Below the pieces are notes generated by a model. It made no database searches and was not told the origin of the DNA. It saw nothing but the letters and a program-made list of their open reading frames with translations. A program made the position numbers and the translations under genes. A stretch of 64,000 bases of DNA from contig CAWHTE010000001.1 of NCBI GenBank assembly GCA_963832165.1, positions 768,001-832,000 on the forward strand, read 5' to 3'. Origin of the DNA: an uncultured delta proteobacterium. Lineage in GTDB: Bacteria; Myxococcota_A; UBA9160; SMWR01. Positions 1-64,000 of the stretch are shown piece by piece. Numbering within the stretch: the stretch's first letter is position 1; each line of letters opens with the position of its first letter.

Positions 1-636
1 GACGCCGCGGCCGTCCGTCGCCTCGTTCACGAGGTCGGCGAAGGAGTCCTTGCGGTAGTTGATCGCGACGTCCGCCCCGAGCTCGCGGCACAGCGCGAGC
101 TTCTCGTCGTTGCCCGCGGTCGCGAACACACGCGCGCCCGCCTGCCGCGCGAGCTGCACGGCGGCCGATCCGATCCCGCCTGCTGCCGCGTGGATCAGCA
201 CGCTCTCGCCGCGCGCGAGCCGGCCGCGGTCGAAGAGCGAGAACCAGGAGAGATGGAACGGGAAGAAGATCGCCGCGGCCTCCGCGTCCGGGATGTCCTG
301 GGGCATTTCGAACGCACACGCCGCGGGGCAGATCGCCTGCTCCGCATAGCCGCCGAATCCGCCGCCCGGGATCGCGCACACGCGCTTGCCCAGCCAGTCT
401 TCGGCGCCCGCGCCCGCGGCGTCCACGCGCCCGAGCACCTCCATGCCCGGGATATAGGGCAGTGGAGGCCGGATCGTTAGGTAGCGGCCGAGGATGCCGT
501 CGAGGTCGTTGTAGTTGAGGGTGATCGCCGACACCTGCACGCGGATTTCGCGCGCGCCCGGCTCCGGCGCCGGGACTTCTTCGAGGCGCAGCACGTCGCG
601 CGGAGCGCCGTACTCGTGTAGCCGCCAGACCTTCAT
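1..636 (-). CDS. NADPH:quinone oxidoreductase / MDR-family dehydrogenase (runs off window edge)
   Basis: Manual translation from ATG 636: MKVWRLHEYGAPRDVLRLEEVPAPEPG...PLPYIPGMEVLG...GESVLIHAAAGGIGSAAVQLA; AAGGAGG RBS upstream; absent from the ORF track because no stop lies in the window. Confidence 0.9.
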   Translation of the reverse strand, partial: MKVWRLHEYGAPRDVLRLEEVPAPEPGAREIRVQVSAITLNYNDLDGILGRYLTIRPPLPYIPGMEVLGRVDAAGAGAEDWLGKRVCAIPGGGFGGYAEQAICPAACAFEMPQDIPDAEAAAIFFPFHLSWFSLFDRGRLARGESVLIHAAAGGIGSAAVQLARQAGARVFATAGNDEKLALCRELGADVAINYRKDSFADLVNEATDGRGV

Positions 637-762
637 CGCTCGTCCTCCTTCCGCTCGCCAAGCTGCTTTATAACCGGTACGTTCCTGCACGGCGACACAG
701 GTCGGCGTCCCCCCCTTTGACTTCCCCTGCGATCGAAAACGATCGACGAGAAGGAGACTGGG

Positions 763-1455
763 ATGACGAAGTACGCAGCCGAGGCGCTCGGAACGTTCTG
801 GCTCGTGCTCGGAGGATGCGGCAGCGCCGTGCTGGCGGCCGCGTTCGGAAACGTCGGCATCGGTCTGCTCGGCGTTTCACTCGCGTTCGGACTCACCGTG
901 CTCACGATGGCGTACGCGATCGGACACATCTCGGGCTGCCACCTGAATCCCGCCGTGTCGGTGGGACTCTGGGCCGGCGGACGCTTCTCGGCCGCAGAGC
1001 TCCTGCCCTACATCGGGGCGCAGGTCGCGGGTGCGGTCGCCGCAGGCGCCGTGCTGTTCCTGATCGCGAGCGGCCGCGAGGGGTTCGACGTCGTGGCGAG
1101 CGGCTTTGCCGCGAACGGGTTCGGCGAGCACTCGCCCGGAGGTTATTCGCTCGCGGCGGCGTTCGTGTGCGAAGTCGTGATGACGATGATGTTCCTGGTC
1201 GTGATCCTGGGCGCGACCGATCCGCGCGCGCCGCAGGGGCTCGCGCCGATCGCGATCGGCCTCTGCCTCACGCTGATCCACCTGATCAGCATCCCCGTGA
1301 CGAACACGTCGGTGAATCCCGCGCGCAGCACGGGAGTGGCGCTGTTCGTGGGCGGCTGGGCGATCGGGCAGCTCTGGCTGTTCTGGATCGCGCCGATCGC
1401 GGGTGCCGTGCTCGGTGCCGTCACCTATCGCTTCGTCGGCAGCGCGGGGAAGTGA
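763..1455 (+). CDS. aqpZ: Aquaporin Z
   Basis: Two NPA motifs ([21 protein letters not shown]), six hydrophobic segments, AAGGAG RBS. Confidence 0.95.
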
Positions 1456-1694
1456 CCGACGCGCAGAGGGAGCGCGCCGAACAGACCTGGGAGCTCGTGG
1501 TGCACGACGCGCCATCGCGCGACGTGATCGCGGCGCTGCGCCGCGTGCTGCGCGTGAAGAAGAGCGAGATCCACCGCGTGTCGAGCGCACTGCCGGGCGT
1601 GGTCCGGCGCGGTGCGCGCGTCGATCTCGCCGGGTACGAGGCGCAGCTGCGCGAGGCCGGCGTGCACTGCGAGCTGCGCCGACGCGAGGTCTGA
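1452..1694 (+). CDS. Small hypothetical protein (80 aa)
   Basis: GTG overlaps aqpZ stop (GTGA); [35 protein letters not shown]...[15 protein letters not shown]; host-like codon usage. Confidence 0.65.
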
Positions 1695-1709
1695 TAGGAT
1701 CCGAGCGCG

Positions 1710-2129
1710 ATGGCCGAGTCGGTTCTCAGCGGGCGCTGCATGTGCGGCGACGTGCGCTTCGAGGTGCACGGAAAGCCCGGGCCCGTGGCCTACTGCCACT
1801 GCAAGCGGTGCCAGCGCGCCAACGGCAGCGCGTTCGCCGCGAACGCGCCCGTGCGCGCGCGCTACCTGAAGTGGCTCTCGGGGCGCGATGGGATTCGCGA
1901 GTACGAGTCCTCGCCGGGAAAGTTCCGAGCGTTCTGCTCGCGCTGCGGATCGCCGATCTACAGCCGAATGGCGAGCGACCCGGAGACGTTCCGGATCCGG
2001 CTCGGCGTGGTCGACGGAGATCCGGGGCGCCGCGCGTTCGCGCACTTCTGGGTGTCCGAGAAGGCGCCCTGGCACGAGATCACCGACGATCTTCCGCAGT
2101 ATCCCGAGGGCACGATTCCCGACACCTGA
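1710..2129 (+). CDS. GFA family (glutathione-dependent formaldehyde-activating/CENP-V) Zn protein
   Basis: GRCMCGDVRF, YCHCKRCQR and FCSRCGSP motifs. Confidence 0.92.
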   Translation: MAESVLSGRCMCGDVRFEVHGKPGPVAYCHCKRCQRANGSAFAANAPVRARYLKWLSGRDGIREYESSPGKFRAFCSRCGSPIYSRMASDPETFRIRLGVVDGDPGRRAFAHFWVSEKAPWHEITDDLPQYPEGTIPDT

Positions 2130-2144
2130 CGTGTGCGCGGCTGG

Positions 2145-3935
2145 TCACAGCAGCGCGAGCTGCTCGCCGCCCGGACGCCGGAACGCCGCCGTCGAGAGCT
2201 CGACCGGGTTCTCGTTCACGCCCGCGCGCCGGCACGCGAGCTCGAACAGATCCGCGATCTGATCGGCGAACACGCCCTCGCCGCGCTGGCGAGTGAAGAA
2301 ACGCGAGTCGTAGCGGCGGCCGCCGCGCATCGACCGGATCCGGCTCATCACCTTCGCCGCGCGGTCGGGGAAGTGGCGCGCGAGCCAGGCCTCGAACAGG
2401 TCCGCGACGCCGTGCGGCAGGCGCAGCACGATCGGCCGCACCGTGCGCGCGCCCGCGCGCGCGGCTGCGGCGACGAGCGCGGGGATCTCGCTGTCGGTGA
2501 GGCCGGGCACGATCGGCGCCACCATCACGCCGACCGGAATGCCCGCGTTCGCGAGCGCCTCGACCGCGCGCAGGCGCTCGTGCGGCGGCGACGCGCGCGG
2601 CTCCATCGCGCGGCGCACCGCGTCGTCGAGGCTCGTGATCGAGACGTTCACGGCCGCCGCGCCGTGCTCGGCGAGCTCGCGCAACAGATCGATGTCGCGC
2701 GTCACGAGCCCGCTCTTGGTGATGATCGCGACCGGGTTGCGGTACTTCGCGAGCACCGTGAGGCAGCCACGCGTGATCCGCAGCCGGCGCTCGACGGGCT
2801 GGTACGGATCCGTCACGCCCGCGATCGCAATCACCTCGGGCTCCCAATTCGGCGAGCGCAGCGCCTTCTCGAGCAGCGCGGGCGCATCTTCCTTCACGAG
2901 GATGTGGGTCTCGAAGTCGAGCCCGGCGGAGAGGCCGAGATACTCGTGCGTGGGGCGCGCATAACAGTTGTGCGTGGCGAGTCCCGCCGCGTAGAACGTC
3001 CGCGTCGAGGTCTGGATGTCCACCACGTCGCGCACGGGGCCGGGCTCGATCGCCTCGATCGGCTCGGGGTCGAGCGTGGGCATGATTCCAAAGATCGCGT
3101 TGCGTTGCGGGCGATGGTCAAGTTGCGACATCGACGCCAAAAGTCCGTAGATAGCCTCGAAGACGTTCGAGCGGCTCCATGTCGACGAGCGCTACCCGCC
3201 AATAGGCAACGGGGAACCCCCTTCCGCTTCGCCAACCCGGTTGGTAGCGAAACGTCCCGTCCCCAAGCGTCATTCCAGCGACGTACCCGATGCGGTAATC
3301 GTCGTCGACGTACTCATGCCCGACGACTGGCATGTAACGCAGAGTCTCCGGGAGCGAGCTGATCCGTACGCGACCAACGAAAATCTCGATCCTGAAGCCA
3401 GCGGTGCTCGCCTGTTGTCACCACCTCTGTGTTGCGCGTGGTGAGCCGTCTCGTGGCTTTCCGTGACCACCAGATGCCTTCGACACGCGCGCGACGAAGC
3501 TTCCTGCGCGATGACCGTGGGGCGCGGGAACTCGTCGAAGGCAATCGAGTTCGTCTCCGATTCGAAGTTCTCCGATCGGTCGCCAGACCATGTCCGCGCC
3601 GAGCACTGGCGTGTCAGGTGATGTACAGTAGAACAGCCGTGCTCGCATCCGCGATACGGATTGATGCTCACGTCGAAGCCGATGTCGGGGCTCTCGTTGC
3701 GCGCGAGCAGCGTGCGTGACGGGTCGCGGTAGTAGCGCGTGCGCAGCGGGTTGGTGCGCGCGCCGTCGACGTCGTCGGGTGCATCGTCGACGAAGTCGGG
3801 GTCTTCGGCGTACGCGAGCCGCTCGAAGCGGTTCGCGGGGCTCTCGGCGCTGCCGCGCGCGACCAGGCGGCCCCGATCGGTCGGGGCCGAAACGCGCGCG
3901 AGGGGTCGTTTGGGTGCTTCGCCGGGGTCGCTCAC
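2145..3935 (-). CDS. PA0069/Rv2578c-family radical SAM protein interrupted by an intein; frameshifted as assembled
   Basis: N-extein ...[21 protein letters not shown]-extein [19 protein letters not shown]...VTDPYQPVE...[15 protein letters not shown]...MEPRASPP; together they rebuild CxxxCxxC. Confidence 0.9.
2967..3627 (-). mobile_element. Intein with partial LAGLIDADG homing endonuclease
   Basis: Block [28 protein letters not shown]; block [12 protein letters not shown] (TxxH); LAGLIDADG-like [16 protein letters not shown]; blocks [22 protein letters not shown] then +1 Cys; pieces lie in different frames. Confidence 0.9.
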
Positions 3936-3979
3936 AAGGGCGAAAGTAGGGCGAAAACAGGGCCCGGGTCAAGCCCCTG

Positions 3980-4729
3980 CTACCACTGCCCGCCGTCGAT
4001 CCGGAACACCTCGCCCGTGATCCACGCCGCGTCGTCGGAGGCGAGGTAGACGGCGAGCTGGCCGACCTCGTCGGGGCTGCCCATGCGCCGCATCGGGATC
4101 GACTTCACGATCGCCTCACCGTGCGCGGAGACGAGCCCGTCGCCCATGTCGGTGGCGATCAGTCCTGGTGCGATCACGTTGCAGCGGATGTTATGTCGCG
4201 CATTCTCGCGCGCGGCCATGATCGTGAGCGCGTTCACGGCGGCTTTGGAGGCGACGTAGGGACCGCCGTTCGCGCCGCATGCGTCGGCCGCGATCGACGA
4301 CACGGTGAGGATCACACCGCCGTGGCCCTCGCGCAGCACGGGGATCGCCGCGCGCAGCGTGAAGAAGACGCCGTTCAGGTCGATGTCGAGCACGCGCTGC
4401 CAGTAGCTGACCTCGACCTGTTCGAGCGGCTCGAAGCGCGTCGGTACGCCCGCATTCGCGACGACGGTGTCGAGGCCGCCGAGCGCGTCGCGTGCCCCGT
4501 GCACCATGGCGGCTACCGCGTTGGCGTCGCGCACGTCGGCCGCGAACGCGAACGCGCGACGGCCCTTCGCCTCGATCGCTTTCACGGTCGCCTCGGCCGC
4601 CGCGACCTCGCGCCGGTACCCGATCGCCACGTCGGCGCCCGCGTCCGCGAATGCGAGCGCGATGCCGCGCCCGATTCCGCGCGAGGCGCCCGTGACGAGC
4701 GCGCGCCGCCCTTCGAGCTTGCCGCTCAC
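3980..4729 (-). CDS. SDR oxidoreductase (FabG-like)
   Basis: GTG 4729 overlaps upstream stop; TGASRGIG, ANAG, YVASK, CNVIAPG, ITGEVFRIDGG. Confidence 0.9.
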   Translation of the reverse strand: MSGKLEGRRALVTGASRGIGRGIALAFADAGADVAIGYRREVAAAEATVKAIEAKGRRAFAFAADVRDANAVAAMVHGARDALGGLDTVVANAGVPTRFEPLEQVEVSYWQRVLDIDLNGVFFTLRAAIPVLREGHGGVILTVSSIAADACGANGGPYVASKAAVNALTIMAARENARHNIRCNVIAPGLIATDMGDGLVSAHGEAIVKSIPMRRMGSPDEVGQLAVYLASDDAAWITGEVFRIDGGQW

Positions 4730-5460
4730 TTCGCCTCCACCTGAACCAGCGGCAGCGCCAGCGCGGGGTGCGGACCCTCGGGCAGCGCGAGCCGGTGTGC
4801 CGCCGCGAGCTCGAGCGCGATCGGACCCTCGTCGGCGTCGGGCTGCACGCGCACCGCGATGCGAAGCGGCGAGTCGGGCCAGCGGAACACCAGGCGATCG
4901 CGCTCGCGCGCGAGCGCGCCGCCGAGCAGAGCCTGCCACTGGCGCAGCGCGCGCTCTTCGCTGCGCGAGGACAAGAACAGGCCCACCACCTGCACGGGCT
5001 CCGGCGCAGCGCGCGTCGCCGGATACGGTGGACGCGATTCGTCGCTGTCGTCCTCGAGCTCGGGGTGCGACTCCGCGAGCTGCACGACGATCCCCTGCGC
5101 CTGCTTCGGGTGCAGGAACGCTTCCTTCCAGCTCGGTGAGCGATCGTCGATGCCGACCGGCTCGTAGCCGAGTGCGCGCGCGCGGCCGATCGCGGCATGG
5201 AGATCCGGCACTTTGAACGTCACGTGGTGGGGGCCCGCGCCGCGCGCGGCGATGAACCGGTGCAGGAAGCCGCCCTGCGGCCCGTGCGGAACGATGATCT
5301 CGATCGCGCCGCCGCCCGCGAACTCCCACTGCCACAGCACGAAGGCGTGCGCGGTACCCGATCCGCGCTCTCGGCCGCCGAGATGCCCCGCGAGCAGCTC
5401 CGCGACGGGAGCGATGTCGGGCACGCCGAACGCGATGTGATCCAGCTTCGCTTCCACCAC
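4726..5460 (-). CDS. VOC family (glyoxalase/methylmalonyl-CoA epimerase-like) protein
   Basis: LDHIAFGV, GAGPHHVTFKV, AFLHPKQAQGIVVQLAE. Confidence 0.85.
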   Translation of the reverse strand: MVEAKLDHIAFGVPDIAPVAELLAGHLGGRERGSGTAHAFVLWQWEFAGGGAIEIIVPHGPQGGFLHRFIAARGAGPHHVTFKVPDLHAAIGRARALGYEPVGIDDRSPSWKEAFLHPKQAQGIVVQLAESHPELEDDSDESRPPYPATRAAPEPVQVVGLFLSSRSEERALRQWQALLGGALARERDRLVFRWPDSPLRIAVRVQPDADEGPIALELAAAHRLALPEGPHPALALPLVQVEAK

Positions 5461-5492
5461 GGCGCCTTACGGTAGCAAGCCCACCCGTCCGA

Positions 5493-5542
5493 ACTTCGCT
5501 CGGCTTCGCCCTTCTTCGCTGCGCGCCCTTCGGGCGCTTGCG
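5493..5542. repeat. CTTCG-rich intergenic element with hairpin (REP-like or terminator)
   Basis: Four CTTCG units and the GCGCCC-TTC-GGGCGC inverted repeat directly after the plsB stop. Confidence 0.4.
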
Positions 5543-5543
5543 T

Positions 5544-7952
5544 TCAGTCGATCAGCCCTGCGCGGCGGCTCGCCGCGAGCGCTTCGACGGCGTCGATGCG
5601 CCGCAGCGTCGACCGGATCTGGTCCGCGAACAGGCGACGCCACTGCTCGATCTCGGGCTCGGTGGACCGCACGAGTCCGCGGTTGTCGGCGAGCTTGAGG
5701 GCCGACTCGAAGAGCACCTTCGAAACGGATTCCCCGCTGTGGATGCGGCGCTGGAGGTAGTACTGCCGCCCTAGCCCGAGGCAGGAGTCGATGAAGCCGC
5801 GGTCGTCGACCACCGTGCCCGCCGGAGTCTGCGCGAGGCGATCGGCCACGACCCGATACGCCTCGAGGAACGGCCGCAGCACGCGGTGCGCAGTGAACGG
5901 GCGCGAGCGCTTGACCAGCTCGTGCGCGCCGTCGGCGCTGCGCGCGAGCACCTCCTCCCAGTTCGGATCGAGCTCCGCGAGCTCGCGCCGCAGCTCGCCG
6001 CGGAACGTGTCGCGGTCTTCGAAGAAGAACTCGAACTTGAGCAGGTCGCGCAGCTGCATCGCCGCGCGCCAGAAGGCCGCGACGCGGTCGTCGTGCTCGC
6101 CGGCCTCGGCCGCCTCGATGAGCGCGAGCTCGACGATCGCGTCATCGACGAAGAAGTGGATCACCGAGTTGCGGTAGTAGGCGGCCGCGAGCTCGCGCTG
6201 CGGGCCGATCCGATACACCACCTCGCTGCCCTCGGCGAACCGGTCGACCACCTCGTTGGCCGCGAGCGCATCGAGCACGCGCGCGACTCCCTCCTCGGTC
6301 TCGAGCTCGGCGAGGCCCGTGTTCGGCAGGTCGCGCCGAGCGACGTCGTGGAGCAGGTTCTTGAGGCGCACCATCACGCCGGGCACCGTCTGCGCGACCC
6401 CGCCCGTGCCGAGCAGCGCGAGCGTCACGAGCGAGACCGGTGTGATCGGCGTGACGGCGTTGATGCGCACGCACACTTCGAAGGCGAGCTTCTGCAGCGA
6501 GAGGTCGCGCTCGTCGGGATCGGGCTTCGCGCCGGGGTCGGGCGGACCGAGCGCCTTCGCGAGCGAGACCGGCTCGCCGAAGTCGATCTGGATCGCGCCG
6601 TACGGGCGGCGCAGGCGGCGCAGGAAGCCCAGGAACCAGCCGAAGCCCTCGCGCTGCTTCTTTCCGCCGAGATGCTCGTGCGCGTAGTCCTGGACTTCGG
6701 AGATCTGGTCGTAGGCGATCGAGACCGGGATCAGCGCGACGTCGTCGGCTTTGCCGCGCCGATACGAATCCACCACGTAGGCGAGCAGGCCGAAGCGCGG
6801 CGGCAAGAGCTTTCCCGACCGCGAGCGGCCACCCTCGATGTACCACTCGAGCGCGAAGCGCTTCTCGATCAGGTAGTCGATGTACTGGCGCAGGACGAAC
6901 TTGTAGACCTCGTTGTCCTTGAACGAGCGCCGGATGAAGAACACGCCGCTGCGCCGCCCGAGCGGTCCGAGCGGGAAGAAGTTCATGTTGATGCCGCCGG
7001 CCGTGTGATTCGGCGGGTGGCCGTTCTCGTGCAGCATGTACTGCAGCACGAGGTGATCGAGGTTCGACTTGTGCGTGGGCAGGAACACCACGGACTGGCG
7101 CTGCGCGAGCGCGCCGATGCGGTCGAGCTTGGCGGGGTCGTAGCGCAGGACCGGCGCGTAGCCCTGCGTGTACCAGCGCCGGATCAGCCGCGCCATCAGA
7201 TCGATCGCGAACGTGCTGTGGGTGGCGGCGATCTCGCGCAGATAGCGCGCCGCCTCGCGCGTGACGCGCGCCTCGCTCTTGCCGGTCTCGCGCGCGAGCT
7301 GCGCGACACCGCCGCGGAACGCGGGCCGCGCGAGGATGTCCTCGTGCACGAGGCGCGGCACCTTGTAGCGCGCGCCGCGCAGGCGGCGTTCGGCGCGCTC
7401 GAGCGCGAGCGCGGCCTGGCGCGCCACGAACTCGGCGAAGCCCGTGGTCTCGCCGAGCGCGCCGCCCATCGCGTGCCGCCAGCGCTGGCGCAGCTCGCTC
7501 GCGGGCGCGGGCTCGCCCGCGACGATGCGGCAGCGGTCGAGCTCGCGCCGCGCGATGAAGCGCTGGCGCACCGCGTTGGGATCGCGCGGGTCGCCGAGCC
7601 GCAAGAGATCGGACAGGCGCGCGCTGCGCTCGCCGTCCACCTTGCGCGGAAGCCACGCGACGCGCAGCGGCGCCAGCAGCGGGTCTCCGGGCGCCGCGAG
7701 CAGGGCGTCGAGCTTGGCCAGCGAGACGCGGCGCGTGCGGCGGCGCGACGGCGGGATGTCGAGCGCGTCCCAATTCTGGGTGCTCGTCGTCTCGGGGGAG
7801 TTCGTCTCGGGGGAGTTGCGCGCGATCCACGCCAGCAGGAGCCGGCGCTCGAACGCGCTCGACGCGTCGAGCAGGAAGACCACCCGCTCGCGCGCGCTGC
7901 CGGGCAGCGGCCACGGCGGCTCGTCGCGATGCGGGGTCTGGGCGGGCGCCAC
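5544..7952 (-). CDS. plsB: Glycerol-3-phosphate 1-O-acyltransferase
   Basis: HX4D motif FLPTHKSNLD, GVFFIRRSF, YIEGGRSRSGKLL, IPVSIAYD. Confidence 0.92.
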   Translation of the reverse strand: MAPAQTPHRDEPPWPLPGSARERVVFLLDASSAFERRLLLAWIARNSPETNSPETTSTQNWDALDIPPSRRRTRRVSLAKLDALLAAPGDPLLAPLRVAWLPRKVDGERSARLSDLLRLGDPRDPNAVRQRFIARRELDRCRIVAGEPAPASELRQRWRHAMGGALGETTGFAEFVARQAALALERAERRLRGARYKVPRLVHEDILARPAFRGGVAQLARETGKSEARVTREAARYLREIAATHSTFAIDLMARLIRRWYTQGYAPVLRYDPAKLDRIGALAQRQSVVFLPTHKSNLDHLVLQYMLHENGHPPNHTAGGINMNFFPLGPLGRRSGVFFIRRSFKDNEVYKFVLRQYIDYLIEKRFALEWYIEGGRSRSGKLLPPRFGLLAYVVDSYRRGKADDVALIPVSIAYDQISEVQDYAHEHLGGKKQREGFGWFLGFLRRLRRPYGAIQIDFGEPVSLAKALGPPDPGAKPDPDERDLSLQKLAFEVCVRINAVTPITPVSLVTLALLGTGGVAQTVPGVMVRLKNLLHDVARRDLPNTGLAELETEEGVARVLDALAANEVVDRFAEGSEVVYRIGPQRELAAAYYRNSVIHFFVDDAIVELALIEAAEAGEHDDRVAAFWRAAMQLRDLLKFEFFFEDRDTFRGELRRELAELDPNWEEVLARSADGAHELVKRSRPFTAHRVLRPFLEAYRVVADRLAQTPAGTVVDDRGFIDSCLGLGRQYYLQRRIHSGESVSKVLFESALKLADNRGLVRSTEPEIEQWRRLFADQIRSTLRRIDAVEALAASRRAGLID
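7787..7816. repeat. Perfect 15-bp tandem duplication inside plsB
   Basis: TCGTCTCGGGGGAGT x2, encoding NSPET-NSPET. Confidence 0.9.
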
Positions 7953-7962
7953 CGGGTAATTA

Positions 7963-9258
7963 TCACCGTGCTCGCGTCAGCGTGTCTACCGCGAGCTGGG
8001 AGAGCGCCCGCACTCCGATCACGAGGGCGTTCTCGTCCACGAAGAAGCGCGGGGTGTGCGTGGGCGCGACATCGGCCGGGGCGACGCCGGGTGGATTGGT
8101 GCCGAGGAAGAAGAACACGCCGGGCACGCGCTCCTGGTAGAGGGCGAAGTCCTCGGCCGCGGTCCAGGGCAGCGGCTCGACCAGCTTTCCGGCCGCGGCG
8201 CGTTCGAGCGTCGGGCGCACGCGTCGGGTCAGGTCGGGATCGTTCCAGACGCTCGGGTTGCCCTCGTCGATCGTCACCTCGGCGGTCGCCCCGGCGCTCT
8301 GCGCGATCGCGGTGGCGGTGCGGCGCACGCGCTCGTGGAGCTCTGCGCGCACGCCCGGAGAGAGCGCGCGGATCGTGCCGAGCAGCTCGACCCGTTCGGG
8401 GATGATGTTGCCGCGGACTCCACCCGAGATCGCCCCGAACGAGACGACCGACGGAACGCGCGCGTCGACCTGACGCGCGGGCAGCGCCTCGAGCGCGAGC
8501 ACGATCTGGGACGCGACCGCAATCGGATCGATGCCGTCCCAGGGATAGGCCGCGTGCGTCGATCGCCCCAACACCGCGATCGCGAGTCGATCCGAGCTGG
8601 CCGTCGCCGCGCCGGACACGACTCCGATCTCGCCGAAGTTCCGCTGCGGATCCACGTGCAGCCCGAACACGAAGTCGGGTTTCGGGTCGTCGAACGCGCC
8701 CTCTTCGAGCATCAGGCTCGCGCCGCCGCGCTCGCCCGGCGGCGCCCCTTCTTCGGCGGGCTGGAACACGAACAGCACCTGTCCGGGCAGCCGTTCGCGC
8801 ATGCCGGCCAGCACCTCGGCGACGCCCAGCAGGATCGCGGTGTGGGCATCGTGGCCGCACGCATGCATCACGCCCACCTCGCGGCCCTGATAGGTCGTGC
8901 GCACGCGCGACGCGAAGGGCAGCCCGGTCTCCTCGGTGACGGGCAGCGCGTCCATGTCGGCGCGCAGCGCCACGACGGGTCGCTTCGCGGTACCGCGCAG
9001 CACCGCCACCACGCCCGTGTGCGCCACCTTCGTGCGCACCTCGAGACCGAGCTTGCGGAGCTGCTTCGCCACGAGTGCGGCCGTGCGCACCTCGCGATTG
9101 CCGAGCTCGGGGTGCGCGTGCACCTCGCGCCGCCACTCGATCACGCGCGGCTCGACGGCGCGCGCCGCGCGATCGACCGCGTCGCCGAGCTCTTCACCCG
9201 CGACGGCGGAGGCGGTCAGCGCCGCGATCGCAAACGCACTGAACCGGGTCGGCGCCAT
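7963..9258 (-). CDS. M20D amidohydrolase with signal peptide
   Basis: HPELGNRE, ALRADMDALP, MHACGHDAH, FQPAEEG, AEDFA; ATG 9258 has a GAGGTG RBS. Confidence 0.92.
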   Translation of the reverse strand: MAPTRFSAFAIAALTASAVAGEELGDAVDRAARAVEPRVIEWRREVHAHPELGNREVRTAALVAKQLRKLGLEVRTKVAHTGVVAVLRGTAKRPVVALRADMDALPVTEETGLPFASRVRTTYQGREVGVMHACGHDAHTAILLGVAEVLAGMRERLPGQVLFVFQPAEEGAPPGERGGASLMLEEGAFDDPKPDFVFGLHVDPQRNFGEIGVVSGAATASSDRLAIAVLGRSTHAAYPWDGIDPIAVASQIVLALEALPARQVDARVPSVVSFGAISGGVRGNIIPERVELLGTIRALSPGVRAELHERVRRTATAIAQSAGATAEVTIDEGNPSVWNDPDLTRRVRPTLERAAAGKLVEPLPWTAAEDFALYQERVPGVFFFLGTNPPGVAPADVAPTHTPRFFVDENALVIGVRALSQLAVDTLTRAR

Positions 9259-9326
9259 GCACACCTCGGCCGCGCAGGGTATCGTCGCCACCGCGGCGTC
9301 GCCGCCGACGGCGAAGGAGAACGGGC

Positions 9327-10736
9327 GTGTTCGATCCGGTGCGCTGGCCGCGCGAGGCGTGGATTCCGCTCGCGAGCGGGATGGCGTGGAATACCGTCGC
9401 TGTCTCGGTCGGGCTGCCCTGGGGCGTGCTCGCGCTGCTGCCCGGCACGTTTCTGCTGAGCTCGGGGGCGGGCATGCTGCTCCATCCCGGCGACCGCCGC
9501 CTCACACACTTCGCCGCACTCGGCGCGGTGCTCGGCGTGCTGCTCGCTCCGTTCGCGCTCGCGTTCGCGGGAGCCATCGCGCTCGCACTCGCGGTCGCCT
9601 CGGCCGCCTCGTTCCTCGCGGCCGGCTACCACGCGCTGCGGCTCGACGTGCACCCCGAAGGCGTGCCCGAGCCGCTTCCGACCGCCCGCCTCGCGGCTGA
9701 GGTCGCGATCGACGAGGCGATGCTCGGCACGATGGTGTTCACGCAGCTCTTCCCTTCCGTCGAGGATCACCGGCGGATCGAGCGCGAGATCGCGGTGGCG
9801 CGCGAGCAGTTCGCGGATGCGGGATGGCTGGAGAAGCCCGAGGGCTACCACGTGTGCCCGACCGACGCCTGCGGAGGCGACATCGTGCGGCGCCGCACGC
9901 GCGGCTTCGACTACGAGCACCTGTCGTTCCGCAGCGAATACGAGCCGCGCGCCGGCGAGCCCGGGCGCGAGCGCTGGATCGGCTACGAGGCCAACCACAC
10001 CGCCCATGCCTGGATCGTGCGCGGCGACCCGGGTGCGCCGTGGCTCGTCTGCCTGCACGGCTACCGGATGGGACAACCGCTGATCGATCTCTCCGCGTTT
10101 CATCCGCACTGGCTGCACCGGCACCACGGCCTGAATCTGCTCGTTCCGGTGCTCCCGCTGCACGGGCCGCGCAGCATCGGGCGCCGCAGCGGCGACGGCT
10201 TCCTCGGCGGCGATCTGCTCGACACGATTCACGCCGAGGCCCAGGCGATGTGGGATCTGCGACGGCTGCTCGCGTGGGTCCGCTGCGAGAGCGATGCGCT
10301 GATCGGCGTGTACGGCCTCTCGCTCGGCGGCTACACCACGGCGCTGCTCGCATCGCTCGACGATCAGCTCGCGTGCGCGATCGCGGGTATTCCCGCGGTG
10401 GACTTCGCGCGCACGTTCTACCGGCATGGCGGGCCCTGGCAGGAGCGCGCCGCGCTGCACGCAGGCCTTTCGGAGGCGAAGATGGCGGAGGTTCTGCGCG
10501 TGATCTCGCCGCTCGCGCTCGAGCCGAAGGTGCCGCACGAGCACCGCGCGATCTTTGGCGGCGTCGCCGATCGGCTCGTGCCGCCCGACCAGGTGCGCGA
10601 CCTCTGGCGCCACTGGGGCGAGCCGCGCATCACGTGGTATCAGGGCTCGCATCTCACGCTGGGCATGCATCCGGGCGTGCGCGCGATCACCGACGAGACG
10701 CTGCGCGCTGCGCTCGGCCGCAGCGTCGCCGCTTAA
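9327..10736 (+). CDS. Alpha/beta hydrolase with N-terminal membrane segments
   Basis: CLHGY, nucleophile elbow GLSLGG, DRLVPP, GSH; hydrophobic first ~100 aa. Confidence 0.85.
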   Translation: MFDPVRWPREAWIPLASGMAWNTVAVSVGLPWGVLALLPGTFLLSSGAGMLLHPGDRRLTHFAALGAVLGVLLAPFALAFAGAIALALAVASAASFLAAGYHALRLDVHPEGVPEPLPTARLAAEVAIDEAMLGTMVFTQLFPSVEDHRRIEREIAVAREQFADAGWLEKPEGYHVCPTDACGGDIVRRRTRGFDYEHLSFRSEYEPRAGEPGRERWIGYEANHTAHAWIVRGDPGAPWLVCLHGYRMGQPLIDLSAFHPHWLHRHHGLNLLVPVLPLHGPRSIGRRSGDGFLGGDLLDTIHAEAQAMWDLRRLLAWVRCESDALIGVYGLSLGGYTTALLASLDDQLACAIAGIPAVDFARTFYRHGGPWQERAALHAGLSEAKMAEVLRVISPLALEPKVPHEHRAIFGGVADRLVPPDQVRDLWRHWGEPRITWYQGSHLTLGMHPGVRAITDETLRAALGRSVAA

Positions 10737-12106
10737 CGCCGTTCGAGCGCCGCGCGGATCTCCGCGTGGCGCGCGCGCGTTAGCTGGTAGCCGTGCGCGA
10801 CGTACGCGGCCAGCAGCAGGAACGCGGCAGGCACCACCGAGGAGAGCCAGCGCGTCGCGGTGAGCGTGGCCTCGTTCGCGGGCTGATCGTGCTCGTAGCC
10901 GAGCACCCCGAGCAACGTGAGCGCGAGCCACACCGCGACTGCGCCGGCGAGCTTGCGCACGAACATGAACAGACCGTAGTAGGTCCCCTCGCGGCGCTCG
11001 CCGGTCTCGAGGTCGTCCTCGTCGACCACCTCGCCGAGCATCGACCACGGCATCAGGTCCATCACCGCGTACCCGATCGCACCCGAGAGGGCGAGTCCGA
11101 TCACGAGCCAGCGCGGCCAGTCCGGCTGCACGAACAGGATCACGGTCAGCGCCGCCGCCCACCACACCGCGCCGATCACGAACACGGTCGCCTTCTCCAT
11201 GTGCCCGGCGAGGCGGACCCAGACGGGCAGCGACGCGAGCACCAGAAGGAAGAACATTCCCATCGTGGGCTCGAAGTCGTCGCTGCGCCCGAGCCAGAGC
11301 GTGAAGTAGAGGATCAGCATCGCAGCGACGAGATCCATCGCGACGCGGCCGCACAGGAACAGCCCCACGAGCCGGCGAAAGTTTGCGTGACGCGCGGCGA
11401 GCCGGACCCCCTCGAAGAACGGGACGTGTCCCTCGCGCGCCTGGAAGTCGGGCCGTTCCCAGGTGACGGCCCAGATCGCGAACCAGGGCGCGGCAATGAT
11501 CGCGCCATAGAGCACGCCCGCGGCCAGGAAGCCCTCGGGCCCGCCGCCAAATGCGTTGGCGACCGGTCGGATCGCGATCGCCGCGAACACGCCGATGATC
11601 GACCCCATGTTGCGCCACGCGTTCAGCGAGGTGCGCGCGTCGTAGCCGAGCGCCATCTCGGGCTGCAAGGCGAGGTAGGGCACCGCGACGATCGTCATCG
11701 AGAGCGACGTCAGTACGAAGACCGTCGTGTAGTAGGCGAACATCGCGAGCTGCGATGTCTCGGGCAGGGGCAGCCACAGCAGCGCGAATCCCACGCCGAA
11801 CGGGATCGCGCCGAGCAGGAAGAACGGGCGCCGTCTCCCCCAGCGCCACCGACAGCGGTCCGAGATCCGCCCCATTGCGGGATCCGCGAACGCATCGATG
11901 GCGCGGCCGATCAGCTGCACCGCCCCCGCGAGCTCCGGGCGCAGCCCCACGACCACGAGCAGGTAGTGCGTGAAGTACAGCAGCGCGAGCGACGTGAGCA
12001 CCGTGTTGACGGTGAAGTCGCCGAGCGCGAACACCGCCTTGCGCGCCGGAACGAGGCGAGGATCCTCGACCGGCGCGCGCGGCGGTTGCGGAGCGGGAGC
12101 GGCGAT
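10733..12106 (-). CDS. MFS transporter, glycoside-pentoside-hexuronide (MelB-like) family; start uncertain (GTG 12034 or ATC 12106)
   Basis: DAFADPAMGRISD, WGRRRPF, TGERREGTYYG; about 12 TM segments. Confidence 0.88.
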   Translation of the reverse strand: MAAPAPQPPRAPVEDPRLVPARKAVFALGDFTVNTVLTSLALLYFTHYLLVVVGLRPELAGAVQLIGRAIDAFADPAMGRISDRCRWRWGRRRPFFLLGAIPFGVGFALLWLPLPETSQLAMFAYYTTVFVLTSLSMTIVAVPYLALQPEMALGYDARTSLNAWRNMGSIIGVFAAIAIRPVANAFGGGPEGFLAAGVLYGAIIAAPWFAIWAVTWERPDFQAREGHVPFFEGVRLAARHANFRRLVGLFLCGRVAMDLVAAMLILYFTLWLGRSDDFEPTMGMFFLLVLASLPVWVRLAGHMEKATVFVIGAVWWAAALTVILFVQPDWPRWLVIGLALSGAIGYAVMDLMPWSMLGEVVDEDDLETGERREGTYYGLFMFVRKLAGAVAVWLALTLLGVLGYEHDQPANEATLTATRWLSSVVPAAFLLLAAYVAHGYQLTRARHAEIRAALERR

Positions 12107-12109
12107 GGC

Positions 12110-13303
12110 CTAGAAGCCCTTGCGATAGGCCGTCACGACCGCGGCGCCGCCGAGGCCCAGGTTGTGCTGCAGCGCGATCTTCGCGCCCGCCACCTGGCGC
12201 TTCTGGGCTTCGCCGCGCAGCTGCCAGTTGAGCTCTGCGCACTGCGCGAGGCCGGTCGCGCCGAGCGGATGGCCCTTCGAGATCAGGCCGCCCGACGGGT
12301 TCACCACGACCTGGCCGCCGTAGGTCTGCGCGCCCGAGTCGACGAACTCGCCCGCCTTGCCCTCCGGGCACAGACCGAGCGCCTCGTAGGTGATCAGCTC
12401 GTTCGCGGCGAAGCAGTCGTGCAGCTCGACGACGTCGATGTTCTCGGGGCCGACGCCCGCCTGCTCGTAGACCTTGCGCGCGGCCTGCTTGGTCATGTCG
12501 TAGCCGACCAGCTTCATCGAGCTCTTCTCAGCGAACGTCTCGTTCGTGTCGGTGGTCATCGCCATGCCGATGATCTCGACCGCCTTCGCCTCGAGCCCGT
12601 GCTCGCGCACGAAGCGCTCGCTCGCGAGGATCGCCGCGCCGGCGCCGTCCGACGTGGGGCAGCACTGCAGCTTGGTCAGCGGATCGAACACCATCGGTGC
12701 GTTCTTGATGTCTTCGAGGCTGTACTCGTCCTGGAACTGCGAGTACGGGTTGTTGACCGAGTGCTTGTGGTTCTTCCAGCCGATCTTCGCGAAGTGATCG
12801 GGCGTGGTGCCGTAGCGCTCCATGTGCTCGCGGCCGGCGTTGCCGAAGAACTGCGCCGCCGCGGGCGACTTCGCTGCGAACCCGCGCTTCTCGATCATCG
12901 CCTTCGCGTGCTTGTCCATCGGGTTGGTGCGATCGGTGAATTTGACCCCGAGCGACCCCTTTTCCATCTTCTCGAAGCCGAGTGCGAGCACGCAGTCCGC
13001 GATGCCCGACTGGACGAATTGCTTGGCCATGAACAGCGCGGTCGAGCCGGTCGCGCAGTTGTTGTTCACGTTGTAGATCGGGATGCCGGTGAGCCCGAGC
13101 GTGTACACGGCGCGTTGGCCGCAGGTCGAGTCGCCGTAGCAGTAGCCGACGGCGGCCTGCTCGATCTGGTCGAACGAGATCCCCGCGTCGGCGAGCGCCT
13201 TCGTGCCCGCCTCCTGCGCCATGTCCGGGTAGTCCCATTCCTTGGAGCCGGGCTTCTCGAACTTGGTCATGCCGACGCCGACGACGTACACCTTCTGGCT
13301 CAT
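12110..13303 (-). CDS. SCP2/SCPx-type thiolase (lipid-transfer protein)
   Basis: [50 protein letters not shown]. Confidence 0.95.
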
Positions 13304-13433
13304 GGGGGGGCCTCCGAGATGCAGCTACGGGCCGGTGCGGTCCCGAGCGCGGTGGGTTGGGGTGTGAAAGGGGAGCCGGAGGTCGCGGCTGCGACTCGCG
13401 GCGGGCGGAAGCTAGCCCAAGGGGTGTGTTGCT

Positions 13434-14246
13434 TCACATCCGGAAGTGACGCCGGATCAGGCGCAGGCCGAGCCGCTCCGGCAGCCAGCGCTGCGCGAAC
13501 GATACGAGCCTGGCATCCCGACCCACCGCGTAGCGGATGCGCGGATTCCGCGCGCGCAGCGCGCGCAGGACCGCGTGCGCGACGAGCTCGGGGCCGGGCG
13601 CGCTCGCGAGCGAGCGCTCGACCACCTCGCGACAGCGCGCGACGCGCTCGCCATAGCTCGAATCTCTAACTAGATCGAAGTCGGTCGCCTCGTTGAACGG
13701 AGTCCGGATGTCACCGGGCTCGATCAGCGATACGCGGACGCCGGTTCCGATCAGCTCGTTGTGCAGCGCGCGCGCGAGCGCGTCGAGAGCTGCTTTGCTC
13801 GCCGAATAATGAGCCTGGAACGGGATCGGCGCGCGGCCCGCGAGCGAGCCCACGATCACCACGCGCGCAGACTCGGCTCTGCGCAGCGTGGGCAGCGCGG
13901 CGCGCAGCACGCGCAGCGTGCCGAACCAGTTCGTCTCGAACTGCTCGTGCGCGTCGCGCAGCGGAACCTCTTCGACGCTGCCGAAGATCCCGTAGCCCGC
14001 GTTACATACGACTGCGTCGAGGCCACCATTTCGATCGATGGCACTCTGCACGCCCTTCGTCACGGAGTCGTCGTCGCGCACATCCATCGCGACCCACGCG
14101 ATGTGGGGTGCGCGCTGCGCCGCAGTTGCCGGATCGCGCGAGGTCCCCACGACCTGGAAGCCGGCTCGCGCGAGCAGGTCGCTCGCGGCGGCGCCGATGC
14201 CCGACGAGGCGCCCGTGATCAGCACGGACGGTCCGATCGGCCTCAT
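13434..14246 (-). CDS. SDR oxidoreductase
   Basis: TGASSGIG, CNAGYG, YSASK, LIEPG. Confidence 0.9.
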   Translation of the reverse strand: MRPIGPSVLITGASSGIGAAASDLLARAGFQVVGTSRDPATAAQRAPHIAWVAMDVRDDDSVTKGVQSAIDRNGGLDAVVCNAGYGIFGSVEEVPLRDAHEQFETNWFGTLRVLRAALPTLRRAESARVVIVGSLAGRAPIPFQAHYSASKAALDALARALHNELIGTGVRVSLIEPGDIRTPFNEATDFDLVRDSSYGERVARCREVVERSLASAPGPELVAHAVLRALRARNPRIRYAVGRDARLVSFAQRWLPERLGLRLIRRHFRM

Positions 14247-14373
14247 CTACTTTCGCCCGTCATTTGCCTGTTTTCTGACATTTCGGGCCATTTGTACTCG
14301 TTCAGACACAGAATAATTCGGAAACCTTAAAATTTTTCCACCTGAAAGGTAGTCAGATCCCTTCCGTTCCGCT

Positions 14374-14379
14374 TATAAT
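14374..14379 (+). promoter_or_regulatory. Consensus -10 box for the marR-type gene
   Basis: TATAAT in an AT-rich divergent intergenic region (14247-14413). Confidence 0.55.
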
Positions 14380-14413
14380 GCTCCCCGCTGTACCGACTGA
14401 TCTGGAGGCTCTT

Positions 14414-14896
14414 GTGAGCGCAAACGCAACACCCGTTATCCAAACCCACCGACCCGAGGCGCCTCAGCAAGCGGGCGACTTCCGAGATGGCATTCGGCTC
14501 CTGGCGCGTCTCGCGCGTGTCGCGGAGCAGACCTGCCAGTCCACGGGCATTAGCCTGCCGCAGTACCGGCTTCTCGTCTCTGCCGCCGAAGGGCCGCAGC
14601 GCGCGAGCGAGCTCGCCGCCGCAGTCGGAGTGAGCCGGCCTACGCTCACTTCGCTCGTCGACGGTCTCGAGCAGGCCGGGCTCGTCAAGCGGGTTCCGGT
14701 GGCGAGCGATCGCCGCGGGATCCAGCTCGAGCTGACCCCGGCCGGCCGCGAAGCCACCTTCCGCGCCGAGCGCGCGCTCAGCGTGCGTCTGATGACGCTG
14801 CTGAACGGCGAGGCGGGCACTGTGGTTCCGCTCGTGGGCGGTGTCGTCTCCGACATCCGCGCCGCGCTGGACCGCGAGGGTCGCGAGACTCGCTGA
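14414..14896 (+). CDS. MarR family transcriptional regulator
   Basis: ISLPQYRLL, ASELAAAVGVSRPTLTSLVDGLE, DRRGIQLELTPAG; GTG 14414 follows GGAGG, while the ORF-track ATG 14378 overlaps the -10 box. Confidence 0.9.
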   Translation: MSANATPVIQTHRPEAPQQAGDFRDGIRLLARLARVAEQTCQSTGISLPQYRLLVSAAEGPQRASELAAAVGVSRPTLTSLVDGLEQAGLVKRVPVASDRRGIQLELTPAGREATFRAERALSVRLMTLLNGEAGTVVPLVGGVVSDIRAALDREGRETR

Positions 14897-14905
14897 TCGG
14901 TTCCT

Positions 14906-14937
14906 CCCCGCGCACGCTGCTAGCGTGCGCGGGGTTT
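14906..14937 (+). terminator. Intrinsic terminator-like hairpin
   Basis: Perfect 13-bp stem CCCCGCGCACGCT-GCT-AGCGTGCGCGGGG followed by TTT. Confidence 0.6.
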
Positions 14938-15682
14938 GGCGCCGATCGAAGTCATCGACACTGCCTTTCCGGGGCGCGCCGCGTTCGATGTGGCGGTGTC
15001 ACGCGCACTGCTGCGCGAGATTGCGACCGGGAAGCGGCCCGAGACGCTGCGGCTCTATCGTCCCGACGACGTCGTCGCGTTCTCGACCACCGACCTGCGC
15101 TGCGCCGGATTCCCGCGCGCATTGGAAGCCGCGCGCGCCGCGCGATTCGATGCCGCAGTGCGGCTCGCGGGCGGCTCTGCGGCGCTCTTCCACACCGAGA
15201 CGATCGCGTTCGCGTGGTGTGCGCCGGAGGCCGACGAGCGCACGGGCATCCGCGCGCGCTTTGCGCGCACGTCCGACTGGGTGATGCGCGCGCTGCGCCG
15301 GATCGGCGTCGACGCGCGCGTGGGCGAGGTGCCGCAGACCTACTGTCCGGGCGACTGGAGCGTCAATGCGCGCGGCGTGCGCAAGCTGATGGGCGTCGGT
15401 CAGCGGATCATTCGCGGAGCGGTGCACACGGGCGGCGTGATCGTCGTCGGCGACAGCGATCGGCTGCGCGCGGTGCTCGCTCCCGTGTACGCAGCGCTCG
15501 GCTACCCGTTCGATCCCGAGAGCGCGGGCGCGATCGAAGACGAGGTGGGCCCGGTGACGTTCGACGCCGTGCGCGACGCGCTGCTCGCGGAGCTCGCGAG
15601 CGATCGCGAGCTGCGCGCGGGCACGCTCGACGCGGCCGTGCTCGAGCACGCGCAGCGGTTCGAGGCGTCGCACCGGCTTTGA
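14936..15682 (+). CDS. Lipoate-protein ligase family, LipL-like
   Basis: TLRLYRP, AAVRLAGGSA, GEVPQTYCPGDWSV, RKLMGVGQRII. Confidence 0.82.
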   Translation: MAPIEVIDTAFPGRAAFDVAVSRALLREIATGKRPETLRLYRPDDVVAFSTTDLRCAGFPRALEAARAARFDAAVRLAGGSAALFHTETIAFAWCAPEADERTGIRARFARTSDWVMRALRRIGVDARVGEVPQTYCPGDWSVNARGVRKLMGVGQRIIRGAVHTGGVIVVGDSDRLRAVLAPVYAALGYPFDPESAGAIEDEVGPVTFDAVRDALLAELASDRELRAGTLDAAVLEHAQRFEASHRL

Positions 15683-15683
15683 T

Positions 15684-15753
15684 GGCGGGATCGCTTCGCT
15701 CTCCCGCCCTACGCGTTCTCGTAGGGCGGGAGGAGCCGAAGGCGGATCCCGCC
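15684..15753. repeat. Inverted doublet of GTAG-family REP elements
   Basis: GGCGGGATC..CTTCG..CTCCCGCCCTAC, 8-nt spacer, GTAGGGCGGGAG..CGAAG..GATCCCGCC; between convergent genes. Confidence 0.8.
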
Positions 15754-15763
15754 TTCCGCGTTC

Positions 15764-16726
15764 TTACCGCAGTGCTCCGGTCCGCCACGCGCGGATCAGC
15801 ACGGGCCATCCGAACAGCCACGGGTGCCGGCGCTGGCGCTCGCTCGCTTCGAGCCGGACGCCGGAGTGGCGCTCGACCTTCCAGAGCGCGTAGGGAACCC
15901 AGTCGCCGAACGTGACGGCGGTCTTCGCGAGCTGGAGCAGCCCGATCCACTTCGCGGCCGCACTGCGACCGCTCTCGCGCGGGAGAGGCGTCCGCACGCG
16001 CAGCGCGCCATCGGCGCCGTGTTCGATCGCTCCGCTCTCGAGCAGCGCTGCGAGCGCTTCGGCGAACCGCGCATCGAATCGCTCGCGCTGGTCGTCGTAG
16101 ATCGCGTCGCTCGCGCCTTCGCGCTCGGGGCGCAGCTCGGCGGCGTAGCTTTCGCGGAAGATCTCGCGCCAGAGCGCGCCCGTGTCTTCGGGGTGCCAGC
16201 CGTGCCGGTGCGCCGCGAGCCCCACGCGCAGCGCGGTACAGACGGCATCCGCACACGCCTCCGCGAGCGCATCGCGCGCTGCTGCGTCGCGCACGAACGC
16301 GGCGCCGATCGGCTGCGCGAAGCGTGCCCAGATCCCGCCGCGGTGCGTCTCGCCGCGGCACGCCAGCGCGAGGTCGGCCTTCGAGACGACCGCGTATTTC
16401 GCGCCGAGCCGTGCGCTGCCCGTGCCGAGCTCGATGTAGAACACGTTGGGCGGCAGCAACGCGTTGGCGACCGCGAGTGCGCGCGATCGATACGCCGAGC
16501 GGTAGTCGTCCACGATCGCGTAGAAGTCGTGCACGCCCTCGCTTGTGGCGCGCCGCAGGCAGGAGCCGTAGAACGCGATCGAGGACACCGCAGATCCGTG
16601 GCGCGCGCCGATCTCGCGCGCGAGCGCGGTGGCGTCGGCCGAGATCGGCGCGGAGAGCTCGCGGACCAGGCTCGCGATCAGGCGCGCGCGCGCGTTGCTC
16701 GCGGTGTTCGTCGCGGTGCGCTCCAA
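15764..16726 (-). CDS. Tam41-like nucleotidyltransferase (putative lipid cytidylyltransferase; CpgC-like)
   Basis: IAFYGSCLR...VHDFYAIVD, LPPNVFY, AKYAVVS, IWARFAQP resemble Tam41 motifs; adjacent to lipid kinase. Confidence 0.65.
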   Translation of the reverse strand: MERTATNTASNARARLIASLVRELSAPISADATALAREIGARHGSAVSSIAFYGSCLRRATSEGVHDFYAIVDDYRSAYRSRALAVANALLPPNVFYIELGTGSARLGAKYAVVSKADLALACRGETHRGGIWARFAQPIGAAFVRDAAARDALAEACADAVCTALRVGLAAHRHGWHPEDTGALWREIFRESYAAELRPEREGASDAIYDDQRERFDARFAEALAALLESGAIEHGADGALRVRTPLPRESGRSAAAKWIGLLQLAKTAVTFGDWVPYALWKVERHSGVRLEASERQRRHPWLFGWPVLIRAWRTGALR

Positions 16727-16735
16727 ATCGCGACC

Positions 16736-17692
16736 TCAGGCGCGCAGGAAGCGGATCCGGCGGTCGGCACTCAGCTCGATCCGCTCCTCGGGCTCCGGAT
16801 CGAACAGCTCCCCGTCCACGGTGAAGCCACAGCTGATCTGGAGCTCGGCGCGTTCGACCCGTTCGCTCACATAGCCGCGCTCGGGTGTGACCCAGCGCGG
16901 TGGCCGGCCGGCCAGGATTCCGGGCGCCGCGAATCCCATCCACCGCGCGCGGCTCGCCATCCCCGTGATCCGCACACCGCCCGGGCCCGTGCCCCAGAAT
17001 GGATTGATGCGCAGGAACAGCCGCTCGAGCGTGGACGAGATCAGCAGGTACAGCTCGGCGTCGACGAGGTCGCGCCCATCCACGCGCACCTGACACTTGT
17101 CGGGCGTGAGGATCCCCGAGGTCGGACGAAACGCGACCTTGGTCACGAGCGCACCCGTCACGACCCCCGCGCCGAACAGTCCTTGGCTGCGCCCGGGCGG
17201 AAACACGCGGTGCACGAGGCTGATCGCGCGGTAGATCAGTCCGGCGCCGAAGACCATCCCGTACTGGTCGGCAGCGCGCAGCGACGAGCGCACGCGCAGC
17301 ACCGGGCGCGCGACGGCGAGCCGGTCGAGTCGGCCTGCGTCGGCCGCTTCGAGCAGGCGCGCGAGGCCGCGCGCGGGATTGCGGTCGGCGCCGAGGTCGG
17401 TCGAGATCGAGTTCGTGCGGCCGCCGCGCAGCGGCGCCACCGCGGGCAGGGCGACACGGTTCGGGTCGCGCAGCAGCTCGGAGAGCGCGAGTTGAACCGT
17501 GCCATCGCCTCCGTTGAGCACGAGCACGTCGATCGCGCTGCGCTCGAGCTCGGCGAGCGCCGGGACGAGATCGCTCGCGGTCGTGGTCTCCACCCGGAAG
17601 ACGTCGGGGCGCCCGCGCAGGACCTCCGCGACGCGCTGCGCGTCCCGCCCTCGGCGCCCGGCTCGCAGGTTGTTCAGGACGCCTATCCGCAC
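16736..17692 (-). CDS. Diacylglycerol/sphingosine kinase family (putative ceramide kinase, CpgB-like)
   Basis: VLNGGDGTV, PLRGGRTNSISTDLG, FTVDGELF. Confidence 0.85.
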   Translation of the reverse strand: MRIGVLNNLRAGRRGRDAQRVAEVLRGRPDVFRVETTTASDLVPALAELERSAIDVLVLNGGDGTVQLALSELLRDPNRVALPAVAPLRGGRTNSISTDLGADRNPARGLARLLEAADAGRLDRLAVARPVLRVRSSLRAADQYGMVFGAGLIYRAISLVHRVFPPGRSQGLFGAGVVTGALVTKVAFRPTSGILTPDKCQVRVDGRDLVDAELYLLISSTLERLFLRINPFWGTGPGGVRITGMASRARWMGFAAPGILAGRPPRWVTPERGYVSERVERAELQISCGFTVDGELFDPEPEERIELSADRRIRFLRA

Positions 17693-17695
17693 CGA

Positions 17696-18745
17696 CTAAC
17701 CTCCGGGCCTCATGGTCTTCGCTCGCTGCGCGAAACTTGCGGCGCTGGATTGGGACGAGCTCGGATCTTCCGAGGGGCGGAGCAGGGTGAAGCTCGCGAT
17801 CATCGCGCCGCGCGGCAGGGATTTCCCGGCATTCGACGCGAGCTCCGACGTCGCGTCGGCCCAGATCCGCCTCGGGCGCGCACCGAACCAGTACAGCATC
17901 CGCACGAGGCGCGGTAGAGCGTCGAGCGGGTCGACCGAGAGGTGAGGGGCGCGGATCGCGATAGACCCGCTCAGTGCCCTGCCGGTCGGCCGGATCTGGT
18001 GCGGTAGCGGCGGTCCATCGCCCTCGGCTCGCCAGTCCTCGAGCGCGACGGTCTCCGGGCGCAGCGTCCGCACCCCGCGCGCGCCGCGCCAGCCGAGCCA
18101 GCTCCGCTGCGCGCCGCCCACGAGTCGCTCGTGGACGAACAGCGATGCGTCGTTCGCCGTGAGCCGATGCACGTCGACGCGCAGCGCCGAGACCTCGGGC
18201 TCGCACACGCGGTGGCGCGTGCGCACGACCGTCGCTGCACCGCGCAGCTCGCGCGGCGCGGCCATCCCCGTGCGCCAGACGCGCGCGGTGGCGGGGCGGC
18301 CGAGCACGAGCAGGTCGACTTCGGGGTCGCCCGGAAAGATCCCAACCGACTTCGACCGCGGCGCCTCGATCGCGAGCCGCACCTTCACTCCGCGCCGGTC
18401 GTTGTCCACCTCGAACACCTGCGCGGCCTCGCCGAGCTCGAGCCGGGTCGAGCCGATCCGGACGCGGTCGCCCGAATCGCTCACCTCGAACTCGCCCTCG
18501 CTGCGCCCGTTCTGGAACCGCGTCTGCGTGCCATCCGGCGCGATCCAGAAGCCGACTCCCGCTGCGTTGCGCTCGCCGGGCCCCACGCGCGTCACGATCA
18601 CGCGCGCATACACGCGGTCTCCGCTCGCGAACGCCGCGGTGACGTCCCAGTACACGCCCGCGCAATCGCCCTCGGGCAGGATCTCGGCGCGCGCTCCGAT
18701 CGCTGCGAATGCAAGCGCGAGAAGCGCGGCGATTGCGGCTCTCAT
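17696..18745 (-). CDS. Secreted beta-rich hypothetical protein
   Basis: ATG overlaps upstream stop (ATGA); signal peptide MRAAIAALLALAFAAIGARAE; alternating beta-strand pattern. Confidence 0.7.
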   Translation of the reverse strand: MRAAIAALLALAFAAIGARAEILPEGDCAGVYWDVTAAFASGDRVYARVIVTRVGPGERNAAGVGFWIAPDGTQTRFQNGRSEGEFEVSDSGDRVRIGSTRLELGEAAQVFEVDNDRRGVKVRLAIEAPRSKSVGIFPGDPEVDLLVLGRPATARVWRTGMAAPRELRGAATVVRTRHRVCEPEVSALRVDVHRLTANDASLFVHERLVGGAQRSWLGWRGARGVRTLRPETVALEDWRAEGDGPPLPHQIRPTGRALSGSIAIRAPHLSVDPLDALPRLVRMLYWFGARPRRIWADATSELASNAGKSLPRGAMIASFTLLRPSEDPSSSQSSAASFAQRAKTMRPGG

Positions 18746-19911
18746 TCCTCCCAGGGTACCGGGGCCTCCCCGCGCGCGCGCTGGGTCTCCGCCCGGACGA
18801 GGCGCAGCGCGTGAAAGCCGAGCGAGGCGATCGTCCACAGCGCGACCATCACGAGCCCGAGGTCGGGTCGGCCTGCGATCGCGCCGACACTGAGCAGGAT
18901 CAGGTTCGGGTTGCGCCGCGCGGTGATCGTGCGGAACAGCCCGTCGATCGGGCGCCAGGAATGCGTCTCGAAGCCGAAGCGCGCCAGGAACGCGCCTTCG
19001 AGCGCGCGCCCGATCACGTATCCAGCCACCACCACGACGGTTGCGAACTCATGGCCCGGTCCCAGCCCCACTCCCCACGCCCACCACCAGAAAGGGGGGT
19101 GGATCAGATCGAGACCGTGGTCCATCACGTCGCCGATCCGGCTCGAGGTGAGCGTGACGCGCGCGAGCTTTCCGTCGACGGTGTCGAGGAACGTCATCGC
19201 CCACGCGCACACGAGGCCCGTGCCGAACGCGCCGCGCGCGAACAGGAGCACGGCCGCGACGGCGAGCACGCCGCTCAGGACCGTCACCGTGTTCGGGTGC
19301 ACGCCGCGCCGCGCGCACCAGTGCGTGACGGCCTGCGCGGGTCGCGGCCATACCCACTTCGTGACGAGGTCGGTCAGTCCCTTGTACGACGCGTCGAACG
19401 TGCGCCGCTCCACCTCGGCGGCCGTGTCGGAGCGGGCCGGAAACACATACGGAGGTTCGCGCTTGCGCAGCTTCGCGACGTAGGCGGCCACGAGCTCGGA
19501 CGGTGCGACGCGGCGCGCGCCCGGCAGCGCATCGGCGTCCGCGCGCGCGAGCGCGGCGCACGCGGCGTGCGCGCGCTCGGACGGGACGTGGGCGCCGACG
19601 GGCCCGAGCTCGGGTGTCACGAGCAGGGTGTCGCGCGCGCCGCGCAGGCCTTCGACGAGGCGCTCGTCGAGCACGACGTCGGCGCGCAACGCGAGCACCG
19701 CCCCGTGCTCGCTTGGCGGAGCCTGCGCGTCGACCACGCGCGGATCGAGGCAGCCGGCGCGCCGCAGCGAGCGCAGCAAGCGCTCCTCGGGGGCGAGCCC
19801 CCAGATCCGCACCTCGCGCGGATCGGCCGCGGGGCCGGAATCGCAGCGCAGATCTCGGCGGACCACCCAGCCCGCCGGTGCCGGCGCAGATTCAGAAGGC
19901 GCGGCGGTCAT
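18742..19911 (-). CDS. CDP-alcohol phosphotransferase with N-terminal soluble domain (CpgA-like)
   Basis: Signature DTVDGKLARVTLTSSRIGDVMDHGLD; HPNTVT. Confidence 0.9.
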   Translation of the reverse strand: MTAAPSESAPAPAGWVVRRDLRCDSGPAADPREVRIWGLAPEERLLRSLRRAGCLDPRVVDAQAPPSEHGAVLALRADVVLDERLVEGLRGARDTLLVTPELGPVGAHVPSERAHAACAALARADADALPGARRVAPSELVAAYVAKLRKREPPYVFPARSDTAAEVERRTFDASYKGLTDLVTKWVWPRPAQAVTHWCARRGVHPNTVTVLSGVLAVAAVLLFARGAFGTGLVCAWAMTFLDTVDGKLARVTLTSSRIGDVMDHGLDLIHPPFWWWAWGVGLGPGHEFATVVVVAGYVIGRALEGAFLARFGFETHSWRPIDGLFRTITARRNPNLILLSVGAIAGRPDLGLVMVALWTIASLGFHALRLVRAETQRARGEAPVPWEE

Positions 19912-19961
19912 CGGGCAGCGCGGATCCTATCACACGCTGCCGCGCCGAGTTAGGCTGGTGA

Positions 19962-20894
19962 ATCCCAGCGGAGCCGCCCATCGTCACGCTCGTACACATC
20001 TCGGACCTGCACGCGACGAGCGTGCCGACCTTCGCGCTCGAGCCGCTGCGCTCGAAGCGGTTCCTGGGCTGGCTCTCGTGGCACGTGCGCCGGCGGCGCC
20101 GCTATCTCCCCGCAGTGCTCGAAGCGATGCTGGCCGATCTCGCGGAGACCGCGCCGGACCAGATCGCGATCACGGGTGATCTCACGCAGATCGCGCTCGA
20201 GGAGGAGTTCCGCGAAGCGGCCAAGTGGCTCGAGCGCTTCGGCCCGCCCGGGCGCGTGAGCGCGATCCCGGGCAATCACGACGCGTACGTGGCGGTGCCG
20301 GGCGAACGCGGGTGGCGGCTGTGGTCCGACTATCTCGCGAGTGACGGCGCCGCGTCCGCGTTCCGCGGAGATCCCGCCGAGTTTCCGAGTGTTCGCGTGC
20401 GCGGCGCGCTCGCGCTCGTGGGGGTCTGCACGGCACAGCCGACTCCGCCGTTCGCCGCGACGGGCCGCGTCGGAGCCGATCAGCTCGCGCGGCTCGACGG
20501 CGTGCTCGAGCGGCTCGGCGCGGCGGGCCTGTGCCGCGTGGTCATGATCCATCATGCGCCGGTGGTGGGCCTCACGATCCGGCGGCGTTCGCTGCTCGAC
20601 GCCGCTGCGTTCGGCGAAGTGCTGCGCCGGCGCGGCGCCGAGCTGGTGCTGCACGGCCATCTGCACCGCACCACGCTCGAGGCACTGCCGGGGCCCGAGC
20701 GGCCGATCCCCGTGGCCGGCGTGCCGTCGGGCTCGCACGCGGGTCCCGAGCCCGCGCGCTGTGCTGCCTATCATCTCTACGAGATCGACGGAGCGCGCGA
20801 CGGGTTCACGATCCGCCGCCGTGTGCGCGCGTGGGATCCCGCCCTCGACCGTTTCACCGCGCGCGGGCCCGAGGCGGGCGAGCCGATCGCCTAG
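19962..20894 (+). CDS. Calcineurin-like metallophosphoesterase; start uncertain
   Basis: HISDLH (upstream of the ORF-track start), ITGDLT, IPGNHD, MIHH, LHGHLH. Confidence 0.88.
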   Translation: MPAEPPIVTLVHISDLHATSVPTFALEPLRSKRFLGWLSWHVRRRRRYLPAVLEAMLADLAETAPDQIAITGDLTQIALEEEFREAAKWLERFGPPGRVSAIPGNHDAYVAVPGERGWRLWSDYLASDGAASAFRGDPAEFPSVRVRGALALVGVCTAQPTPPFAATGRVGADQLARLDGVLERLGAAGLCRVVMIHHAPVVGLTIRRRSLLDAAAFGEVLRRRGAELVLHGHLHRTTLEALPGPERPIPVAGVPSGSHAGPEPARCAAYHLYEIDGARDGFTIRRRVRAWDPALDRFTARGPEAGEPIA

Positions 20895-21682
20895 ATCCCG
20901 CCGTCGCCGGCCGCGAGGATCTTCTCGGCGAGCGCGAGGTCGGCGGCCTTGTCGACGTCGATCGCGGCCACTGCATCGAGCAGCACGGGGAGGATCTTCG
21001 CTCCGGCGCTGCGCGACACCTGGCGCAACCCGCCGTGGAGGTCGAGCGTGCCCGCGAGGTACTCGAGCGCGAGGGTCGGACCGATCGCCGCGACCATGCG
21101 CCACGGCTTCTTGCGGTGGCGCTCTGCGCGCGCGAAGAACTCGGCGGCACGGCGTGCGCGCGCGTGCTGGAACGCGAACAGGTTCGCGCCCGTGTACGAG
21201 CCGCAGCGCAGCCGGATCCAGGTCCGAGCGGCGCTCGCGTCGGCGTCGGCGAACGCGGATCGCTCGACCACACCCACCGCGACGTCGGCCTGGGTCGCCG
21301 CAGCGCCCTCGAGGAAGCGGTCCACGCGCGCGCCCGAGAGCAGCGCGTGATCGGCGGTGGTCACGAGCACGCGCTCGTCACCGATCGAGTCGAGCGCGTC
21401 GGCCACGCTGCGCGCCGGGGACTCCTTGCTGCGGTGCACCGGGATGTCGCGAAACGCCGCGAGCTCGGGCACCGACTCGAGCACCTCGGGCGTGTCGATG
21501 CTGACCCAGATCCGCCCGACGTGGCGCGCGCCGCGCAGCGCGGTGAGCACGCGCGCGAGCATCGGTACGCCTGCCACGGGCAGTAGTGCGCGGTGCGAGG
21601 CGCCGCGCGAGCGCGCGAGCGGATCATCGGGACCGCGGCGCCCCGCAAGCACGAGCGCTGTGTAGGGCTGGATGTCGATCAA
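20891..21682 (-). CDS. NTP transferase (MobA-like; CpgD-like cytidylyltransferase)
   Basis: TTG 21682 overlaps upstream stop; ALVLAGRRG, PMLARV, LVTTADHALL, YTGANLF, AIDVDK. Confidence 0.85.
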   Translation of the reverse strand: MIDIQPYTALVLAGRRGPDDPLARSRGASHRALLPVAGVPMLARVLTALRGARHVGRIWVSIDTPEVLESVPELAAFRDIPVHRSKESPARSVADALDSIGDERVLVTTADHALLSGARVDRFLEGAAATQADVAVGVVERSAFADADASAARTWIRLRCGSYTGANLFAFQHARARRAAEFFARAERHRKKPWRMVAAIGPTLALEYLAGTLDLHGGLRQVSRSAGAKILPVLLDAVAAIDVDKAADLALAEKILAAGDGGI

Positions 21683-23394
21683 GCAACCGCCTCGCGTGCG
21701 ACGGCCGGCAGTGCGACGCGCTCTGCGCGACCGTCGGCGATTCGGTACACCAGATCGGCGACGCTCGCGAGCGCGGGGTGATGCGAGATCGCCACCACCG
21801 TGGTGCGGCCGCGCAGCGACGCCACCGTCTGCCACACCGCGGCTTCGCTCTCGGCATCGAGCGCGGCCGTCGCCTCGTCGAAGATCAGCAGGCGCGGCTC
21901 GTGCACGAGTGCACGCGCGATCGAGATCCGTTGGCGCTGCCCGCCCGAGAGCAGTGCGCCGCGCTCGCCGACGCTCGCGTCGAGCCCCGACGGCAGTGCG
22001 CGCACGAATTCCCACGCGCCCGCGAGCCGCAGCGCGGCCTCGACCGCCGCGTCGTCGAGCGACGGGTCGCCCAGAGTCACGTTGCGGCGCACGGTGTCGT
22101 GGAGCATCGGGAGATCCTGGGGCACGTAGCCCACCTGACGGCGCCATGCGCCGAGGTCGAGCTCGCCGATCGGCACGCCGTCGATTCGCACGTGCCCCGC
22201 GGTGGGCGACACGAGCCCCGTGATCAGATCGGTGAGCGTGGTCTTCCCGATTCCGGACGCGCCCACCACCGCCGTGATGCATCCCGACGGAATCTCGAGC
22301 GACAGCCCGTCGAACAGCGTGCGGCCGTCGCGCTCGAGGCCGACGCTCTCGATCGAGATCCCACGCGCTAGCTCGACGCGGCGTGCGCCGCCCGACGGCT
22401 CGCACGCCGCTTCGGCCTCGCGGATCCGGCCGTCGATCGCCCAGAGCGCGCTCGTCTCGCTGATCATCGCCTGGTACTTGCCCTGGATCGAGGCGACGCG
22501 CGTGAGCGCGCGCGTGAACACGAGACCGAGCACGAGCGTGCTCGAGAGCGGAATCGAGAAGAGGCGCAGCGCGCCGAACAGGCCCAGCGCGAGCAGCGTG
22601 CCGACCACGGGCTCCTGCAGCGCGCGCAGGGATTCGCGCGCGAGCACGCGGCGCTGGAGCTGGCGGTTCAGGCGCTCGGTGTCGCTGGCCAGGAGCGGCC
22701 CGACCGCCGCCTCGCGCCCAGTCGACTTGAGCAGCTTCACAGCGCCCAGCGTGTCGGTGGTGCGCGTGAGCAGCGAGTCGAGCAGGGCGGTCTGCTTGCG
22801 GCCCGCGCGATGCGCCATGCGCACGAGCGCGGAGAGCAGCAGGAGCATCAGCCCGGCTGCCGCCGCCGCGACCAGAGTGCCGCGCCACGACACCGCGCAC
22901 GCGATCGCCACGTACACGACCGTCTCGACGCTGTAGCTCGCGATCAGCGCGAGGTACTCGAACGCGTACGAAGCGCGGTCGGCCTCGGTCGCCATCGCAT
23001 TGGCAGCGCGGCCGGCCGGCTGACGCGATGAGTAGCTCCAGCGCGCTGCGAGCAGCGCGCGCATCAGGCGCAGCCGGAGATCGGTGGCGATCCGCGCCAC
23101 CGCGTAGCCGACCTGGCGTTTCGAGAGCAGCACCAGGAGGGCCTTGATCCAGAGCGCGCCGACCACGATCGCGAACAGCGGCGCCGGATCGGGCGGAATT
23201 CCGAGCGCGGCGAGCACCTGCCCCACGCGCGCCTCGTAGCCGGTCGATGCGATGTGAGATCCCGTCGCGACGGAGAGCAGCGGGAGCAGGGTGGAGAGGC
23301 CGAGCCCCTCGGTGGCGCCCGCGACGAGCAGCCACACGAGCACGGCGGTGCAGCGCGCCGGATACGCCGTGAGGAAGTAGCGCAGCGTATTCAC
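21679..23394 (-). CDS. ABC exporter, fused TMD-NBD (MsbA-like)
   Basis: GTG 23394; Walker A GASGIGKT, YVPQD, LSGGQRQR, LIFDEATAALD, AISH. Confidence 0.92.
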   Translation of the reverse strand: MNTLRYFLTAYPARCTAVLVWLLVAGATEGLGLSTLLPLLSVATGSHIASTGYEARVGQVLAALGIPPDPAPLFAIVVGALWIKALLVLLSKRQVGYAVARIATDLRLRLMRALLAARWSYSSRQPAGRAANAMATEADRASYAFEYLALIASYSVETVVYVAIACAVSWRGTLVAAAAAGLMLLLLSALVRMAHRAGRKQTALLDSLLTRTTDTLGAVKLLKSTGREAAVGPLLASDTERLNRQLQRRVLARESLRALQEPVVGTLLALGLFGALRLFSIPLSSTLVLGLVFTRALTRVASIQGKYQAMISETSALWAIDGRIREAEAACEPSGGARRVELARGISIESVGLERDGRTLFDGLSLEIPSGCITAVVGASGIGKTTLTDLITGLVSPTAGHVRIDGVPIGELDLGAWRRQVGYVPQDLPMLHDTVRRNVTLGDPSLDDAAVEAALRLAGAWEFVRALPSGLDASVGERGALLSGGQRQRISIARALVHEPRLLIFDEATAALDAESEAAVWQTVASLRGRTTVVAISHHPALASVADLVYRIADGRAERVALPAVAREAVA

Positions 23395-25594
23395 GCGACT
23401 CCCATCATCGCGCGCACGGCGTCCGCGACGGTTGCGCGGTCGTCGCATGCCGCGCCGCGCACGAGCGGGAGTGATCCCGAGAACGGCTGCGCCGCGCCCC
23501 GTTCGATCAGCGCGGCGTGCAGCCGATCGAGGTCGCGCGGCGGCCGCACGTAGCCGCGCTCGATCGCCTTGCCGCACCAGCGCTCGAGTCCGCGCTGCGG
23601 GCGCGGCGTGCCGCGCGGCCCGAGCGGCTTCGCAGTCGCGCGCCGCCACGCCCACTCGCGGAACGCCGACAGTGTGCGGAACGAGGCGCGCACGGGCAAC
23701 GGATAGATCGCCACGGGCCGACCCAGCGATGTCGCCTCGGCGAGCATCGACTCGCTGTCGCCCGTGATCACGAACGCGTCCGCGTGCGCGAGCAGACCCA
23801 GGTAGGGATTGCTCGGATCGTCGGGCGTATAGCGGTGGAGGAAGTGGATCTCGCCGATCGCGGCGCAGAACGCGTCGGTGGCCGCAGATCCGAGCCGGCG
23901 GCTCGTGGTGGCGAACAGCGAGCCGCCGCACGTGCGCGCGAGATCCGCGCACGCGGCGCCGAGCCGCGCGGCTTCGGCCGGGCCGAGCCGGTACTGGCCC
24001 GAGGTGCCTCCGACGAGCACGGCGATCCGCGGCGTGGGCGCATCGGCGAGCCGATCAGCCCACTCTTCGGCCGCTTTCGCGAGCGCATCGCGCGTGACGC
24101 GGTGCAGCGGCCCGGCCGTCTCGATCCGATGCGGGTGGGGAAACAGGCGCGCGTAGTCGGGCGTCACCACGCGATCGAAGAGGTCGGCGTCGTCGCCGGC
24201 CTTGCGCCCGAGCGCGACGATCCGCGCGCGACCCTGCGACTGCGCGCGGATCCACTGCGCGACCGGCGCCGTGCGCCGGCCCGCCGCGATCACGAGGTCG
24301 GGCCACGGCGGCTCGAGCGGCGACGACGCATCGCGATCGATCCCGAGCACAGACGCGCCGAGCCAGCGATTGTGGAGCCCCGACGCGATGCGGCAGCGCA
24401 GGTGCTTCACCTCGTACGGCCACGCGAGCGCCTCGGCGAGCCCGAGCGCCTGCGTAGCGTTGCCGGGGCGATCGTCGCGCAGCACCCAGACACGCGGGGG
24501 TGTCGGTCGCACCCACTGGCCGCCCGTTCGCTGCGCGCTGCCGAACGCGAGCTCGGTCGTGAGCTGCGGATGGGCGCGCGCGGCTCGCGCGAGGAGGACT
24601 TCCCAGCGCTCGCGCTCGCGGCGCGGGCGATCGGGCAGCGCGAGCACGACGCGCTCGCGCGCTCCCGCGCAGAGCTCGGCGAGCAGCCACGGGACGTCGT
24701 CCTCGGGTGCCTCGGCGAGCCACGCCCCTGCGCGCAGCTCGCGCACGGGTCCCGCCGGCGCTGCGCCGGGCGAGGGCGGCACGAACTCGCCCGAGCTCGC
24801 GCCGTGCTCGCTGTCGCTTTCCGCCCACGTGCTGCGCCATTCGGCGTAGCGATCGCTCGGATGCTCGCGCGTGCGCACCTGGAAGCCCTGGGCGTCGGCG
24901 TCGTCCTCGAGTGCATGCCAGATTCCGCCGCTGGCGTTCGGCTGATAGACGTAGCGCTCGGGGAACGGGCGCCACGGCTGCGTGTGCAGTGTCGTGAAGT
25001 GGATCAGCCGAGCGTCGGCGATCACCGCTTCGTCGTCGCGCGCGTTCCACGCCGCATCGAGCGGACCCCACAGGCCCGGCACGGTGTGCGCGCGCGCGTG
25101 CAGCTGATCTTTGGTCTCGCGCTGCGCCGACTCGAGCGTCCAGTGCTCGCGCATCCGGTCGCAGTCGAGCAGCATCACCGACGTATCGCCGGGGCTCACG
25201 CTGCGGTAGCCGCACGCGCCGAGCTCGGTGTCGAAGAGCAGACCCGGATCGCAGCGGTAGATCTGGTCCGTGTCGTTGTAGATCGCCCGGCCGGACCCCC
25301 CGCGAAGTGCGGGATCGCAAAGCGGTACTGCGTGAAGCCGGTGGTCCAGCCCCGCGCGCGGAAGCCCACGAGATCCTTCATCACGTAGATCTCGTAGCGG
25401 CGCCCCGGATCGCGGACCCGCTCGATCGACCACACGAACACGCGCTCGGCGCGCACCTGCGCGGGCTCGCTGCCGAGGAAGATGCGCACGGGGGGCCGAT
25501 TGTTGGCGGGCGCGTCGCGGCGCGCTTCGAGCACCAGACACTCCGGGGCAGCGCGCAGGGCGCTCGCGGCTCGCGATCGGCGGAGCGCGCTCAC
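23391..25594 (-). CDS. Fusion of a GT-A glycosyltransferase and an ELM1/GtrOC1-family domain; one frameshift in a G run at 25296-25301
   Basis: N-part VRIFLGSE, TTGFTQYRFAIP, AIYNDTDQIY (DxD), LIHFTTLHTQPW; C-part VWVLRDDRPGNATQALGLAEAL, WPDLVIAAGRR, TTSRR, NPYLGLLAHADAFVITGDSESMLAEA. Confidence 0.82.
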
Positions 25595-26406
25595 GCGCGG
25601 GTGCGGTCGAGCGCCTCGCGAATCGCGACCACGTCGTCGAGCAGGGCATCGAGGTCCGCGAGGCGGATCTGGCACGCGGAATCGCAGGGCGCGTGGTCGG
25701 GATCGGGGTGCGTCTCCACGAACAGCGCATCGATGCCGAGCGCCGCCGCTGCGCGCGCGAGCGGCGCCACGTAGCTGCGGTCTCCGCTGCTCGCTCCCTC
25801 GCCGGCGCCCGGATGCTGCACCGCGTGCGTGGCGTCGAGGCACACCGGCGCCACGCTGCGCATGGCGTACAGGCCGCGCATGTCCACGATCAGATCGTGG
25901 TAGCCGAAGCTCGTGCCGCGCTCGGTGATCATCACGCCGCCGGCGCCGAATCCCTTCGCCTTGTCGACGGCGTGCACGACGTCGTCGGGCGCCATGAACT
26001 GGCCCTTCTTGATGTTGATCGGGAGGCCGGTTTCGGCGCAGGCCTTCACGAGATCGGTCTGGCGCGAGAGGAACGCGGGGATCTGCAAGAGCTCTGCGAC
26101 CTCGGCGATCAGCTTCGCCTGGCCGGGCTCGTGCACGTCGGTGCAAACGGGCAGCCCCGAGGCCGCCTTCACCTGCTCGAGGATGCGCAGACCCGTGTCG
26201 AGCCCGACGCCGCGGTACGAGTCGCGGCTCGAACGGTTCGCCTTGTCGAACGAGGCCTTGAACACGGCCGGCAGCCCGTGGCGTTCCGCGATCGCCGCGA
26301 CGCCGTCGGCGCACGCGAGCGCAATGTCGAGGCTCTCGATCACGTTGAGGCCCGAGATCAGCAGGAGGGGCGAGCCGCCACCGACGGAAATGTCGCGGAT
26401 TCGCAT
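25591..26406 (-). CDS. kdsA: 3-deoxy-8-phosphooctulonate (KDO8P) synthase
   Basis: FKASFDKANRSS, LQIPAFLSRQTDL, IKKGQF, TERGTSFGY, DATHAVQ, FVETHPDP; GGAGGG RBS. Confidence 0.95.
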   Translation of the reverse strand: MRIRDISVGGGSPLLLISGLNVIESLDIALACADGVAAIAERHGLPAVFKASFDKANRSSRDSYRGVGLDTGLRILEQVKAASGLPVCTDVHEPGQAKLIAEVAELLQIPAFLSRQTDLVKACAETGLPINIKKGQFMAPDDVVHAVDKAKGFGAGGVMITERGTSFGYHDLIVDMRGLYAMRSVAPVCLDATHAVQHPGAGEGASSGDRSYVAPLARAAAALGIDALFVETHPDPDHAPCDSACQIRLADLDALLDDVVAIREALDRTRA

Positions 26407-26479
26407 GGGGTTGCCCTCCGGGGCGTCCTGGTTCTCGAGGCGGGCCGGCATTCTGGATAGCGAGACTGGCCCGCGATGG

Positions 26480-27229
26480 CTAACGCGGGGCAAGGGCGGG
26501 TCGAGTCGCGATCTCGCGGCGTGCGCCGTCGAGATCGGAGGAGGAGTCGATCTCCCGCCACCACAGACCGCGCACGCTCGCGGTCTCGACCGCAGAGGCC
26601 TGTGCGATCTGGTGAATCACCGAGAGGTACCACTGGCGCATGGCCTCGGGGCGGCGCACCGCCTCCTCGAGCGCGGTCGCGAACAGCTTCGGTCCGGAGC
26701 CGCGAAACGCGAGCAGACCGATCGATTCACCGCCGACCATCGCGCGCGGCAGGCATTTGTCGACGGCCAGCAGGCGCCCGCGCGCATCGACCGACACCTT
26801 CATGTCGTCGTCGTCGTAGGCCGGCTTGCGATCGATCGCGAGTGCGACCGGCGCAGAGGACAAATCGAGCACGCGCTCGATGACGCCGTCCTCGAAGATC
26901 GTGTCGCCGTTCAGCAGCAGGAAATCCTCGGTCATGGCCCCGCGGGCGAGCCAGCAGCTGATCAGATTGTCGGAGCTGCCGTAGAAGGGGTTGAACAGCG
27001 TTTCACACGCGATGCCGGGTACCGGGTTGGCGGCCAGCCACGCCTCCACGCGTTCGGAGCCGAAGCCGATCACCACCACGGCGCGCTCGACGCCAGCGCG
27101 CGCGAGTGCGCTGAGCTGCCAGCCCAGGATCGGCTCGTCGCCGCGGACCGGCAGCAGGCATTTCGGATTCTCTTCGGTCAGAGGCAGCAGACGCTTGCCC
27201 TGACCGGCGCTCAACACGACCGCCTTCAT
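26480..27229 (-). CDS. Sugar-phosphate/phosphocholine cytidylyltransferase family (LicC-like)
   Basis: MKAVVLSAGQGKRLLPLTEENPKCLL, LLLNGDTIF, DDDDMKV, GESIGL, WREIDS. Confidence 0.88.
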   Translation of the reverse strand: MKAVVLSAGQGKRLLPLTEENPKCLLPVRGDEPILGWQLSALARAGVERAVVVIGFGSERVEAWLAANPVPGIACETLFNPFYGSSDNLISCWLARGAMTEDFLLLNGDTIFEDGVIERVLDLSSAPVALAIDRKPAYDDDDMKVSVDARGRLLAVDKCLPRAMVGGESIGLLAFRGSGPKLFATALEEAVRRPEAMRQWYLSVIHQIAQASAVETASVRGLWWREIDSSSDLDGARREIATRPALAPR

Positions 27230-27455
27230 GGCTCCCTTCGACTGGGCCTCATGTGCGGGTGATCTGTGCCGCGGCCGTTGCTCCGAGACGCTCTAGCGCC
27301 CTAGGATTGGCCTCTGAGGGGGCGTCGGAAAGCTGCGTTGATCCCATCGCATTGTCAATGGGACGGGCGGTCGGCCCCACGGGGTTTTCCGGGTAGCTCC
27401 CTCGCGCTCGGATCAGCATCGCGCCCGCCTCCCGCTGAGAGGGTCCCGCGTCGTA

Positions 27456-29714
27456 ATGGCCGGAGTCGAGCCCGCGATCCGCCGTCCCGGCCTCACGCTG
27501 TCGCGTTATGTGGCCCGCGAGGCATTGGGCCCGATCGCGATCGCGGTCGCCGGCCTCACGATCGTCGTGCTCACGCGCGATCTGATCGGTTTCACCGAGC
27601 TCGTACTGAATCGCGGCGTCGGCGCGCTCGAGATGGGTCGCATCACGTTCTTCGAGGCGGTGCAGGTCGCGACCCTGGTGCTGCCGTTCGCGGGGTTGAT
27701 CGGTGCGCTCGTCGCGCTCGGCCGCCTCGGTGCCGACAACGAGATCCTCGCGATCGAGTCGGCGGGCGTGAGCGCGGCGCGCCTGTCTGGGCCGATCGGA
27801 CGGCTCGCCGTGTTGCTCGCGCTCGTGGCCGGATCGCTCTCGCTGTTCGCCGCGCCCGCGGCGCAGCGCGGACTCGAGAGCGCGCTCGCCCGCATCGCGC
27901 GCGATCAGCCGTGGACCCAGATCCGCGCGGGCACGGTGAACCGCTTCGGCGGTTGGCAGCTCGAGGCGAAAGAGGTGACAGCGAGGGGCGACGAGCTGGA
28001 GGGCATCCTGCTCTGGGTGCCCGACATCGAGGAGACGATCTTCGCGCGCAGCGGAAGAGTCGGCGCGGGCGGCAACGGATCGCTCCAGCTCGAGCTCGAC
28101 CACGGGATCCTCGTGCTCTCGCCCGCACTCGGCCCGCGGCAGTTCCGCTTCGACCGCCTCCAGACCGTGCTGCCCAAGAGCGACGAGCCCGGGCCCTGGA
28201 AGCCGACCGATCCGTTCCGGGGCCACTCGCTCCGTTCGCTCCACGCGGCGCTCGACGACGGCGATCGCACGCTCTCCGACGGGGCGAGGCGCGAGTGGCA
28301 CCGGCGCTTCGCGACACCCGTGACCGCAGTGCTGCTCGGCCTGCTCGCTGCGCCGCTGTTCCTGACCCGCGGCCACTTCTCGCGCGCGGGCGGTTCCGTA
28401 CTCGGCATCGCCGTCACGGTCGCGACGTTCGCGCTGGCCCAGCTCGGCGAAGGGCTCACGCAGGCGGGCGTGACCGGGATCGCGAGCGGCGTCTGGCTGC
28501 CGAATGCCGTGCTCGCGACGCTGGCCGCGATCTCGTTCTGGCACGCGCGCCGGGAGGGGGTGTTGCGGCGCTCGCTCGACCGGCTGCGCGGTCGCACGCT
28601 GGCGGCGCTGCCGGGACGGCGGCCCAGCAAGACCCGTCGCCGCGCGCTCGACCGCTACGTCGCCTCGCGCTTCATCCAGCTCGTCACGCTCGCGTTCGGC
28701 GCGATCCTGACCGCGTACCTGATGGTCGACGTGATGGAGCGCCTCGACTGGTTCGCGCGCTACGGCGCGACCGGCGAAGAGGTGGTGCGATTCTACGCCG
28801 CGCGCATCCCACTGCTCGCCTCGCGCGTGGTGCCGATGGCGCTCATGGTCGGGAGCGCGTTGATCGCGAGCCTGCTCGCCGTCGAGGGCGAGCTGACCGG
28901 GATGCGCGCGTGCGGGATTCCGGCGATCCGCGCGATGGTCTCGGTGCTCGTGATCTCGGTGTTGGTGACTCCGCTCTACTTCCTGCTGCGCAACGAGGTG
29001 GTGCCGCGCACGAACGCGATCGCCGATCAGCTCAAGCAGACGGAGATCAAGGCGGACTACTACCTGCGCCTCGCGGAGAGCCGCAAGACCGCGATGTGGC
29101 ACCACGTCGGATCGCAGGTGATCGAGGCCGCGCGCTTCGACCTCGAGAGCGGCGACGCGGTGGACATCACGGTCTACGACCTCGGCGAAGACGGCCTGCC
29201 CGTGAGCCGCGCCGACGCGCGCGCGGCGCGCCACGTCGGCGGCGGCATCTGGCGGCTGCTCGATCCCACGCGCCTCGAGCTCACCAGCGATCACGTCGCG
29301 CGCGTTCCCGCGCGCACGTACGCGGAGCTCGGGAACGAGTTCTCGCGCGAGCTCGACCCGATGCATCTCTCGCTCGGCGAGCTCGCGCACGAGATCGAGA
29401 TGGTGGCTGCCGAGGGATACGACCCGCGCGCGCTGCGCGTCGACTACTACGTGAAGATATCCGAGGCGTTCGCGTGCATCGTGCTGCCGTTCTCGGTGCT
29501 GCTGTTCTCGGTCCTGGGTCCGCCGTTCGCTCCCCCCGCGCAGACGCTGCTCGTGTCCGGGATCCTCGTGGTCGCGCACGTGCTCCTGACCGGCGTCGGC
29601 ACCTCGCTCGGCTACAGCGGCGCGCTGCCGCCCGTGATGGCGGGCTGGCTGCCGAACGGCCTGTTCGCGGGCTACGTCGCGGCGATGGCCGCTCGACTCT
29701 GGAAGCAGATGTGA
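27456..29714 (+). CDS. Fused LptF-LptG (YjgP/YjgQ) permease
   Basis: Two complete permease repeats: LSRYVARE...LGRLGADNEILAIESAG...WLPNAVL and LDRYVASRF...EGELTGMRACGI...WLPNGLF. Confidence 0.9.
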   Translation: MAGVEPAIRRPGLTLSRYVAREALGPIAIAVAGLTIVVLTRDLIGFTELVLNRGVGALEMGRITFFEAVQVATLVLPFAGLIGALVALGRLGADNEILAIESAGVSAARLSGPIGRLAVLLALVAGSLSLFAAPAAQRGLESALARIARDQPWTQIRAGTVNRFGGWQLEAKEVTARGDELEGILLWVPDIEETIFARSGRVGAGGNGSLQLELDHGILVLSPALGPRQFRFDRLQTVLPKSDEPGPWKPTDPFRGHSLRSLHAALDDGDRTLSDGARREWHRRFATPVTAVLLGLLAAPLFLTRGHFSRAGGSVLGIAVTVATFALAQLGEGLTQAGVTGIASGVWLPNAVLATLAAISFWHARREGVLRRSLDRLRGRTLAALPGRRPSKTRRRALDRYVASRFIQLVTLAFGAILTAYLMVDVMERLDWFARYGATGEEVVRFYAARIPLLASRVVPMALMVGSALIASLLAVEGELTGMRACGIPAIRAMVSVLVISVLVTPLYFLLRNEVVPRTNAIADQLKQTEIKADYYLRLAESRKTAMWHHVGSQVIEAARFDLESGDAVDITVYDLGEDGLPVSRADARAARHVGGGIWRLLDPTRLELTSDHVARVPARTYAELGNEFSRELDPMHLSLGELAHEIEMVAAEGYDPRALRVDYYVKISEAFACIVLPFSVLLFSVLGPPFAPPAQTLLVSGILVVAHVLLTGVGTSLGYSGALPPVMAGWLPNGLFAGYVAAMAARLWKQM

Positions 29715-32477
29715 TTCGCGCGTTCGCGGGCCTCGCGCTCGCGCTCGCGGGAACCGTCGCCGGCACAGCGCGCGCAGAGCTCGTCGCGGCGCAGATCACG
29801 CCCGAGAGCGCCGCGCGGCTATCGATCGGCGGACCCGATGCGATCGGCGGAGTCGGCGACTGGTGGCTCGCCAACGACGTCGTCGAGGTGGTGATCGACG
29901 ACGTCGCGAGAGCGTTCGGCATCTCGACCCATGGCGGCACCGTGGTCGACTTCGGCCTGCGCGACCGCTCGGGCGAGGATCAGTTCGCGCGGCTCTCGCC
30001 GATCGTGAACCTCTCGCAACGCGTGGTCGTGGGCTACCGATCGATTCGCGCCGAGGTCGACCCGCAGCGCCGCTTCGCTCGCATCATCGCGACGAGCCCT
30101 GGGCTGCGCACACTGCCGCGCGGCTCGCGCTGGGCGCGCGCGCTCGATCCGCTCGTGCCCGATGCCGAGCAGGTGTCGGCCGTGCGCGTCGAGACGGTCT
30201 ACGAGCTGCGGCCGGGGGAGCCGTTCGTGCGCATCGAGACTGCGCTCACGAATGCGGGAAGCATCCCCGCACCCGTCTTCGCATTCGGCGACGTCTGGAT
30301 GCGCGGCGGCCGCGGCGGCCGTGGCTACACGGGGGACGTTCTGGTTCCCGAGCGCACGCGCGGCTTCTCCGTGCGCGACATGTCGAGCAACATCCAGCGC
30401 TCGCTGGCCGCGCTCGCGACCTTCACGCACGCCGCGCTGCTCGGCAGCGCCGGGCTTCCGCCGATCGCCTACGCACTCTACGCGCCCGATCGCGCCGCGC
30501 GCGGCCTGCCGCTGTACGGGATCGCGGGCGAGCACGCGACGCTCGTCTTCGGCCTGATCGGCGACCCGCCGGTCGCCGAGCTCGGCGTGATCTCGCTCGC
30601 ACGCGCGATGTTTCGCGAGCTGGCGCCGGGCGAGACGTGGCGTTGGCAGCGGCGCCTGCGTGCGGCGGGTCGGAACGATCTCTCCGCCGTGGACGGCGCG
30701 ATCCGGCGCGAGCTCGGCGATGAGCCCGACGGCGGCGTCGAGGGACGCGTCGCCGTCGCCGGCCGGCGCGCCGTGGTGTTGGTCGACACGCCGGAAGGCG
30801 CGACGGTCACGGAGATCGGCGTCGACCCGGAGACCGGCGCGTTCCGCGCCGCGCTGCCGCCCGGTGACTACAGCGCTCTGCTGCGCATCGAAGCCGGCGA
30901 GCCGCAGCGCCGCGCGCTGCGCGTCGATGCGGGGCGCAGCGCTGCGCTCGCGTTCGATGCGCCGCCCGCGCCCGCGCGCCTCGCGTTCGAGCCCGCGTTC
31001 GCCGATCGCGGTCCCGGTCGCATCGAGATCCGCGGGCGCGACGGCACGCCCGATCCCGTGTTCGGAGACGATCTGCTCGGCGCGTCCCTCGACGGCGGAA
31101 GATCGCTGCCGAGCGGCAGCGCGTCGTCGTGCGGTGGCCTTCCTGGGCAACGACCGCGACCCGCGCGAGGTGGCGCTCGCGCCGGGCCGCTACCAGCTCG
31201 TGGCCACGCGCGGATTCGATTGGCAGGTCGCGTCGCAGGAAGTCGAGCTGCGCGGTCCGGGCGCGCGCGCGGTGATCGAGCCGTTCACGCTGCGGCCACT
31301 CGCGCCGATTCCGGGATTCGTCACGGCCGACCTGCACGTGCACGGCGAGGCCAGCGACGATTCGCAGGCGAGCAACGTCGATCGCCTGCGGCGCTTCGTC
31401 GCCGAGGGCGTGGACGTGCTGGTGGCGACCGATCACGACCACGTCGCGAACTACGAGCCGGCGCTCGCGCGCCTGCACCTCGCGGGCCGCGTGCGCGTGG
31501 TGCACGGCGTGGAGGTGACGGGCAGCGGGCCGAGCGCGGCCGCGCTCTGGACGATCGGGCACCACAACGCGTGGCCGATCCCGTATCGGCCACACGCGCA
31601 CCGGCATGGCGCGCCGCCGAGCCAGAACCGCGCCGTCGGTGCGCTCTACGCCGAGCTGCGCCGCTCGTACGGCGCGCGCGTGGTGCAGCTGAATCACCCG
31701 CGGCCGACGCCGAAGAACATCGAAGACGGCGACCGGAACCTCGCGTTCTTCGAGCACCAGGGCGAGGGGCACGCGTTCGACCCGCGTCTTCCGCTCGCCG
31801 CGTCAGAGAACGAGCCGCTCGTGCGGGGCACCGGCGCCGACGGCACGCGCGCGATCGACTTCGATGCGATCGAGATCGCGAACGGAGATTCGTGGCCGCA
31901 ATATCTCGCGACGCGCGCGGACTGGTATGCGCTGCTGCGCCAGGGCGTGCGGCGCACCGCCACTGCGAACTCCGACAGTCACGCGCCCGCAGAGCTGATC
32001 GCCTATCCGCGCAACTACGTGCAGGTGGGGGTCGAGCGCGGGGATCCCGAGCAGTTCGACGCCGCGTTGCGCGCGGGGCGCAGCTTCGGCACCACCGGGC
32101 CGCGCGTGCGGATGCTGCGGGTGAACGGCGGATCGCTCGGAGACCTGGTCCCGGCCGAGCGCGGCCGGGTGCGGGTCGAGTACGAGGTCGACGGCGCGGG
32201 CTGGGTACCGATCGACGAGGTGCGGATCCTCGTGAACGGCGTGGTCGCGCACGCGGGTCCCGAGCGCGTGGGAATCGCCGATCTCGCGTTCAAGCGCGAC
32301 GGCTTCGTGACGCTCGAGGTCGGAGCACCGCTCGACGCCGATCCCGCCGAATGGATGCGCGCGCACCCGGGGCTCTACACCGAGGTGATCGCGCCCGGCT
32401 TCGTCTCCGCCGCGTTCACCAATCCCGTGTTCGTCGACGTGGACGGGAATGGCCGCTTCGATCCGCCGGGGCTGTAG
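29711..32477 (+). CDS. Secreted CehA/McbA-type PHP metallohydrolase; frameshift near 31130
   Basis: GTG overlaps LptFG stop; signal peptide; GGVGDWWLANDVV; then ADLHVH, ATDHD, GHHNAWP, QLNHPR, IEIANG, ANSDSH in a second frame. Confidence 0.82.
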
Positions 32478-32478
32478 C

Positions 32479-32517
32479 GGCGGGATCCGCTCGCTTCGCT
32501 CGCTGCTCCCGCCCTAC
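32479..32517. repeat. GTAG-family REP element (same family as 15684-15753)
   Basis: GGCGGGATCC..GCTTCGCT..CTCCCGCCCTAC between convergent genes. Confidence 0.8.
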
Positions 32518-33323
32518 TACTTCCCCTCGAACTCGGGCGACTGTTTGGTGGCCATCGCCTTGTAGCCCAGCGCCATGTCGTCGGAGGTGAACAGCGGGGC
32601 GGCACTCGCGGCCTCGAAGCGCAGCGCTTCGGCGAGGCCCTGGTGCGCGCGATAGTTGATCGTGCGTTTGATCGCCTGCACCGCGAGCGGCGCATTGGCG
32701 GCGATCTCGAGGCCGAGCGCGCGCACGTGGTCCTGCAGTGCGTCGCGCGGCACCACCTCCTGGACGATGCCGAGCCGCAGTGCGGTCTCGGCGTCGATCC
32801 GGCGCCCCGTGAACGCGAGCAGCCGCGTCGCGCCCGCGCCGATCTCGGTGATCAAGCGCAGGTCGCCACCCGCGTCGATCGAGACGCCGACCTTGGGCTC
32901 GGGCAGCGCGAAGCGCGCGTCGTCCGCGGCGATCCGGATGTCCCCCATCATCGCCACCTCGAGCCCGGCGCCGAGGCAGTAGCCTTGGATCGCCACGATC
33001 ACGGGCTGCGGCAGCTCGGCGAGCAGGTGGAAGCGCTCGTGCACCCAGCGGAAGCGCTCGAAGTAGTTGCGCGTCTTCTCGGCGGGCGAGCGGCCCGTGA
33101 TGCGGTCCTCGGGCATGCCGAGGTCGACGCCCGCACAGAACGCGCGGCCTTCGGCGCGCACGATCACGGCGCGGATGTCGTCGTCGAAACGCAGGCGCTC
33201 CGCGTGCGCGGTGATCTGGCGCGCCGACTCCCAGCTCCACGCGTTGAGCTTGTCGGGGTGATTCAACACGATCCACGCGAGCGGAGGCTCGCGGACGAGG
33301 TCGATCAGGGGTCGGTCGCTCAT
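32517..33323 (-). CDS. Enoyl-CoA hydratase/isomerase
   Basis: LNHPDKLNA, AFCAGVDL, IQGYCLGAGLE, FALPE. Confidence 0.9.
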   Translation of the reverse strand: MSDRPLIDLVREPPLAWIVLNHPDKLNAWSWESARQITAHAERLRFDDDIRAVIVRAEGRAFCAGVDLGMPEDRITGRSPAEKTRNYFERFRWVHERFHLLAELPQPVIVAIQGYCLGAGLEVAMMGDIRIAADDARFALPEPKVGVSIDAGGDLRLITEIGAGATRLLAFTGRRIDAETALRLGIVQEVVPRDALQDHVRALGLEIAANAPLAVQAIKRTINYRAHQGLAEALRFEAASAAPLFTSDDMALGYKAMATKQSPEFEGK

Positions 33324-33443
33324 TGGGCCCCATGCTAGCTCGCGCAGGGGCTTGCCTTTCGCCCGCATTCGCGTGCCGATCTTTCGCCTTGCGTGGCCGG
33401 AGGGGGGCCCATAGGATGGGAGCTCCATTTTCCAGGAGCCGAC

Positions 33444-33755
33444 ATGCGCGTCGTGGGAACCGTGGTCGAGGAAGAATCGGGCAAGCCGCTCGCAGGCCTC
33501 ATCGTGCGCGCGTACGACAAGGATCTCATCTTCGACGATGACCTCGGTTCGGTTCCGACGAACGCGAATGGCGAGTTCGAGATCTCCTACACCGAGACCC
33601 AGTTCCGCGATTTCAACGAGACCCAGCCCGATCTCTACGTGAAGGTCTTCGACGCGAGCGGGAAGACGGTCCTGCACAGCACCAAGAAGCAGCTGCGCCA
33701 GGCCCAGATCCTGGAGCGCTACGAGATCCGGATCCCGCGCGCCAAGCTCGCCTAG
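33444..33755 (+). CDS. Small transthyretin/carboxypeptidase-regulatory-like domain protein
   Basis: AGGAG RBS; GKPLAGLIVRAYDKDLIFDDDLG..TNANGEFEI..PDLYVKVFD. Confidence 0.75.
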   Translation: MRVVGTVVEEESGKPLAGLIVRAYDKDLIFDDDLGSVPTNANGEFEISYTETQFRDFNETQPDLYVKVFDASGKTVLHSTKKQLRQAQILERYEIRIPRAKLA

Positions 33756-33768
33756 GCCCTCGAATCGC

Positions 33769-34638
33769 CTAGCCCTCGAACGGGCCCTTGCCGAGCTGCT
33801 CCCGGATCGGCACGAACTCGGGCATGAGCATCGCGCGGCGCTGCCAGTTCGCGCCGTCTACCACGAGCGTGTGGCCGCTGATGTAGGCGGCATAACGCGA
33901 GGCGAGGAAGGTGGCTGCGAAGCCGAGTTCGTGCGGGTAGCCCACGCGCCCCGCCGGTGAACGCGCGCCATCGTTCTTGCGGCGTTCGGGGACCGATCGG
34001 ATCGCCTGGGTCTCGTCGTCGTGAGGGAACAGGCCCGGCACGATCCCGTTCACGCGAATGCCGTAGGGTCCCCACTCGACCGCGAGCGTCTCGGTCAGAT
34101 TCTTCACGCCGGCCTTGGCGGCCGCTGAGTGCGCGAACCCGGGCCCGCCGGTCCACGCATACGAGGCGCCCACGTTGATGATCGAGCCCGGCGTGCCCGC
34201 GGCGATGTGCCGCCGCCCGAATTCGCGCGAGCAGAGGAACGTGCCCGAGAGCACGATTTCCACGACCGCGCGCCACGCGTTCGGGCTCATGTCCTCGGCC
34301 GGCACCGGAAAGTTTCCCGCGGCGTTGTTGAGCAGCACGTCGGGCAGGCCGAGCACCTCCGTGATGCGATCGAACGCCGCGGTGACCGATTCCGGCTTGC
34401 GCACGTCCGTGCCGACCGCGAGCGCGCGCGCGCCGGTCGCTTCGATCGCGGCGACGCCCGCGGCGAGGTGCTCTTCGCTGCGCGATGCGATCGCGACCGC
34501 GGCGCCGAGCCGCGCGAACTCGACCGCCATCGCCTTGCCGAGCCCGGTGCCGCCGCCCGTCACCATCACGACCTGGCCGTCATAGCTGCCGTCGGGCAAC
34601 GCCTTCGCGCCGAGCGGCGGGGGTTCCGGAAGACCCAT
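33769..34638 (-). CDS. SDR, 2,4-dienoyl-CoA reductase-like
   Basis: TGGGTGLG, NNAAGNF, HSAAAKAGV, LAVEWG; GGAGG RBS. Confidence 0.9.
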   Translation of the reverse strand: MGLPEPPPLGAKALPDGSYDGQVVMVTGGGTGLGKAMAVEFARLGAAVAIASRSEEHLAAGVAAIEATGARALAVGTDVRKPESVTAAFDRITEVLGLPDVLLNNAAGNFPVPAEDMSPNAWRAVVEIVLSGTFLCSREFGRRHIAAGTPGSIINVGASYAWTGGPGFAHSAAAKAGVKNLTETLAVEWGPYGIRVNGIVPGLFPHDDETQAIRSVPERRKNDGARSPAGRVGYPHELGFAATFLASRYAAYISGHTLVVDGANWQRRAMLMPEFVPIREQLGKGPFEG

Positions 34639-34705
34639 GTCTGTTCCTCCCGAACGCGGTGTAGCGCAAGTCCGCGTGGTAGCGTTGCGCGCCACGGAGG
34701 CGATC

Positions 34706-35515
34706 GTGGAACCGGGATCCCGCGAGCTCGGCACGGATCAGGTGTTGTGCCGCGTCGAGGAGCGCGTCGCCGTGGTGACGCTGAACCGCCCCGAGGCGCG
34801 CAACGCGTTGACGCACGAGATCAAGGAGGCGCTGCGCGCGTTGATCCCCGCGCTCGGCGACGATCCCGACGTGGGCTGCGTGCTGCTCACGGGTGCCGGC
34901 GGCGCGTTCTGCGCGGGCGGCGACACGAAAGTGATGGCCGAAGGACCGCCGCCCGAGCGCGAGCCGCGCGTGCGGATGCTGCGCCGCGAGCACGAGGTTC
35001 CCGCGGCGATCCATCGGCTCGCAAAGCCCGTGATCGCGGCCCTGCCGGGACCCGCCGCGGGCGCGGGGCTCGCACTCGCGCTCTCGTGCGACCTGCGCAT
35101 CTTCGCCGAGAGCGCGTTCGTGACCACCGCCTACGCGCGGCTCGGGCTCTCGGGCGACTATGGCGCGAGCTGGTTCCTCACGCGGCTGGTCGGTCCCGCG
35201 CTCGCGCGCGAGTTCATGTTCACGGGCAAGCGACTCGATGCGCGCGAATGCGCGCGCCTCGGCCTCGCCAACCGCGTGGTGCCGGACGATGCGATCGAGC
35301 GCGAGTCGTTCGCGTGGGCGCGCGAGATCGCGGCGGGACCGCCGATCGCGCTGCGCTACATGAAGGAGAATCTGAACCGCGCGCTGATCGCCGATCTCCA
35401 GTCGTGTCTCGACACGGAGGCCGAGCGGATGGTCGCGGGTGCGTTCACCGAAGACTACGTCGAGGCGGTGAAGGCGTTCACCGAGAAGCGGCCTCCGAAG
35501 TTTCGCGGCCGCTAG
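34706..35515 (+). CDS. Enoyl-CoA hydratase/isomerase
   Basis: LNRPEARNAL, AFCAGGD, GPAAGAGLALAL, GLSGDYG; GGAGG before GTG 34706. Confidence 0.9.
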   Translation: MEPGSRELGTDQVLCRVEERVAVVTLNRPEARNALTHEIKEALRALIPALGDDPDVGCVLLTGAGGAFCAGGDTKVMAEGPPPEREPRVRMLRREHEVPAAIHRLAKPVIAALPGPAAGAGLALALSCDLRIFAESAFVTTAYARLGLSGDYGASWFLTRLVGPALAREFMFTGKRLDARECARLGLANRVVPDDAIERESFAWAREIAAGPPIALRYMKENLNRALIADLQSCLDTEAERMVAGAFTEDYVEAVKAFTEKRPPKFRGR

Positions 35516-35979
35516 CCCGCTTTCGAGCGCTCCTCGGCGCCGCGCTTCGCATACGCCTCGAGGTGGTCCGACAGATCGCCCGCGAACGCGACGAAGCCGT
35601 GTAGCGCCGCGGGATCGAAGCCCTCCCAGACCGCGGTGATCGCGCGCTCGCGCCCGCGGCGCAAGCGCTCGAGCACGCGGCGTCCGTCGGCGGTGAGCCG
35701 GTAGCGGCGCTGGCGCGCATCGCCGGTCGCGATCTGGGTGGTGATCCAGCCGCGGTCGAGCAGGCTGCGCAGCCCGCGCGAGATCGCCGCGGGCGAGCAG
35801 TCGCGGCTCCGCGCGAACATCGAGGGCATGAACGCTTCGTCGCCGATCTCCTCGAGCAGGCGCCACTGCGATTCGGTCACGCCCGCGCCGGCCGCGAGCT
35901 GCTGGCGGCGCACCGTGAAGAGCTCGCACAGACGCTGCAGTGCGGCGATCGCCTGATGGATCTCGGGTCGCTCTTGCAT
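35512..35979 (-). CDS. MarR family transcriptional regulator
   Basis: GVTESQWRLL, SPAAISRGLRSL, DARQRRYRLTADG. Confidence 0.88.
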   Translation of the reverse strand: MQERPEIHQAIAALQRLCELFTVRRQQLAAGAGVTESQWRLLEEIGDEAFMPSMFARSRDCSPAAISRGLRSLLDRGWITTQIATGDARQRRYRLTADGRRVLERLRRGRERAITAVWEGFDPAALHGFVAFAGDLSDHLEAYAKRGAEERSKAG

Positions 35980-35980
35980 G

Positions 35981-36002
35981 ATATTTAACTTAGGTTAAAT
36001 AT
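35981..36002. promoter_or_regulatory. Palindromic operator, probably for the adjacent MarR
   Basis: ATATTTAAC-TTAG-GTTAAATAT, perfect 9-bp arms, AT-rich in a very GC-rich background, between divergent genes. Confidence 0.75.
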
Positions 36003-36045
36003 ATACCGAACGCAAGCATCGCCCGCGCGGCGGAGGGGAGACGCG

Positions 36046-36810
36046 ATGGACCAGACCCAGGCGATCCAGGAGCGCTTCGGCGCGGCGGCCGCGGCCTACG
36101 CGGTCAGTGCGGTCCACCTCGGTGGCCCCGACCTCGATGCGATGCTCGCTGCGGGCGTCGCGACCGGACGCGAGCGCGTGCTCGACCTCGGCTGCGGGCC
36201 CGGCCACACCGCGCTCGCGTTCGCGGCTCGCGTGGCGTCGGTGGTGGCCCTCGACCTCACGCCCGCCATGCTCGATCAAGCGCGGCGCCTCGCCCGCGAG
36301 CGCGGACTCGCGAACGTGCGCTTCGAGCTCGGCAACGCGGCGCGCCTTCCGTTCCCGGACGCCAGCTTCGAGGTCGTCACGTCGCGTCTCTCGGCCCACC
36401 ACGTGGCCGAGCCCGCCGCGATGGTGAACGAGGTCGCGCGCGTGCTCGCGCCGGGCGGCGTGTTCCTGCTGAGCGACACGATCGCGCCCGAGGATCCCGC
36501 GCGCGACACGTTCATCAACGCGTTCGAGCTGCTGCGCGATCCGTCCCACGTCCGCGATCATCGGATCTCGGAGTGGCAGGCGATGTTTCGCGCAGCCGGG
36601 CTCGAGCCGAGCTGCCTCGGGCGCTTCGACATCCACCAGGAGTTCGAGCCGTGGGTGGCGCGGATCGGGACGTCACGCGACTCGGTGATCGGGCTGCGCG
36701 CGCTGTGCGACGCCGCGCCCGACGAGGTGCGCGGATACTTCGGCATCCGCGCCCACGGCGACTACGCGTTCCGGCTCGACTCGGCGGTGTTGCGCGGCGT
36801 GCGCGGGTAG
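36046..36810 (+). CDS. Class I SAM-dependent methyltransferase
   Basis: VLDLGCGPG, LPFPDASFEVV, RVLAPGG, RDPSHVR. Confidence 0.92.
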   Translation: MDQTQAIQERFGAAAAAYAVSAVHLGGPDLDAMLAAGVATGRERVLDLGCGPGHTALAFAARVASVVALDLTPAMLDQARRLARERGLANVRFELGNAARLPFPDASFEVVTSRLSAHHVAEPAAMVNEVARVLAPGGVFLLSDTIAPEDPARDTFINAFELLRDPSHVRDHRISEWQAMFRAAGLEPSCLGRFDIHQEFEPWVARIGTSRDSVIGLRALCDAAPDEVRGYFGIRAHGDYAFRLDSAVLRGVRG

Positions 36811-36817
36811 CGGCCGC

Positions 36818-37603
36818 CTACGCGGAGCGCTTCGAGCGCACGACGTAGTTGCCGCGGCTCTCGTCGTACTCGAGCTCGATCATGCCCAGCTTCTCGCCCA
36901 TCTCGAGGATCTCCGCGAACGAGCTCGCGCCGTAGTAGCCCTCGTTGAAGCCCGGATAGAGCCGCCGGATCGTCTGCTTGAGCATCGAGCCCCAGATGGT
37001 GTCGTAGTCGCGCTCGAGCGAGCGCACCGCCTCGAGCAGCTTCTCGCCGAGGTCCTCTTCCTTGCCCTCCGGGTCGGACTTCTTCCGAACCGGCACGGGC
37101 TTCTGCTTCTTCTGCTCGACCTCGCGGATCAGGTCGTCGTAGTAGATGAACTCGTCACAGCTGCCGATCAGGAGATCCGAGGTGGAGCTCTTGACCCCGC
37201 ACCCGACCACCCACTTCTGGTTCTCTTTGAGCTTCGCGGCCAGCGGCGAGAAGTCGCTGTCGCCGGAGATCAGCGCGAACGCGTCGATGTGGTTCTTCTG
37301 GTTACAGAGGTCGAGCGCGTCGACCACCATGTGGATGTCGGCGCTGTTCTTGCCGCTGGCCTTCGACTGCGGGATGTCGACGAGCTGGACGCCCTGCGTA
37401 TGGAACTCGCGCACCGCGTCGCGGTAGTTGCCCCAGTCGCAGTACGCGCGCTTGTAGACGATGCGCCCCTTCTCGAGCAGACGGCGCAGCACGAGGTCGA
37501 TCTGGAACGACCCCTTGCGCATGCGGCGAACACCGATCGCGAGGTTCTCGTAGTCGACGAAGACGGCAATCAGCGGCTCGTCGGCGAGCCGTTCAGTGGT
37601 CAC
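36818..37603 (-). CDS. NYN-domain nuclease with C-terminal LOTUS/OST-HTH
   Basis: AVFVDYEN, KRAYCDW, GKNSADIHMVVDA, ISGDSDFSPL, CDEFIYYD; PGFNEGYYGASSF. Confidence 0.9.
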   Translation of the reverse strand: MTTERLADEPLIAVFVDYENLAIGVRRMRKGSFQIDLVLRRLLEKGRIVYKRAYCDWGNYRDAVREFHTQGVQLVDIPQSKASGKNSADIHMVVDALDLCNQKNHIDAFALISGDSDFSPLAAKLKENQKWVVGCGVKSSTSDLLIGSCDEFIYYDDLIREVEQKKQKPVPVRKKSDPEGKEEDLGEKLLEAVRSLERDYDTIWGSMLKQTIRRLYPGFNEGYYGASSFAEILEMGEKLGMIELEYDESRGNYVVRSKRSA

Positions 37604-37784
37604 GATTGTCTTCGCGCTCGCGGTCGACCAGTCCGTAGCCCGCGAGGTCGTCGTAGGTGGCCACGGACCGCTCGGCGGACACTCCTTCGCGCGTAGCGCG
37701 CTTCTCGCGCTTCGCGGCGGCCTTCTCCGCCTTCTTCAGCTCTCGCTGCCGCTTCAGGACCGCGGTCTTGCTCTTTCTCGCCAT
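37593..37784 (-). CDS. Small basic hypothetical protein (63 aa)
   Basis: GGAG RBS; MARKSKTAVLKRQRELKKAEKAAAKREKR; overlaps NYN start by 11 bp. Confidence 0.7.
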   Translation of the reverse strand: MARKSKTAVLKRQRELKKAEKAAAKREKRATREGVSAERSVATYDDLAGYGLVDREREDNRDH

Positions 37785-37862
37785 GGGCGATCTCCGCTGG
37801 AGGAAGGGAATCGGGCGGGGACCCTATCCTAACCCGGGCGGGACGCCCACACACCCGCCCGA

Positions 37863-38855
37863 TCAAGGATCGGTCGGGTCCCGCAGCAGCGGCCCCGGAA
37901 TCGCCTCGCCTTCGCGCTGGGCGTGGCGGACGGCGCCGATCAGCCGCAGCGCCTGCGAGAGGAACATCACGCCGAGCAGGACGTTGATCACGAGGAAGAT
38001 CGCATTGACCGAGAAGGCGTAGGCGATCAGCGCATCCCGGTCTCCGAACTCGCCGAACAGCGCGGCCCAGGTCAGCTCGCGGGTGCCGAAGTTGCCCAGC
38101 GTGGGAATCACGAATGCCAGGTAGACGAGCGGGAGCCGCGCAGCGAGCGCGCTCCAGTCGAGCGGCACGCCGAACGCGCGCGAAGCGAGCCACTGGATGT
38201 GGATGTCGAAGATCGCGAGCGCGGCGAATCCGACGAGAAACGGCGCGATCTGCCGCGGCGGAAAACGCCCGAGCCAGTCCGCGATCACCTTGATCCGCCG
38301 CGAGCGCAGTCGTCCGGATCGCACCAGCGCGACGCTCAACGCGCCGGCTGCGAGCAGCGCCCACATGATGCCCGCCGTGATGGCGACGCTGGCCAGCACG
38401 CCGTCGCCTCCACTCGAACGCTGCAGCGGCAGCGCGATCGTCATCTGGACGAGCATCACGAAGAAGTGGCAGATGCCCGGGATCAACGCCGAAGCGATCA
38501 CGGCGTCGATGCGCCCTCCGCAGAGCTGGAGCAGCCCGACCGCGTAGGCCGCGTCCGCAAGCGGGTTGCTCACGGCGCGCGCGAGCTCCGATCCGCCGCG
38601 AATCGCGATGACGGACCTGATCGGCACGTTCGCGACGAATCGGCGCAGCGCAGTGGCCGAGAGCCAGGCCCACGCAGCGAAGAACGCGAGCCGATCCGCC
38701 GTCGCGAACAGCAGGAATCGCGGCACGTCCGCGCCTTCGAGCGCCGCGATCAGCCGCGCCCACTCGGTGGCATAGCCGAACACGTAGAAGAGCAGTGCCG
38801 CCGAGATCACCCACGGCAGCACGCTGCGCCATCGCTTCTCGATGCCCGTCACCAT
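37863..38855 (-). CDS. Flippase-like (lysylphosphatidylglycerol synthase TM/UPF0104) membrane protein
   Basis: About 8 TM segments; IPTLGNFGTRE motif. Confidence 0.75.
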   Translation of the reverse strand: MVTGIEKRWRSVLPWVISAALLFYVFGYATEWARLIAALEGADVPRFLLFATADRLAFFAAWAWLSATALRRFVANVPIRSVIAIRGGSELARAVSNPLADAAYAVGLLQLCGGRIDAVIASALIPGICHFFVMLVQMTIALPLQRSSGGDGVLASVAITAGIMWALLAAGALSVALVRSGRLRSRRIKVIADWLGRFPPRQIAPFLVGFAALAIFDIHIQWLASRAFGVPLDWSALAARLPLVYLAFVIPTLGNFGTRELTWAALFGEFGDRDALIAYAFSVNAIFLVINVLLGVMFLSQALRLIGAVRHAQREGEAIPGPLLRDPTDP

Positions 38856-38893
38856 CGCGTTGTCTTCACCGTGAGGACGGGCTCGCCGTGGGC

Positions 38894-40615
38894 TCAATCA
38901 ACGTGGGCGAGATCGACCGGATCGGACTCGAGGTCCGGTGTGATGTAGCGGGGAAGTGCCTGGTACAGGCTCATCAGCGTGCGCGCATCCACCGCGCCGT
39001 CGGCGCGAAGACCCCGGTCCTTCTGGAATAGCAATACGGCGCTGCGCGTCGCCTCGTCGAACTGCCCCTGGATCTCCCCAGTGTAGAAGCCGATCTCGGC
39101 CAGCGCACTTTGCAGCCAGCTCACCGCCTCGCCCTTCGCGCCGTATCCGAGCACGTCGGGGAGCTGCTCGTAGTCGCGCCACAGCGCGTATACCTCGCCG
39201 TCGAGGTGGCGCAGCAGGTCGCTCTGCGTGACCCGCAGCGCCATGCCCGGCACGATGCCTTCGAGCTCTGCGTAATCTCCCTCGAGCGAGCGCAACAGCG
39301 CGACGTGCTCCGTGCCCGAGGCGTCGCGCAGCGAGACGAGTGCGGGCGCCCCCGCGCTGCGCAGCGCCGCGAGCTCGGGCAGGATCGGCATCATCTCGAG
39401 GTGCTCCCTCGACAGGCGCGCGCGCAGCTCCTCGAACTCGAGCTTCTGCGTGCCCGCCGTGGGTCTGCCCCAGGTCGCGAGCGTCGCATCGAGCGTCGCG
39501 GCGCGGCCCTGCGCGGGACTCATGAGGGCCAGCTGCGCCCCGAGAGCTCCGTCGACCACGGGCGGGCCCGGCGGGCGAGCCGAGACCGGACCGGGCGCCG
39601 TCTCCGGCTCGGTGGCCGAGTCCGGAGTCGTCTCCGCCTGTGCTTCCGGCTGCGCCGAGACCGGCGGTGTCGCGGAGAGCGCGGTGCGCTCCGGGGGGCG
39701 CGCATTCTGGAACCCGCGCGTTCCGACGAGTGCGAACAGGCCCACAGCGAGCAGCACGCCCGCTGCCCCGAGCCCGAGTGCGACGCGCTCCCAGCGCAGC
39801 GAGAGCTTCGGCCGCGCGGGCCGCAGCTCTGCCGCCGCGCGCGCCACGAGCTCTCGGCCGATCTGGGCCTTCTGATCCGCATAGCCCGCGAGCAGTGCGC
39901 GATCGCAGAGCAGATTGATCAGCCGCGGCACGCCGCCGCTGCGGTGGTGGATCGCGCGCAGCGCCCGGTCGGTGAAGATCGGCCGCTCTGCACCGGCCAC
40001 GCGCAGCCGGTGGCGCACGTACTCGATCGTCTCCCCCTCGTCCATCGGACCGAGGTGGGTCCGCACGCTGATCCGCTGCCGCAGCTGGCGCAGGTCCTCG
40101 GCCGCGAGCTTCTGATCGAGCTCCGGCTGACCCAGCAGGACGATCTGGAGCAGCTTCGACGTCTCCGTCTCGAGATTCGAAAGCAGTCGCAGCTGCTCGA
40201 GCGTCTCGGTCGACAGGTTCTGCGCCTCGTCGATGATCAGCAGCACGCGTCGCCCCTCGCTGCGCATTTCGACGAGGAAGTTGTTGAGCACGTCGGTGAG
40301 CTCGGGGCGCGAGTCGCCGAACGTCGAGAGTCCGAATTCGCCGTTGATGGCCTTGAGCAGCTCGAGCGGCGTGAGCGTCGGGTTGAACAGGAACGCCACC
40401 TCGGTCTCGCTGCCGAGCCGGCGCAGCAGCGTGCGGCACAGCGTGGTCTTGCCCGTGCCCACCTCGCCCGTGATCGCCATGAACCCCTCGCCCTGCTCGA
40501 TCCCATAGACGAGGTGTCCCAGCACCTCGCGGTGCGAGACCGAGAGATAGAGGAATCGGGGGTCGGGGCTGAGCGCGAAGGGCTTCTCGTGGAAGCCGTA
40601 GTAGGGCGTATACAT
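38894..40615 (-). CDS. exeA: ExeA/GspA-type AAA ATPase with TM and peptidoglycan-binding domain
   Basis: MYTPYYGFHEKPFALSPDP, GEVGTGKT, IIDEAQNL, LRQRI, GVPRLIN; C-terminal AVSWLQSAL...FQKDRGLRADG. Confidence 0.85.
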   Translation of the reverse strand: MYTPYYGFHEKPFALSPDPRFLYLSVSHREVLGHLVYGIEQGEGFMAITGEVGTGKTTLCRTLLRRLGSETEVAFLFNPTLTPLELLKAINGEFGLSTFGDSRPELTDVLNNFLVEMRSEGRRVLLIIDEAQNLSTETLEQLRLLSNLETETSKLLQIVLLGQPELDQKLAAEDLRQLRQRISVRTHLGPMDEGETIEYVRHRLRVAGAERPIFTDRALRAIHHRSGGVPRLINLLCDRALLAGYADQKAQIGRELVARAAAELRPARPKLSLRWERVALGLGAAGVLLAVGLFALVGTRGFQNARPPERTALSATPPVSAQPEAQAETTPDSATEPETAPGPVSARPPGPPVVDGALGAQLALMSPAQGRAATLDATLATWGRPTAGTQKLEFEELRARLSREHLEMMPILPELAALRSAGAPALVSLRDASGTEHVALLRSLEGDYAELEGIVPGMALRVTQSDLLRHLDGEVYALWRDYEQLPDVLGYGAKGEAVSWLQSALAEIGFYTGEIQGQFDEATRSAVLLFQKDRGLRADGAVDARTLMSLYQALPRYITPDLESDPVDLAHVD

Positions 40616-40727
40616 CCGACGACTCGCGCGGAGATCGGTGATTGACCCCGACTCTAGCAACCCGCGCACGCGCAACGGAGCAATCGCTCCTGCGCACGGC
40701 CCGCGGCCCCGCGGGAGCCGCGTCGGC

Positions 40728-42435
40728 TCAGGATCGCGCGGCGGCGAGCGCGTCGCGGAGCTCGCGCTTCAGGATCTTGCCGGCGGCGTTGCGCGGCAGC
40801 GGCTCGCGCGCGAACTCGACCACGCGTCGGCACCTTGAACGCCGCGAGCCGCTCGCCGCACGTGCGCTGCAGCGCGTCGATCGTCGAGCGCCGTGCCCGG
40901 CTTCAGGTAGACGGCACGCGCGACCTCCTCGCCGAGCCGCTCGTGGGGCACGCCGAACACCGCCGCCTCGTACACGGCGGGGTGCTCGTAGATCGCCGCC
41001 TCGACCTCGGCGCAGTACACGTTCTCGCCGCGCGCGCAGCACCATGTCCTTGGCGCGGTCCTCGACGTAGACGAAGCCCTCGTCGTCGATGCGGCCGAGG
41101 TCGCCGCTGCGCAGCCAGCCGTCGACGATCGTCTCGGCGGTGGCGTCGGGCCGGTTCCAGTAGCCGCGGATCAGGTTCGGGCCCTTGAACCAGATCTCGC
41201 CCACGCTCGCCGGCCGGCAGCGGCGGTCCCGTCCGGGTCGCGGACCGCGATCTCGAGGATCGGGCACGGCGCGGCCCGGTGCTCGTCGGGCTGGCGCAGG
41301 TAGTCGTCGCCGGCGTTCTGCGGGCCGTAGGCGTTGGTCTCGGTCATGCCGTAGCCGATGCCGGGCGCGCCGTTGCGGAAGCTCGACGTCGACGCGGCGG
41401 ACGAGCTCGGGCGGCGCCGGCGCGCCGCCGCCGCCGACCGACTGCGAGGCTCGACGTGTCGCGCTCGCGCGAAGTCGGGCGACTCGAGCAGGTCCCAGGA
41501 CTGCGTCGGCACGCCGACGAAGTTGGTGACCCGCTCGCGCTCGATCAGCTCGAGCGCGCGCTCCGGCGTCCCACTTGTACATGATCACGAGCTTCAGCCC
41601 GCCGCGAAGCACGAGAGCATCACCGGCACGCAGCCGGTGACGTGGAACAGCGGCACGATGAGGATGAAGCTCGTGCGGGTAGCGCTTCGGCGGCTCGGCG
41701 TCTCCGGCTGGCGCAGCGCCGCGCGACGGCGGCCTGGCAGCCGAAGCCCATGAGCGCCTGCGAGCACCGCGCGGTGCGTCGACACCGCGCCCTTCGGCCG
41801 GCCCGTGGTGCCCGACGTGTAGAGGATCGTGGCGTCGTCGTCGCGGATCGATCGCGACGTCGGGCATCGGCGCGCCCAGCGCGACGACGTCCTCGCAGCG
41901 CTCGACGCCCGCGGGCAGCGCGGCGCCGCCGCTGCGCACCGCGATCGCGCGGATGCCGAGCTGCCGCGAGCGTCGCCGCGGCGCGCTCGACCCGCTCGCG
42001 GTCGGCGATCAGCACCGCGGCTGCCCGAGTCCTCGAGCGCGAAGTCGAGCTCGTCGGCCGTCCACCACGCGTTGAGCGACACGGCGACTCGCGCCGATCG
42101 AGGTGATCGCGGCGAACGCGACGACCCACTCCGGGTAGTTGCGCATGGCGATCGCGACGCGGTCGCCCGGCGCGACGCCGTAGCGGTTCGACGAGCGCGC
42201 GCGCCGAGCGCGTCGACGTGGCGCATCGTCTCGGCGAAGCTCCAGCGCTCGTCCTCGTAGACGAGGAAGGTCTGCGTCGCCGCGTGCGCGCGCCGCAGTC
42301 GAAGAGCGAGCGCAGCGAGGGCGGCGTGTTCTTGAACACCCGCAGCCGCTCGCCGCGGATCAGGGCCTCGCCGATTTCGAACGGCGAGCCCGGCCCGGTG
42401 ATCTGGGCGATCGCTTCTTCGTAGCTGATTCCCAT
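40728..42435 (-). pseudogene. Long-chain acyl-CoA synthetase (AMP-binding) with many indels; pseudogene or sequencing error
   Basis: Fragments in alternating frames: [64 protein letters not shown]. Confidence 0.85.
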
Positions 42436-42518
42436 GCGCGCCTCCTCGAGGCGCATTCTAGAACGGGGGCGGCGCGTCGGGCGTGGGGGACCCGACGCGC
42501 CGCCAGGCAGGCGCGCGG

Positions 42519-43245
42519 CTACGGGGGGGTAGCCGCGTCGCCGCGCGAGCGCCGCGAGCAATGCGACTCCTGCGAGCAGCCCGGCCGAGCCGGGCTCGGG
42601 CAGCGCGTTGACACCCGAGCAGGCGTCGCCGTCGCCGTCGCGATCGGCATCGATCCAGTACTGATTCGGATTCACGGGGCAGGCGCCGACGACGAGGTTC
42701 ATCGCCGAGTCGTCGATTGCCGGGTCGAGCACCGTCTCCGCGTCGAAGTACGCGCCCGTGAAGTCGGCCTGCTCGCCGTTGACCAGGTTCGAGAGGTCCG
42801 CACCGAGCAGATGGGCGCCCCGGAGATCAGCGTCCTCGACGTCAGCGCCAACGAGCACCGCGTCCACGAGGATGGCGTGGGCGAAGGTCGCGGCCTCCGC
42901 GTCAGCACCACTCAGATCGGCGCGGGTGAGATCGGAGCTCGTGAAGTTGGCTTCCTCGAGCTCGCTCGCGACGAGCACCAGGTCGACGAGGGTCGCGTCG
43001 ATGAGCAGAGCGTTGCGCAGGTTGGTGGCGCCGAAATCGCTTCCCGTGAGATCGGCCTCGGTGAGGTCGATGTGGTGCAGGTCCTCGCCGTGGTGGTCTT
43101 CGTGGGAGTGGTTCTCTCCTAAGTGAGACCCATACGCTGCGAGGGGGGCGGCTGCCGCGGAAGTCGAGACGGCGAGCGCGAGGGGTGCGAGGAGCACGAG
43201 GGCGGCGAACGGGCTGCGCCCGGGCCGCGGGGCGAACGGAGACAT
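42519..43245 (-). CDS. Secreted pentapeptide-repeat protein with TSP3-like motif and PEP-CTERM; stop apparently missed at a C7 run
   Basis: Signal peptide; about 22 xADLx repeats; DADRDGDGDAC; LPEPGSAGLLAGVALLAALARRR. Confidence 0.8.
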
Positions 43246-43456
43246 GGCATTTACCTTTCCGGTCCGCAGGGCGGGGCTGGGCGGCTTTCGCTCATCCCCG
43301 GGGCGGTCACACGAGAGGTTCAGTTGTGCCTTGCCTATCGGTCGGCAGATCGGGGGCTTTAGGCCCCATTTTCTGAATGCCGCTCACGCGCGTGCAACTT
43401 CGCGCGCAGTCCGGCGCGTTCGCCTACGATCGACGCCCCGCAGCCGAGCCCCACCG

Positions 43457-44698
43457 TTGGCGAACTCCCACTCTTCTACGGCCGAGACCCGCGAACGCCC
43501 TCTCGCCGGCGTGCGGATCCTCGCGGTCGAGCAGATGCAGGCGATGCCGTTCGCTACCCAGCTCCTCGCTCACATGGGAGCCGAGGTGGTGAAGGTGGAG
43601 CACCCCGTTGACGGCGAGTCGGGGCGCGGCGCGCAGCCGAGCCTGCGCGACGACGATGGGCGAGAGGTGGGCGCCACCTATCTGCGGAACAACCTCGGCA
43701 AGAAGAGCATCGGCATCGACCTCAAGCATCCGCGCGGGGTCGAGCTCGTGCGCCGCCTGGTTCCCCACTACGACGTCGTCGCGGAGAACTTCAAGCCGGG
43801 CACGATGGAGCGACTCGGGCTCGGCTACGACACGCTCGCAGCCGACCACCCCGCGCTCGTCTACGTCTCGGTGTCGGGCTTCGGGGGCCTCTTGCCGACG
43901 CCGTACGGCGCGTGGCCCGCCTACGCCGTCGTCGCCGAGGCGATGGGCGGCTTCTACTCGTTCCGGCCCGAGCCCGGTCGCCTGCCCAATATCGGCGTGG
44001 CGGGCGCGCTCGGCGACATCGGCAGCGCGCTGTTCGCGGCGATCGGCACGCTCGCGGCGCTCGAGGGCCGCCGCCGCACCGGGCGCGGGCAGCGCGTGGA
44101 CGTGGCGATGTTCGACGCGATGCTCCCGATCATGGACATGGTCCTGTTCAATCCGTCGATCGGGATCCTCGACAACAGCCTCGCGGCCTGGCCGGGCATC
44201 TGCACCTCGTTCGCGGCTTCGGACGGCCTGTTCGTGGTGCAGGTCGGACGCGAACACCAGTTCGAGCGCTTCGCCGCCGCGGTCGGACACCCGGAATGGC
44301 TCTCCGATCCGCGCTTCGCGACGCGCGAGGGCTGGAGCGAGCACCTCGACGGCGTAGTTCGCCCCGCCGTGGAGAAATGGGCGCGCGAGCGCACGAAGCT
44401 CGAGGCGTCGCGCGTGCTCGCCGAGCAGGGGATCGTCGCGGGTCCCAGCTACGACGCCGACGATCTACGCCGCGATCCGCACGTGCGCGCGCACGCGATG
44501 GTGCGCGAGGTCGCGCGCCCCGACGGCGGATCGCCGCTGCACGTGGCGGGCAACCCGATCAAGCTGTCGGGCAGCGACGAGCCGCTGGGCCAGCGCTGGC
44601 CGCGGCTGGGCGAGCACACCGACGAGATCCTCACGCGCGACCTCGCGCTCGGCGCCGCGGACCGCGCCGCGCTGCGCGAGGCCGGCGTGATCGCCTGA
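43457..44698 (+). CDS. Family III CoA-transferase (CaiB/BaiF); start approximate
   Basis: PLAGVRIL, MGAEVVKVE, GKKSIGIDLK, ENFKPG, LGEHTDEIL. Confidence 0.92.
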   Translation: MANSHSSTAETRERPLAGVRILAVEQMQAMPFATQLLAHMGAEVVKVEHPVDGESGRGAQPSLRDDDGREVGATYLRNNLGKKSIGIDLKHPRGVELVRRLVPHYDVVAENFKPGTMERLGLGYDTLAADHPALVYVSVSGFGGLLPTPYGAWPAYAVVAEAMGGFYSFRPEPGRLPNIGVAGALGDIGSALFAAIGTLAALEGRRRTGRGQRVDVAMFDAMLPIMDMVLFNPSIGILDNSLAAWPGICTSFAASDGLFVVQVGREHQFERFAAAVGHPEWLSDPRFATREGWSEHLDGVVRPAVEKWARERTKLEASRVLAEQGIVAGPSYDADDLRRDPHVRAHAMVREVARPDGGSPLHVAGNPIKLSGSDEPLGQRWPRLGEHTDEILTRDLALGAADRAALREAGVIA

Positions 44699-44732
44699 GA
44701 ACCCCGAGCGCCCCGAAGAACAGGAGCCCGCG

Positions 44733-45533
44733 ATGCCCGATGCGATCGTCGAGCGCGACCGACACACGATGGTGATCACGATGAATCGCCCTAAGCGCTA
44801 CAACGCGCTGTCCGGCGCGATGCTCGTGCGCATGTACGATGCCTACGAGGAGGCCTCGAAGAGCGACGACGTGCGCTGCATCATCGTCACGGGTGCGGGC
44901 GGAAACTTCTGCTCGGGTGCCGATCTCAAGGCGATGTCCGGCGACGGCGGCAACGAGGATCCCGAGATCGACGTGCAGGCGCGGCTCAAGGACGATCCCG
45001 ACCTCGTCTACAAGGCCCTGTTCCGCCACTACCGCCCGACGAAGCCGATCATCGCGGCCGTCGAGGGCGTGGCGATCGCGGGCGGCACCGAGATCCTGCA
45101 GGCGATGGAGATCCGCGTCGCGGGCGAGAGCGCGCGCTTCGGGGTGTCCGAGGCGCGCTGGTCGCTCTATCCGATGGGCGGCTCGGCGGTGCGCCTGCCG
45201 CGCCAGATCCCCTACACGCAGGCGGCGGAGATCCTGCTCACGGGCAAGCACATCCACGCGCCCGAGGCGAAGGCGATCGGCCTGATCGGACACGTGGTGC
45301 CCGACGGCCAGGCACTCGTGAAGGCACGCGAGATCGCCGACGTGATCTGCGCGAACGGCCCGCTCGCGGTCGAGGCGATCACGCGCACGCTGCACGAATG
45401 CGACGGCATGGAGCTCGACCAGGCACTGCGCCACGAATGGGGCTACGGCCAGGCCGTGTTCGCGAGCGAGGACTCGAAAGAGGGGCCGCTCGCATTCGCG
45501 CAGAAACGCACACCGCAGTTCAAGAGGCGTTAG
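44733..45533 (+). CDS. Crotonase/enoyl-CoA hydratase
   Basis: MNRPKRYNAL, FCSGADL, AIAGGTEI, FGVSE. Confidence 0.92.
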   Translation: MPDAIVERDRHTMVITMNRPKRYNALSGAMLVRMYDAYEEASKSDDVRCIIVTGAGGNFCSGADLKAMSGDGGNEDPEIDVQARLKDDPDLVYKALFRHYRPTKPIIAAVEGVAIAGGTEILQAMEIRVAGESARFGVSEARWSLYPMGGSAVRLPRQIPYTQAAEILLTGKHIHAPEAKAIGLIGHVVPDGQALVKAREIADVICANGPLAVEAITRTLHECDGMELDQALRHEWGYGQAVFASEDSKEGPLAFAQKRTPQFKRR

Positions 45534-45537
45534 CTCG

Positions 45538-46515
45538 ATGCGCGCGTGGCAGGTGACTGGCGCGGGCGAGCCGCGCGCGGCGCTCGCGCTCGCGGAAGTC
45601 GAGCTGGGCCCGCCGCCGCCCGGGATGTTGCGCGTGCGCGTCGAGGCGTGCGCGCTCGGTCTCCCCGACCTCTTCATGTGTCGCGGCAGCTACGCGCTCA
45701 CACCGAAGACGCCGTTCACGCCGGGTCAGGAGCTCGCGGGAGTGGTGCTCGAGGCGGGGCCGGGTGCGCAGGCGCAGGTCGGTGCGCGCGTGATGGCGGT
45801 CTCGGCGTTCTTCCTCGGGCATGGTGGCTTCGCCGAGGAGGCGTGGGTGCTCGACGAGTTCTGCTTTCCCGTGCCCGACGACATGGCCGTCGACGAGGCC
45901 GCTGCGTTCCTGATCCCCTACCACACGGCGTGGGTGGGCCTCGTGCGGCGCGGCGCGCTGCGCGCGGGCGAGACGCTGCTCGTGCTCGGCGGTGCGGGGG
46001 GCACGGGCTCGGCGGCGATCCAGCTCGGCCATGCGATCGGTGCGCGCGTGCTCGCGACCGCTCGCGGCGGCGAGCGTCAGGCATTCTGCCGCGCGCTCGG
46101 CGCCGAGTTCGCGTTCGATCCCGGCGAGGGCCTCGCCGAGGCGGTGCGCGAGGCCACGGCGGGGCAGGGCGCCCACGTCGTGTACGACACGGTCGGCGGC
46201 GACGCGTTCGAGGCGGCCACGCGCTGCATTGCGCACGAGGGACGCCTGCTCTTGATCGGCTTTGCGAGCGGGCGCTGGGGTCGACCCGATCCCGCGCAGA
46301 TCGTGACGCGCAACTACTCGATCGTCGGCGTGATCCCGAGCGGCTACGGGCGCGAGGTCAAGTGCGCCGCGCAGGCCGAGCTGCTCGCGCATCGCGCGCG
46401 CGGTGCGCTGCGCGTCCCGCTCGATCCGCCCGTGCCGTTCGAAAAGCTTCCGGACGCGCTCGAGCGGCTCGCGCGGCGCGAGGTGCTCGGCAAGCTCGTG
46501 CTGAGGGTCCGCTGA
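45538..46515 (+). CDS. NADPH:quinone oxidoreductase (MDR family)
   Basis: PFTPGQELAG, LVLGGAGGTGSAA, VYDTVGG, IGFASG. Confidence 0.9.
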   Translation: MRAWQVTGAGEPRAALALAEVELGPPPPGMLRVRVEACALGLPDLFMCRGSYALTPKTPFTPGQELAGVVLEAGPGAQAQVGARVMAVSAFFLGHGGFAEEAWVLDEFCFPVPDDMAVDEAAAFLIPYHTAWVGLVRRGALRAGETLLVLGGAGGTGSAAIQLGHAIGARVLATARGGERQAFCRALGAEFAFDPGEGLAEAVREATAGQGAHVVYDTVGGDAFEAATRCIAHEGRLLLIGFASGRWGRPDPAQIVTRNYSIVGVIPSGYGREVKCAAQAELLAHRARGALRVPLDPPVPFEKLPDALERLARREVLGKLVLRVR

Positions 46516-47691
46516 TGGCGGAGGCGTCGCTCGAGCTCGCGGCGGTGCTCGCAGAGGCCGAGCGGCGCACGGGGCTGCACGACTTCGGCGATCCGGCGTT
46601 CCGGGATCCGCTCGAGCGGCTGCTGCGTTCGCTGCGCGAGGAAGCGCGCCTGAACGCGGTCGGCCGCGCGATGCAGTTCGAGCGCAACGTCGGGCTGCTC
46701 GTGAATCGGCTGCGCACCGAGGACCACTACCGGCGCCATCCCGAGATCGCGCAGGAGCGCATCGAGCGGCCGCTCGTGATCGTGGGGCTCGCGCGCACGG
46801 GCACCACGATGCTGCACCGGATGATGGCGAGCGATCCGCGCTGGCTCGCGCTGCTCTGGTACGAATCGCGCAATCCGGCGCCGTTCCCGGGCGGCGAAGA
46901 CGCCGCAGTCGATCCGCGCATCACCGACGCCGAGGCCGAGGTGGCCGCGATGCTCGAGGGATCTCCGGATCTCATTGCCGTGCACCCGATGGACGCGCAC
47001 GCGCCCGACGAGGAGATCATGCTCGTCGAGCACGCGTTCACGAGCTGGAATCCCGAGGCGTTCTGCCGCGTGCCGAGCTATCGCGCAGTACTCGAGGCGA
47101 TCGGATCTCGGCGCCGGGCTATCGCTACCTCGTGCGGCTCCTGCAGTTTCCTGCAGTGGCAGAAGCGCCGGCGCGGCGAGACCGCGGCGCGCTGGGTGTT
47201 CAAGGCGCCGTATCACCTCGGCTCGCTCGACGCGCTGTTCGCGGTGCTGCCCGACGCGCGAGTCGTCGATGACGCACCGCGATCCGGTCCAGACCGTGCC
47301 CTCGTTCGCGAGCATGATCCGCGCGCTCTACGTGCTCGGCAGCGACTCGGTCGATCCCCTCGAGATCGCCGCGCATTGGGGCCGGAAGTGGGCGCGTGCG
47401 CTCGAGCGCGCAATCGCCGCGCGCGCCTCGCGCGAGGACCGCTTCCTCGACATCCATTACGGGGATCTCGTCGCTGACCCGATGGCGCAGGTGCGCCGCA
47501 TCTACGCGCACGCGGACCTCGAGCTCACTCCCGAAGCGGAGGCGCAGATGCGCCGGTGGGCGGTCGAGAACGAGCGCGACCGCCGCCCCGTGCACGCGTA
47601 CACGCTCGAGGAGTTCGGTTACACCGAAGGCGCGCTGCGCGACTCGTTCCGCGCCTATTGCGAGCGCTTCCTCGGCGGTCGGCTCACCTAG
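46515..47691 (+). CDS. Sulfotransferase family protein; indels near 47100-47150 and 47270
   Basis: 5'-PSB IVGLARTGTTMLH, WVFKAPYH, then MTHRDP and FLDIHY in another frame. Confidence 0.85.
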
Positions 47692-48695
47692 CGCAGGATC
47701 AGATCCGCGACGGTGCGCGCCGTGAGGGCGTGCCCCTCGACGTTCGGGTGCCCGCGGTCGCGCACGACGTAGAGATCGCGGCCCGTCGCGTCGAAGTCCG
47801 CCGTGAACAGATCGTAGATCGAGAGCGTTTCGACGCCTTCCGAACGCAGCACGGCTTCGATGTGCGCCACGACTTCGCTGCGCGTGTGCTGCACGATCGC
47901 ACTCTGGCCCACGTACACGATCACGATCAGCCGAGCGCCGAGCTCGTGTGCGACGCGGCGGATCTCGCGCACGACGGGAAGGTTGCGTTCGAGCGACGCG
48001 AGCGGCGGATCGACCAGCAGCCTCTGCTCGGACAGCCGCGCGCGCGCGCGCCGGATCTTCGCGAGCACGCTCACGAGCCGAACGAGGTAGCTCCGGTCCC
48101 AGAAGTCGTCCGCAGCCAGGCGCTCTCGCAGGAGCTCCACGTCGCGCTCGCGCTCGACGAGGTAGCCGTGCATCACGCGCGTGGTCGGAGCGGGCTCTCC
48201 GAGATCGTTCTCGAGCCATCCGAGCGTGACCACGGTCGGACGCAGCGCCGGACCGAACCGCCGGAGCGTGCTGAGCTCCTGCGCCGTGTTGTAGCCGAAC
48301 ACGCCCGCATTCCAGACCACCGCGGCGTGGCCGTGCTGACCGAGCTCGCGCTCGAGCTGGACCGGAAACGTTTCGGCATCGGCGACGCCGTGGCCGAACG
48401 TGTTCGAGTCTCCGAGCGCGAGCACGCGCAGCGGCGGCCCCGCGCCCGCGGCCACCTCCGCGCCGCGAAAGCCGAGCGAGTTGGTCGCCACGGCGTGGTC
48501 TTCGAAGAAGGAGTGGTACACGCCGCGATAGTTCGGAGAGTTCGACCAGACGCGCTCCGTGTCTTCGGCGTAGATCCCGGGCTCGAAGTCGCGATAGGTA
48601 TTGAGCACGGGATGGCGCCAGCGCACGACGAGCTCGCCGAGCGCGAGGCTCAGCAGCAGCGACGCGCCGACGAGCAGGGCTAGAGCTGCGCGAAT
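47688..48695 (-). CDS. Membrane-anchored SGNH/GDSL hydrolase; start uncertain
   Basis: TNSLGFRG, VLALGDSNTFG, NAGVFGYNT, END, DRGHPN. Confidence 0.85.
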   Translation of the reverse strand: MRAALALLVGASLLLSLALGELVVRWRHPVLNTYRDFEPGIYAEDTERVWSNSPNYRGVYHSFFEDHAVATNSLGFRGAEVAAGAGPPLRVLALGDSNTFGHGVADAETFPVQLERELGQHGHAAVVWNAGVFGYNTAQELSTLRRFGPALRPTVVTLGWLENDLGEPAPTTRVMHGYLVERERDVELLRERLAADDFWDRSYLVRLVSVLAKIRRARARLSEQRLLVDPPLASLERNLPVVREIRRVAHELGARLIVIVYVGQSAIVQHTRSEVVAHIEAVLRSEGVETLSIYDLFTADFDATGRDLYVVRDRGHPNVEGHALTARTVADLILR

Positions 48696-49777
48696 TTCAC
48701 CACCCGCGTCGCGATCGGCGGATGCTCGTCCGCTCCGATCCAGCGGAACAGCATGCCGCCACAGCTGTGGCCCGCGGTCTCGAGCCAGTTCGAGAAGCGC
48801 GGGCCGGGATCGCGGTGCGCCACGACGATCCGCAGCGACGCGTCGGGCTCGAGCCGGGCCGTGTGGGGGTTCAGATGGATGCGATGACGGCGGTAGTCGA
48901 GCGACTCCATCCAGAAGTTGCTGAGCTGAAAGTTCCACGATCCGCTCCGCGGCAGGTGATCGATCTCGATCACGAGCGCTTCGTCGCGGCCGAGCTCCCA
49001 GCGGCTCTGGCAGTAGTGGATGTTGGCGTCGCCTCCCGCGCGCTGGCAGCGCTCCTGGTCGTCGGACGGAAGCGCGTTCGGATGCGCGGCATAGCGCGCC
49101 ATCCAGTCGACGAACAGGTTCGCCGTACCCGACACGAACGCGATGGCGCGCTGGAGGCGCTGCTCGAGGACCTCCGGGTCGAGCGCGTCGTTCTCCGCGG
49201 GTCCGACCCTCTCGATCGAGAGCTGTGCGGGGCGCTGCGCCGAGCGGTCGCTGAACGTCTCGCGCACGATCAGCTGCGTGGTGTTCGGCTGCATCGGCAA
49301 CCAATTGCCCTTCTCGGGCTCGCTGCTCGCGGTGATCTCGAAGCCGCCGTCGGGTCCGAGGTCGAGGTCGTCGCCGTCGAGCTGTCCGGTCGGCAGCATC
49401 GTGCCGTCGCTCTCGTAGCCGCCGCCTTTGGTGCCGAACGAGAGGTACGGCGCGTCTCCGCGCGTGCCGCGGATCCGGTAGCGGTAGCGCCCGGAGATGT
49501 TTGCGTTGCGGTAGACGTTGTCCGGGTTGTCGTTGCCGATCTTGACCGTCTCGTGCGAGAGCTGGAAGAAGCCCGGGAAGCGCGGGTCGGCAAACTCGAG
49601 CTGGCCCTCGAGGCCCGCGCGCAGGAGGCGCGTGAGGTAGCGGTAGCCCTCCGCGCGGTCGAACGCCGTGGTCGGCGTCTCCGCGCGCAGCACGACCTCA
49701 CCCGCGCGCTGGAGCGCGCGGCAGAAATCGCGCCAGACGCTGCCGTCGGCGAGGCGTCGCTCGGATTCCGTCGTCAT
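48680..49777 (-). CDS. DUF1214-type protein
   Basis: AEGYRYLTRL, IGNDNPDNVY, GNWLPM, IVRETFSD, NFWMESLDY, NWLETAGH; GGAGGG RBS. Confidence 0.8.
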   Translation of the reverse strand: MTTESERRLADGSVWRDFCRALQRAGEVVLRAETPTTAFDRAEGYRYLTRLLRAGLEGQLEFADPRFPGFFQLSHETVKIGNDNPDNVYRNANISGRYRYRIRGTRGDAPYLSFGTKGGGYESDGTMLPTGQLDGDDLDLGPDGGFEITASSEPEKGNWLPMQPNTTQLIVRETFSDRSAQRPAQLSIERVGPAENDALDPEVLEQRLQRAIAFVSGTANLFVDWMARYAAHPNALPSDDQERCQRAGGDANIHYCQSRWELGRDEALVIEIDHLPRSGSWNFQLSNFWMESLDYRRHRIHLNPHTARLEPDASLRIVVAHRDPGPRFSNWLETAGHSCGGMLFRWIGADEHPPIATRVVKFAQL

Positions 49778-49788
49778 GGCCCCCCTCC

Positions 49789-50280
49789 TCAGTCCGCCTG
49801 GCCGAGCTTCGCGCTGAGCTGCTCGATCCGATCGCGGAGGTGGGGCAGGCGCGGGTAGATGTGCAGCAGGCGCTCGAGCGCCTCGAGCGCTTCGAACGGC
49901 CGTCCCTGCGCCTCGCGGATCATCGCGAGGCCCGAGAGCGCGCCGAAGTGGCGCGGCTCGAGTGCGAGCGTGCGGTCGATGTCGGCCACCGATCGTTCGA
50001 GTGCGCCGTGCAGCCAGTGCAGCGTGGCGCGCTTGTTCCAGCCCTCGGCGAAGCCGGGCGCGAGCTCGACCACGCGGTCGAACGCCAGCAGCGCCGCCGT
50101 GAAATCGCGCGCCGCCATCGCCGCGAGCCCGCGCTGCAGCCACGGCGCCGCGGCTTCGTCGTCGGTCGCGAGCCATGCGGACCAGATCTCTCGCTCGATC
50201 TCGCCCGCCTCGTGCGCCGACGCAGCCGTGGCGAGCCGCGCGAACAGCCCGCCGAGCCGCTGCTGGCGCGGTTCCATCAC
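49789..50280 (-). CDS. Tetratricopeptide repeat protein
   Basis: PGFAEGWNKRAT, LEPRHFGALSGL. Confidence 0.88.
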   Translation of the reverse strand: MMEPRQQRLGGLFARLATAASAHEAGEIEREIWSAWLATDDEAAAPWLQRGLAAMAARDFTAALLAFDRVVELAPGFAEGWNKRATLHWLHGALERSVADIDRTLALEPRHFGALSGLAMIREAQGRPFEALEALERLLHIYPRLPHLRDRIEQLSAKLGQAD

Positions 50281-50283
50281 GGC

Positions 50284-51450
50284 TCACGCCGGATGCGGCG
50301 TGAAACGCACGGGCACCTGCTTGTGCGCGCGCGCCCAGATCGACGTCTTCCAGCCCGGATCGCCCGTGAGCTCGTACTCGGGCACGCGCGCGAGCAGCTC
50401 CTCGAACGCCACGCGCGCTTCGAGCCGCGCGAGCCGCGCGCCTAGACAGAAGTGGGTGCCGTGACCGAAGCCGAGGTGGCGCGGCGCGGATCGCGTGACG
50501 TCGAACGCCTCGGCGTTCGGGAACTCGCGCTCGTCGCGGTTCGCGGCGGCCCACACGAGGCGAACCATCGCACCCTTGGGAATCGTGCGTCCGTGCAGCG
50601 CCACGTCGGCGAGCATGCGCCGCGGCAGCGCCTGGGCGGGCGCCTCGCAGCGCACCATCTCCTCGATCGCGTTGGGAATCGCGGCTGGATCGCGCGCGAG
50701 CAGCGCGCGCTGCTCGGGGTGCTCCGCGAGCAGCACGGCACCATTCGCGATCAGGTTGGTGGTCGTGTCGTTGCCTGCGACGATCAGCGTGAAGCAGAAG
50801 CCGAGCAGCTCCTGCTCGGACAGATGCTCGCCATCGATCTCGGCGTCGATCAGCGCACTCATGAGGTCTTCGCGGCGCGCGACGCGCCGGTCGGCGAGCA
50901 GCTTCGAGAACTCGGCGTAGATGTTGGTCGCGGGCTGGATGACCTCGTGCGCCTTGCCGACCTCGGTCTCGACCAGCGCCTCGGTCCAGTCGAGGAACGC
51001 CTCGCGGCGGTCCTCGGGCACGCCGATCATGTCGCCGATCACGAGGCTCGGCAGATGGCGCGAGAACTCGGCCATCAGGTCGGCCTCGCCGCGCGACGCG
51101 AAGCGATCGATCAGGCTTCTGGCGATCGCGCGGATGCGCGGCTCCATCGCGTCGGCGCGGCGGCCCGTGAACGCGCGCGAGACGAGATTGCGCAGCGCGT
51201 CGTGGCGCGGCGGATCGAGCGATTGAATGTGCGGCAACAGCCCCACGGAGATGTCGGTGTTCTCGGACGAGAGGCGGGCGGTATCGGCTGCGGCGTCGCG
51301 CACGTCGGCATAGCGCGAGAGCGCCCAGATGCCCGTTGCCGGGTTCTCGTAGACGGGGTGCTCGTCGCGCAGCACGCGGTAGATCTCGTGAGCGTTGGCC
51401 TGGAAGTCGGGACGCGCGGGGTCGTAGACGAAGACCTGGCTCGGGGGCAT
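50284..51450 (-). CDS. Cytochrome P450
   Basis: DPPRH, AGNDTT, EEMVR, AANRD, FGHGTHFCLG. Confidence 0.96.
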   Translation of the reverse strand: MPPSQVFVYDPARPDFQANAHEIYRVLRDEHPVYENPATGIWALSRYADVRDAAADTARLSSENTDISVGLLPHIQSLDPPRHDALRNLVSRAFTGRRADAMEPRIRAIARSLIDRFASRGEADLMAEFSRHLPSLVIGDMIGVPEDRREAFLDWTEALVETEVGKAHEVIQPATNIYAEFSKLLADRRVARREDLMSALIDAEIDGEHLSEQELLGFCFTLIVAGNDTTTNLIANGAVLLAEHPEQRALLARDPAAIPNAIEEMVRCEAPAQALPRRMLADVALHGRTIPKGAMVRLVWAAANRDEREFPNAEAFDVTRSAPRHLGFGHGTHFCLGARLARLEARVAFEELLARVPEYELTGDPGWKTSIWARAHKQVPVRFTPHPA

Positions 51451-51458
51451 GGAGCGCC

Positions 51459-51468
51459 AGTATATACT
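51459..51468. promoter_or_regulatory. Palindromic bidirectional -10 element
   Basis: AGTATATACT gives TATACT on both strands in the 41-bp gap between divergent genes. Confidence 0.55.
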
Positions 51469-51491
51469 CGCGATCCGAGGAGGAACCTCCC

Positions 51492-52709
51492 ATGACCCGC
51501 GTCGTGAAGCTCGGCATCCGGCGTCCCGCCACCCGGCCGCTCCTGCCCGATCCGGATCCGCGGCCCGTCAAGTACACCTTCATTTCCGTCGACGACCACC
51601 TGATGGAGCCGCCTCACGCGTTCGAGGGGCGGATGCCGCAGCGCTTCGCAGATCGCGCACCGCGCGTGGTCGAGACCGAGGAAGGCCATCAGGTCTGGCA
51701 GATCGAGGGCACGCCGTACTTCCAGGTCGGCTTCATGTGCGTGGCGGGGCGGCCGCGCGAGGATCACCGCGTCGAGCCCGCGCGCTTCGACGAGGTGCGG
51801 CGCGGCTGCTGGGACATCGACGCGCGGATCAAGGACATGGACATCGGCGGCATCTACGCGTCGGTGAACTTCCCGTCCGGCGTCACGGGCTTCGGCGGCA
51901 CGCTGTTCTCGGAGCTCGAGGATCGCGAGTTCGGCCTCGCGTGCATGCGCGCGTGGAACGACTGGCTGTTCGAGGAGTGGTACACGCCCTATCCCGATCG
52001 GATCATTCCGCTCGGCCTCACCTATCTGACGGATCCCGAAAAGGGCGCCCAGGAGATCCGGCGCAACGCGGCGCGCGGATTTCGCGCCGTGACGATGCCC
52101 GAGCAGCCGCACCGACAGGGGCTGCCCGCGGTGTTCGACGCCTACTGGGAGCCGATCATCCGCGCCTGCGCCGAGACGCAGACCGTGCTGAACCTGCACA
52201 ACGGCTCGTCGGGCTTCGCGCAGATGCCGGCCGGCGCGCCGATGCTCGAGCTCGGCGCGACGATGTTCGGCCCGATGGCGATCACGTCGTGTGCCGAGTG
52301 GCTCTGGAGCGGCTGGCCCGCGAAGTATCCGGAGCTGCGCATCGCGATGAGCGAGGGCGGAATCGGCTGGGTGGCGATGCTGATCGATCGCCTCGACAAC
52401 ATCATGAGCCGCTCGGGCTACGGCTCGGGCTGGCCCGACAAGCAGAACTCACCCACCGACGTGCTGCGCCGCAACTTCTGGTTCTGCATGATCGAGGACG
52501 CCTCGACGATCTGCACGCGCCACACGATCGGCGTCGACAACATCCTGTTCGAGAGCGACTACCCGCACGGCGACGGCACCTGGCCCGACACGCAGAAGGT
52601 GATCGACGAGGTGCTCGGCTCGTTGCCCGTCGAGGAGATCCGCAAGATCACCCACGAGAACGCCGCGCACGTGTACCGCCACCCGCTGCCGAAGGTGTGC
52701 ATTCCGTAG
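51492..52709 (+). CDS. Amidohydrolase family 2 protein
   Basis: ISVDDHLMEP, LNLHNGSS, SEGGIGW, FESDYPHGD; GAGGAGG RBS. Confidence 0.9.
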   Translation: MTRVVKLGIRRPATRPLLPDPDPRPVKYTFISVDDHLMEPPHAFEGRMPQRFADRAPRVVETEEGHQVWQIEGTPYFQVGFMCVAGRPREDHRVEPARFDEVRRGCWDIDARIKDMDIGGIYASVNFPSGVTGFGGTLFSELEDREFGLACMRAWNDWLFEEWYTPYPDRIIPLGLTYLTDPEKGAQEIRRNAARGFRAVTMPEQPHRQGLPAVFDAYWEPIIRACAETQTVLNLHNGSSGFAQMPAGAPMLELGATMFGPMAITSCAEWLWSGWPAKYPELRIAMSEGGIGWVAMLIDRLDNIMSRSGYGSGWPDKQNSPTDVLRRNFWFCMIEDASTICTRHTIGVDNILFESDYPHGDGTWPDTQKVIDEVLGSLPVEEIRKITHENAAHVYRHPLPKVCIP

Positions 52710-52727
52710 CGCGAGGCCCGAAAACGA

Positions 52728-52755
52728 CTCGGGCGTCGCCGAAGCGACGCCCGAG
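52728..52755. terminator. Bidirectional intrinsic terminator
   Basis: Perfect 12-bp stem CTCGGGCGTCGC-CGAA-GCGACGCCCGAG flanked by AAAA and TTTCTT, between convergent genes. Confidence 0.8.
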
Positions 52756-52777
52756 GGTTTCTTATCGTGCGAGTCGC

Positions 52778-53519
52778 TTAGCGCCGAGCTCCCATGCGGC
52801 TGCCGCACGCGGCGAGCAGCACGAGGCCGAGGCCCATCAGCAGGGCCGTGCCGGGCTCGGGCACCACGAGCGCGGCCTCCGAGTGGGCGATGATGACGTC
52901 GCCGGTGACGGGGCAGGCCAGTTCCCAGGACCACGTGGATCGCGTTCACGGCGAGCGCGAGGTTCCCCGTGAAGATCTGCTCGTTCAGTGTGATCGTGAT
53001 CCCGCCCGCATTGAAGATGACCGTGTTCGGTGCGGGAGCGACCGGGACCACGACGGGGGTGCCGAACACGCTCAGGACAGCGTTCTCGATGATGGTGAAG
53101 CCGACCCCGCTGAGCACATTCTCACCGGTGACGGTCGACTCGGAATAGATCGTGGTCGCGGAAAGACTCAGAATCGCCGCGATCGAGGGGTCGGTAAGCA
53201 GGCCGTTGACCGTCGCGTTGGCTGACGCGTACTTCACTCCCGCGGCGCCATCGACGTCCGAGGCCGCGTTCACCGTCGAGACGCCGGTCGTCAGCACGCC
53301 AGGCACTGCGACGTTCGCGAGGGCGTCCGAGTCGAAGTACGGCGGCGGAGCGGAGCCCGAGGCCGTGGGCAGCGCCACGGTGGCGTTGATCAGGCCCGAC
53401 AGGTTGACGTCGACACCGGCGGCATCACTGCTGCCCGCGATGACGAGCGCGCTGGCGGGAGCGCTCAGGGTGAAGACAGCTAGAAAGGAGAGCAGGAGTA
53501 ATCGCTTCGACTGGTGCAT
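52778..53519 (-). CDS. PEP-CTERM surface protein (choice-of-anchor P-like domain); frameshift near 52912
   Basis: Signal peptide; PAPNTVI, ITLNEQ, VNAIHV; shifted frame gives GDVIIAHSEA-LVVPEPGTALLMGLGLVLLAA...RR-stop. Confidence 0.8.
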
Positions 53520-53728
53520 ATCCCTCTTCCTCTTGAATATTCATCTTGTGCGACAGTGAGCCCGTAGCGGGGTCCACTTACAGCTCGCGTTCTTCCCGGG
53601 TCCCATAGTGCCCCCACCGATATGTAAAAGCACCGGAAATATGCACCTTGATCGAAATATTTTTGACACTCCCGGCCCCAGGGAGCCACACAGCAGGCTC
53701 CGAGCGGGTTCAGACGGGCTTCCAGAGG

Positions 53729-54889
53729 TTAGGGAGGCGAACCTGCCCCCGCGGGTCGCACCGAGACCTTGACTCGGTCGGGATGGACGGCGACCACGTC
53801 GAGCGTGTCGGGTCTGCGCACGGAATCGTCCCCGAGCGCGAACGTGCGCCGACCGAAGCGCGCCAGGTAGGCGTCGACGCGCACGCTCACCTGGTCGGGC
53901 TCGGAGAGCACGAGGTTGCGGCGGAGCCCGCGCAGCCTCACCTGGACCTCGGGCGGATCGACCGACTCGAGCTCGAGCTCGTCGGGCAGGTTCGACACCT
54001 TCACCGCGGCCGGCACGGTCACCTCGGTGAGCGCCGAGCCCGGCACGAACACGAGCCACAGCGCGAGCGCTCCCGCGGCCGCGAGCACCGCGTCGACGCC
54101 GGCGCGATCGCGCCACCAGGGAAGGCGCGCCTCTGCTTCGCGCTCGCCGCGCACCGCGATCAGCTCGTGCGCGAGGTCCTGCGGACGCGCGAGCACGCGC
54201 AGCGCGCCGTCGCGCGCCAAGGAGACCGTCCCGCGCTCCTCCGAGACCACGATGCAGGTGGCGTCGCAGCGCTCCGCGAGCCCGAGCGCGGCCGCGTGCC
54301 GGGTGCCGCCCGACCCGAGCGCCGAGCGATTCACCGAGAGCGGCAGATGGACCGCGAAGCGCTCGAGACGCGAGCCGCGCAGGATCACCGCGCCGTCGTG
54401 CCCGGGCGAGCTCGGATCGAAGATCGAGAGCAACAGCGGCTCGGAGAGCCGCCCGTCGAGCGCGATGCCGCCCTCGACGTGGCTCTCGATCGGCTCGCGC
54501 TGCGGCAGCACGATCAGCGCGCCGACGCGCGTCGCGGCCAGGCGCGCCACGGCGCGCACGATCAGGTCGCTCACGTCGACGCCGCGGCGATCGCGCGCGT
54601 CTCCGCGGCGCAGGCTGCCGAGCTGCTCGAACAGGCGCCGGAGATCCTCCTGGAACACCACGACGAGCACGAGCACGAGCACCGCGAAGAAGCCCTGGAA
54701 CAGCGAGGCCGTGAGCTGGAGCTCGAGCCCGCGCGCGAGCAGATAGACGCCGCCGAGCAGCGTGAGGCCGATGAGCGCGCGGCGTCCCCGCGTGCGGCGC
54801 ACGAAGCGGATCGCCAGCCAGAGCAGGAGACCCACGGTCGCGATGTCGACCAGGTCGCGCCAGAAGAAGATCGTGAACAGATTCGCCAT
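53729..54889 (-). CDS. cdaA: Diadenylate cyclase (CdaA type, 3 TM) fused to a TM and a YbbR/CdaR-like domain
   Basis: VVFQEDLRR, GALIVL, PGHDGAVI, GTRHAAALG, VVSEERG; C-terminal SVDPPEVQVRLRG and VHPDRVKV. Confidence 0.88.
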   Translation of the reverse strand: MANLFTIFFWRDLVDIATVGLLLWLAIRFVRRTRGRRALIGLTLLGGVYLLARGLELQLTASLFQGFFAVLVLVLVVVFQEDLRRLFEQLGSLRRGDARDRRGVDVSDLIVRAVARLAATRVGALIVLPQREPIESHVEGGIALDGRLSEPLLLSIFDPSSPGHDGAVILRGSRLERFAVHLPLSVNRSALGSGGTRHAAALGLAERCDATCIVVSEERGTVSLARDGALRVLARPQDLAHELIAVRGEREAEARLPWWRDRAGVDAVLAAAGALALWLVFVPGSALTEVTVPAAVKVSNLPDELELESVDPPEVQVRLRGLRRNLVLSEPDQVSVRVDAYLARFGRRTFALGDDSVRRPDTLDVVAVHPDRVKVSVRPAGAGSPP

Positions 54890-54896
54890 CGGTCGG

Positions 54897-56276
54897 CTAT
54901 GTGCCGGGAGAGTCGGTCGGGCTCTCCGGCGTGGCGGGCGGTGCCGGGTTCATGCGCAGGCGCGCGATCCGCCGCCGCGTCACTTCGAGCACGGTCGCGA
55001 CGAACGGTCCCACGCGCACCGAATCGCCCTTGTGCGGCAGGCGGCCCAGCCGCGCCGTCACGTGGCCGCCGATCGTCTCCTCGCCCTCGTCCTCCGCGTC
55101 GGAGAGCTCGAAGTCGAGCCGGTCCAGGGCCTCGGGAATCGACATGCGCCCGGACAGCTCGAAGCTCCCGCCGGGCAGCTTCACGAGCTCCTGGACCGCC
55201 TCGTCGAACTCGTCGCCGAGCGGTCCCACGATCTCTTCGAGCGCGTCCTCGCGGAACGCGAGCCCGATCGCCGTGCCGTGCTCGTCGAGCACCACCGCGC
55301 AGTGCTGCCGCTGACGCTGGAGCTCGAGCAGGAAATCGGACAGCGACATCGTGTCCGAGACGAAGAGCGGCGGGTTCACGAGCTCGCGCAGGTCGGGAGT
55401 TTCGCCGCGCAACAACACGTCGAGCACGTCCTTCGAGTGCAGGAAGCCCACGATCGTGTCGAGCCCGAGCTCGCACACGGGAAGCCGCGAGTGGCGGCTG
55501 GAGCGGACCCGCTCGAGGTTCGCCTCGAGGCTGTGTTCGAGCGTGACGAACTCGACGTCGACGCGCGGCACCACCACGTGCCGCACCTCGAGCTCGATCA
55601 TCCGGAACACATTGGCCGTGAGCTCGTGCTCGCGCTCGGAGATGTGGCCGGCGCTCGCCGACAGCGAGAGGATGCTGCGGATCTCCTCGGCGGTGGGACT
55701 GCCCGCGGTGCCGAGATCGGCGCGCAGCCCGACCAGGCGGAGCAGCGCGTTGGACATGGCATTGATCGCGACGATGAACGGCCCGAACAGCCACGCGAAC
55801 CCGTACAGGATCGGGGCGGTGCGCAGTGCGATGCCCTCGGCGCGCCGCAGCGCCCACATCTTCGGCGCCTGCTCGCCGAGCGTCATGTGGAGCGTGGTGA
55901 TGATCACGAAGGCGATCCCGATCGACACGACGGGCACCCAGGCCGCGCCGGGGTCGACGGCGACGCCGAGCGCATCGAGTGCCGCGATCAGCACCACGGA
56001 GACGGCCGGCTCACCCAGCGCACCCAGGATCAGGCTCGCGAGCGTGATCCCGAGCTGACACGCCGACAGGTAGCGGTCGAGATGCTGGAGGATGTGCTTC
56101 GCGGTGTGCGCGGAGCGCCGCCCCTCGCCCGCGAGCTGCTCGATCCGCGACTCGCGCACCTTCACGAGCGCGAACTCGGCCGCGACGAAGAAGCCGTTCA
56201 GCAGCACGAAGAAGAGGGTGGCGCCGAGCCGCCACGCGACCCCGAACAGGTCGAGCGAAGGGTGGACTTCGGTCAA
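54897..56276 (-). CDS. CNNM/CorB (hemolysin family) transporter: DUF21-CBS-CorC
   Basis: NGFFVAAEFALV, CQLGITLASL, GEQAPK, HSRLPV, VLDEHG, LEEIVG, TIGG. Confidence 0.92.
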   Translation of the reverse strand: MTEVHPSLDLFGVAWRLGATLFFVLLNGFFVAAEFALVKVRESRIEQLAGEGRRSAHTAKHILQHLDRYLSACQLGITLASLILGALGEPAVSVVLIAALDALGVAVDPGAAWVPVVSIGIAFVIITTLHMTLGEQAPKMWALRRAEGIALRTAPILYGFAWLFGPFIVAINAMSNALLRLVGLRADLGTAGSPTAEEIRSILSLSASAGHISEREHELTANVFRMIELEVRHVVVPRVDVEFVTLEHSLEANLERVRSSRHSRLPVCELGLDTIVGFLHSKDVLDVLLRGETPDLRELVNPPLFVSDTMSLSDFLLELQRQRQHCAVVLDEHGTAIGLAFREDALEEIVGPLGDEFDEAVQELVKLPGGSFELSGRMSIPEALDRLDFELSDAEDEGEETIGGHVTARLGRLPHKGDSVRVGPFVATVLEVTRRRIARLRMNPAPPATPESPTDSPGT

Positions 56277-56340
56277 CGCACCGCCCCTCCGCGAGAGGTA
56301 CCGCGGCGCGGATCGCGCCGCCAGCGGATCCGGCGCCCGT

Positions 56341-57096
56341 TCACTCCGCCTGCGGCAGGGGGCGTCCGGAACCCGCTGCCCTTCCGCGTTTTGCGCGCAG
56401 GTTCAGCACCTCCACGAACAGCGAGAACGCCATCGCGGAGTAGACGTATCCCTTCGGAACGTGCTGATCGAATCCCTCCGCGACCAGCATCACGCCGATC
56501 AGGAGCAGGAACGAGAGCGCGAGCATCTTGATCGTGGGATGTCGCTCGATGAACTTCGAGATCGCGCCGGCCGAGATCATCATCACGCCGATGGCGATGA
56601 TGATCGCCGCGATCATTACGGGGACGTCGTCGGCCATCCCGACCGCCGTGATCACCGAGTCGAGCGAGAACACGAGGTCGAGCAGCAGGATCTGGACGAT
56701 TACGGACGTGAACGAGGCGGCGATGCGCTCGGCGTCGGGATGATCGCTGCCCTCCTCCATCTTCTCGTGGATCTCGAACGTGCTCTTCCCGATCAGGAAC
56801 AGGCCTCCCCCGATCAGGATCAGGTCGCGCCCCGAGAAACCCTCGCCGAAGATCGCGAAGAGGTCGGTGGTCAGGCGCATGATCCACGCGATCGAGAGCA
56901 GCAGCGCCACGCGCCCGAACATCGCGAGCGCGAGCCCGATCATGCGCGCCCGCGCCTGCCTCTCGCGCGGGAGGCGATCCGAGAGGATCGAGATGAAGAC
57001 GATGTTGTCGATGCCGAGCACGATCTCGAGCGCAGTGAGCGTCGCGAGCGCGATCCAGGCCTGCGGGTCGCTGATCCAGCTGATCCAGTCGAACAT
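56341..57096 (-). CDS. TerC family membrane protein
   Basis: LEIVLGIDNIVFI, GGLFLIGKST, DLVFSLDSVITAVG, PKGYVY. Confidence 0.93.
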   Translation of the reverse strand: MFDWISWISDPQAWIALATLTALEIVLGIDNIVFISILSDRLPRERQARARMIGLALAMFGRVALLLSIAWIMRLTTDLFAIFGEGFSGRDLILIGGGLFLIGKSTFEIHEKMEEGSDHPDAERIAASFTSVIVQILLLDLVFSLDSVITAVGMADDVPVMIAAIIIAIGVMMISAGAISKFIERHPTIKMLALSFLLLIGVMLVAEGFDQHVPKGYVYSAMAFSLFVEVLNLRAKRGRAAGSGRPLPQAE

Positions 57097-57139
57097 CGGT
57101 GGAGATTTCGTGCGGGGCGAGTTCGGATCGCAGTAGTAG

Positions 57140-57215
57140 TGGTGGCCCAGGCCAGAGTCGAACTGGCGACACCCGCATTTTCAGTGCGGTGCTCTACCAA
57201 CTGAGCTACCGGGCC
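57140..57215 (-). tRNA. tRNA-Phe (GAA)
   Basis: GGCCCGGTAGCTCAGTTGGTAGAGCACCGCACTGAAAATGCGGGTGTCGCCAGTTCGACTCTGGCCTGGGCCACCA; 76 nt, cloverleaf, encoded CCA. Confidence 0.97.
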
Positions 57216-57325
57216 ACGGGGGTGGGAAGCTAGCCGTTCGCGCTGGGTGGGTCGAGCATGCGACGAGCTGCGCGCGTGTGTTTCGAGATCACGGCGCGCG
57301 CGCGCGTGCGTGGTAGCTTGCCGTC

Positions 57326-59074
57326 ATGATTCGCCGCCGCACCCGCACTTCGTCCCTCGCACTCGCACTGCTCGCGTTCGCGACGTTCGCCGCACCGATC
57401 CGCGCCGCGGCGCCGTCTCCCGCGTACGGCACGCGCGGAATGGTGGTGGCCTCCGAGATCGAAGCGGCGCGCGCGGGTCGCGCGATGTTCGAGCGCGGCG
57501 GCAATGCCGTCGACGCGGCGATCGCGACGGCTTTCGCGCTCGCCGTGACGCAGCCGTTCTCGGCCGGGTTCGGCGGCGGTGCCTTCCTGCTGATCCGAAC
57601 CGGCCTCGGTGAGGTGCTCGCGATCGACGCGCGCGAGACCGCGCCGGCCGCCGCGACCCGCGACATGTACCGGCAGCCCGGGGTGCCCGAGGGCGCTTCG
57701 CTCTCGGGCCCGCTCGCGGTCGCGACGCCGGGCTTCATCGCGGGCTGCGCGCTCGCGCTCGAGCGCTGGGGCACGTTCGGGCTCTCCGACGTGCTCGCGC
57801 CGGCGATCGAGCTCGCGGAGAACGGCTTCGCGATCGGGCCCTATCACGCGCACATGATCGAGGCCATGCGCGAGCGCGGGCTCGCCAAGCGGTTTCCCGA
57901 GACGGCGCGCATCCAGTTCCCGCCCGAGGGCACGCCGGCGCGGCCGGGCTGGCGACTCGTGCAGCGCGACCTCGCTGCGACACTTCGCCGTGTTGCTTCC
58001 GAGGGTCCGGGTGTGCTCACCCACGGCGAGATCGCGGATGCGCTCGCGACCGCGGTGCGCTCGCGCGGCGGGATCCTGACCCGCGACGACATCGCCGCCT
58101 ATCAGCCGGTGATCCGCGACCCCGTCGTGGGCAGCTACCGGGGCTACGCGGTCTACACCTTCCCGCCGCCGTCGTCGGGTGGTCTGGCGCTGATCGAGGC
58201 GCTCAACGTGTTGGAGGGCTTCCAGCTCGCACCGCTCGGTGCAGGCTCGTCGGAGAGCATCCACCGGATCGCCGAGGTGATGAAGCTCTCGTTCGCGGAC
58301 ACGCTCGCGTTCGTGGGCGATCCCGACTTCGTCTCCGTGCCGGCCTCGCGTCTGATCGCGAAGCCCTACGCCGCGCAGCTGCGCAAGCGCCTCCGGCCGA
58401 TCCGATTGCCCTGGTGGCAACGCGCCCCGTGGAACTGGTTCGAGGGCGAGCGCCCGATCCGCGTCGAGGGTCCGGGCCTGCCCGCGCGCGACGCCGGCAC
58501 GACGCACTTGTCCGCGATCGACGCGGCGGGCAACGCGGTGGCGCTCACGATGACGATCAACACGCCGTACGGCTCGGGCATCACCGCCGAGCACACGGGC
58601 ATCCTGCTCAACAACGAGATGGACGACTTCGCGATCGCGCCGGACCAGCCCAACACCTATGGACTCGTCGACAAGCGCGGGGCGAACGCGATCGCGCCGC
58701 GCAAGCGTCCCCGGTCGAGCATGACGCCGACGATCGTCGAAAAGGGGGGACAGCTGTTCATGGTGACGGGCAGTCCGGGCGGGCCGCGCATCATCAGCAC
58801 CACGCTGCTCTCGATGCTCAACGTGATCGACTACGGCATGGACGCCTCGGCCGCGGTGTCGGCCCCGCGCTTCCACCATCAGTGGGTTCCCGACGTGCTC
58901 TACCTCGAGCCGGAGACCGCGCTCGACGTCGTGGACGCGCTGCGCGCCCGCGGCCATACCGTGGAGGTGGAGCAGCGCGACTGGTCGGCCGCCGAGGCGA
59001 TCGTCGTCGATCCCAGCGGCGCGTTCTGGGGCGGCAGCGATCCGCGGCGCGATGGGATGGCGGCCGGTTACTGA
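57326..59074 (+). CDS. ggt: Gamma-glutamyltransferase
   Basis: Signal peptide; GGNAVDAA, IDARETAP, PPPSSGG, catalytic TTHLS, LNNEMDDF, PRSSMTP, GSPGG. Confidence 0.95.
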   Translation: MIRRRTRTSSLALALLAFATFAAPIRAAAPSPAYGTRGMVVASEIEAARAGRAMFERGGNAVDAAIATAFALAVTQPFSAGFGGGAFLLIRTGLGEVLAIDARETAPAAATRDMYRQPGVPEGASLSGPLAVATPGFIAGCALALERWGTFGLSDVLAPAIELAENGFAIGPYHAHMIEAMRERGLAKRFPETARIQFPPEGTPARPGWRLVQRDLAATLRRVASEGPGVLTHGEIADALATAVRSRGGILTRDDIAAYQPVIRDPVVGSYRGYAVYTFPPPSSGGLALIEALNVLEGFQLAPLGAGSSESIHRIAEVMKLSFADTLAFVGDPDFVSVPASRLIAKPYAAQLRKRLRPIRLPWWQRAPWNWFEGERPIRVEGPGLPARDAGTTHLSAIDAAGNAVALTMTINTPYGSGITAEHTGILLNNEMDDFAIAPDQPNTYGLVDKRGANAIAPRKRPRSSMTPTIVEKGGQLFMVTGSPGGPRIISTTLLSMLNVIDYGMDASAAVSAPRFHHQWVPDVLYLEPETALDVVDALRARGHTVEVEQRDWSAAEAIVVDPSGAFWGGSDPRRDGMAAGY

Positions 59075-61657
59075 TCAGCCCGCGCCCGGCTCGCCGCGCA
59101 CGACCGCTTCGGTGTAGGCGCCGAGGTCGATGATCCGCTGCGCCACGCGCAGCACGTCCTTTCCCGTCACGGCGCGAATCCGCTCCGGATAGGCGCGGCT
59201 CGCGCCGGCGCCGAGCCCGTAGAGCGCATTGAGACTGCTCTGCGCCGCGTGCACTGCGTTGCGCTGGTGGTCGATCGCGAAGTTGCCCACGAGATGGCGG
59301 CGCGCGGCCTCGAGCTCGCCTTCGTGCGGCTCTGCGTCGAGCAGTCGCGAGAGCTGCTCGAACAGCCCGACGCGCGCCGCGGCGAGCTTCTCCGGCGCGG
59401 TCGCGATGTATACGGCGAAGTAGCCCGGCGCGAGGCCCTCCACACTGGTCGCGGTCACCGAATACGCGAGGCCCTGTTTGTCGCGGAGCTCGAGGAACAT
59501 CCTTCCGCTCTGGCCCGCGAGCAGCTGCGTGATGACTTCGAGCGCGAAGCGATCGTCGTCGGCCACGGAGACGCCGCGGAAGCCGATCACGAGATGCGCC
59601 TGGGCGCGATCCTTCACGATCTCGGCGCGGCGGATCTCGCGCGGCGGATCCTCGAGCGGCGGAGAGGGAAGCTCGAAGTCGCCGCCGTCGAGCGCGGCGA
59701 GGCGCACCGCGAGGCCCTGCGCGACGGCGTCCGGGTCGACGTCGCCCGACACCGCGATCACGAGATTGCTCGGGCGCACGAGCCGCTCGTAGTGCGCCAC
59801 CACGGCGTCGCAATCGAGCGCCGAGATCACCTCGGCGCTGCCGAGCGTGGGCATGCGATAGGGATGCTCGAGGAACAGATGCTCGGCGAGCAGCTGGAAC
59901 GCGCGCTGGCCGAGGCGGTCTTCGCGGCGCTCGATCGCGGCGAGCGTCTCGGCGCGTTCGCGCTCGAGCTCGGCCGGGTCGAATGCGGGCTCGATCAGCA
60001 CTTCGGTGAACAGGTCGAGCGCGGGCTCGAGCGCGGCGCTGGGCGCGTCGAGCGTCACGCCGAAGCTGCTGCGCCCCGAGAAGACGTCGATGTCCGCGGC
60101 GCGGCTCTCGACCGCGCGCGCGAACGCGGCTGCCGAATGGCTCTCGGTGCCGCGCATCCACATCGAGGCGAGAAACGCCGTGAGCCCCGACGTGGACGGA
60201 TCCTCCGCGAGCAGCCCGCCGCGCAGCGCGGCGCGCGCCGCGATCACGGGCACGCTGCGGCGCGGCACGACGTGCAGCTCCGCGCCGCCCGGCAGCGCAT
60301 AGCTCACGAGCTCGGGCTCGCGCGAGCGCACGACCGGCGGCGACGCCGCGCGCGACGCGCGCTCCACCCCGCGCATCACCGCGCGCCGGATCGCCGCGTC
60401 GTCGATCGCGCCGCGATCGGCGTCGGGCAGCAGTACGCCGACCGTGAGCGCGTCCTGGCGCCATCTCGTGTGCGCGACGCGCAGCAGATCGTCGGGGGTC
60501 GCCGTGCGAACCGCGTCGAGATAGCGCGCTTCGGTCTCGAGGCTGCCGCCGTTCACGAGGAAGCTGCCGAGCTTCGCCGCGAGGCCCGACACGCTCTCGC
60601 GCTCGAAGTGCTCCGAGGTCAGGAAGTTGATGCGCGCCTTCTCGATCTCTTCGGCGGAAACGGGATGGGCGCGCAGGCGCTCGATCTCCGCGATCGTGGC
60701 CTCGAGCGCTTGCGCGGCGCGCGGCGCATCCGTGTCGAAATCGATCGTGGTGGTTCCGGGGTCGAACGGTGTGTAGGACCAGGCGTCGATCCGGTCCACG
60801 AGCCCGTCGCGCTCCTTCACCGCGCGTACGAGTCGGCTGCTCTCGCAGTTTCCGAGCAGGAAGGACACGAGATCGAGATAGGGCGCATCCGGATGCGAGA
60901 GTGCGAGGCCCGGGTACGCGATCTCGATCGAAGCGCGCTCGAACGGCCGCGCGAGCACCGCCGAGCGCAGCTCGCGCTGCGCGGGCTCGCTGCGCCGATC
61001 GCGGCGCGCGCCGCTCGGCGCGAGCCCCGTGAACGCGCGCCGGATCGACTCGAGCACGTTGGCGCGGTCGAACTGGCCCACTGCGATCGCGACCAGGTTG
61101 TCCGGCGCGTACCAGCGCTCGTAGAAGCGGCGCACGCGCGCGCGGTCGAAGCTGGCGACGCTCTCGGGTGTACCCAGGATCGGATGGCGATACGGATGCT
61201 CGGCGAAGACCGAGTCGAACACGGCGTTGGACAGCACGCTGCCCGGGGAATCCTCGCTGCGCCGGATCTCCTCGAGCACCACCTCGATCTCGCGCGCGAT
61301 CTCGCCGGGATCGAACAGCGAGTGGAGAACCGCGTCGCAGAGCACGTCGATGCCGGTCTCGAACGCGTCCGCGGGCGTCGTCGCGTGGTAGACGGTCACG
61401 TCGTGGGACGTGTAGGCGTTGATGCGCCCGCCTGCGCCCTCGACCTCGCCCGCGATCTGGCCGAGGCCGCGCCGCTCGGTGCCCTTGAACAGCATGTGCT
61501 CGTGGAAGTGGGCGAGGCCGCGCTCGTCCGGACGTTCGTCGGCAGATCCCGCACGCGCCCAGAGCTGGAACTCGGCGACCGGCGCGGTGTCGGTCTCGAG
61601 GAGCACGACGGTGAGCCCGTTCGGGAGCTGCTCACAGTGGACAGAGCGCTGGCTCAC
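59075..61657 (-). CDS. M16 (pitrilysin family) zinc protease
   Basis: GLAHFHEHMLFKGT (HxxEH), INAYTS, RWYAPDN, LRDKQGLAYSV. Confidence 0.93.
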   Translation of the reverse strand: MSQRSVHCEQLPNGLTVVLLETDTAPVAEFQLWARAGSADERPDERGLAHFHEHMLFKGTERRGLGQIAGEVEGAGGRINAYTSHDVTVYHATTPADAFETGIDVLCDAVLHSLFDPGEIAREIEVVLEEIRRSEDSPGSVLSNAVFDSVFAEHPYRHPILGTPESVASFDRARVRRFYERWYAPDNLVAIAVGQFDRANVLESIRRAFTGLAPSGARRDRRSEPAQRELRSAVLARPFERASIEIAYPGLALSHPDAPYLDLVSFLLGNCESSRLVRAVKERDGLVDRIDAWSYTPFDPGTTTIDFDTDAPRAAQALEATIAEIERLRAHPVSAEEIEKARINFLTSEHFERESVSGLAAKLGSFLVNGGSLETEARYLDAVRTATPDDLLRVAHTRWRQDALTVGVLLPDADRGAIDDAAIRRAVMRGVERASRAASPPVVRSREPELVSYALPGGAELHVVPRRSVPVIAARAALRGGLLAEDPSTSGLTAFLASMWMRGTESHSAAAFARAVESRAADIDVFSGRSSFGVTLDAPSAALEPALDLFTEVLIEPAFDPAELERERAETLAAIERREDRLGQRAFQLLAEHLFLEHPYRMPTLGSAEVISALDCDAVVAHYERLVRPSNLVIAVSGDVDPDAVAQGLAVRLAALDGGDFELPSPPLEDPPREIRRAEIVKDRAQAHLVIGFRGVSVADDDRFALEVITQLLAGQSGRMFLELRDKQGLAYSVTATSVEGLAPGYFAVYIATAPEKLAAARVGLFEQLSRLLDAEPHEGELEAARRHLVGNFAIDHQRNAVHAAQSSLNALYGLGAGASRAYPERIRAVTGKDVLRVAQRIIDLGAYTEAVVRGEPGAG

Positions 61658-61703
61658 GATCCGTCCAGCGTACCCGAGGCCCCGAGCGTACGCTCTCTCG
61701 GCG

Positions 61704-62861
61704 ATGGACGATCTCGGCGTCTACCTGCACGTGCCGTTCTGCGAGCGGATCTGTCCGTACTGCGACTTCGCCGTGATCGCGGCGCGCTCGCTCGGCCGCG
61801 CCGCCGAACAGGAGTACGTGGCCGCGCTGCTGGCGGAGCTCGCGGTGCGCCGCGCCGAATTTGCGGGGCACCGGCTCGCGACGATCTATCTCGGCGGCGG
61901 CACGCCGTCGCTGCTTTCGCCGCACAGCGTGCGCGAGCTGCTCGACGCGGTGCACGGGGCATTTTCGGGCGAGCCCGCCGAGGTGACGCTCGAGGTCAAT
62001 CCCAGCACGCTCGAGCGCGAGCGGCTGCCCGGCTTCCGAGACGCGGGAGTCGATCGCGTGTCGGTCGGGATCCAATCGTTCGACGACACCACGCTGCGAC
62101 GTCTGGGCCGGGCCCATCGCGCGCGCGAGGGCCATCTCACGCTCGCAGCGTGCCGCGCGGCCGGATTCGCGCGAATGTCGCTCGACCTGATCGCGGCGGC
62201 GCCCGGCCAGGACCTCGCATCGTTCGAGCGCGACCTCGGGGCCGCAGTCTCCGCGGCGCCCGACCACGTGTCGGTCTACGAGCTCACGCTCGAGCCCGGC
62301 ACACCGTTCGCTCGCGCGGCGCAGAGCGGCCGCCTCGCGCTCGCGGACGAGGAGATTGCAGTGCGCATGCTCGAGCGGACCGAGGAGCAGCTGGGCGCGG
62401 CGGGCTACCGCCGCTACGAGATCTCGAGCTATGCGCGGCCCGGGCGCGAGGCGATTCACAACCAGCGCTACTGGAACCGCCGACCCGTGCTCGGCCTCGG
62501 CATGGGCGCGGTGTCGAACGATCCGCCCACAGCGGACTCGCCGCACGGCACGCGCCGCACGAACCCGCGCACGCTCGACGCCTATCTCGCGGTCGTCGCA
62601 GGAGTGCGCGATGCGGAGATCGAGGCGCTCTCGCCGCAGGTGGCGCGCGGCGAGGCGGTCTTTCTGGCGCTGCGCACCGCAGCGGGTCTCGATGCGGAGC
62701 GCTTCGCTTCCGAGTTCGGATCGCCGCCGCGCGAGTTCTTCGGCGATGCGATCGAGGCGCTTCGTGCGCAGGGTCTGCTCGAGGAGGCAGACACGGGTCG
62801 ACTGTCGCTCACACCCCGCGGGCGAATGTTGTCGGACTCGGTCTTCGCACACTTCGTCTGA
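61704..62861 (+). CDS. hemW: Radical SAM heme chaperone
   Basis: YLHVPFCERICPYCDF, YLGGGTPS, YEISSY, HNQRYW. Confidence 0.92.
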   Translation: MDDLGVYLHVPFCERICPYCDFAVIAARSLGRAAEQEYVAALLAELAVRRAEFAGHRLATIYLGGGTPSLLSPHSVRELLDAVHGAFSGEPAEVTLEVNPSTLERERLPGFRDAGVDRVSVGIQSFDDTTLRRLGRAHRAREGHLTLAACRAAGFARMSLDLIAAAPGQDLASFERDLGAAVSAAPDHVSVYELTLEPGTPFARAAQSGRLALADEEIAVRMLERTEEQLGAAGYRRYEISSYARPGREAIHNQRYWNRRPVLGLGMGAVSNDPPTADSPHGTRRTNPRTLDAYLAVVAGVRDAEIEALSPQVARGEAVFLALRTAAGLDAERFASEFGSPPREFFGDAIEALRAQGLLEEADTGRLSLTPRGRMLSDSVFAHFV

Positions 62862-62887
62862 CCGGGAGCTTGGGGTAACTTGGGTTC

Positions 62888-63958
62888 GTGGTGAGGAACG
62901 GACCGCCGATGGAGGCCGCGGACTGCGATGACGCCGTGCGGCTGACGGATCGCCAGCAGGACGTGCTGCGCGCGGTGATCCGCGCCTACGTGGGAGCGGC
63001 CGCGCCGATCGGTTCCCAGCACATCTCCCACCTGCTCGTGAAGAATCTCTCCTCCGCGTCGATCCGCAACACGCTGGCCGAGCTCGCCGCGCTCGGATTG
63101 GTCCAGCAGCCGCACACCTCGGCGGGTCGCATCCCCACGGAGCAGGGACTGCGGACCTTCATCGACTTCCTGCTCGAGCGCCGCGAGGTCGCCGACTACG
63201 ACAAGCGCGCGATCGAGTATCGCGTCGACAACGCGCAGGGCGACTCGGTGGTCGAGGTGGCTGCGCAGCTCTTGTCGGAGCAGACGCGCCTGCTCGGATT
63301 CGCCGTGGCGCCGCGGCTCGAGCGCGTGACGCTCCAGCACGTGAGTCTGGTCCGGCTCAGCAGCTCGCGCGTGCTCGCGGTGCTGGTCTCGAGTACGGGC
63401 GCCGCCTATCGCCGCGTGATCGCGGCCGACGTCGATCTCGACCAGCGGGAGCTGGACCGCGCTGCCTCACACCTCACCGAGCGCGCAGTGGGTCGCACGC
63501 TCGGCGAGGTCCGCGACGCGCTGCACCGCGAGGCCGCCGCGCTGCGCCACGAGGCCAACCGACTCCTTCGCTGCGCGCTCGAGCTCGGAACGCGCGCGGT
63601 GGCACCGCAGGACGAAGAGGTGGACATCATCGTCGCGACGCGGCTGGCCGTGCTCGACCAGCCGGAGTTCCGCGACCCTCGCCGCATCCGCGAGATCCTC
63701 GAGACGCTCGAGACCAAGGAGCGTCTGGCCGAGATCGTCGATCAGATGCTCACGAGTGGCGGAGTTCAGGTGGCGATCGGTGGAGAGATGGGAGATCCCA
63801 CGCTCTCGCACTGCGCGCTGGTCGCGACGCGCTACGGCGACGAGCTCACGCCGCTCGGCGCGGTGGGCGTGATCGGGCCGAGCCGCATGGATTACTCGCG
63901 CGTGATTCCGCTGGTCGCGTTCTGCTCGCGCGCCATCACGGGCAAACTGCTGGGATGA
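62888..63958 (+). CDS. hrcA: Heat-inducible transcription repressor
   Basis: LTDRQQDVL, PIGS, SSASIRN, QPHTSAGRIPT, GVIGPSRMDY. Confidence 0.95.
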   Translation: MVRNGPPMEAADCDDAVRLTDRQQDVLRAVIRAYVGAAAPIGSQHISHLLVKNLSSASIRNTLAELAALGLVQQPHTSAGRIPTEQGLRTFIDFLLERREVADYDKRAIEYRVDNAQGDSVVEVAAQLLSEQTRLLGFAVAPRLERVTLQHVSLVRLSSSRVLAVLVSSTGAAYRRVIAADVDLDQRELDRAASHLTERAVGRTLGEVRDALHREAAALRHEANRLLRCALELGTRAVAPQDEEVDIIVATRLAVLDQPEFRDPRRIREILETLETKERLAEIVDQMLTSGGVQVAIGGEMGDPTLSHCALVATRYGDELTPLGAVGVIGPSRMDYSRVIPLVAFCSRAITGKLLG

Positions 63959-64000
63959 GTGGCACGCGCGACGGGGGCCGGAAGGGCGGGCCGGCTCCGG
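63955..64000 (+). CDS. 5' end of next gene, possibly grpE (context only)
   Basis: ATG overlaps hrcA stop (ATGA), open to window end; hrcA-grpE order is common. Confidence 0.35.
   Translation, partial: MSGTRDGGRKGGPAP

What the first reader, a model, noticed from the sequence alone, without database searches (positions are those of the whole stretch)
15764..32477. Candidate undescribed anionic glyco(sphingo)lipid synthesis and export cluster: Cpg-like core plus kdsA, GT fusion, MsbA-like exporter and single-chain LptFG
Seen: 12 contiguous, mostly stop/start-overlapping genes, bounded on both sides by the same REP family. They encode a Tam41-like nucleotidyltransferase, DAG/sphingosine-type kinase, secreted protein, CDP-alcohol phosphotransferase, metallophosphoesterase, NTP transferase, ABC exporter, GT-A/ELM1 fusion, KdsA, LicC-like cytidylyltransferase, LptF-LptG fusion and PHP hydrolase. 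Established: in Caulobacter crescentus the CpgA-D proteins (including the ceramide kinase CpgB and cytidylyltransferase CpgD) make ceramide phosphoglycerates, a dedicated LptF/G paralogue pair is encoded in the same region, and these lipids allow survival without lipid A. Inference: this is a related pathway in a distant lineage, extended with Kdo supply and glycosyltransferases, making a phospho-/Kdo-glycosylated ceramide that acts as an LPS analogue. No spt, bCerS, cerR or lpx gene is in the window, so a ceramide backbone is not proven.
Basis: partly seen in the sequence, partly recalled or inferred. Interest (0 to 1): 0.85.

Follow-up and report, generated by a model that had tools for sequence, protein, structure and literature searches.

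The report
Sphingolipid head-group cluster with Kdo transferase
This bacterium carries counterparts of all six head-group genes of the Caulobacter anionic sphingolipid pathway, its own export genes, a Kdo-transferase-like enzyme and the only Kdo synthase gene found in its genome, so it likely makes a charged outer-membrane sphingolipid, possibly capped with the LPS sugar Kdo.

Summary
The 12 genes are real and conserved across the family. Six match the Caulobacter ceramide-phosphoglycerate head-group genes (CpgA-D, CC_1153, CC_1158) by family, and by best hit to plasmid sphingolipid clusters; no Caulobacter sequence was compared. A serine palmitoyltransferase lies elsewhere in the genome; 51 of 56 cpgA-bearing genomes of the class have it. 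The genome also has lipid A genes, MsbA and separate lptF/lptG, so the fused LptFG and the ABC exporter are a second export set and the lipid coexists with LPS. The ELM1 domain belongs to the family of the CMP-Kdo transferase KdoT, keeps its catalytic arginine, is fused to a GT8-fold domain and recurs inside spt clusters of Proteobacteria. kdsA is the single housekeeping copy, moved into the cluster. Against: no convincing ceramide synthase in 40 of 41 genomes, one congener has the cluster without spt, KdoT's known acceptor is LPS, and two genes are frameshifted in this assembly. Verdict: new variant of a known pathway; a Kdo-capped sphingolipid is plausible, unproven. The scan noted this cluster type before on other DNA.

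The parts
15684..15753 (.). Two inverted copies of a GTAG-type REP element at the convergent junction left of the cluster
   Evidence: 113 exact core copies in the genome
15764..16726 (-). CpgC/CC_1161 counterpart, Tam41-like nucleotidyltransferase, 320 aa
   Evidence: 32-38% to the gene beside the kinase in plasmid spt clusters, only hit in the genome; Atlas Tam41 lead; no Pfam hit
16736..17692 (-). CpgB/CC_1160 counterpart, DAG/ceramide-type lipid kinase, 318 aa, GGDG motif
   Evidence: PF00781; 29-32%, best genome hit of plasmid-cluster kinases; motif
17696..18745 (-). Secreted-looking protein with AttH/CrtC-type tandem lipocalin fold, 349 aa; candidate periplasmic lipid carrier or tailoring enzyme
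   Evidence: model pLDDT 90; best match 2ich AttH Z 21.9, rmsd 3.5, 274 aligned; Atlas CrtC/Svf1 clusters; conserved at this place
18742..19911 (-). CpgA/CC_1159 counterpart, CDP-alcohol phosphotransferase, 389 aa
   Evidence: PF01066; 43-49% to plasmid-cluster genes
19980..20894 (+). CC_1158 counterpart, calcineurin-like metallophosphoesterase; apparent ATC start
   Evidence: PF00149; 45% to the Roseomonas cluster gene, same divergent placement against cpgA; start context
20891..21682 (-). CC_1153 counterpart, MobA-like NTP transferase
   Evidence: PF12804; 39-46%, only hit in the genome
21679..23394 (-). ABC exporter (type IV), 571 aa; predicted inner-membrane flippase in place of the Wzx-like CC_1166
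   Evidence: PF00664+PF00005; 44% to the exporter of the Pseudomonas spt cluster against 28% for the genome's MsbA
23391..25594 (-). GT8-fold domain fused to an ELM1/KdoT-family GT-B domain; single-base frameshift near 25290 in this assembly
   Evidence: PF06258 E 9e-63; GT8 by profile and fold of intact relatives; SRRL motif; frameshift
25591..26406 (-). kdsA, Kdo-8-phosphate synthase; the only copy found in the genome
   Evidence: TIGR01362 334.6 bits over cut-off 314; the other PF00793 gene is AroG-type (36, 46)
26480..27229 (-). CpgD/CC_1152 counterpart, LicC/IMPCT-like cytidylyltransferase, 249 aa
   Evidence: 45-51% to plasmid-cluster genes; PDB hits LicC 1jyk and 4jd0 (19), the latter being CpgD's top structural match in PMC12275187
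27456..29714 (+). Single-chain LptF-LptG fusion, 752 aa; second Lpt permease set
   Evidence: TIGR04407 at 15-362, TIGR04408 at 398-745; separate lptF and lptG elsewhere; the hit of plasmid-cluster LptF/G queries
29711..32477 (+). CehA/McbA-family PHP metallohydrolase, about 920 aa in relatives; single-base frameshift near 31130; looser link to the cluster
   Evidence: NF038032 143.5 bits over 80; frameshift; separated from lptFG or missing in many relatives
32480..32517 (.). REP element at the convergent junction right of the cluster
13434..14246 (-).
   Evidence: PF00106; near the cluster in 7 of the 17 cluster loci and directly after spt in G081; PDB hits do not name it

Best explanation
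The cluster holds counterparts of the six Caulobacter head-group genes plus a second LptFG and an ABC exporter, and likely builds and exports an anionic phospho-sphingolipid of the CPG/CPG2 type that its GT8-KdoT fusion is predicted to decorate further, most likely with Kdo. Steps: Spt encoded elsewhere makes the sphingoid base (gene shown, activity inferred); reduction and N-acylation enzymes are not identified (the SDR at 13434 is a lead; no convincing bCerS); CpgB phosphorylates the lipid; CpgC, CpgD (CDP-glycerate), CpgA, the MobA-like transferase and the phosphoesterase add phosphoglycerate units (by analogy with Caulobacter; inferred); the ELM1 domain transfers Kdo from CMP-Kdo and the GT8 domain adds a sugar from a nucleotide-sugar (inferred from family, motif and fold); the ABC exporter flips the lipid; the single-chain LptFG extracts it with the shared LptB, LptC and LptA (inferred; one lptC found); the lipocalin-fold protein may carry or tailor it in the periplasm. 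The lipid would sit beside LPS, not replace it, in this genome. About 0.8 for the phospho-sphingolipid core alone, about 0.35 that Kdo itself ends up on it.
For: Six-for-six family match to CC_1161/1160/1159/1158/1153/1152 (S1 Text of PMC11324152). Each window gene is the best genome hit of the matching gene in Roseomonas and Pseudomonas plasmid clusters that also carry spt, acpR, cerR, aasR and lptFG (the Pseudomonas phosphoesterase gave no hit). Spt at G000:C7:832192-833382: best NCBIfam model SerpalmtaseCFB, 530 bits, best PDB hit Sphingobacterium-type SPT 3a2b, E 1e-126 against 1e-99 for the next family; BioF is a separate gene. Class survey of 151 genomes: cpgA 56, spt 91, both 51; ELM1 62, of which 56 have spt. 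spt lies inside the cluster in G039, G046, G081 and G141, and bCerS beside it in G141 and L008. KdoT, an ELM1-family protein, is a proven CMP-Kdo transferase needing an SRRT arginine (PMC12856342); that arginine is present in 108 of 108 domains collected. ELM1 with a GT8-like partner, fused or adjacent, lies in spt+cpg clusters of three proteobacterial plasmids. Of 80 metagenome ELM1 loci, 40 carry a cpg or bCerS gene (26 of 39 loci of 8 kb or more), 6 carry spt, 0 carry waaA/lpxA/lpxB/lpxK. kdsA sits in the cluster in 11 of 11 family genomes read but at another conserved site in 11 of 12 other order members. In G023 and G016 kdsA, kdsB, waaA and ELM1 were all not found, while cpg genes and spt remain.
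Against: No Caulobacter protein was compared directly. Spt is below the curated cut-off (530 against 640). A bCerS profile finds a strong hit in 1 of 41 genomes; this genome's hit is weak (E 3e-20) and confined to 3 congeners. G001 (95% complete) has all 12 genes but no spt at the syntenic site or elsewhere; G050, G143 and G152 have cpgA and ELM1 without an spt hit. CpgB also phosphorylates DAG in vitro. KdoT's only known acceptor is Kdo2-lipid IVA and it cannot start Kdo addition. 21 of 56 cpgA genomes lack ELM1 and 27 of 62 ELM1 genomes lack cpgA; G015 and G017 keep kdsA in the cluster without ELM1. kdsB lies elsewhere. The fusion is frameshifted in this assembly. The genomes and metagenome loci are mostly kin, so the counts overstate independence.
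Confidence: 0.55

Rival explanations
1. The Cpg core makes plain CPG/CPG2, while the GT8-ELM1 fusion and kdsA serve the LPS inner core (a third Kdo plus a hexose, as KdoT and GnaT do in Acinetobacter) and are only co-located.
For: KdoT acts on Kdo2-lipid IVA; the genome has the lipid A pathway; kdsA is single-copy housekeeping; ELM1 is not found where waaA is not found, which fits an LPS role too; second ELM1 loci in some relatives include an LpxL-family acyltransferase; 27 of 62 ELM1 genomes have no cpgA hit.
Against: 0 of 80 nearest ELM1 loci lie by lipid A genes, 40 by cpg/bCerS genes; the module travels on plasmids inside spt clusters; 56 of 62 ELM1 genomes have spt against 35 of 89 without ELM1; the 10 cpgC-less order relatives have kdsA but no ELM1.
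Confidence: 0.2
2. The head-group enzymes work on a backbone other than home-made ceramide: diacylglycerol, a free or differently acylated sphingoid base, or ceramide scavenged from prey or soil eukaryotes.
For: No convincing bCerS in 40 of 41 genomes; G001 has the full cluster and no spt; three more cpgA genomes lack an spt hit; CpgB accepts DAG.
Against: 51 of 56 cpgA genomes have spt against 40 of 95 without cpgA; spt lies in the cluster in four genomes of four families, bCerS beside it in two loci; one apparent exception, G017, has an Spt-like fragment at a contig end beside mlaA.
Confidence: 0.15
3. In this strain the glycosyl add-on is dead (true frameshifts in the GT fusion and the PHP gene), or the ELM1 domain uses a donor other than Kdo, and only CPG-type lipid is made.
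For: Both frameshifts are in the assembly; family members lose the GT8 half or the whole gene; the donor of this ELM1 subfamily is untested and no KdoT sequence was available to compare.
Against: Both breaks are single bases in G/C-rich runs, the congener proteins compared are intact at 69-80% identity with no sign of faster decay in the window copy (108, 111).
Confidence: 0.1

Closest known systems
Caulobacter crescentus ceramide (di)phosphoglycerate locus CC_1168-CC_1152 (CpgA-D, CC_1153, CC_1158, LptF2/LptG2/LptC2); PMC9393093, PMC11324152, PMC10331486, PMC12275187, bioRxiv 10.64898/2026.04.12.717747
   Same: All six head-group gene families; adjacent cpgA-cpgB-cpgC; a second LptF/LptG set; Spt in the genome; LPS made as well.
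   Different: Myxococcota-type host (titles of nearest named hits), where the papers list Proteobacteria (S1 Text mentions delta-proteobacterial CC_1161 homologs); Bacteroidota-type Spt at another locus; no aasR/acpR/cerR orthologue and no convincing bCerS; LptF and LptG fused; ABC exporter instead of a Wzx-like flippase; one lptC only; added GT8-ELM1 fusion, kdsA, lipocalin-fold protein, PHP hydrolase.
Acinetobacter baumannii KdoT (A1S_2903, ELM1-like CMP-Kdo:Kdo2-lipid IVA transferase); PMC12856342, PMC10936431
   Same: ELM1 family (PF06258 here; 'ELM1-like' in the papers); SRR(T/L) motif with the essential second arginine.
   Different: Fused to a GT8-fold domain; lies among sphingolipid genes, not an LOS core locus; acceptor and donor untested; sequences not compared directly.
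Plasmid sphingolipid clusters of Pseudomonas sp. JS425 (pPNP1), Diaphorobacter sp. JS3051 (pDCB2) and Roseomonas spp. (annotated records, not characterised)
   Same: Cpg genes, lptF/lptG, ELM1 with a GT8-like partner (fused in JS425; not seen in the R. marmotae stretch), the same ABC exporter family in the first two.
   Different: They carry spt, acpR, cerR, aasR and bCerS in the cluster, have split LptF/LptG and show no kdsA in the stretches read.

Membership tests
Caulobacter-type Cpg phosphosphingolipid pathway | Six head-group genes (CpgA, B, C, D, CC_1153, CC_1158) | tested here: met
   Families against S1 Text; best hits through plasmid clusters. Caulobacter sequences themselves were not available.
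Caulobacter-type Cpg phosphosphingolipid pathway | Serine palmitoyltransferase in the genome | tested here: met
   Best family and best PDB hit are Spt; below the curated cut-off (530 against 640).
Caulobacter-type Cpg phosphosphingolipid pathway | bCerS ceramide synthase and CerR reductase | tested here: inconclusive
   Only a weak GNAT hit (E 3e-20, 94) limited to 3 congeners; CerR queries give E 1e-10 or worse; an SDR lead only.
Caulobacter-type Cpg phosphosphingolipid pathway | AcpR and AasR (Rhodobacteria-type acyl donor) | tested here: not met
   Best hits 27-30% for AasR and E 1e-5 for AcpR; PMC11324152 says Bacteroidetes-type Spt uses acyl-CoA instead.
Caulobacter-type Cpg phosphosphingolipid pathway | Dedicated second LptF/LptG in the locus | tested here: met
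   both domains in one open frame in 25 of 41 genomes (counted).
Caulobacter-type Cpg phosphosphingolipid pathway | CPG/CPG2 lipids produced | not testable with these tools
   Needs lipidomics.
KdoT (ELM1-like CMP-Kdo transferase) | ELM1 family GT-B domain | tested here: met
   PF06258, 212.6 bits.
KdoT (ELM1-like CMP-Kdo transferase) | SRRT motif with the second arginine | tested here: met
   SRRL in the window; second Arg in 108 of 108 domains, SRRT in 51. Equivalence to KdoT R180 rests on the motif text, not on an alignment.
KdoT (ELM1-like CMP-Kdo transferase) | Gene in an LPS/LOS core locus | tested here: not met
   Lipid A genes are on another contig (46); 0 of 80 nearest loci have them.
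KdoT (ELM1-like CMP-Kdo transferase) | CMP-Kdo donor, Kdo2-lipid IVA acceptor | not testable with these tools
   Needs an enzyme assay.
MsbA lipid A flippase | TIGR02203 membership and link to lipid A genes | tested here: not met
   217 bits against cut-off 602; a better candidate (467) lies near the lpx operon.
Tam41/Mmp37 cytidylyltransferase | PF09139 match | tested here: inconclusive
   No Pfam or PDB sequence hit; Atlas lead only.
GT8/GT24 GT-A glycosyltransferase | GT-A fold with DxD | tested here: met
   On intact relatives: Foldseek top hits GT8, E 3e-10, TM 0.55 (129); PF01501 weakly in 7 of 11 (82). The window has DTD; some relatives have lost the motif.

The most novel reading that the evidence does not exclude
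These bacteria make an LPS-like sphingolipid: a phosphoglycerate-ceramide capped with Kdo and a hexose by a two-domain GT8-KdoT enzyme, flipped by its own ABC exporter and extracted by a single-chain LptFG, with N-acylation by an enzyme other than bCerS. The same GT8/KdoT module is a mobile, undescribed add-on of sphingolipid clusters in Proteobacteria, and some family members may have dropped Kdo and LPS and rely on the sphingolipid alone.
Probability: 0.33. Interest if true: 0.85.

Novelty: new variant of a known kind. Interest (0 to 1): 0.58.

Why it matters
It extends the LPS-sparing anionic sphingolipid pathway to an uncultured Myxococcota-type lineage and names three testable gaps: a second acceptor class for the newly defined KdoT family, a ceramide N-acylation step without bCerS, and a different export set (ABC flippase, single-chain LptFG, lipocalin-fold protein). 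Culturable Proteobacteria carry the GT8/ELM1 module on plasmids, so the Kdo-sphingolipid idea can be tested directly. If it holds, Kdo would no longer be confined to LPS and capsules, and environmental Kdo or ceramide lipid markers would need rereading.

Tried and rejected
Repeat finder on the window returned only chance GC-rich families and missed the REPs. PDB sequence searches gave nothing for the kinase or CpgC and no CpgD entry. A second kdsA was rejected: the other PF00793 gene is AroG-type. A KdsD/KpsF gene over the cut-off was not found; only a partial SIS match. The GNAT at C7:416704-417768 was rejected as the family's ceramide synthase because it occurs in 3 of 41 genomes. A eukaryote-type TLC ceramide synthase search rang nowhere, controls included, so it shows nothing. 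The second DAG-kinase-like gene (C7:733073) is a weaker hit without lipid genes nearby. The window SDR could not be named as a ketosphinganine reductase (the tblastn printed nothing). The full-length GT8-ELM1 fusion was not folded; only the N-terminal domain of relatives was. The ELM1 tree is the quick tree, with long branches; I used it only to set apart 12 stand-alone rows, and read the neighbours of 4 such loci by eye, seeing no lipid genes. Paper searches for ELM1 with sphingolipid and spt, ceramide+Kdo+Myxococcota, UBA9160+sphingolipid and an LptF-LptG fusion found no description of this cluster; ELM1 with LPS found only the Acinetobacter papers. Subscription journals are not covered and the bioRxiv supplement was not seen.
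Full report
Observation. The window is 70% G+C throughout, with no shift over the cluster, and lies at G000:C1:768001-832000 of a 5.5-Mb, 11-contig assembly rated 89% complete. The nearest named relatives of the first gene are titled Myxococcota MAGs (78% identity); the class name UBA9160 used in one paper search is my guess. All 12 genes exist. They form four blocks with 6 of 11 junctions overlapping by 4 nt. The phosphoesterase is on the + strand; my first scans used the wrong strand. The GT/ELM1 gene and the PHP gene each have a single-base frameshift against intact congeners, which reads could not settle. The flanking REP family has 113 exact core copies in the genome and three in the window, at the two convergent ends.

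Relation to Caulobacter. S1 Text of PMC11324152 describes six genes needed for CPG/CPG2: CC_1161 (Tam41-like), CC_1160 (kinase), CC_1159 (PF01066), CC_1158 (calcineurin-like), CC_1153 (MobA-like) and CC_1152 (CpgD). The window has one gene of each family. I had no Caulobacter sequence, so I used annotated plasmid clusters found by tblastn: Roseomonas marmotae and Pseudomonas sp. JS425 (30), which carry spt, acpR, cerR, aasR and lptF/G with the same genes. Their CpgA, B, C, D and CC_1153 counterparts, and the Roseomonas phosphoesterase, have their best genome hit in the window at 29-51% identity, the range that S2 Table reports for orthologues among Proteobacteria. Catalytic motifs are intact.

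Backbone. Spt is at C7:832192-833382. Its best NCBIfam model is the Bacteroidota Spt (530 bits, cut-off 640), BioF is a separate gene (46), and its best solved relative is SPT 3a2b. In 151 genomes of the class, at least 85% complete, cpgA was found in 56 and spt in 91; 51 have both, 5 cpgA only, 40 spt only, 55 neither. spt lies inside the cluster in G039, G046, G081 and G141. Against this, a bCerS profile gives a strong hit in only 1 of 41 close relatives; this genome's hit is weak and limited to three congeners. G001 has all 12 genes and no spt, and three genomes of another genus have cpgA without an spt hit. A sphingoid backbone is likely, but how it is N-acylated is open.

LPS and export. 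The genome has lpxC (22), lpxB, waaA, lpxK, an MsbA candidate and separate lptF and lptG, one lptC beside genes that read as lptA and lptB and kdsB. The window's 752-aa LptF-LptG fusion is therefore a second set, like LptF2/G2, which share LptB in Caulobacter. Both domains lie in one open frame in 25 of 41 genomes and in none of the 10 order relatives lacking cpgC (counted from 58, 38). Fused LptFG proteins are, from recall, annotated in other phyla too. The ABC exporter is 44% identical to the exporter of the Pseudomonas cluster; the plasmid clusters read have either this exporter or a Wzx-like flippase, which suggests it is the flippase. The secreted protein folds as an AttH/CrtC tandem lipocalin; the Atlas also lists Svf1 clusters, and yeast Svf1 binds ceramide (PMC10038888, search listing only). 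The fold also holds hydratases and cyclases, so carrier or enzyme is open.

Kdo. kdsA passes the TIGR01362 cut-off and is the only copy found; 39 of 41 relatives have it, two with a second match. In 11 of 12 order members outside the family it sits at a different conserved site; in 11 of 11 family members read in the same call it sits in this cluster, and also in four genomes of another family. So a housekeeping gene was moved in. The neighbour gives a reason: its C-terminal domain is PF06258, the family of Acinetobacter KdoT, shown to be a CMP-Kdo transferase that depends on an SRRT arginine. The second arginine is present in 108 of 108 domains collected. The N-terminal domain of intact relatives is GT8/GT24-like by profile and fold. 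The pair recurs in spt+cpg clusters outside this lineage: fused in Pseudomonas JS425, adjacent in Roseomonas mucosa and Diaphorobacter. Of the best 80 of 267 confirmed metagenome loci, 40 carry a cpg or bCerS gene, 26 kdsA, 6 spt and none waaA, lpxA, lpxB or lpxK (queries were this genome's proteins, 41 loci are under 8 kb, many are kin or duplicates). In the class survey 56 of 62 ELM1 genomes have spt, against 35 of 89 without ELM1, but only 35 of 62 have cpgA. In G023 and G016 kdsA, kdsB, waaA and ELM1 were all not found while spt and cpg genes remain; three control relatives without ELM1 kept waaA and kdsB. This fits a Kdo donor but does not tell LPS from sphingolipid as acceptor. KdoT itself acts on Kdo2-lipid IVA only.

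Mechanism and odds. The most likely reading is an anionic phospho-sphingolipid pathway with a glycosyl add-on and its own inner-membrane export, working beside LPS: about 0.8 for the core, 0.55 for the whole with the GT fusion acting on this lipid, about 0.35 that Kdo is on it. Rivals are an LPS role for the GT fusion (0.2), a non-ceramide or scavenged backbone (0.15) and a dead or differently fed transferase (0.1). Gene content, families, motifs, folds and co-occurrence are shown here; every enzymatic step is inferred.

Novelty and sources. The core is a known pathway in a lineage not covered by the papers read. My searches found no paper on this cluster, on ELM1 in sphingolipid loci or on Kdo-ceramide. 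The scan's own notes record the same cluster type and the KdoT idea on other genomes; I reached the KdoT link before seeing them, and they are not independent support. One note (e1-2435721, untested here) suggests that ELM1 proteins may use acidic sugars other than Kdo. Read: PMC11324152 parts 1-4 of 9, S1 Text and part 1 of S2 Table; bioRxiv 2026.04.12.717747 parts 1-2 of 4 (supplement not seen; it may list further LptF2/G2 homologues); PMC12275187 part 1 of 4; passages of PMC12856342, PMC10936431, PMC10331486 and PMC9393093 (the KdoT alignment in Fig. S5 was not seen). Verdict: new variant of a known kind, interest 0.58.

Noticed in passing
window 19970-19982: The phosphoesterase has no in-frame ATG/GTG/TTG; an ATC (ATT in G001) follows a GGAG or GGGA element at the same place in all 5 genus members read, while more distant relatives appear to start with ATG. 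Possible conserved non-canonical start.
   Followed up: partly
G023 and G016; L233, L061, L129: kdsA, kdsB, waaA and ELM1 all not found; G023's lptF lies mid-contig without the lpx genes that flank it in G000, G009 and G015 (139); G016 shows only the fused LptFG. Possible loss of LPS with the sphingolipid kept; lpxC was not searched there.
   Followed up: partly
L113-L121, L128 (G004, G005, G007, G011, G013, G030): A second locus type with one or two ELM1 genes, a stand-alone GT8-like gene, sulfotransferases, sometimes an LpxL-family acyltransferase, an ABC exporter and another fused LptFG.
   Followed up: partly
G000:C7:832192-834492; L093-L112: spt is divergent from mlaA in 16 of the 18 relatives' spt loci read, usually with mlaC and in 6 with an MMPL-family gene (83, 104).
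   Followed up: partly
L213 (G001:C4): spt is absent between mlaA and the CBS gene in the middle of a 331-kb contig, although this genome keeps all 12 cluster genes.
   Followed up: yes
L010 and L092: Sphingolipid clusters on plasmids: one beside a class 1 integron with bCerS interrupted by an IS5 element (30, 33), one on a conjugative IncP plasmid with mercury resistance genes.
   Followed up: no
L005, L008, L063, L067 and loci: A fatty acid desaturase often lies next to cpgC, and a second cpgA paralogue often next to cpgD, in relatives; neither is in the window.
   Followed up: no
window 9327-15682: Hydrolase, MFS_2 transporter, SCP-x-type thiolase, SDR, MarR and LplA-like genes keep their place beside cpgC in many family members.
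   Followed up: partly
G000:C7:427166-428764: No full KdsD; an SIS domain sits at the end of a longer protein whose start looks like a sugar kinase and may be the arabinose-5-phosphate isomerase.
   Followed up: no
L050:10224-16940 (G000:C11): An arn-like operon (by eye from N-terminal sequences), which would suggest amino-arabinose modification of LPS.
   Followed up: no
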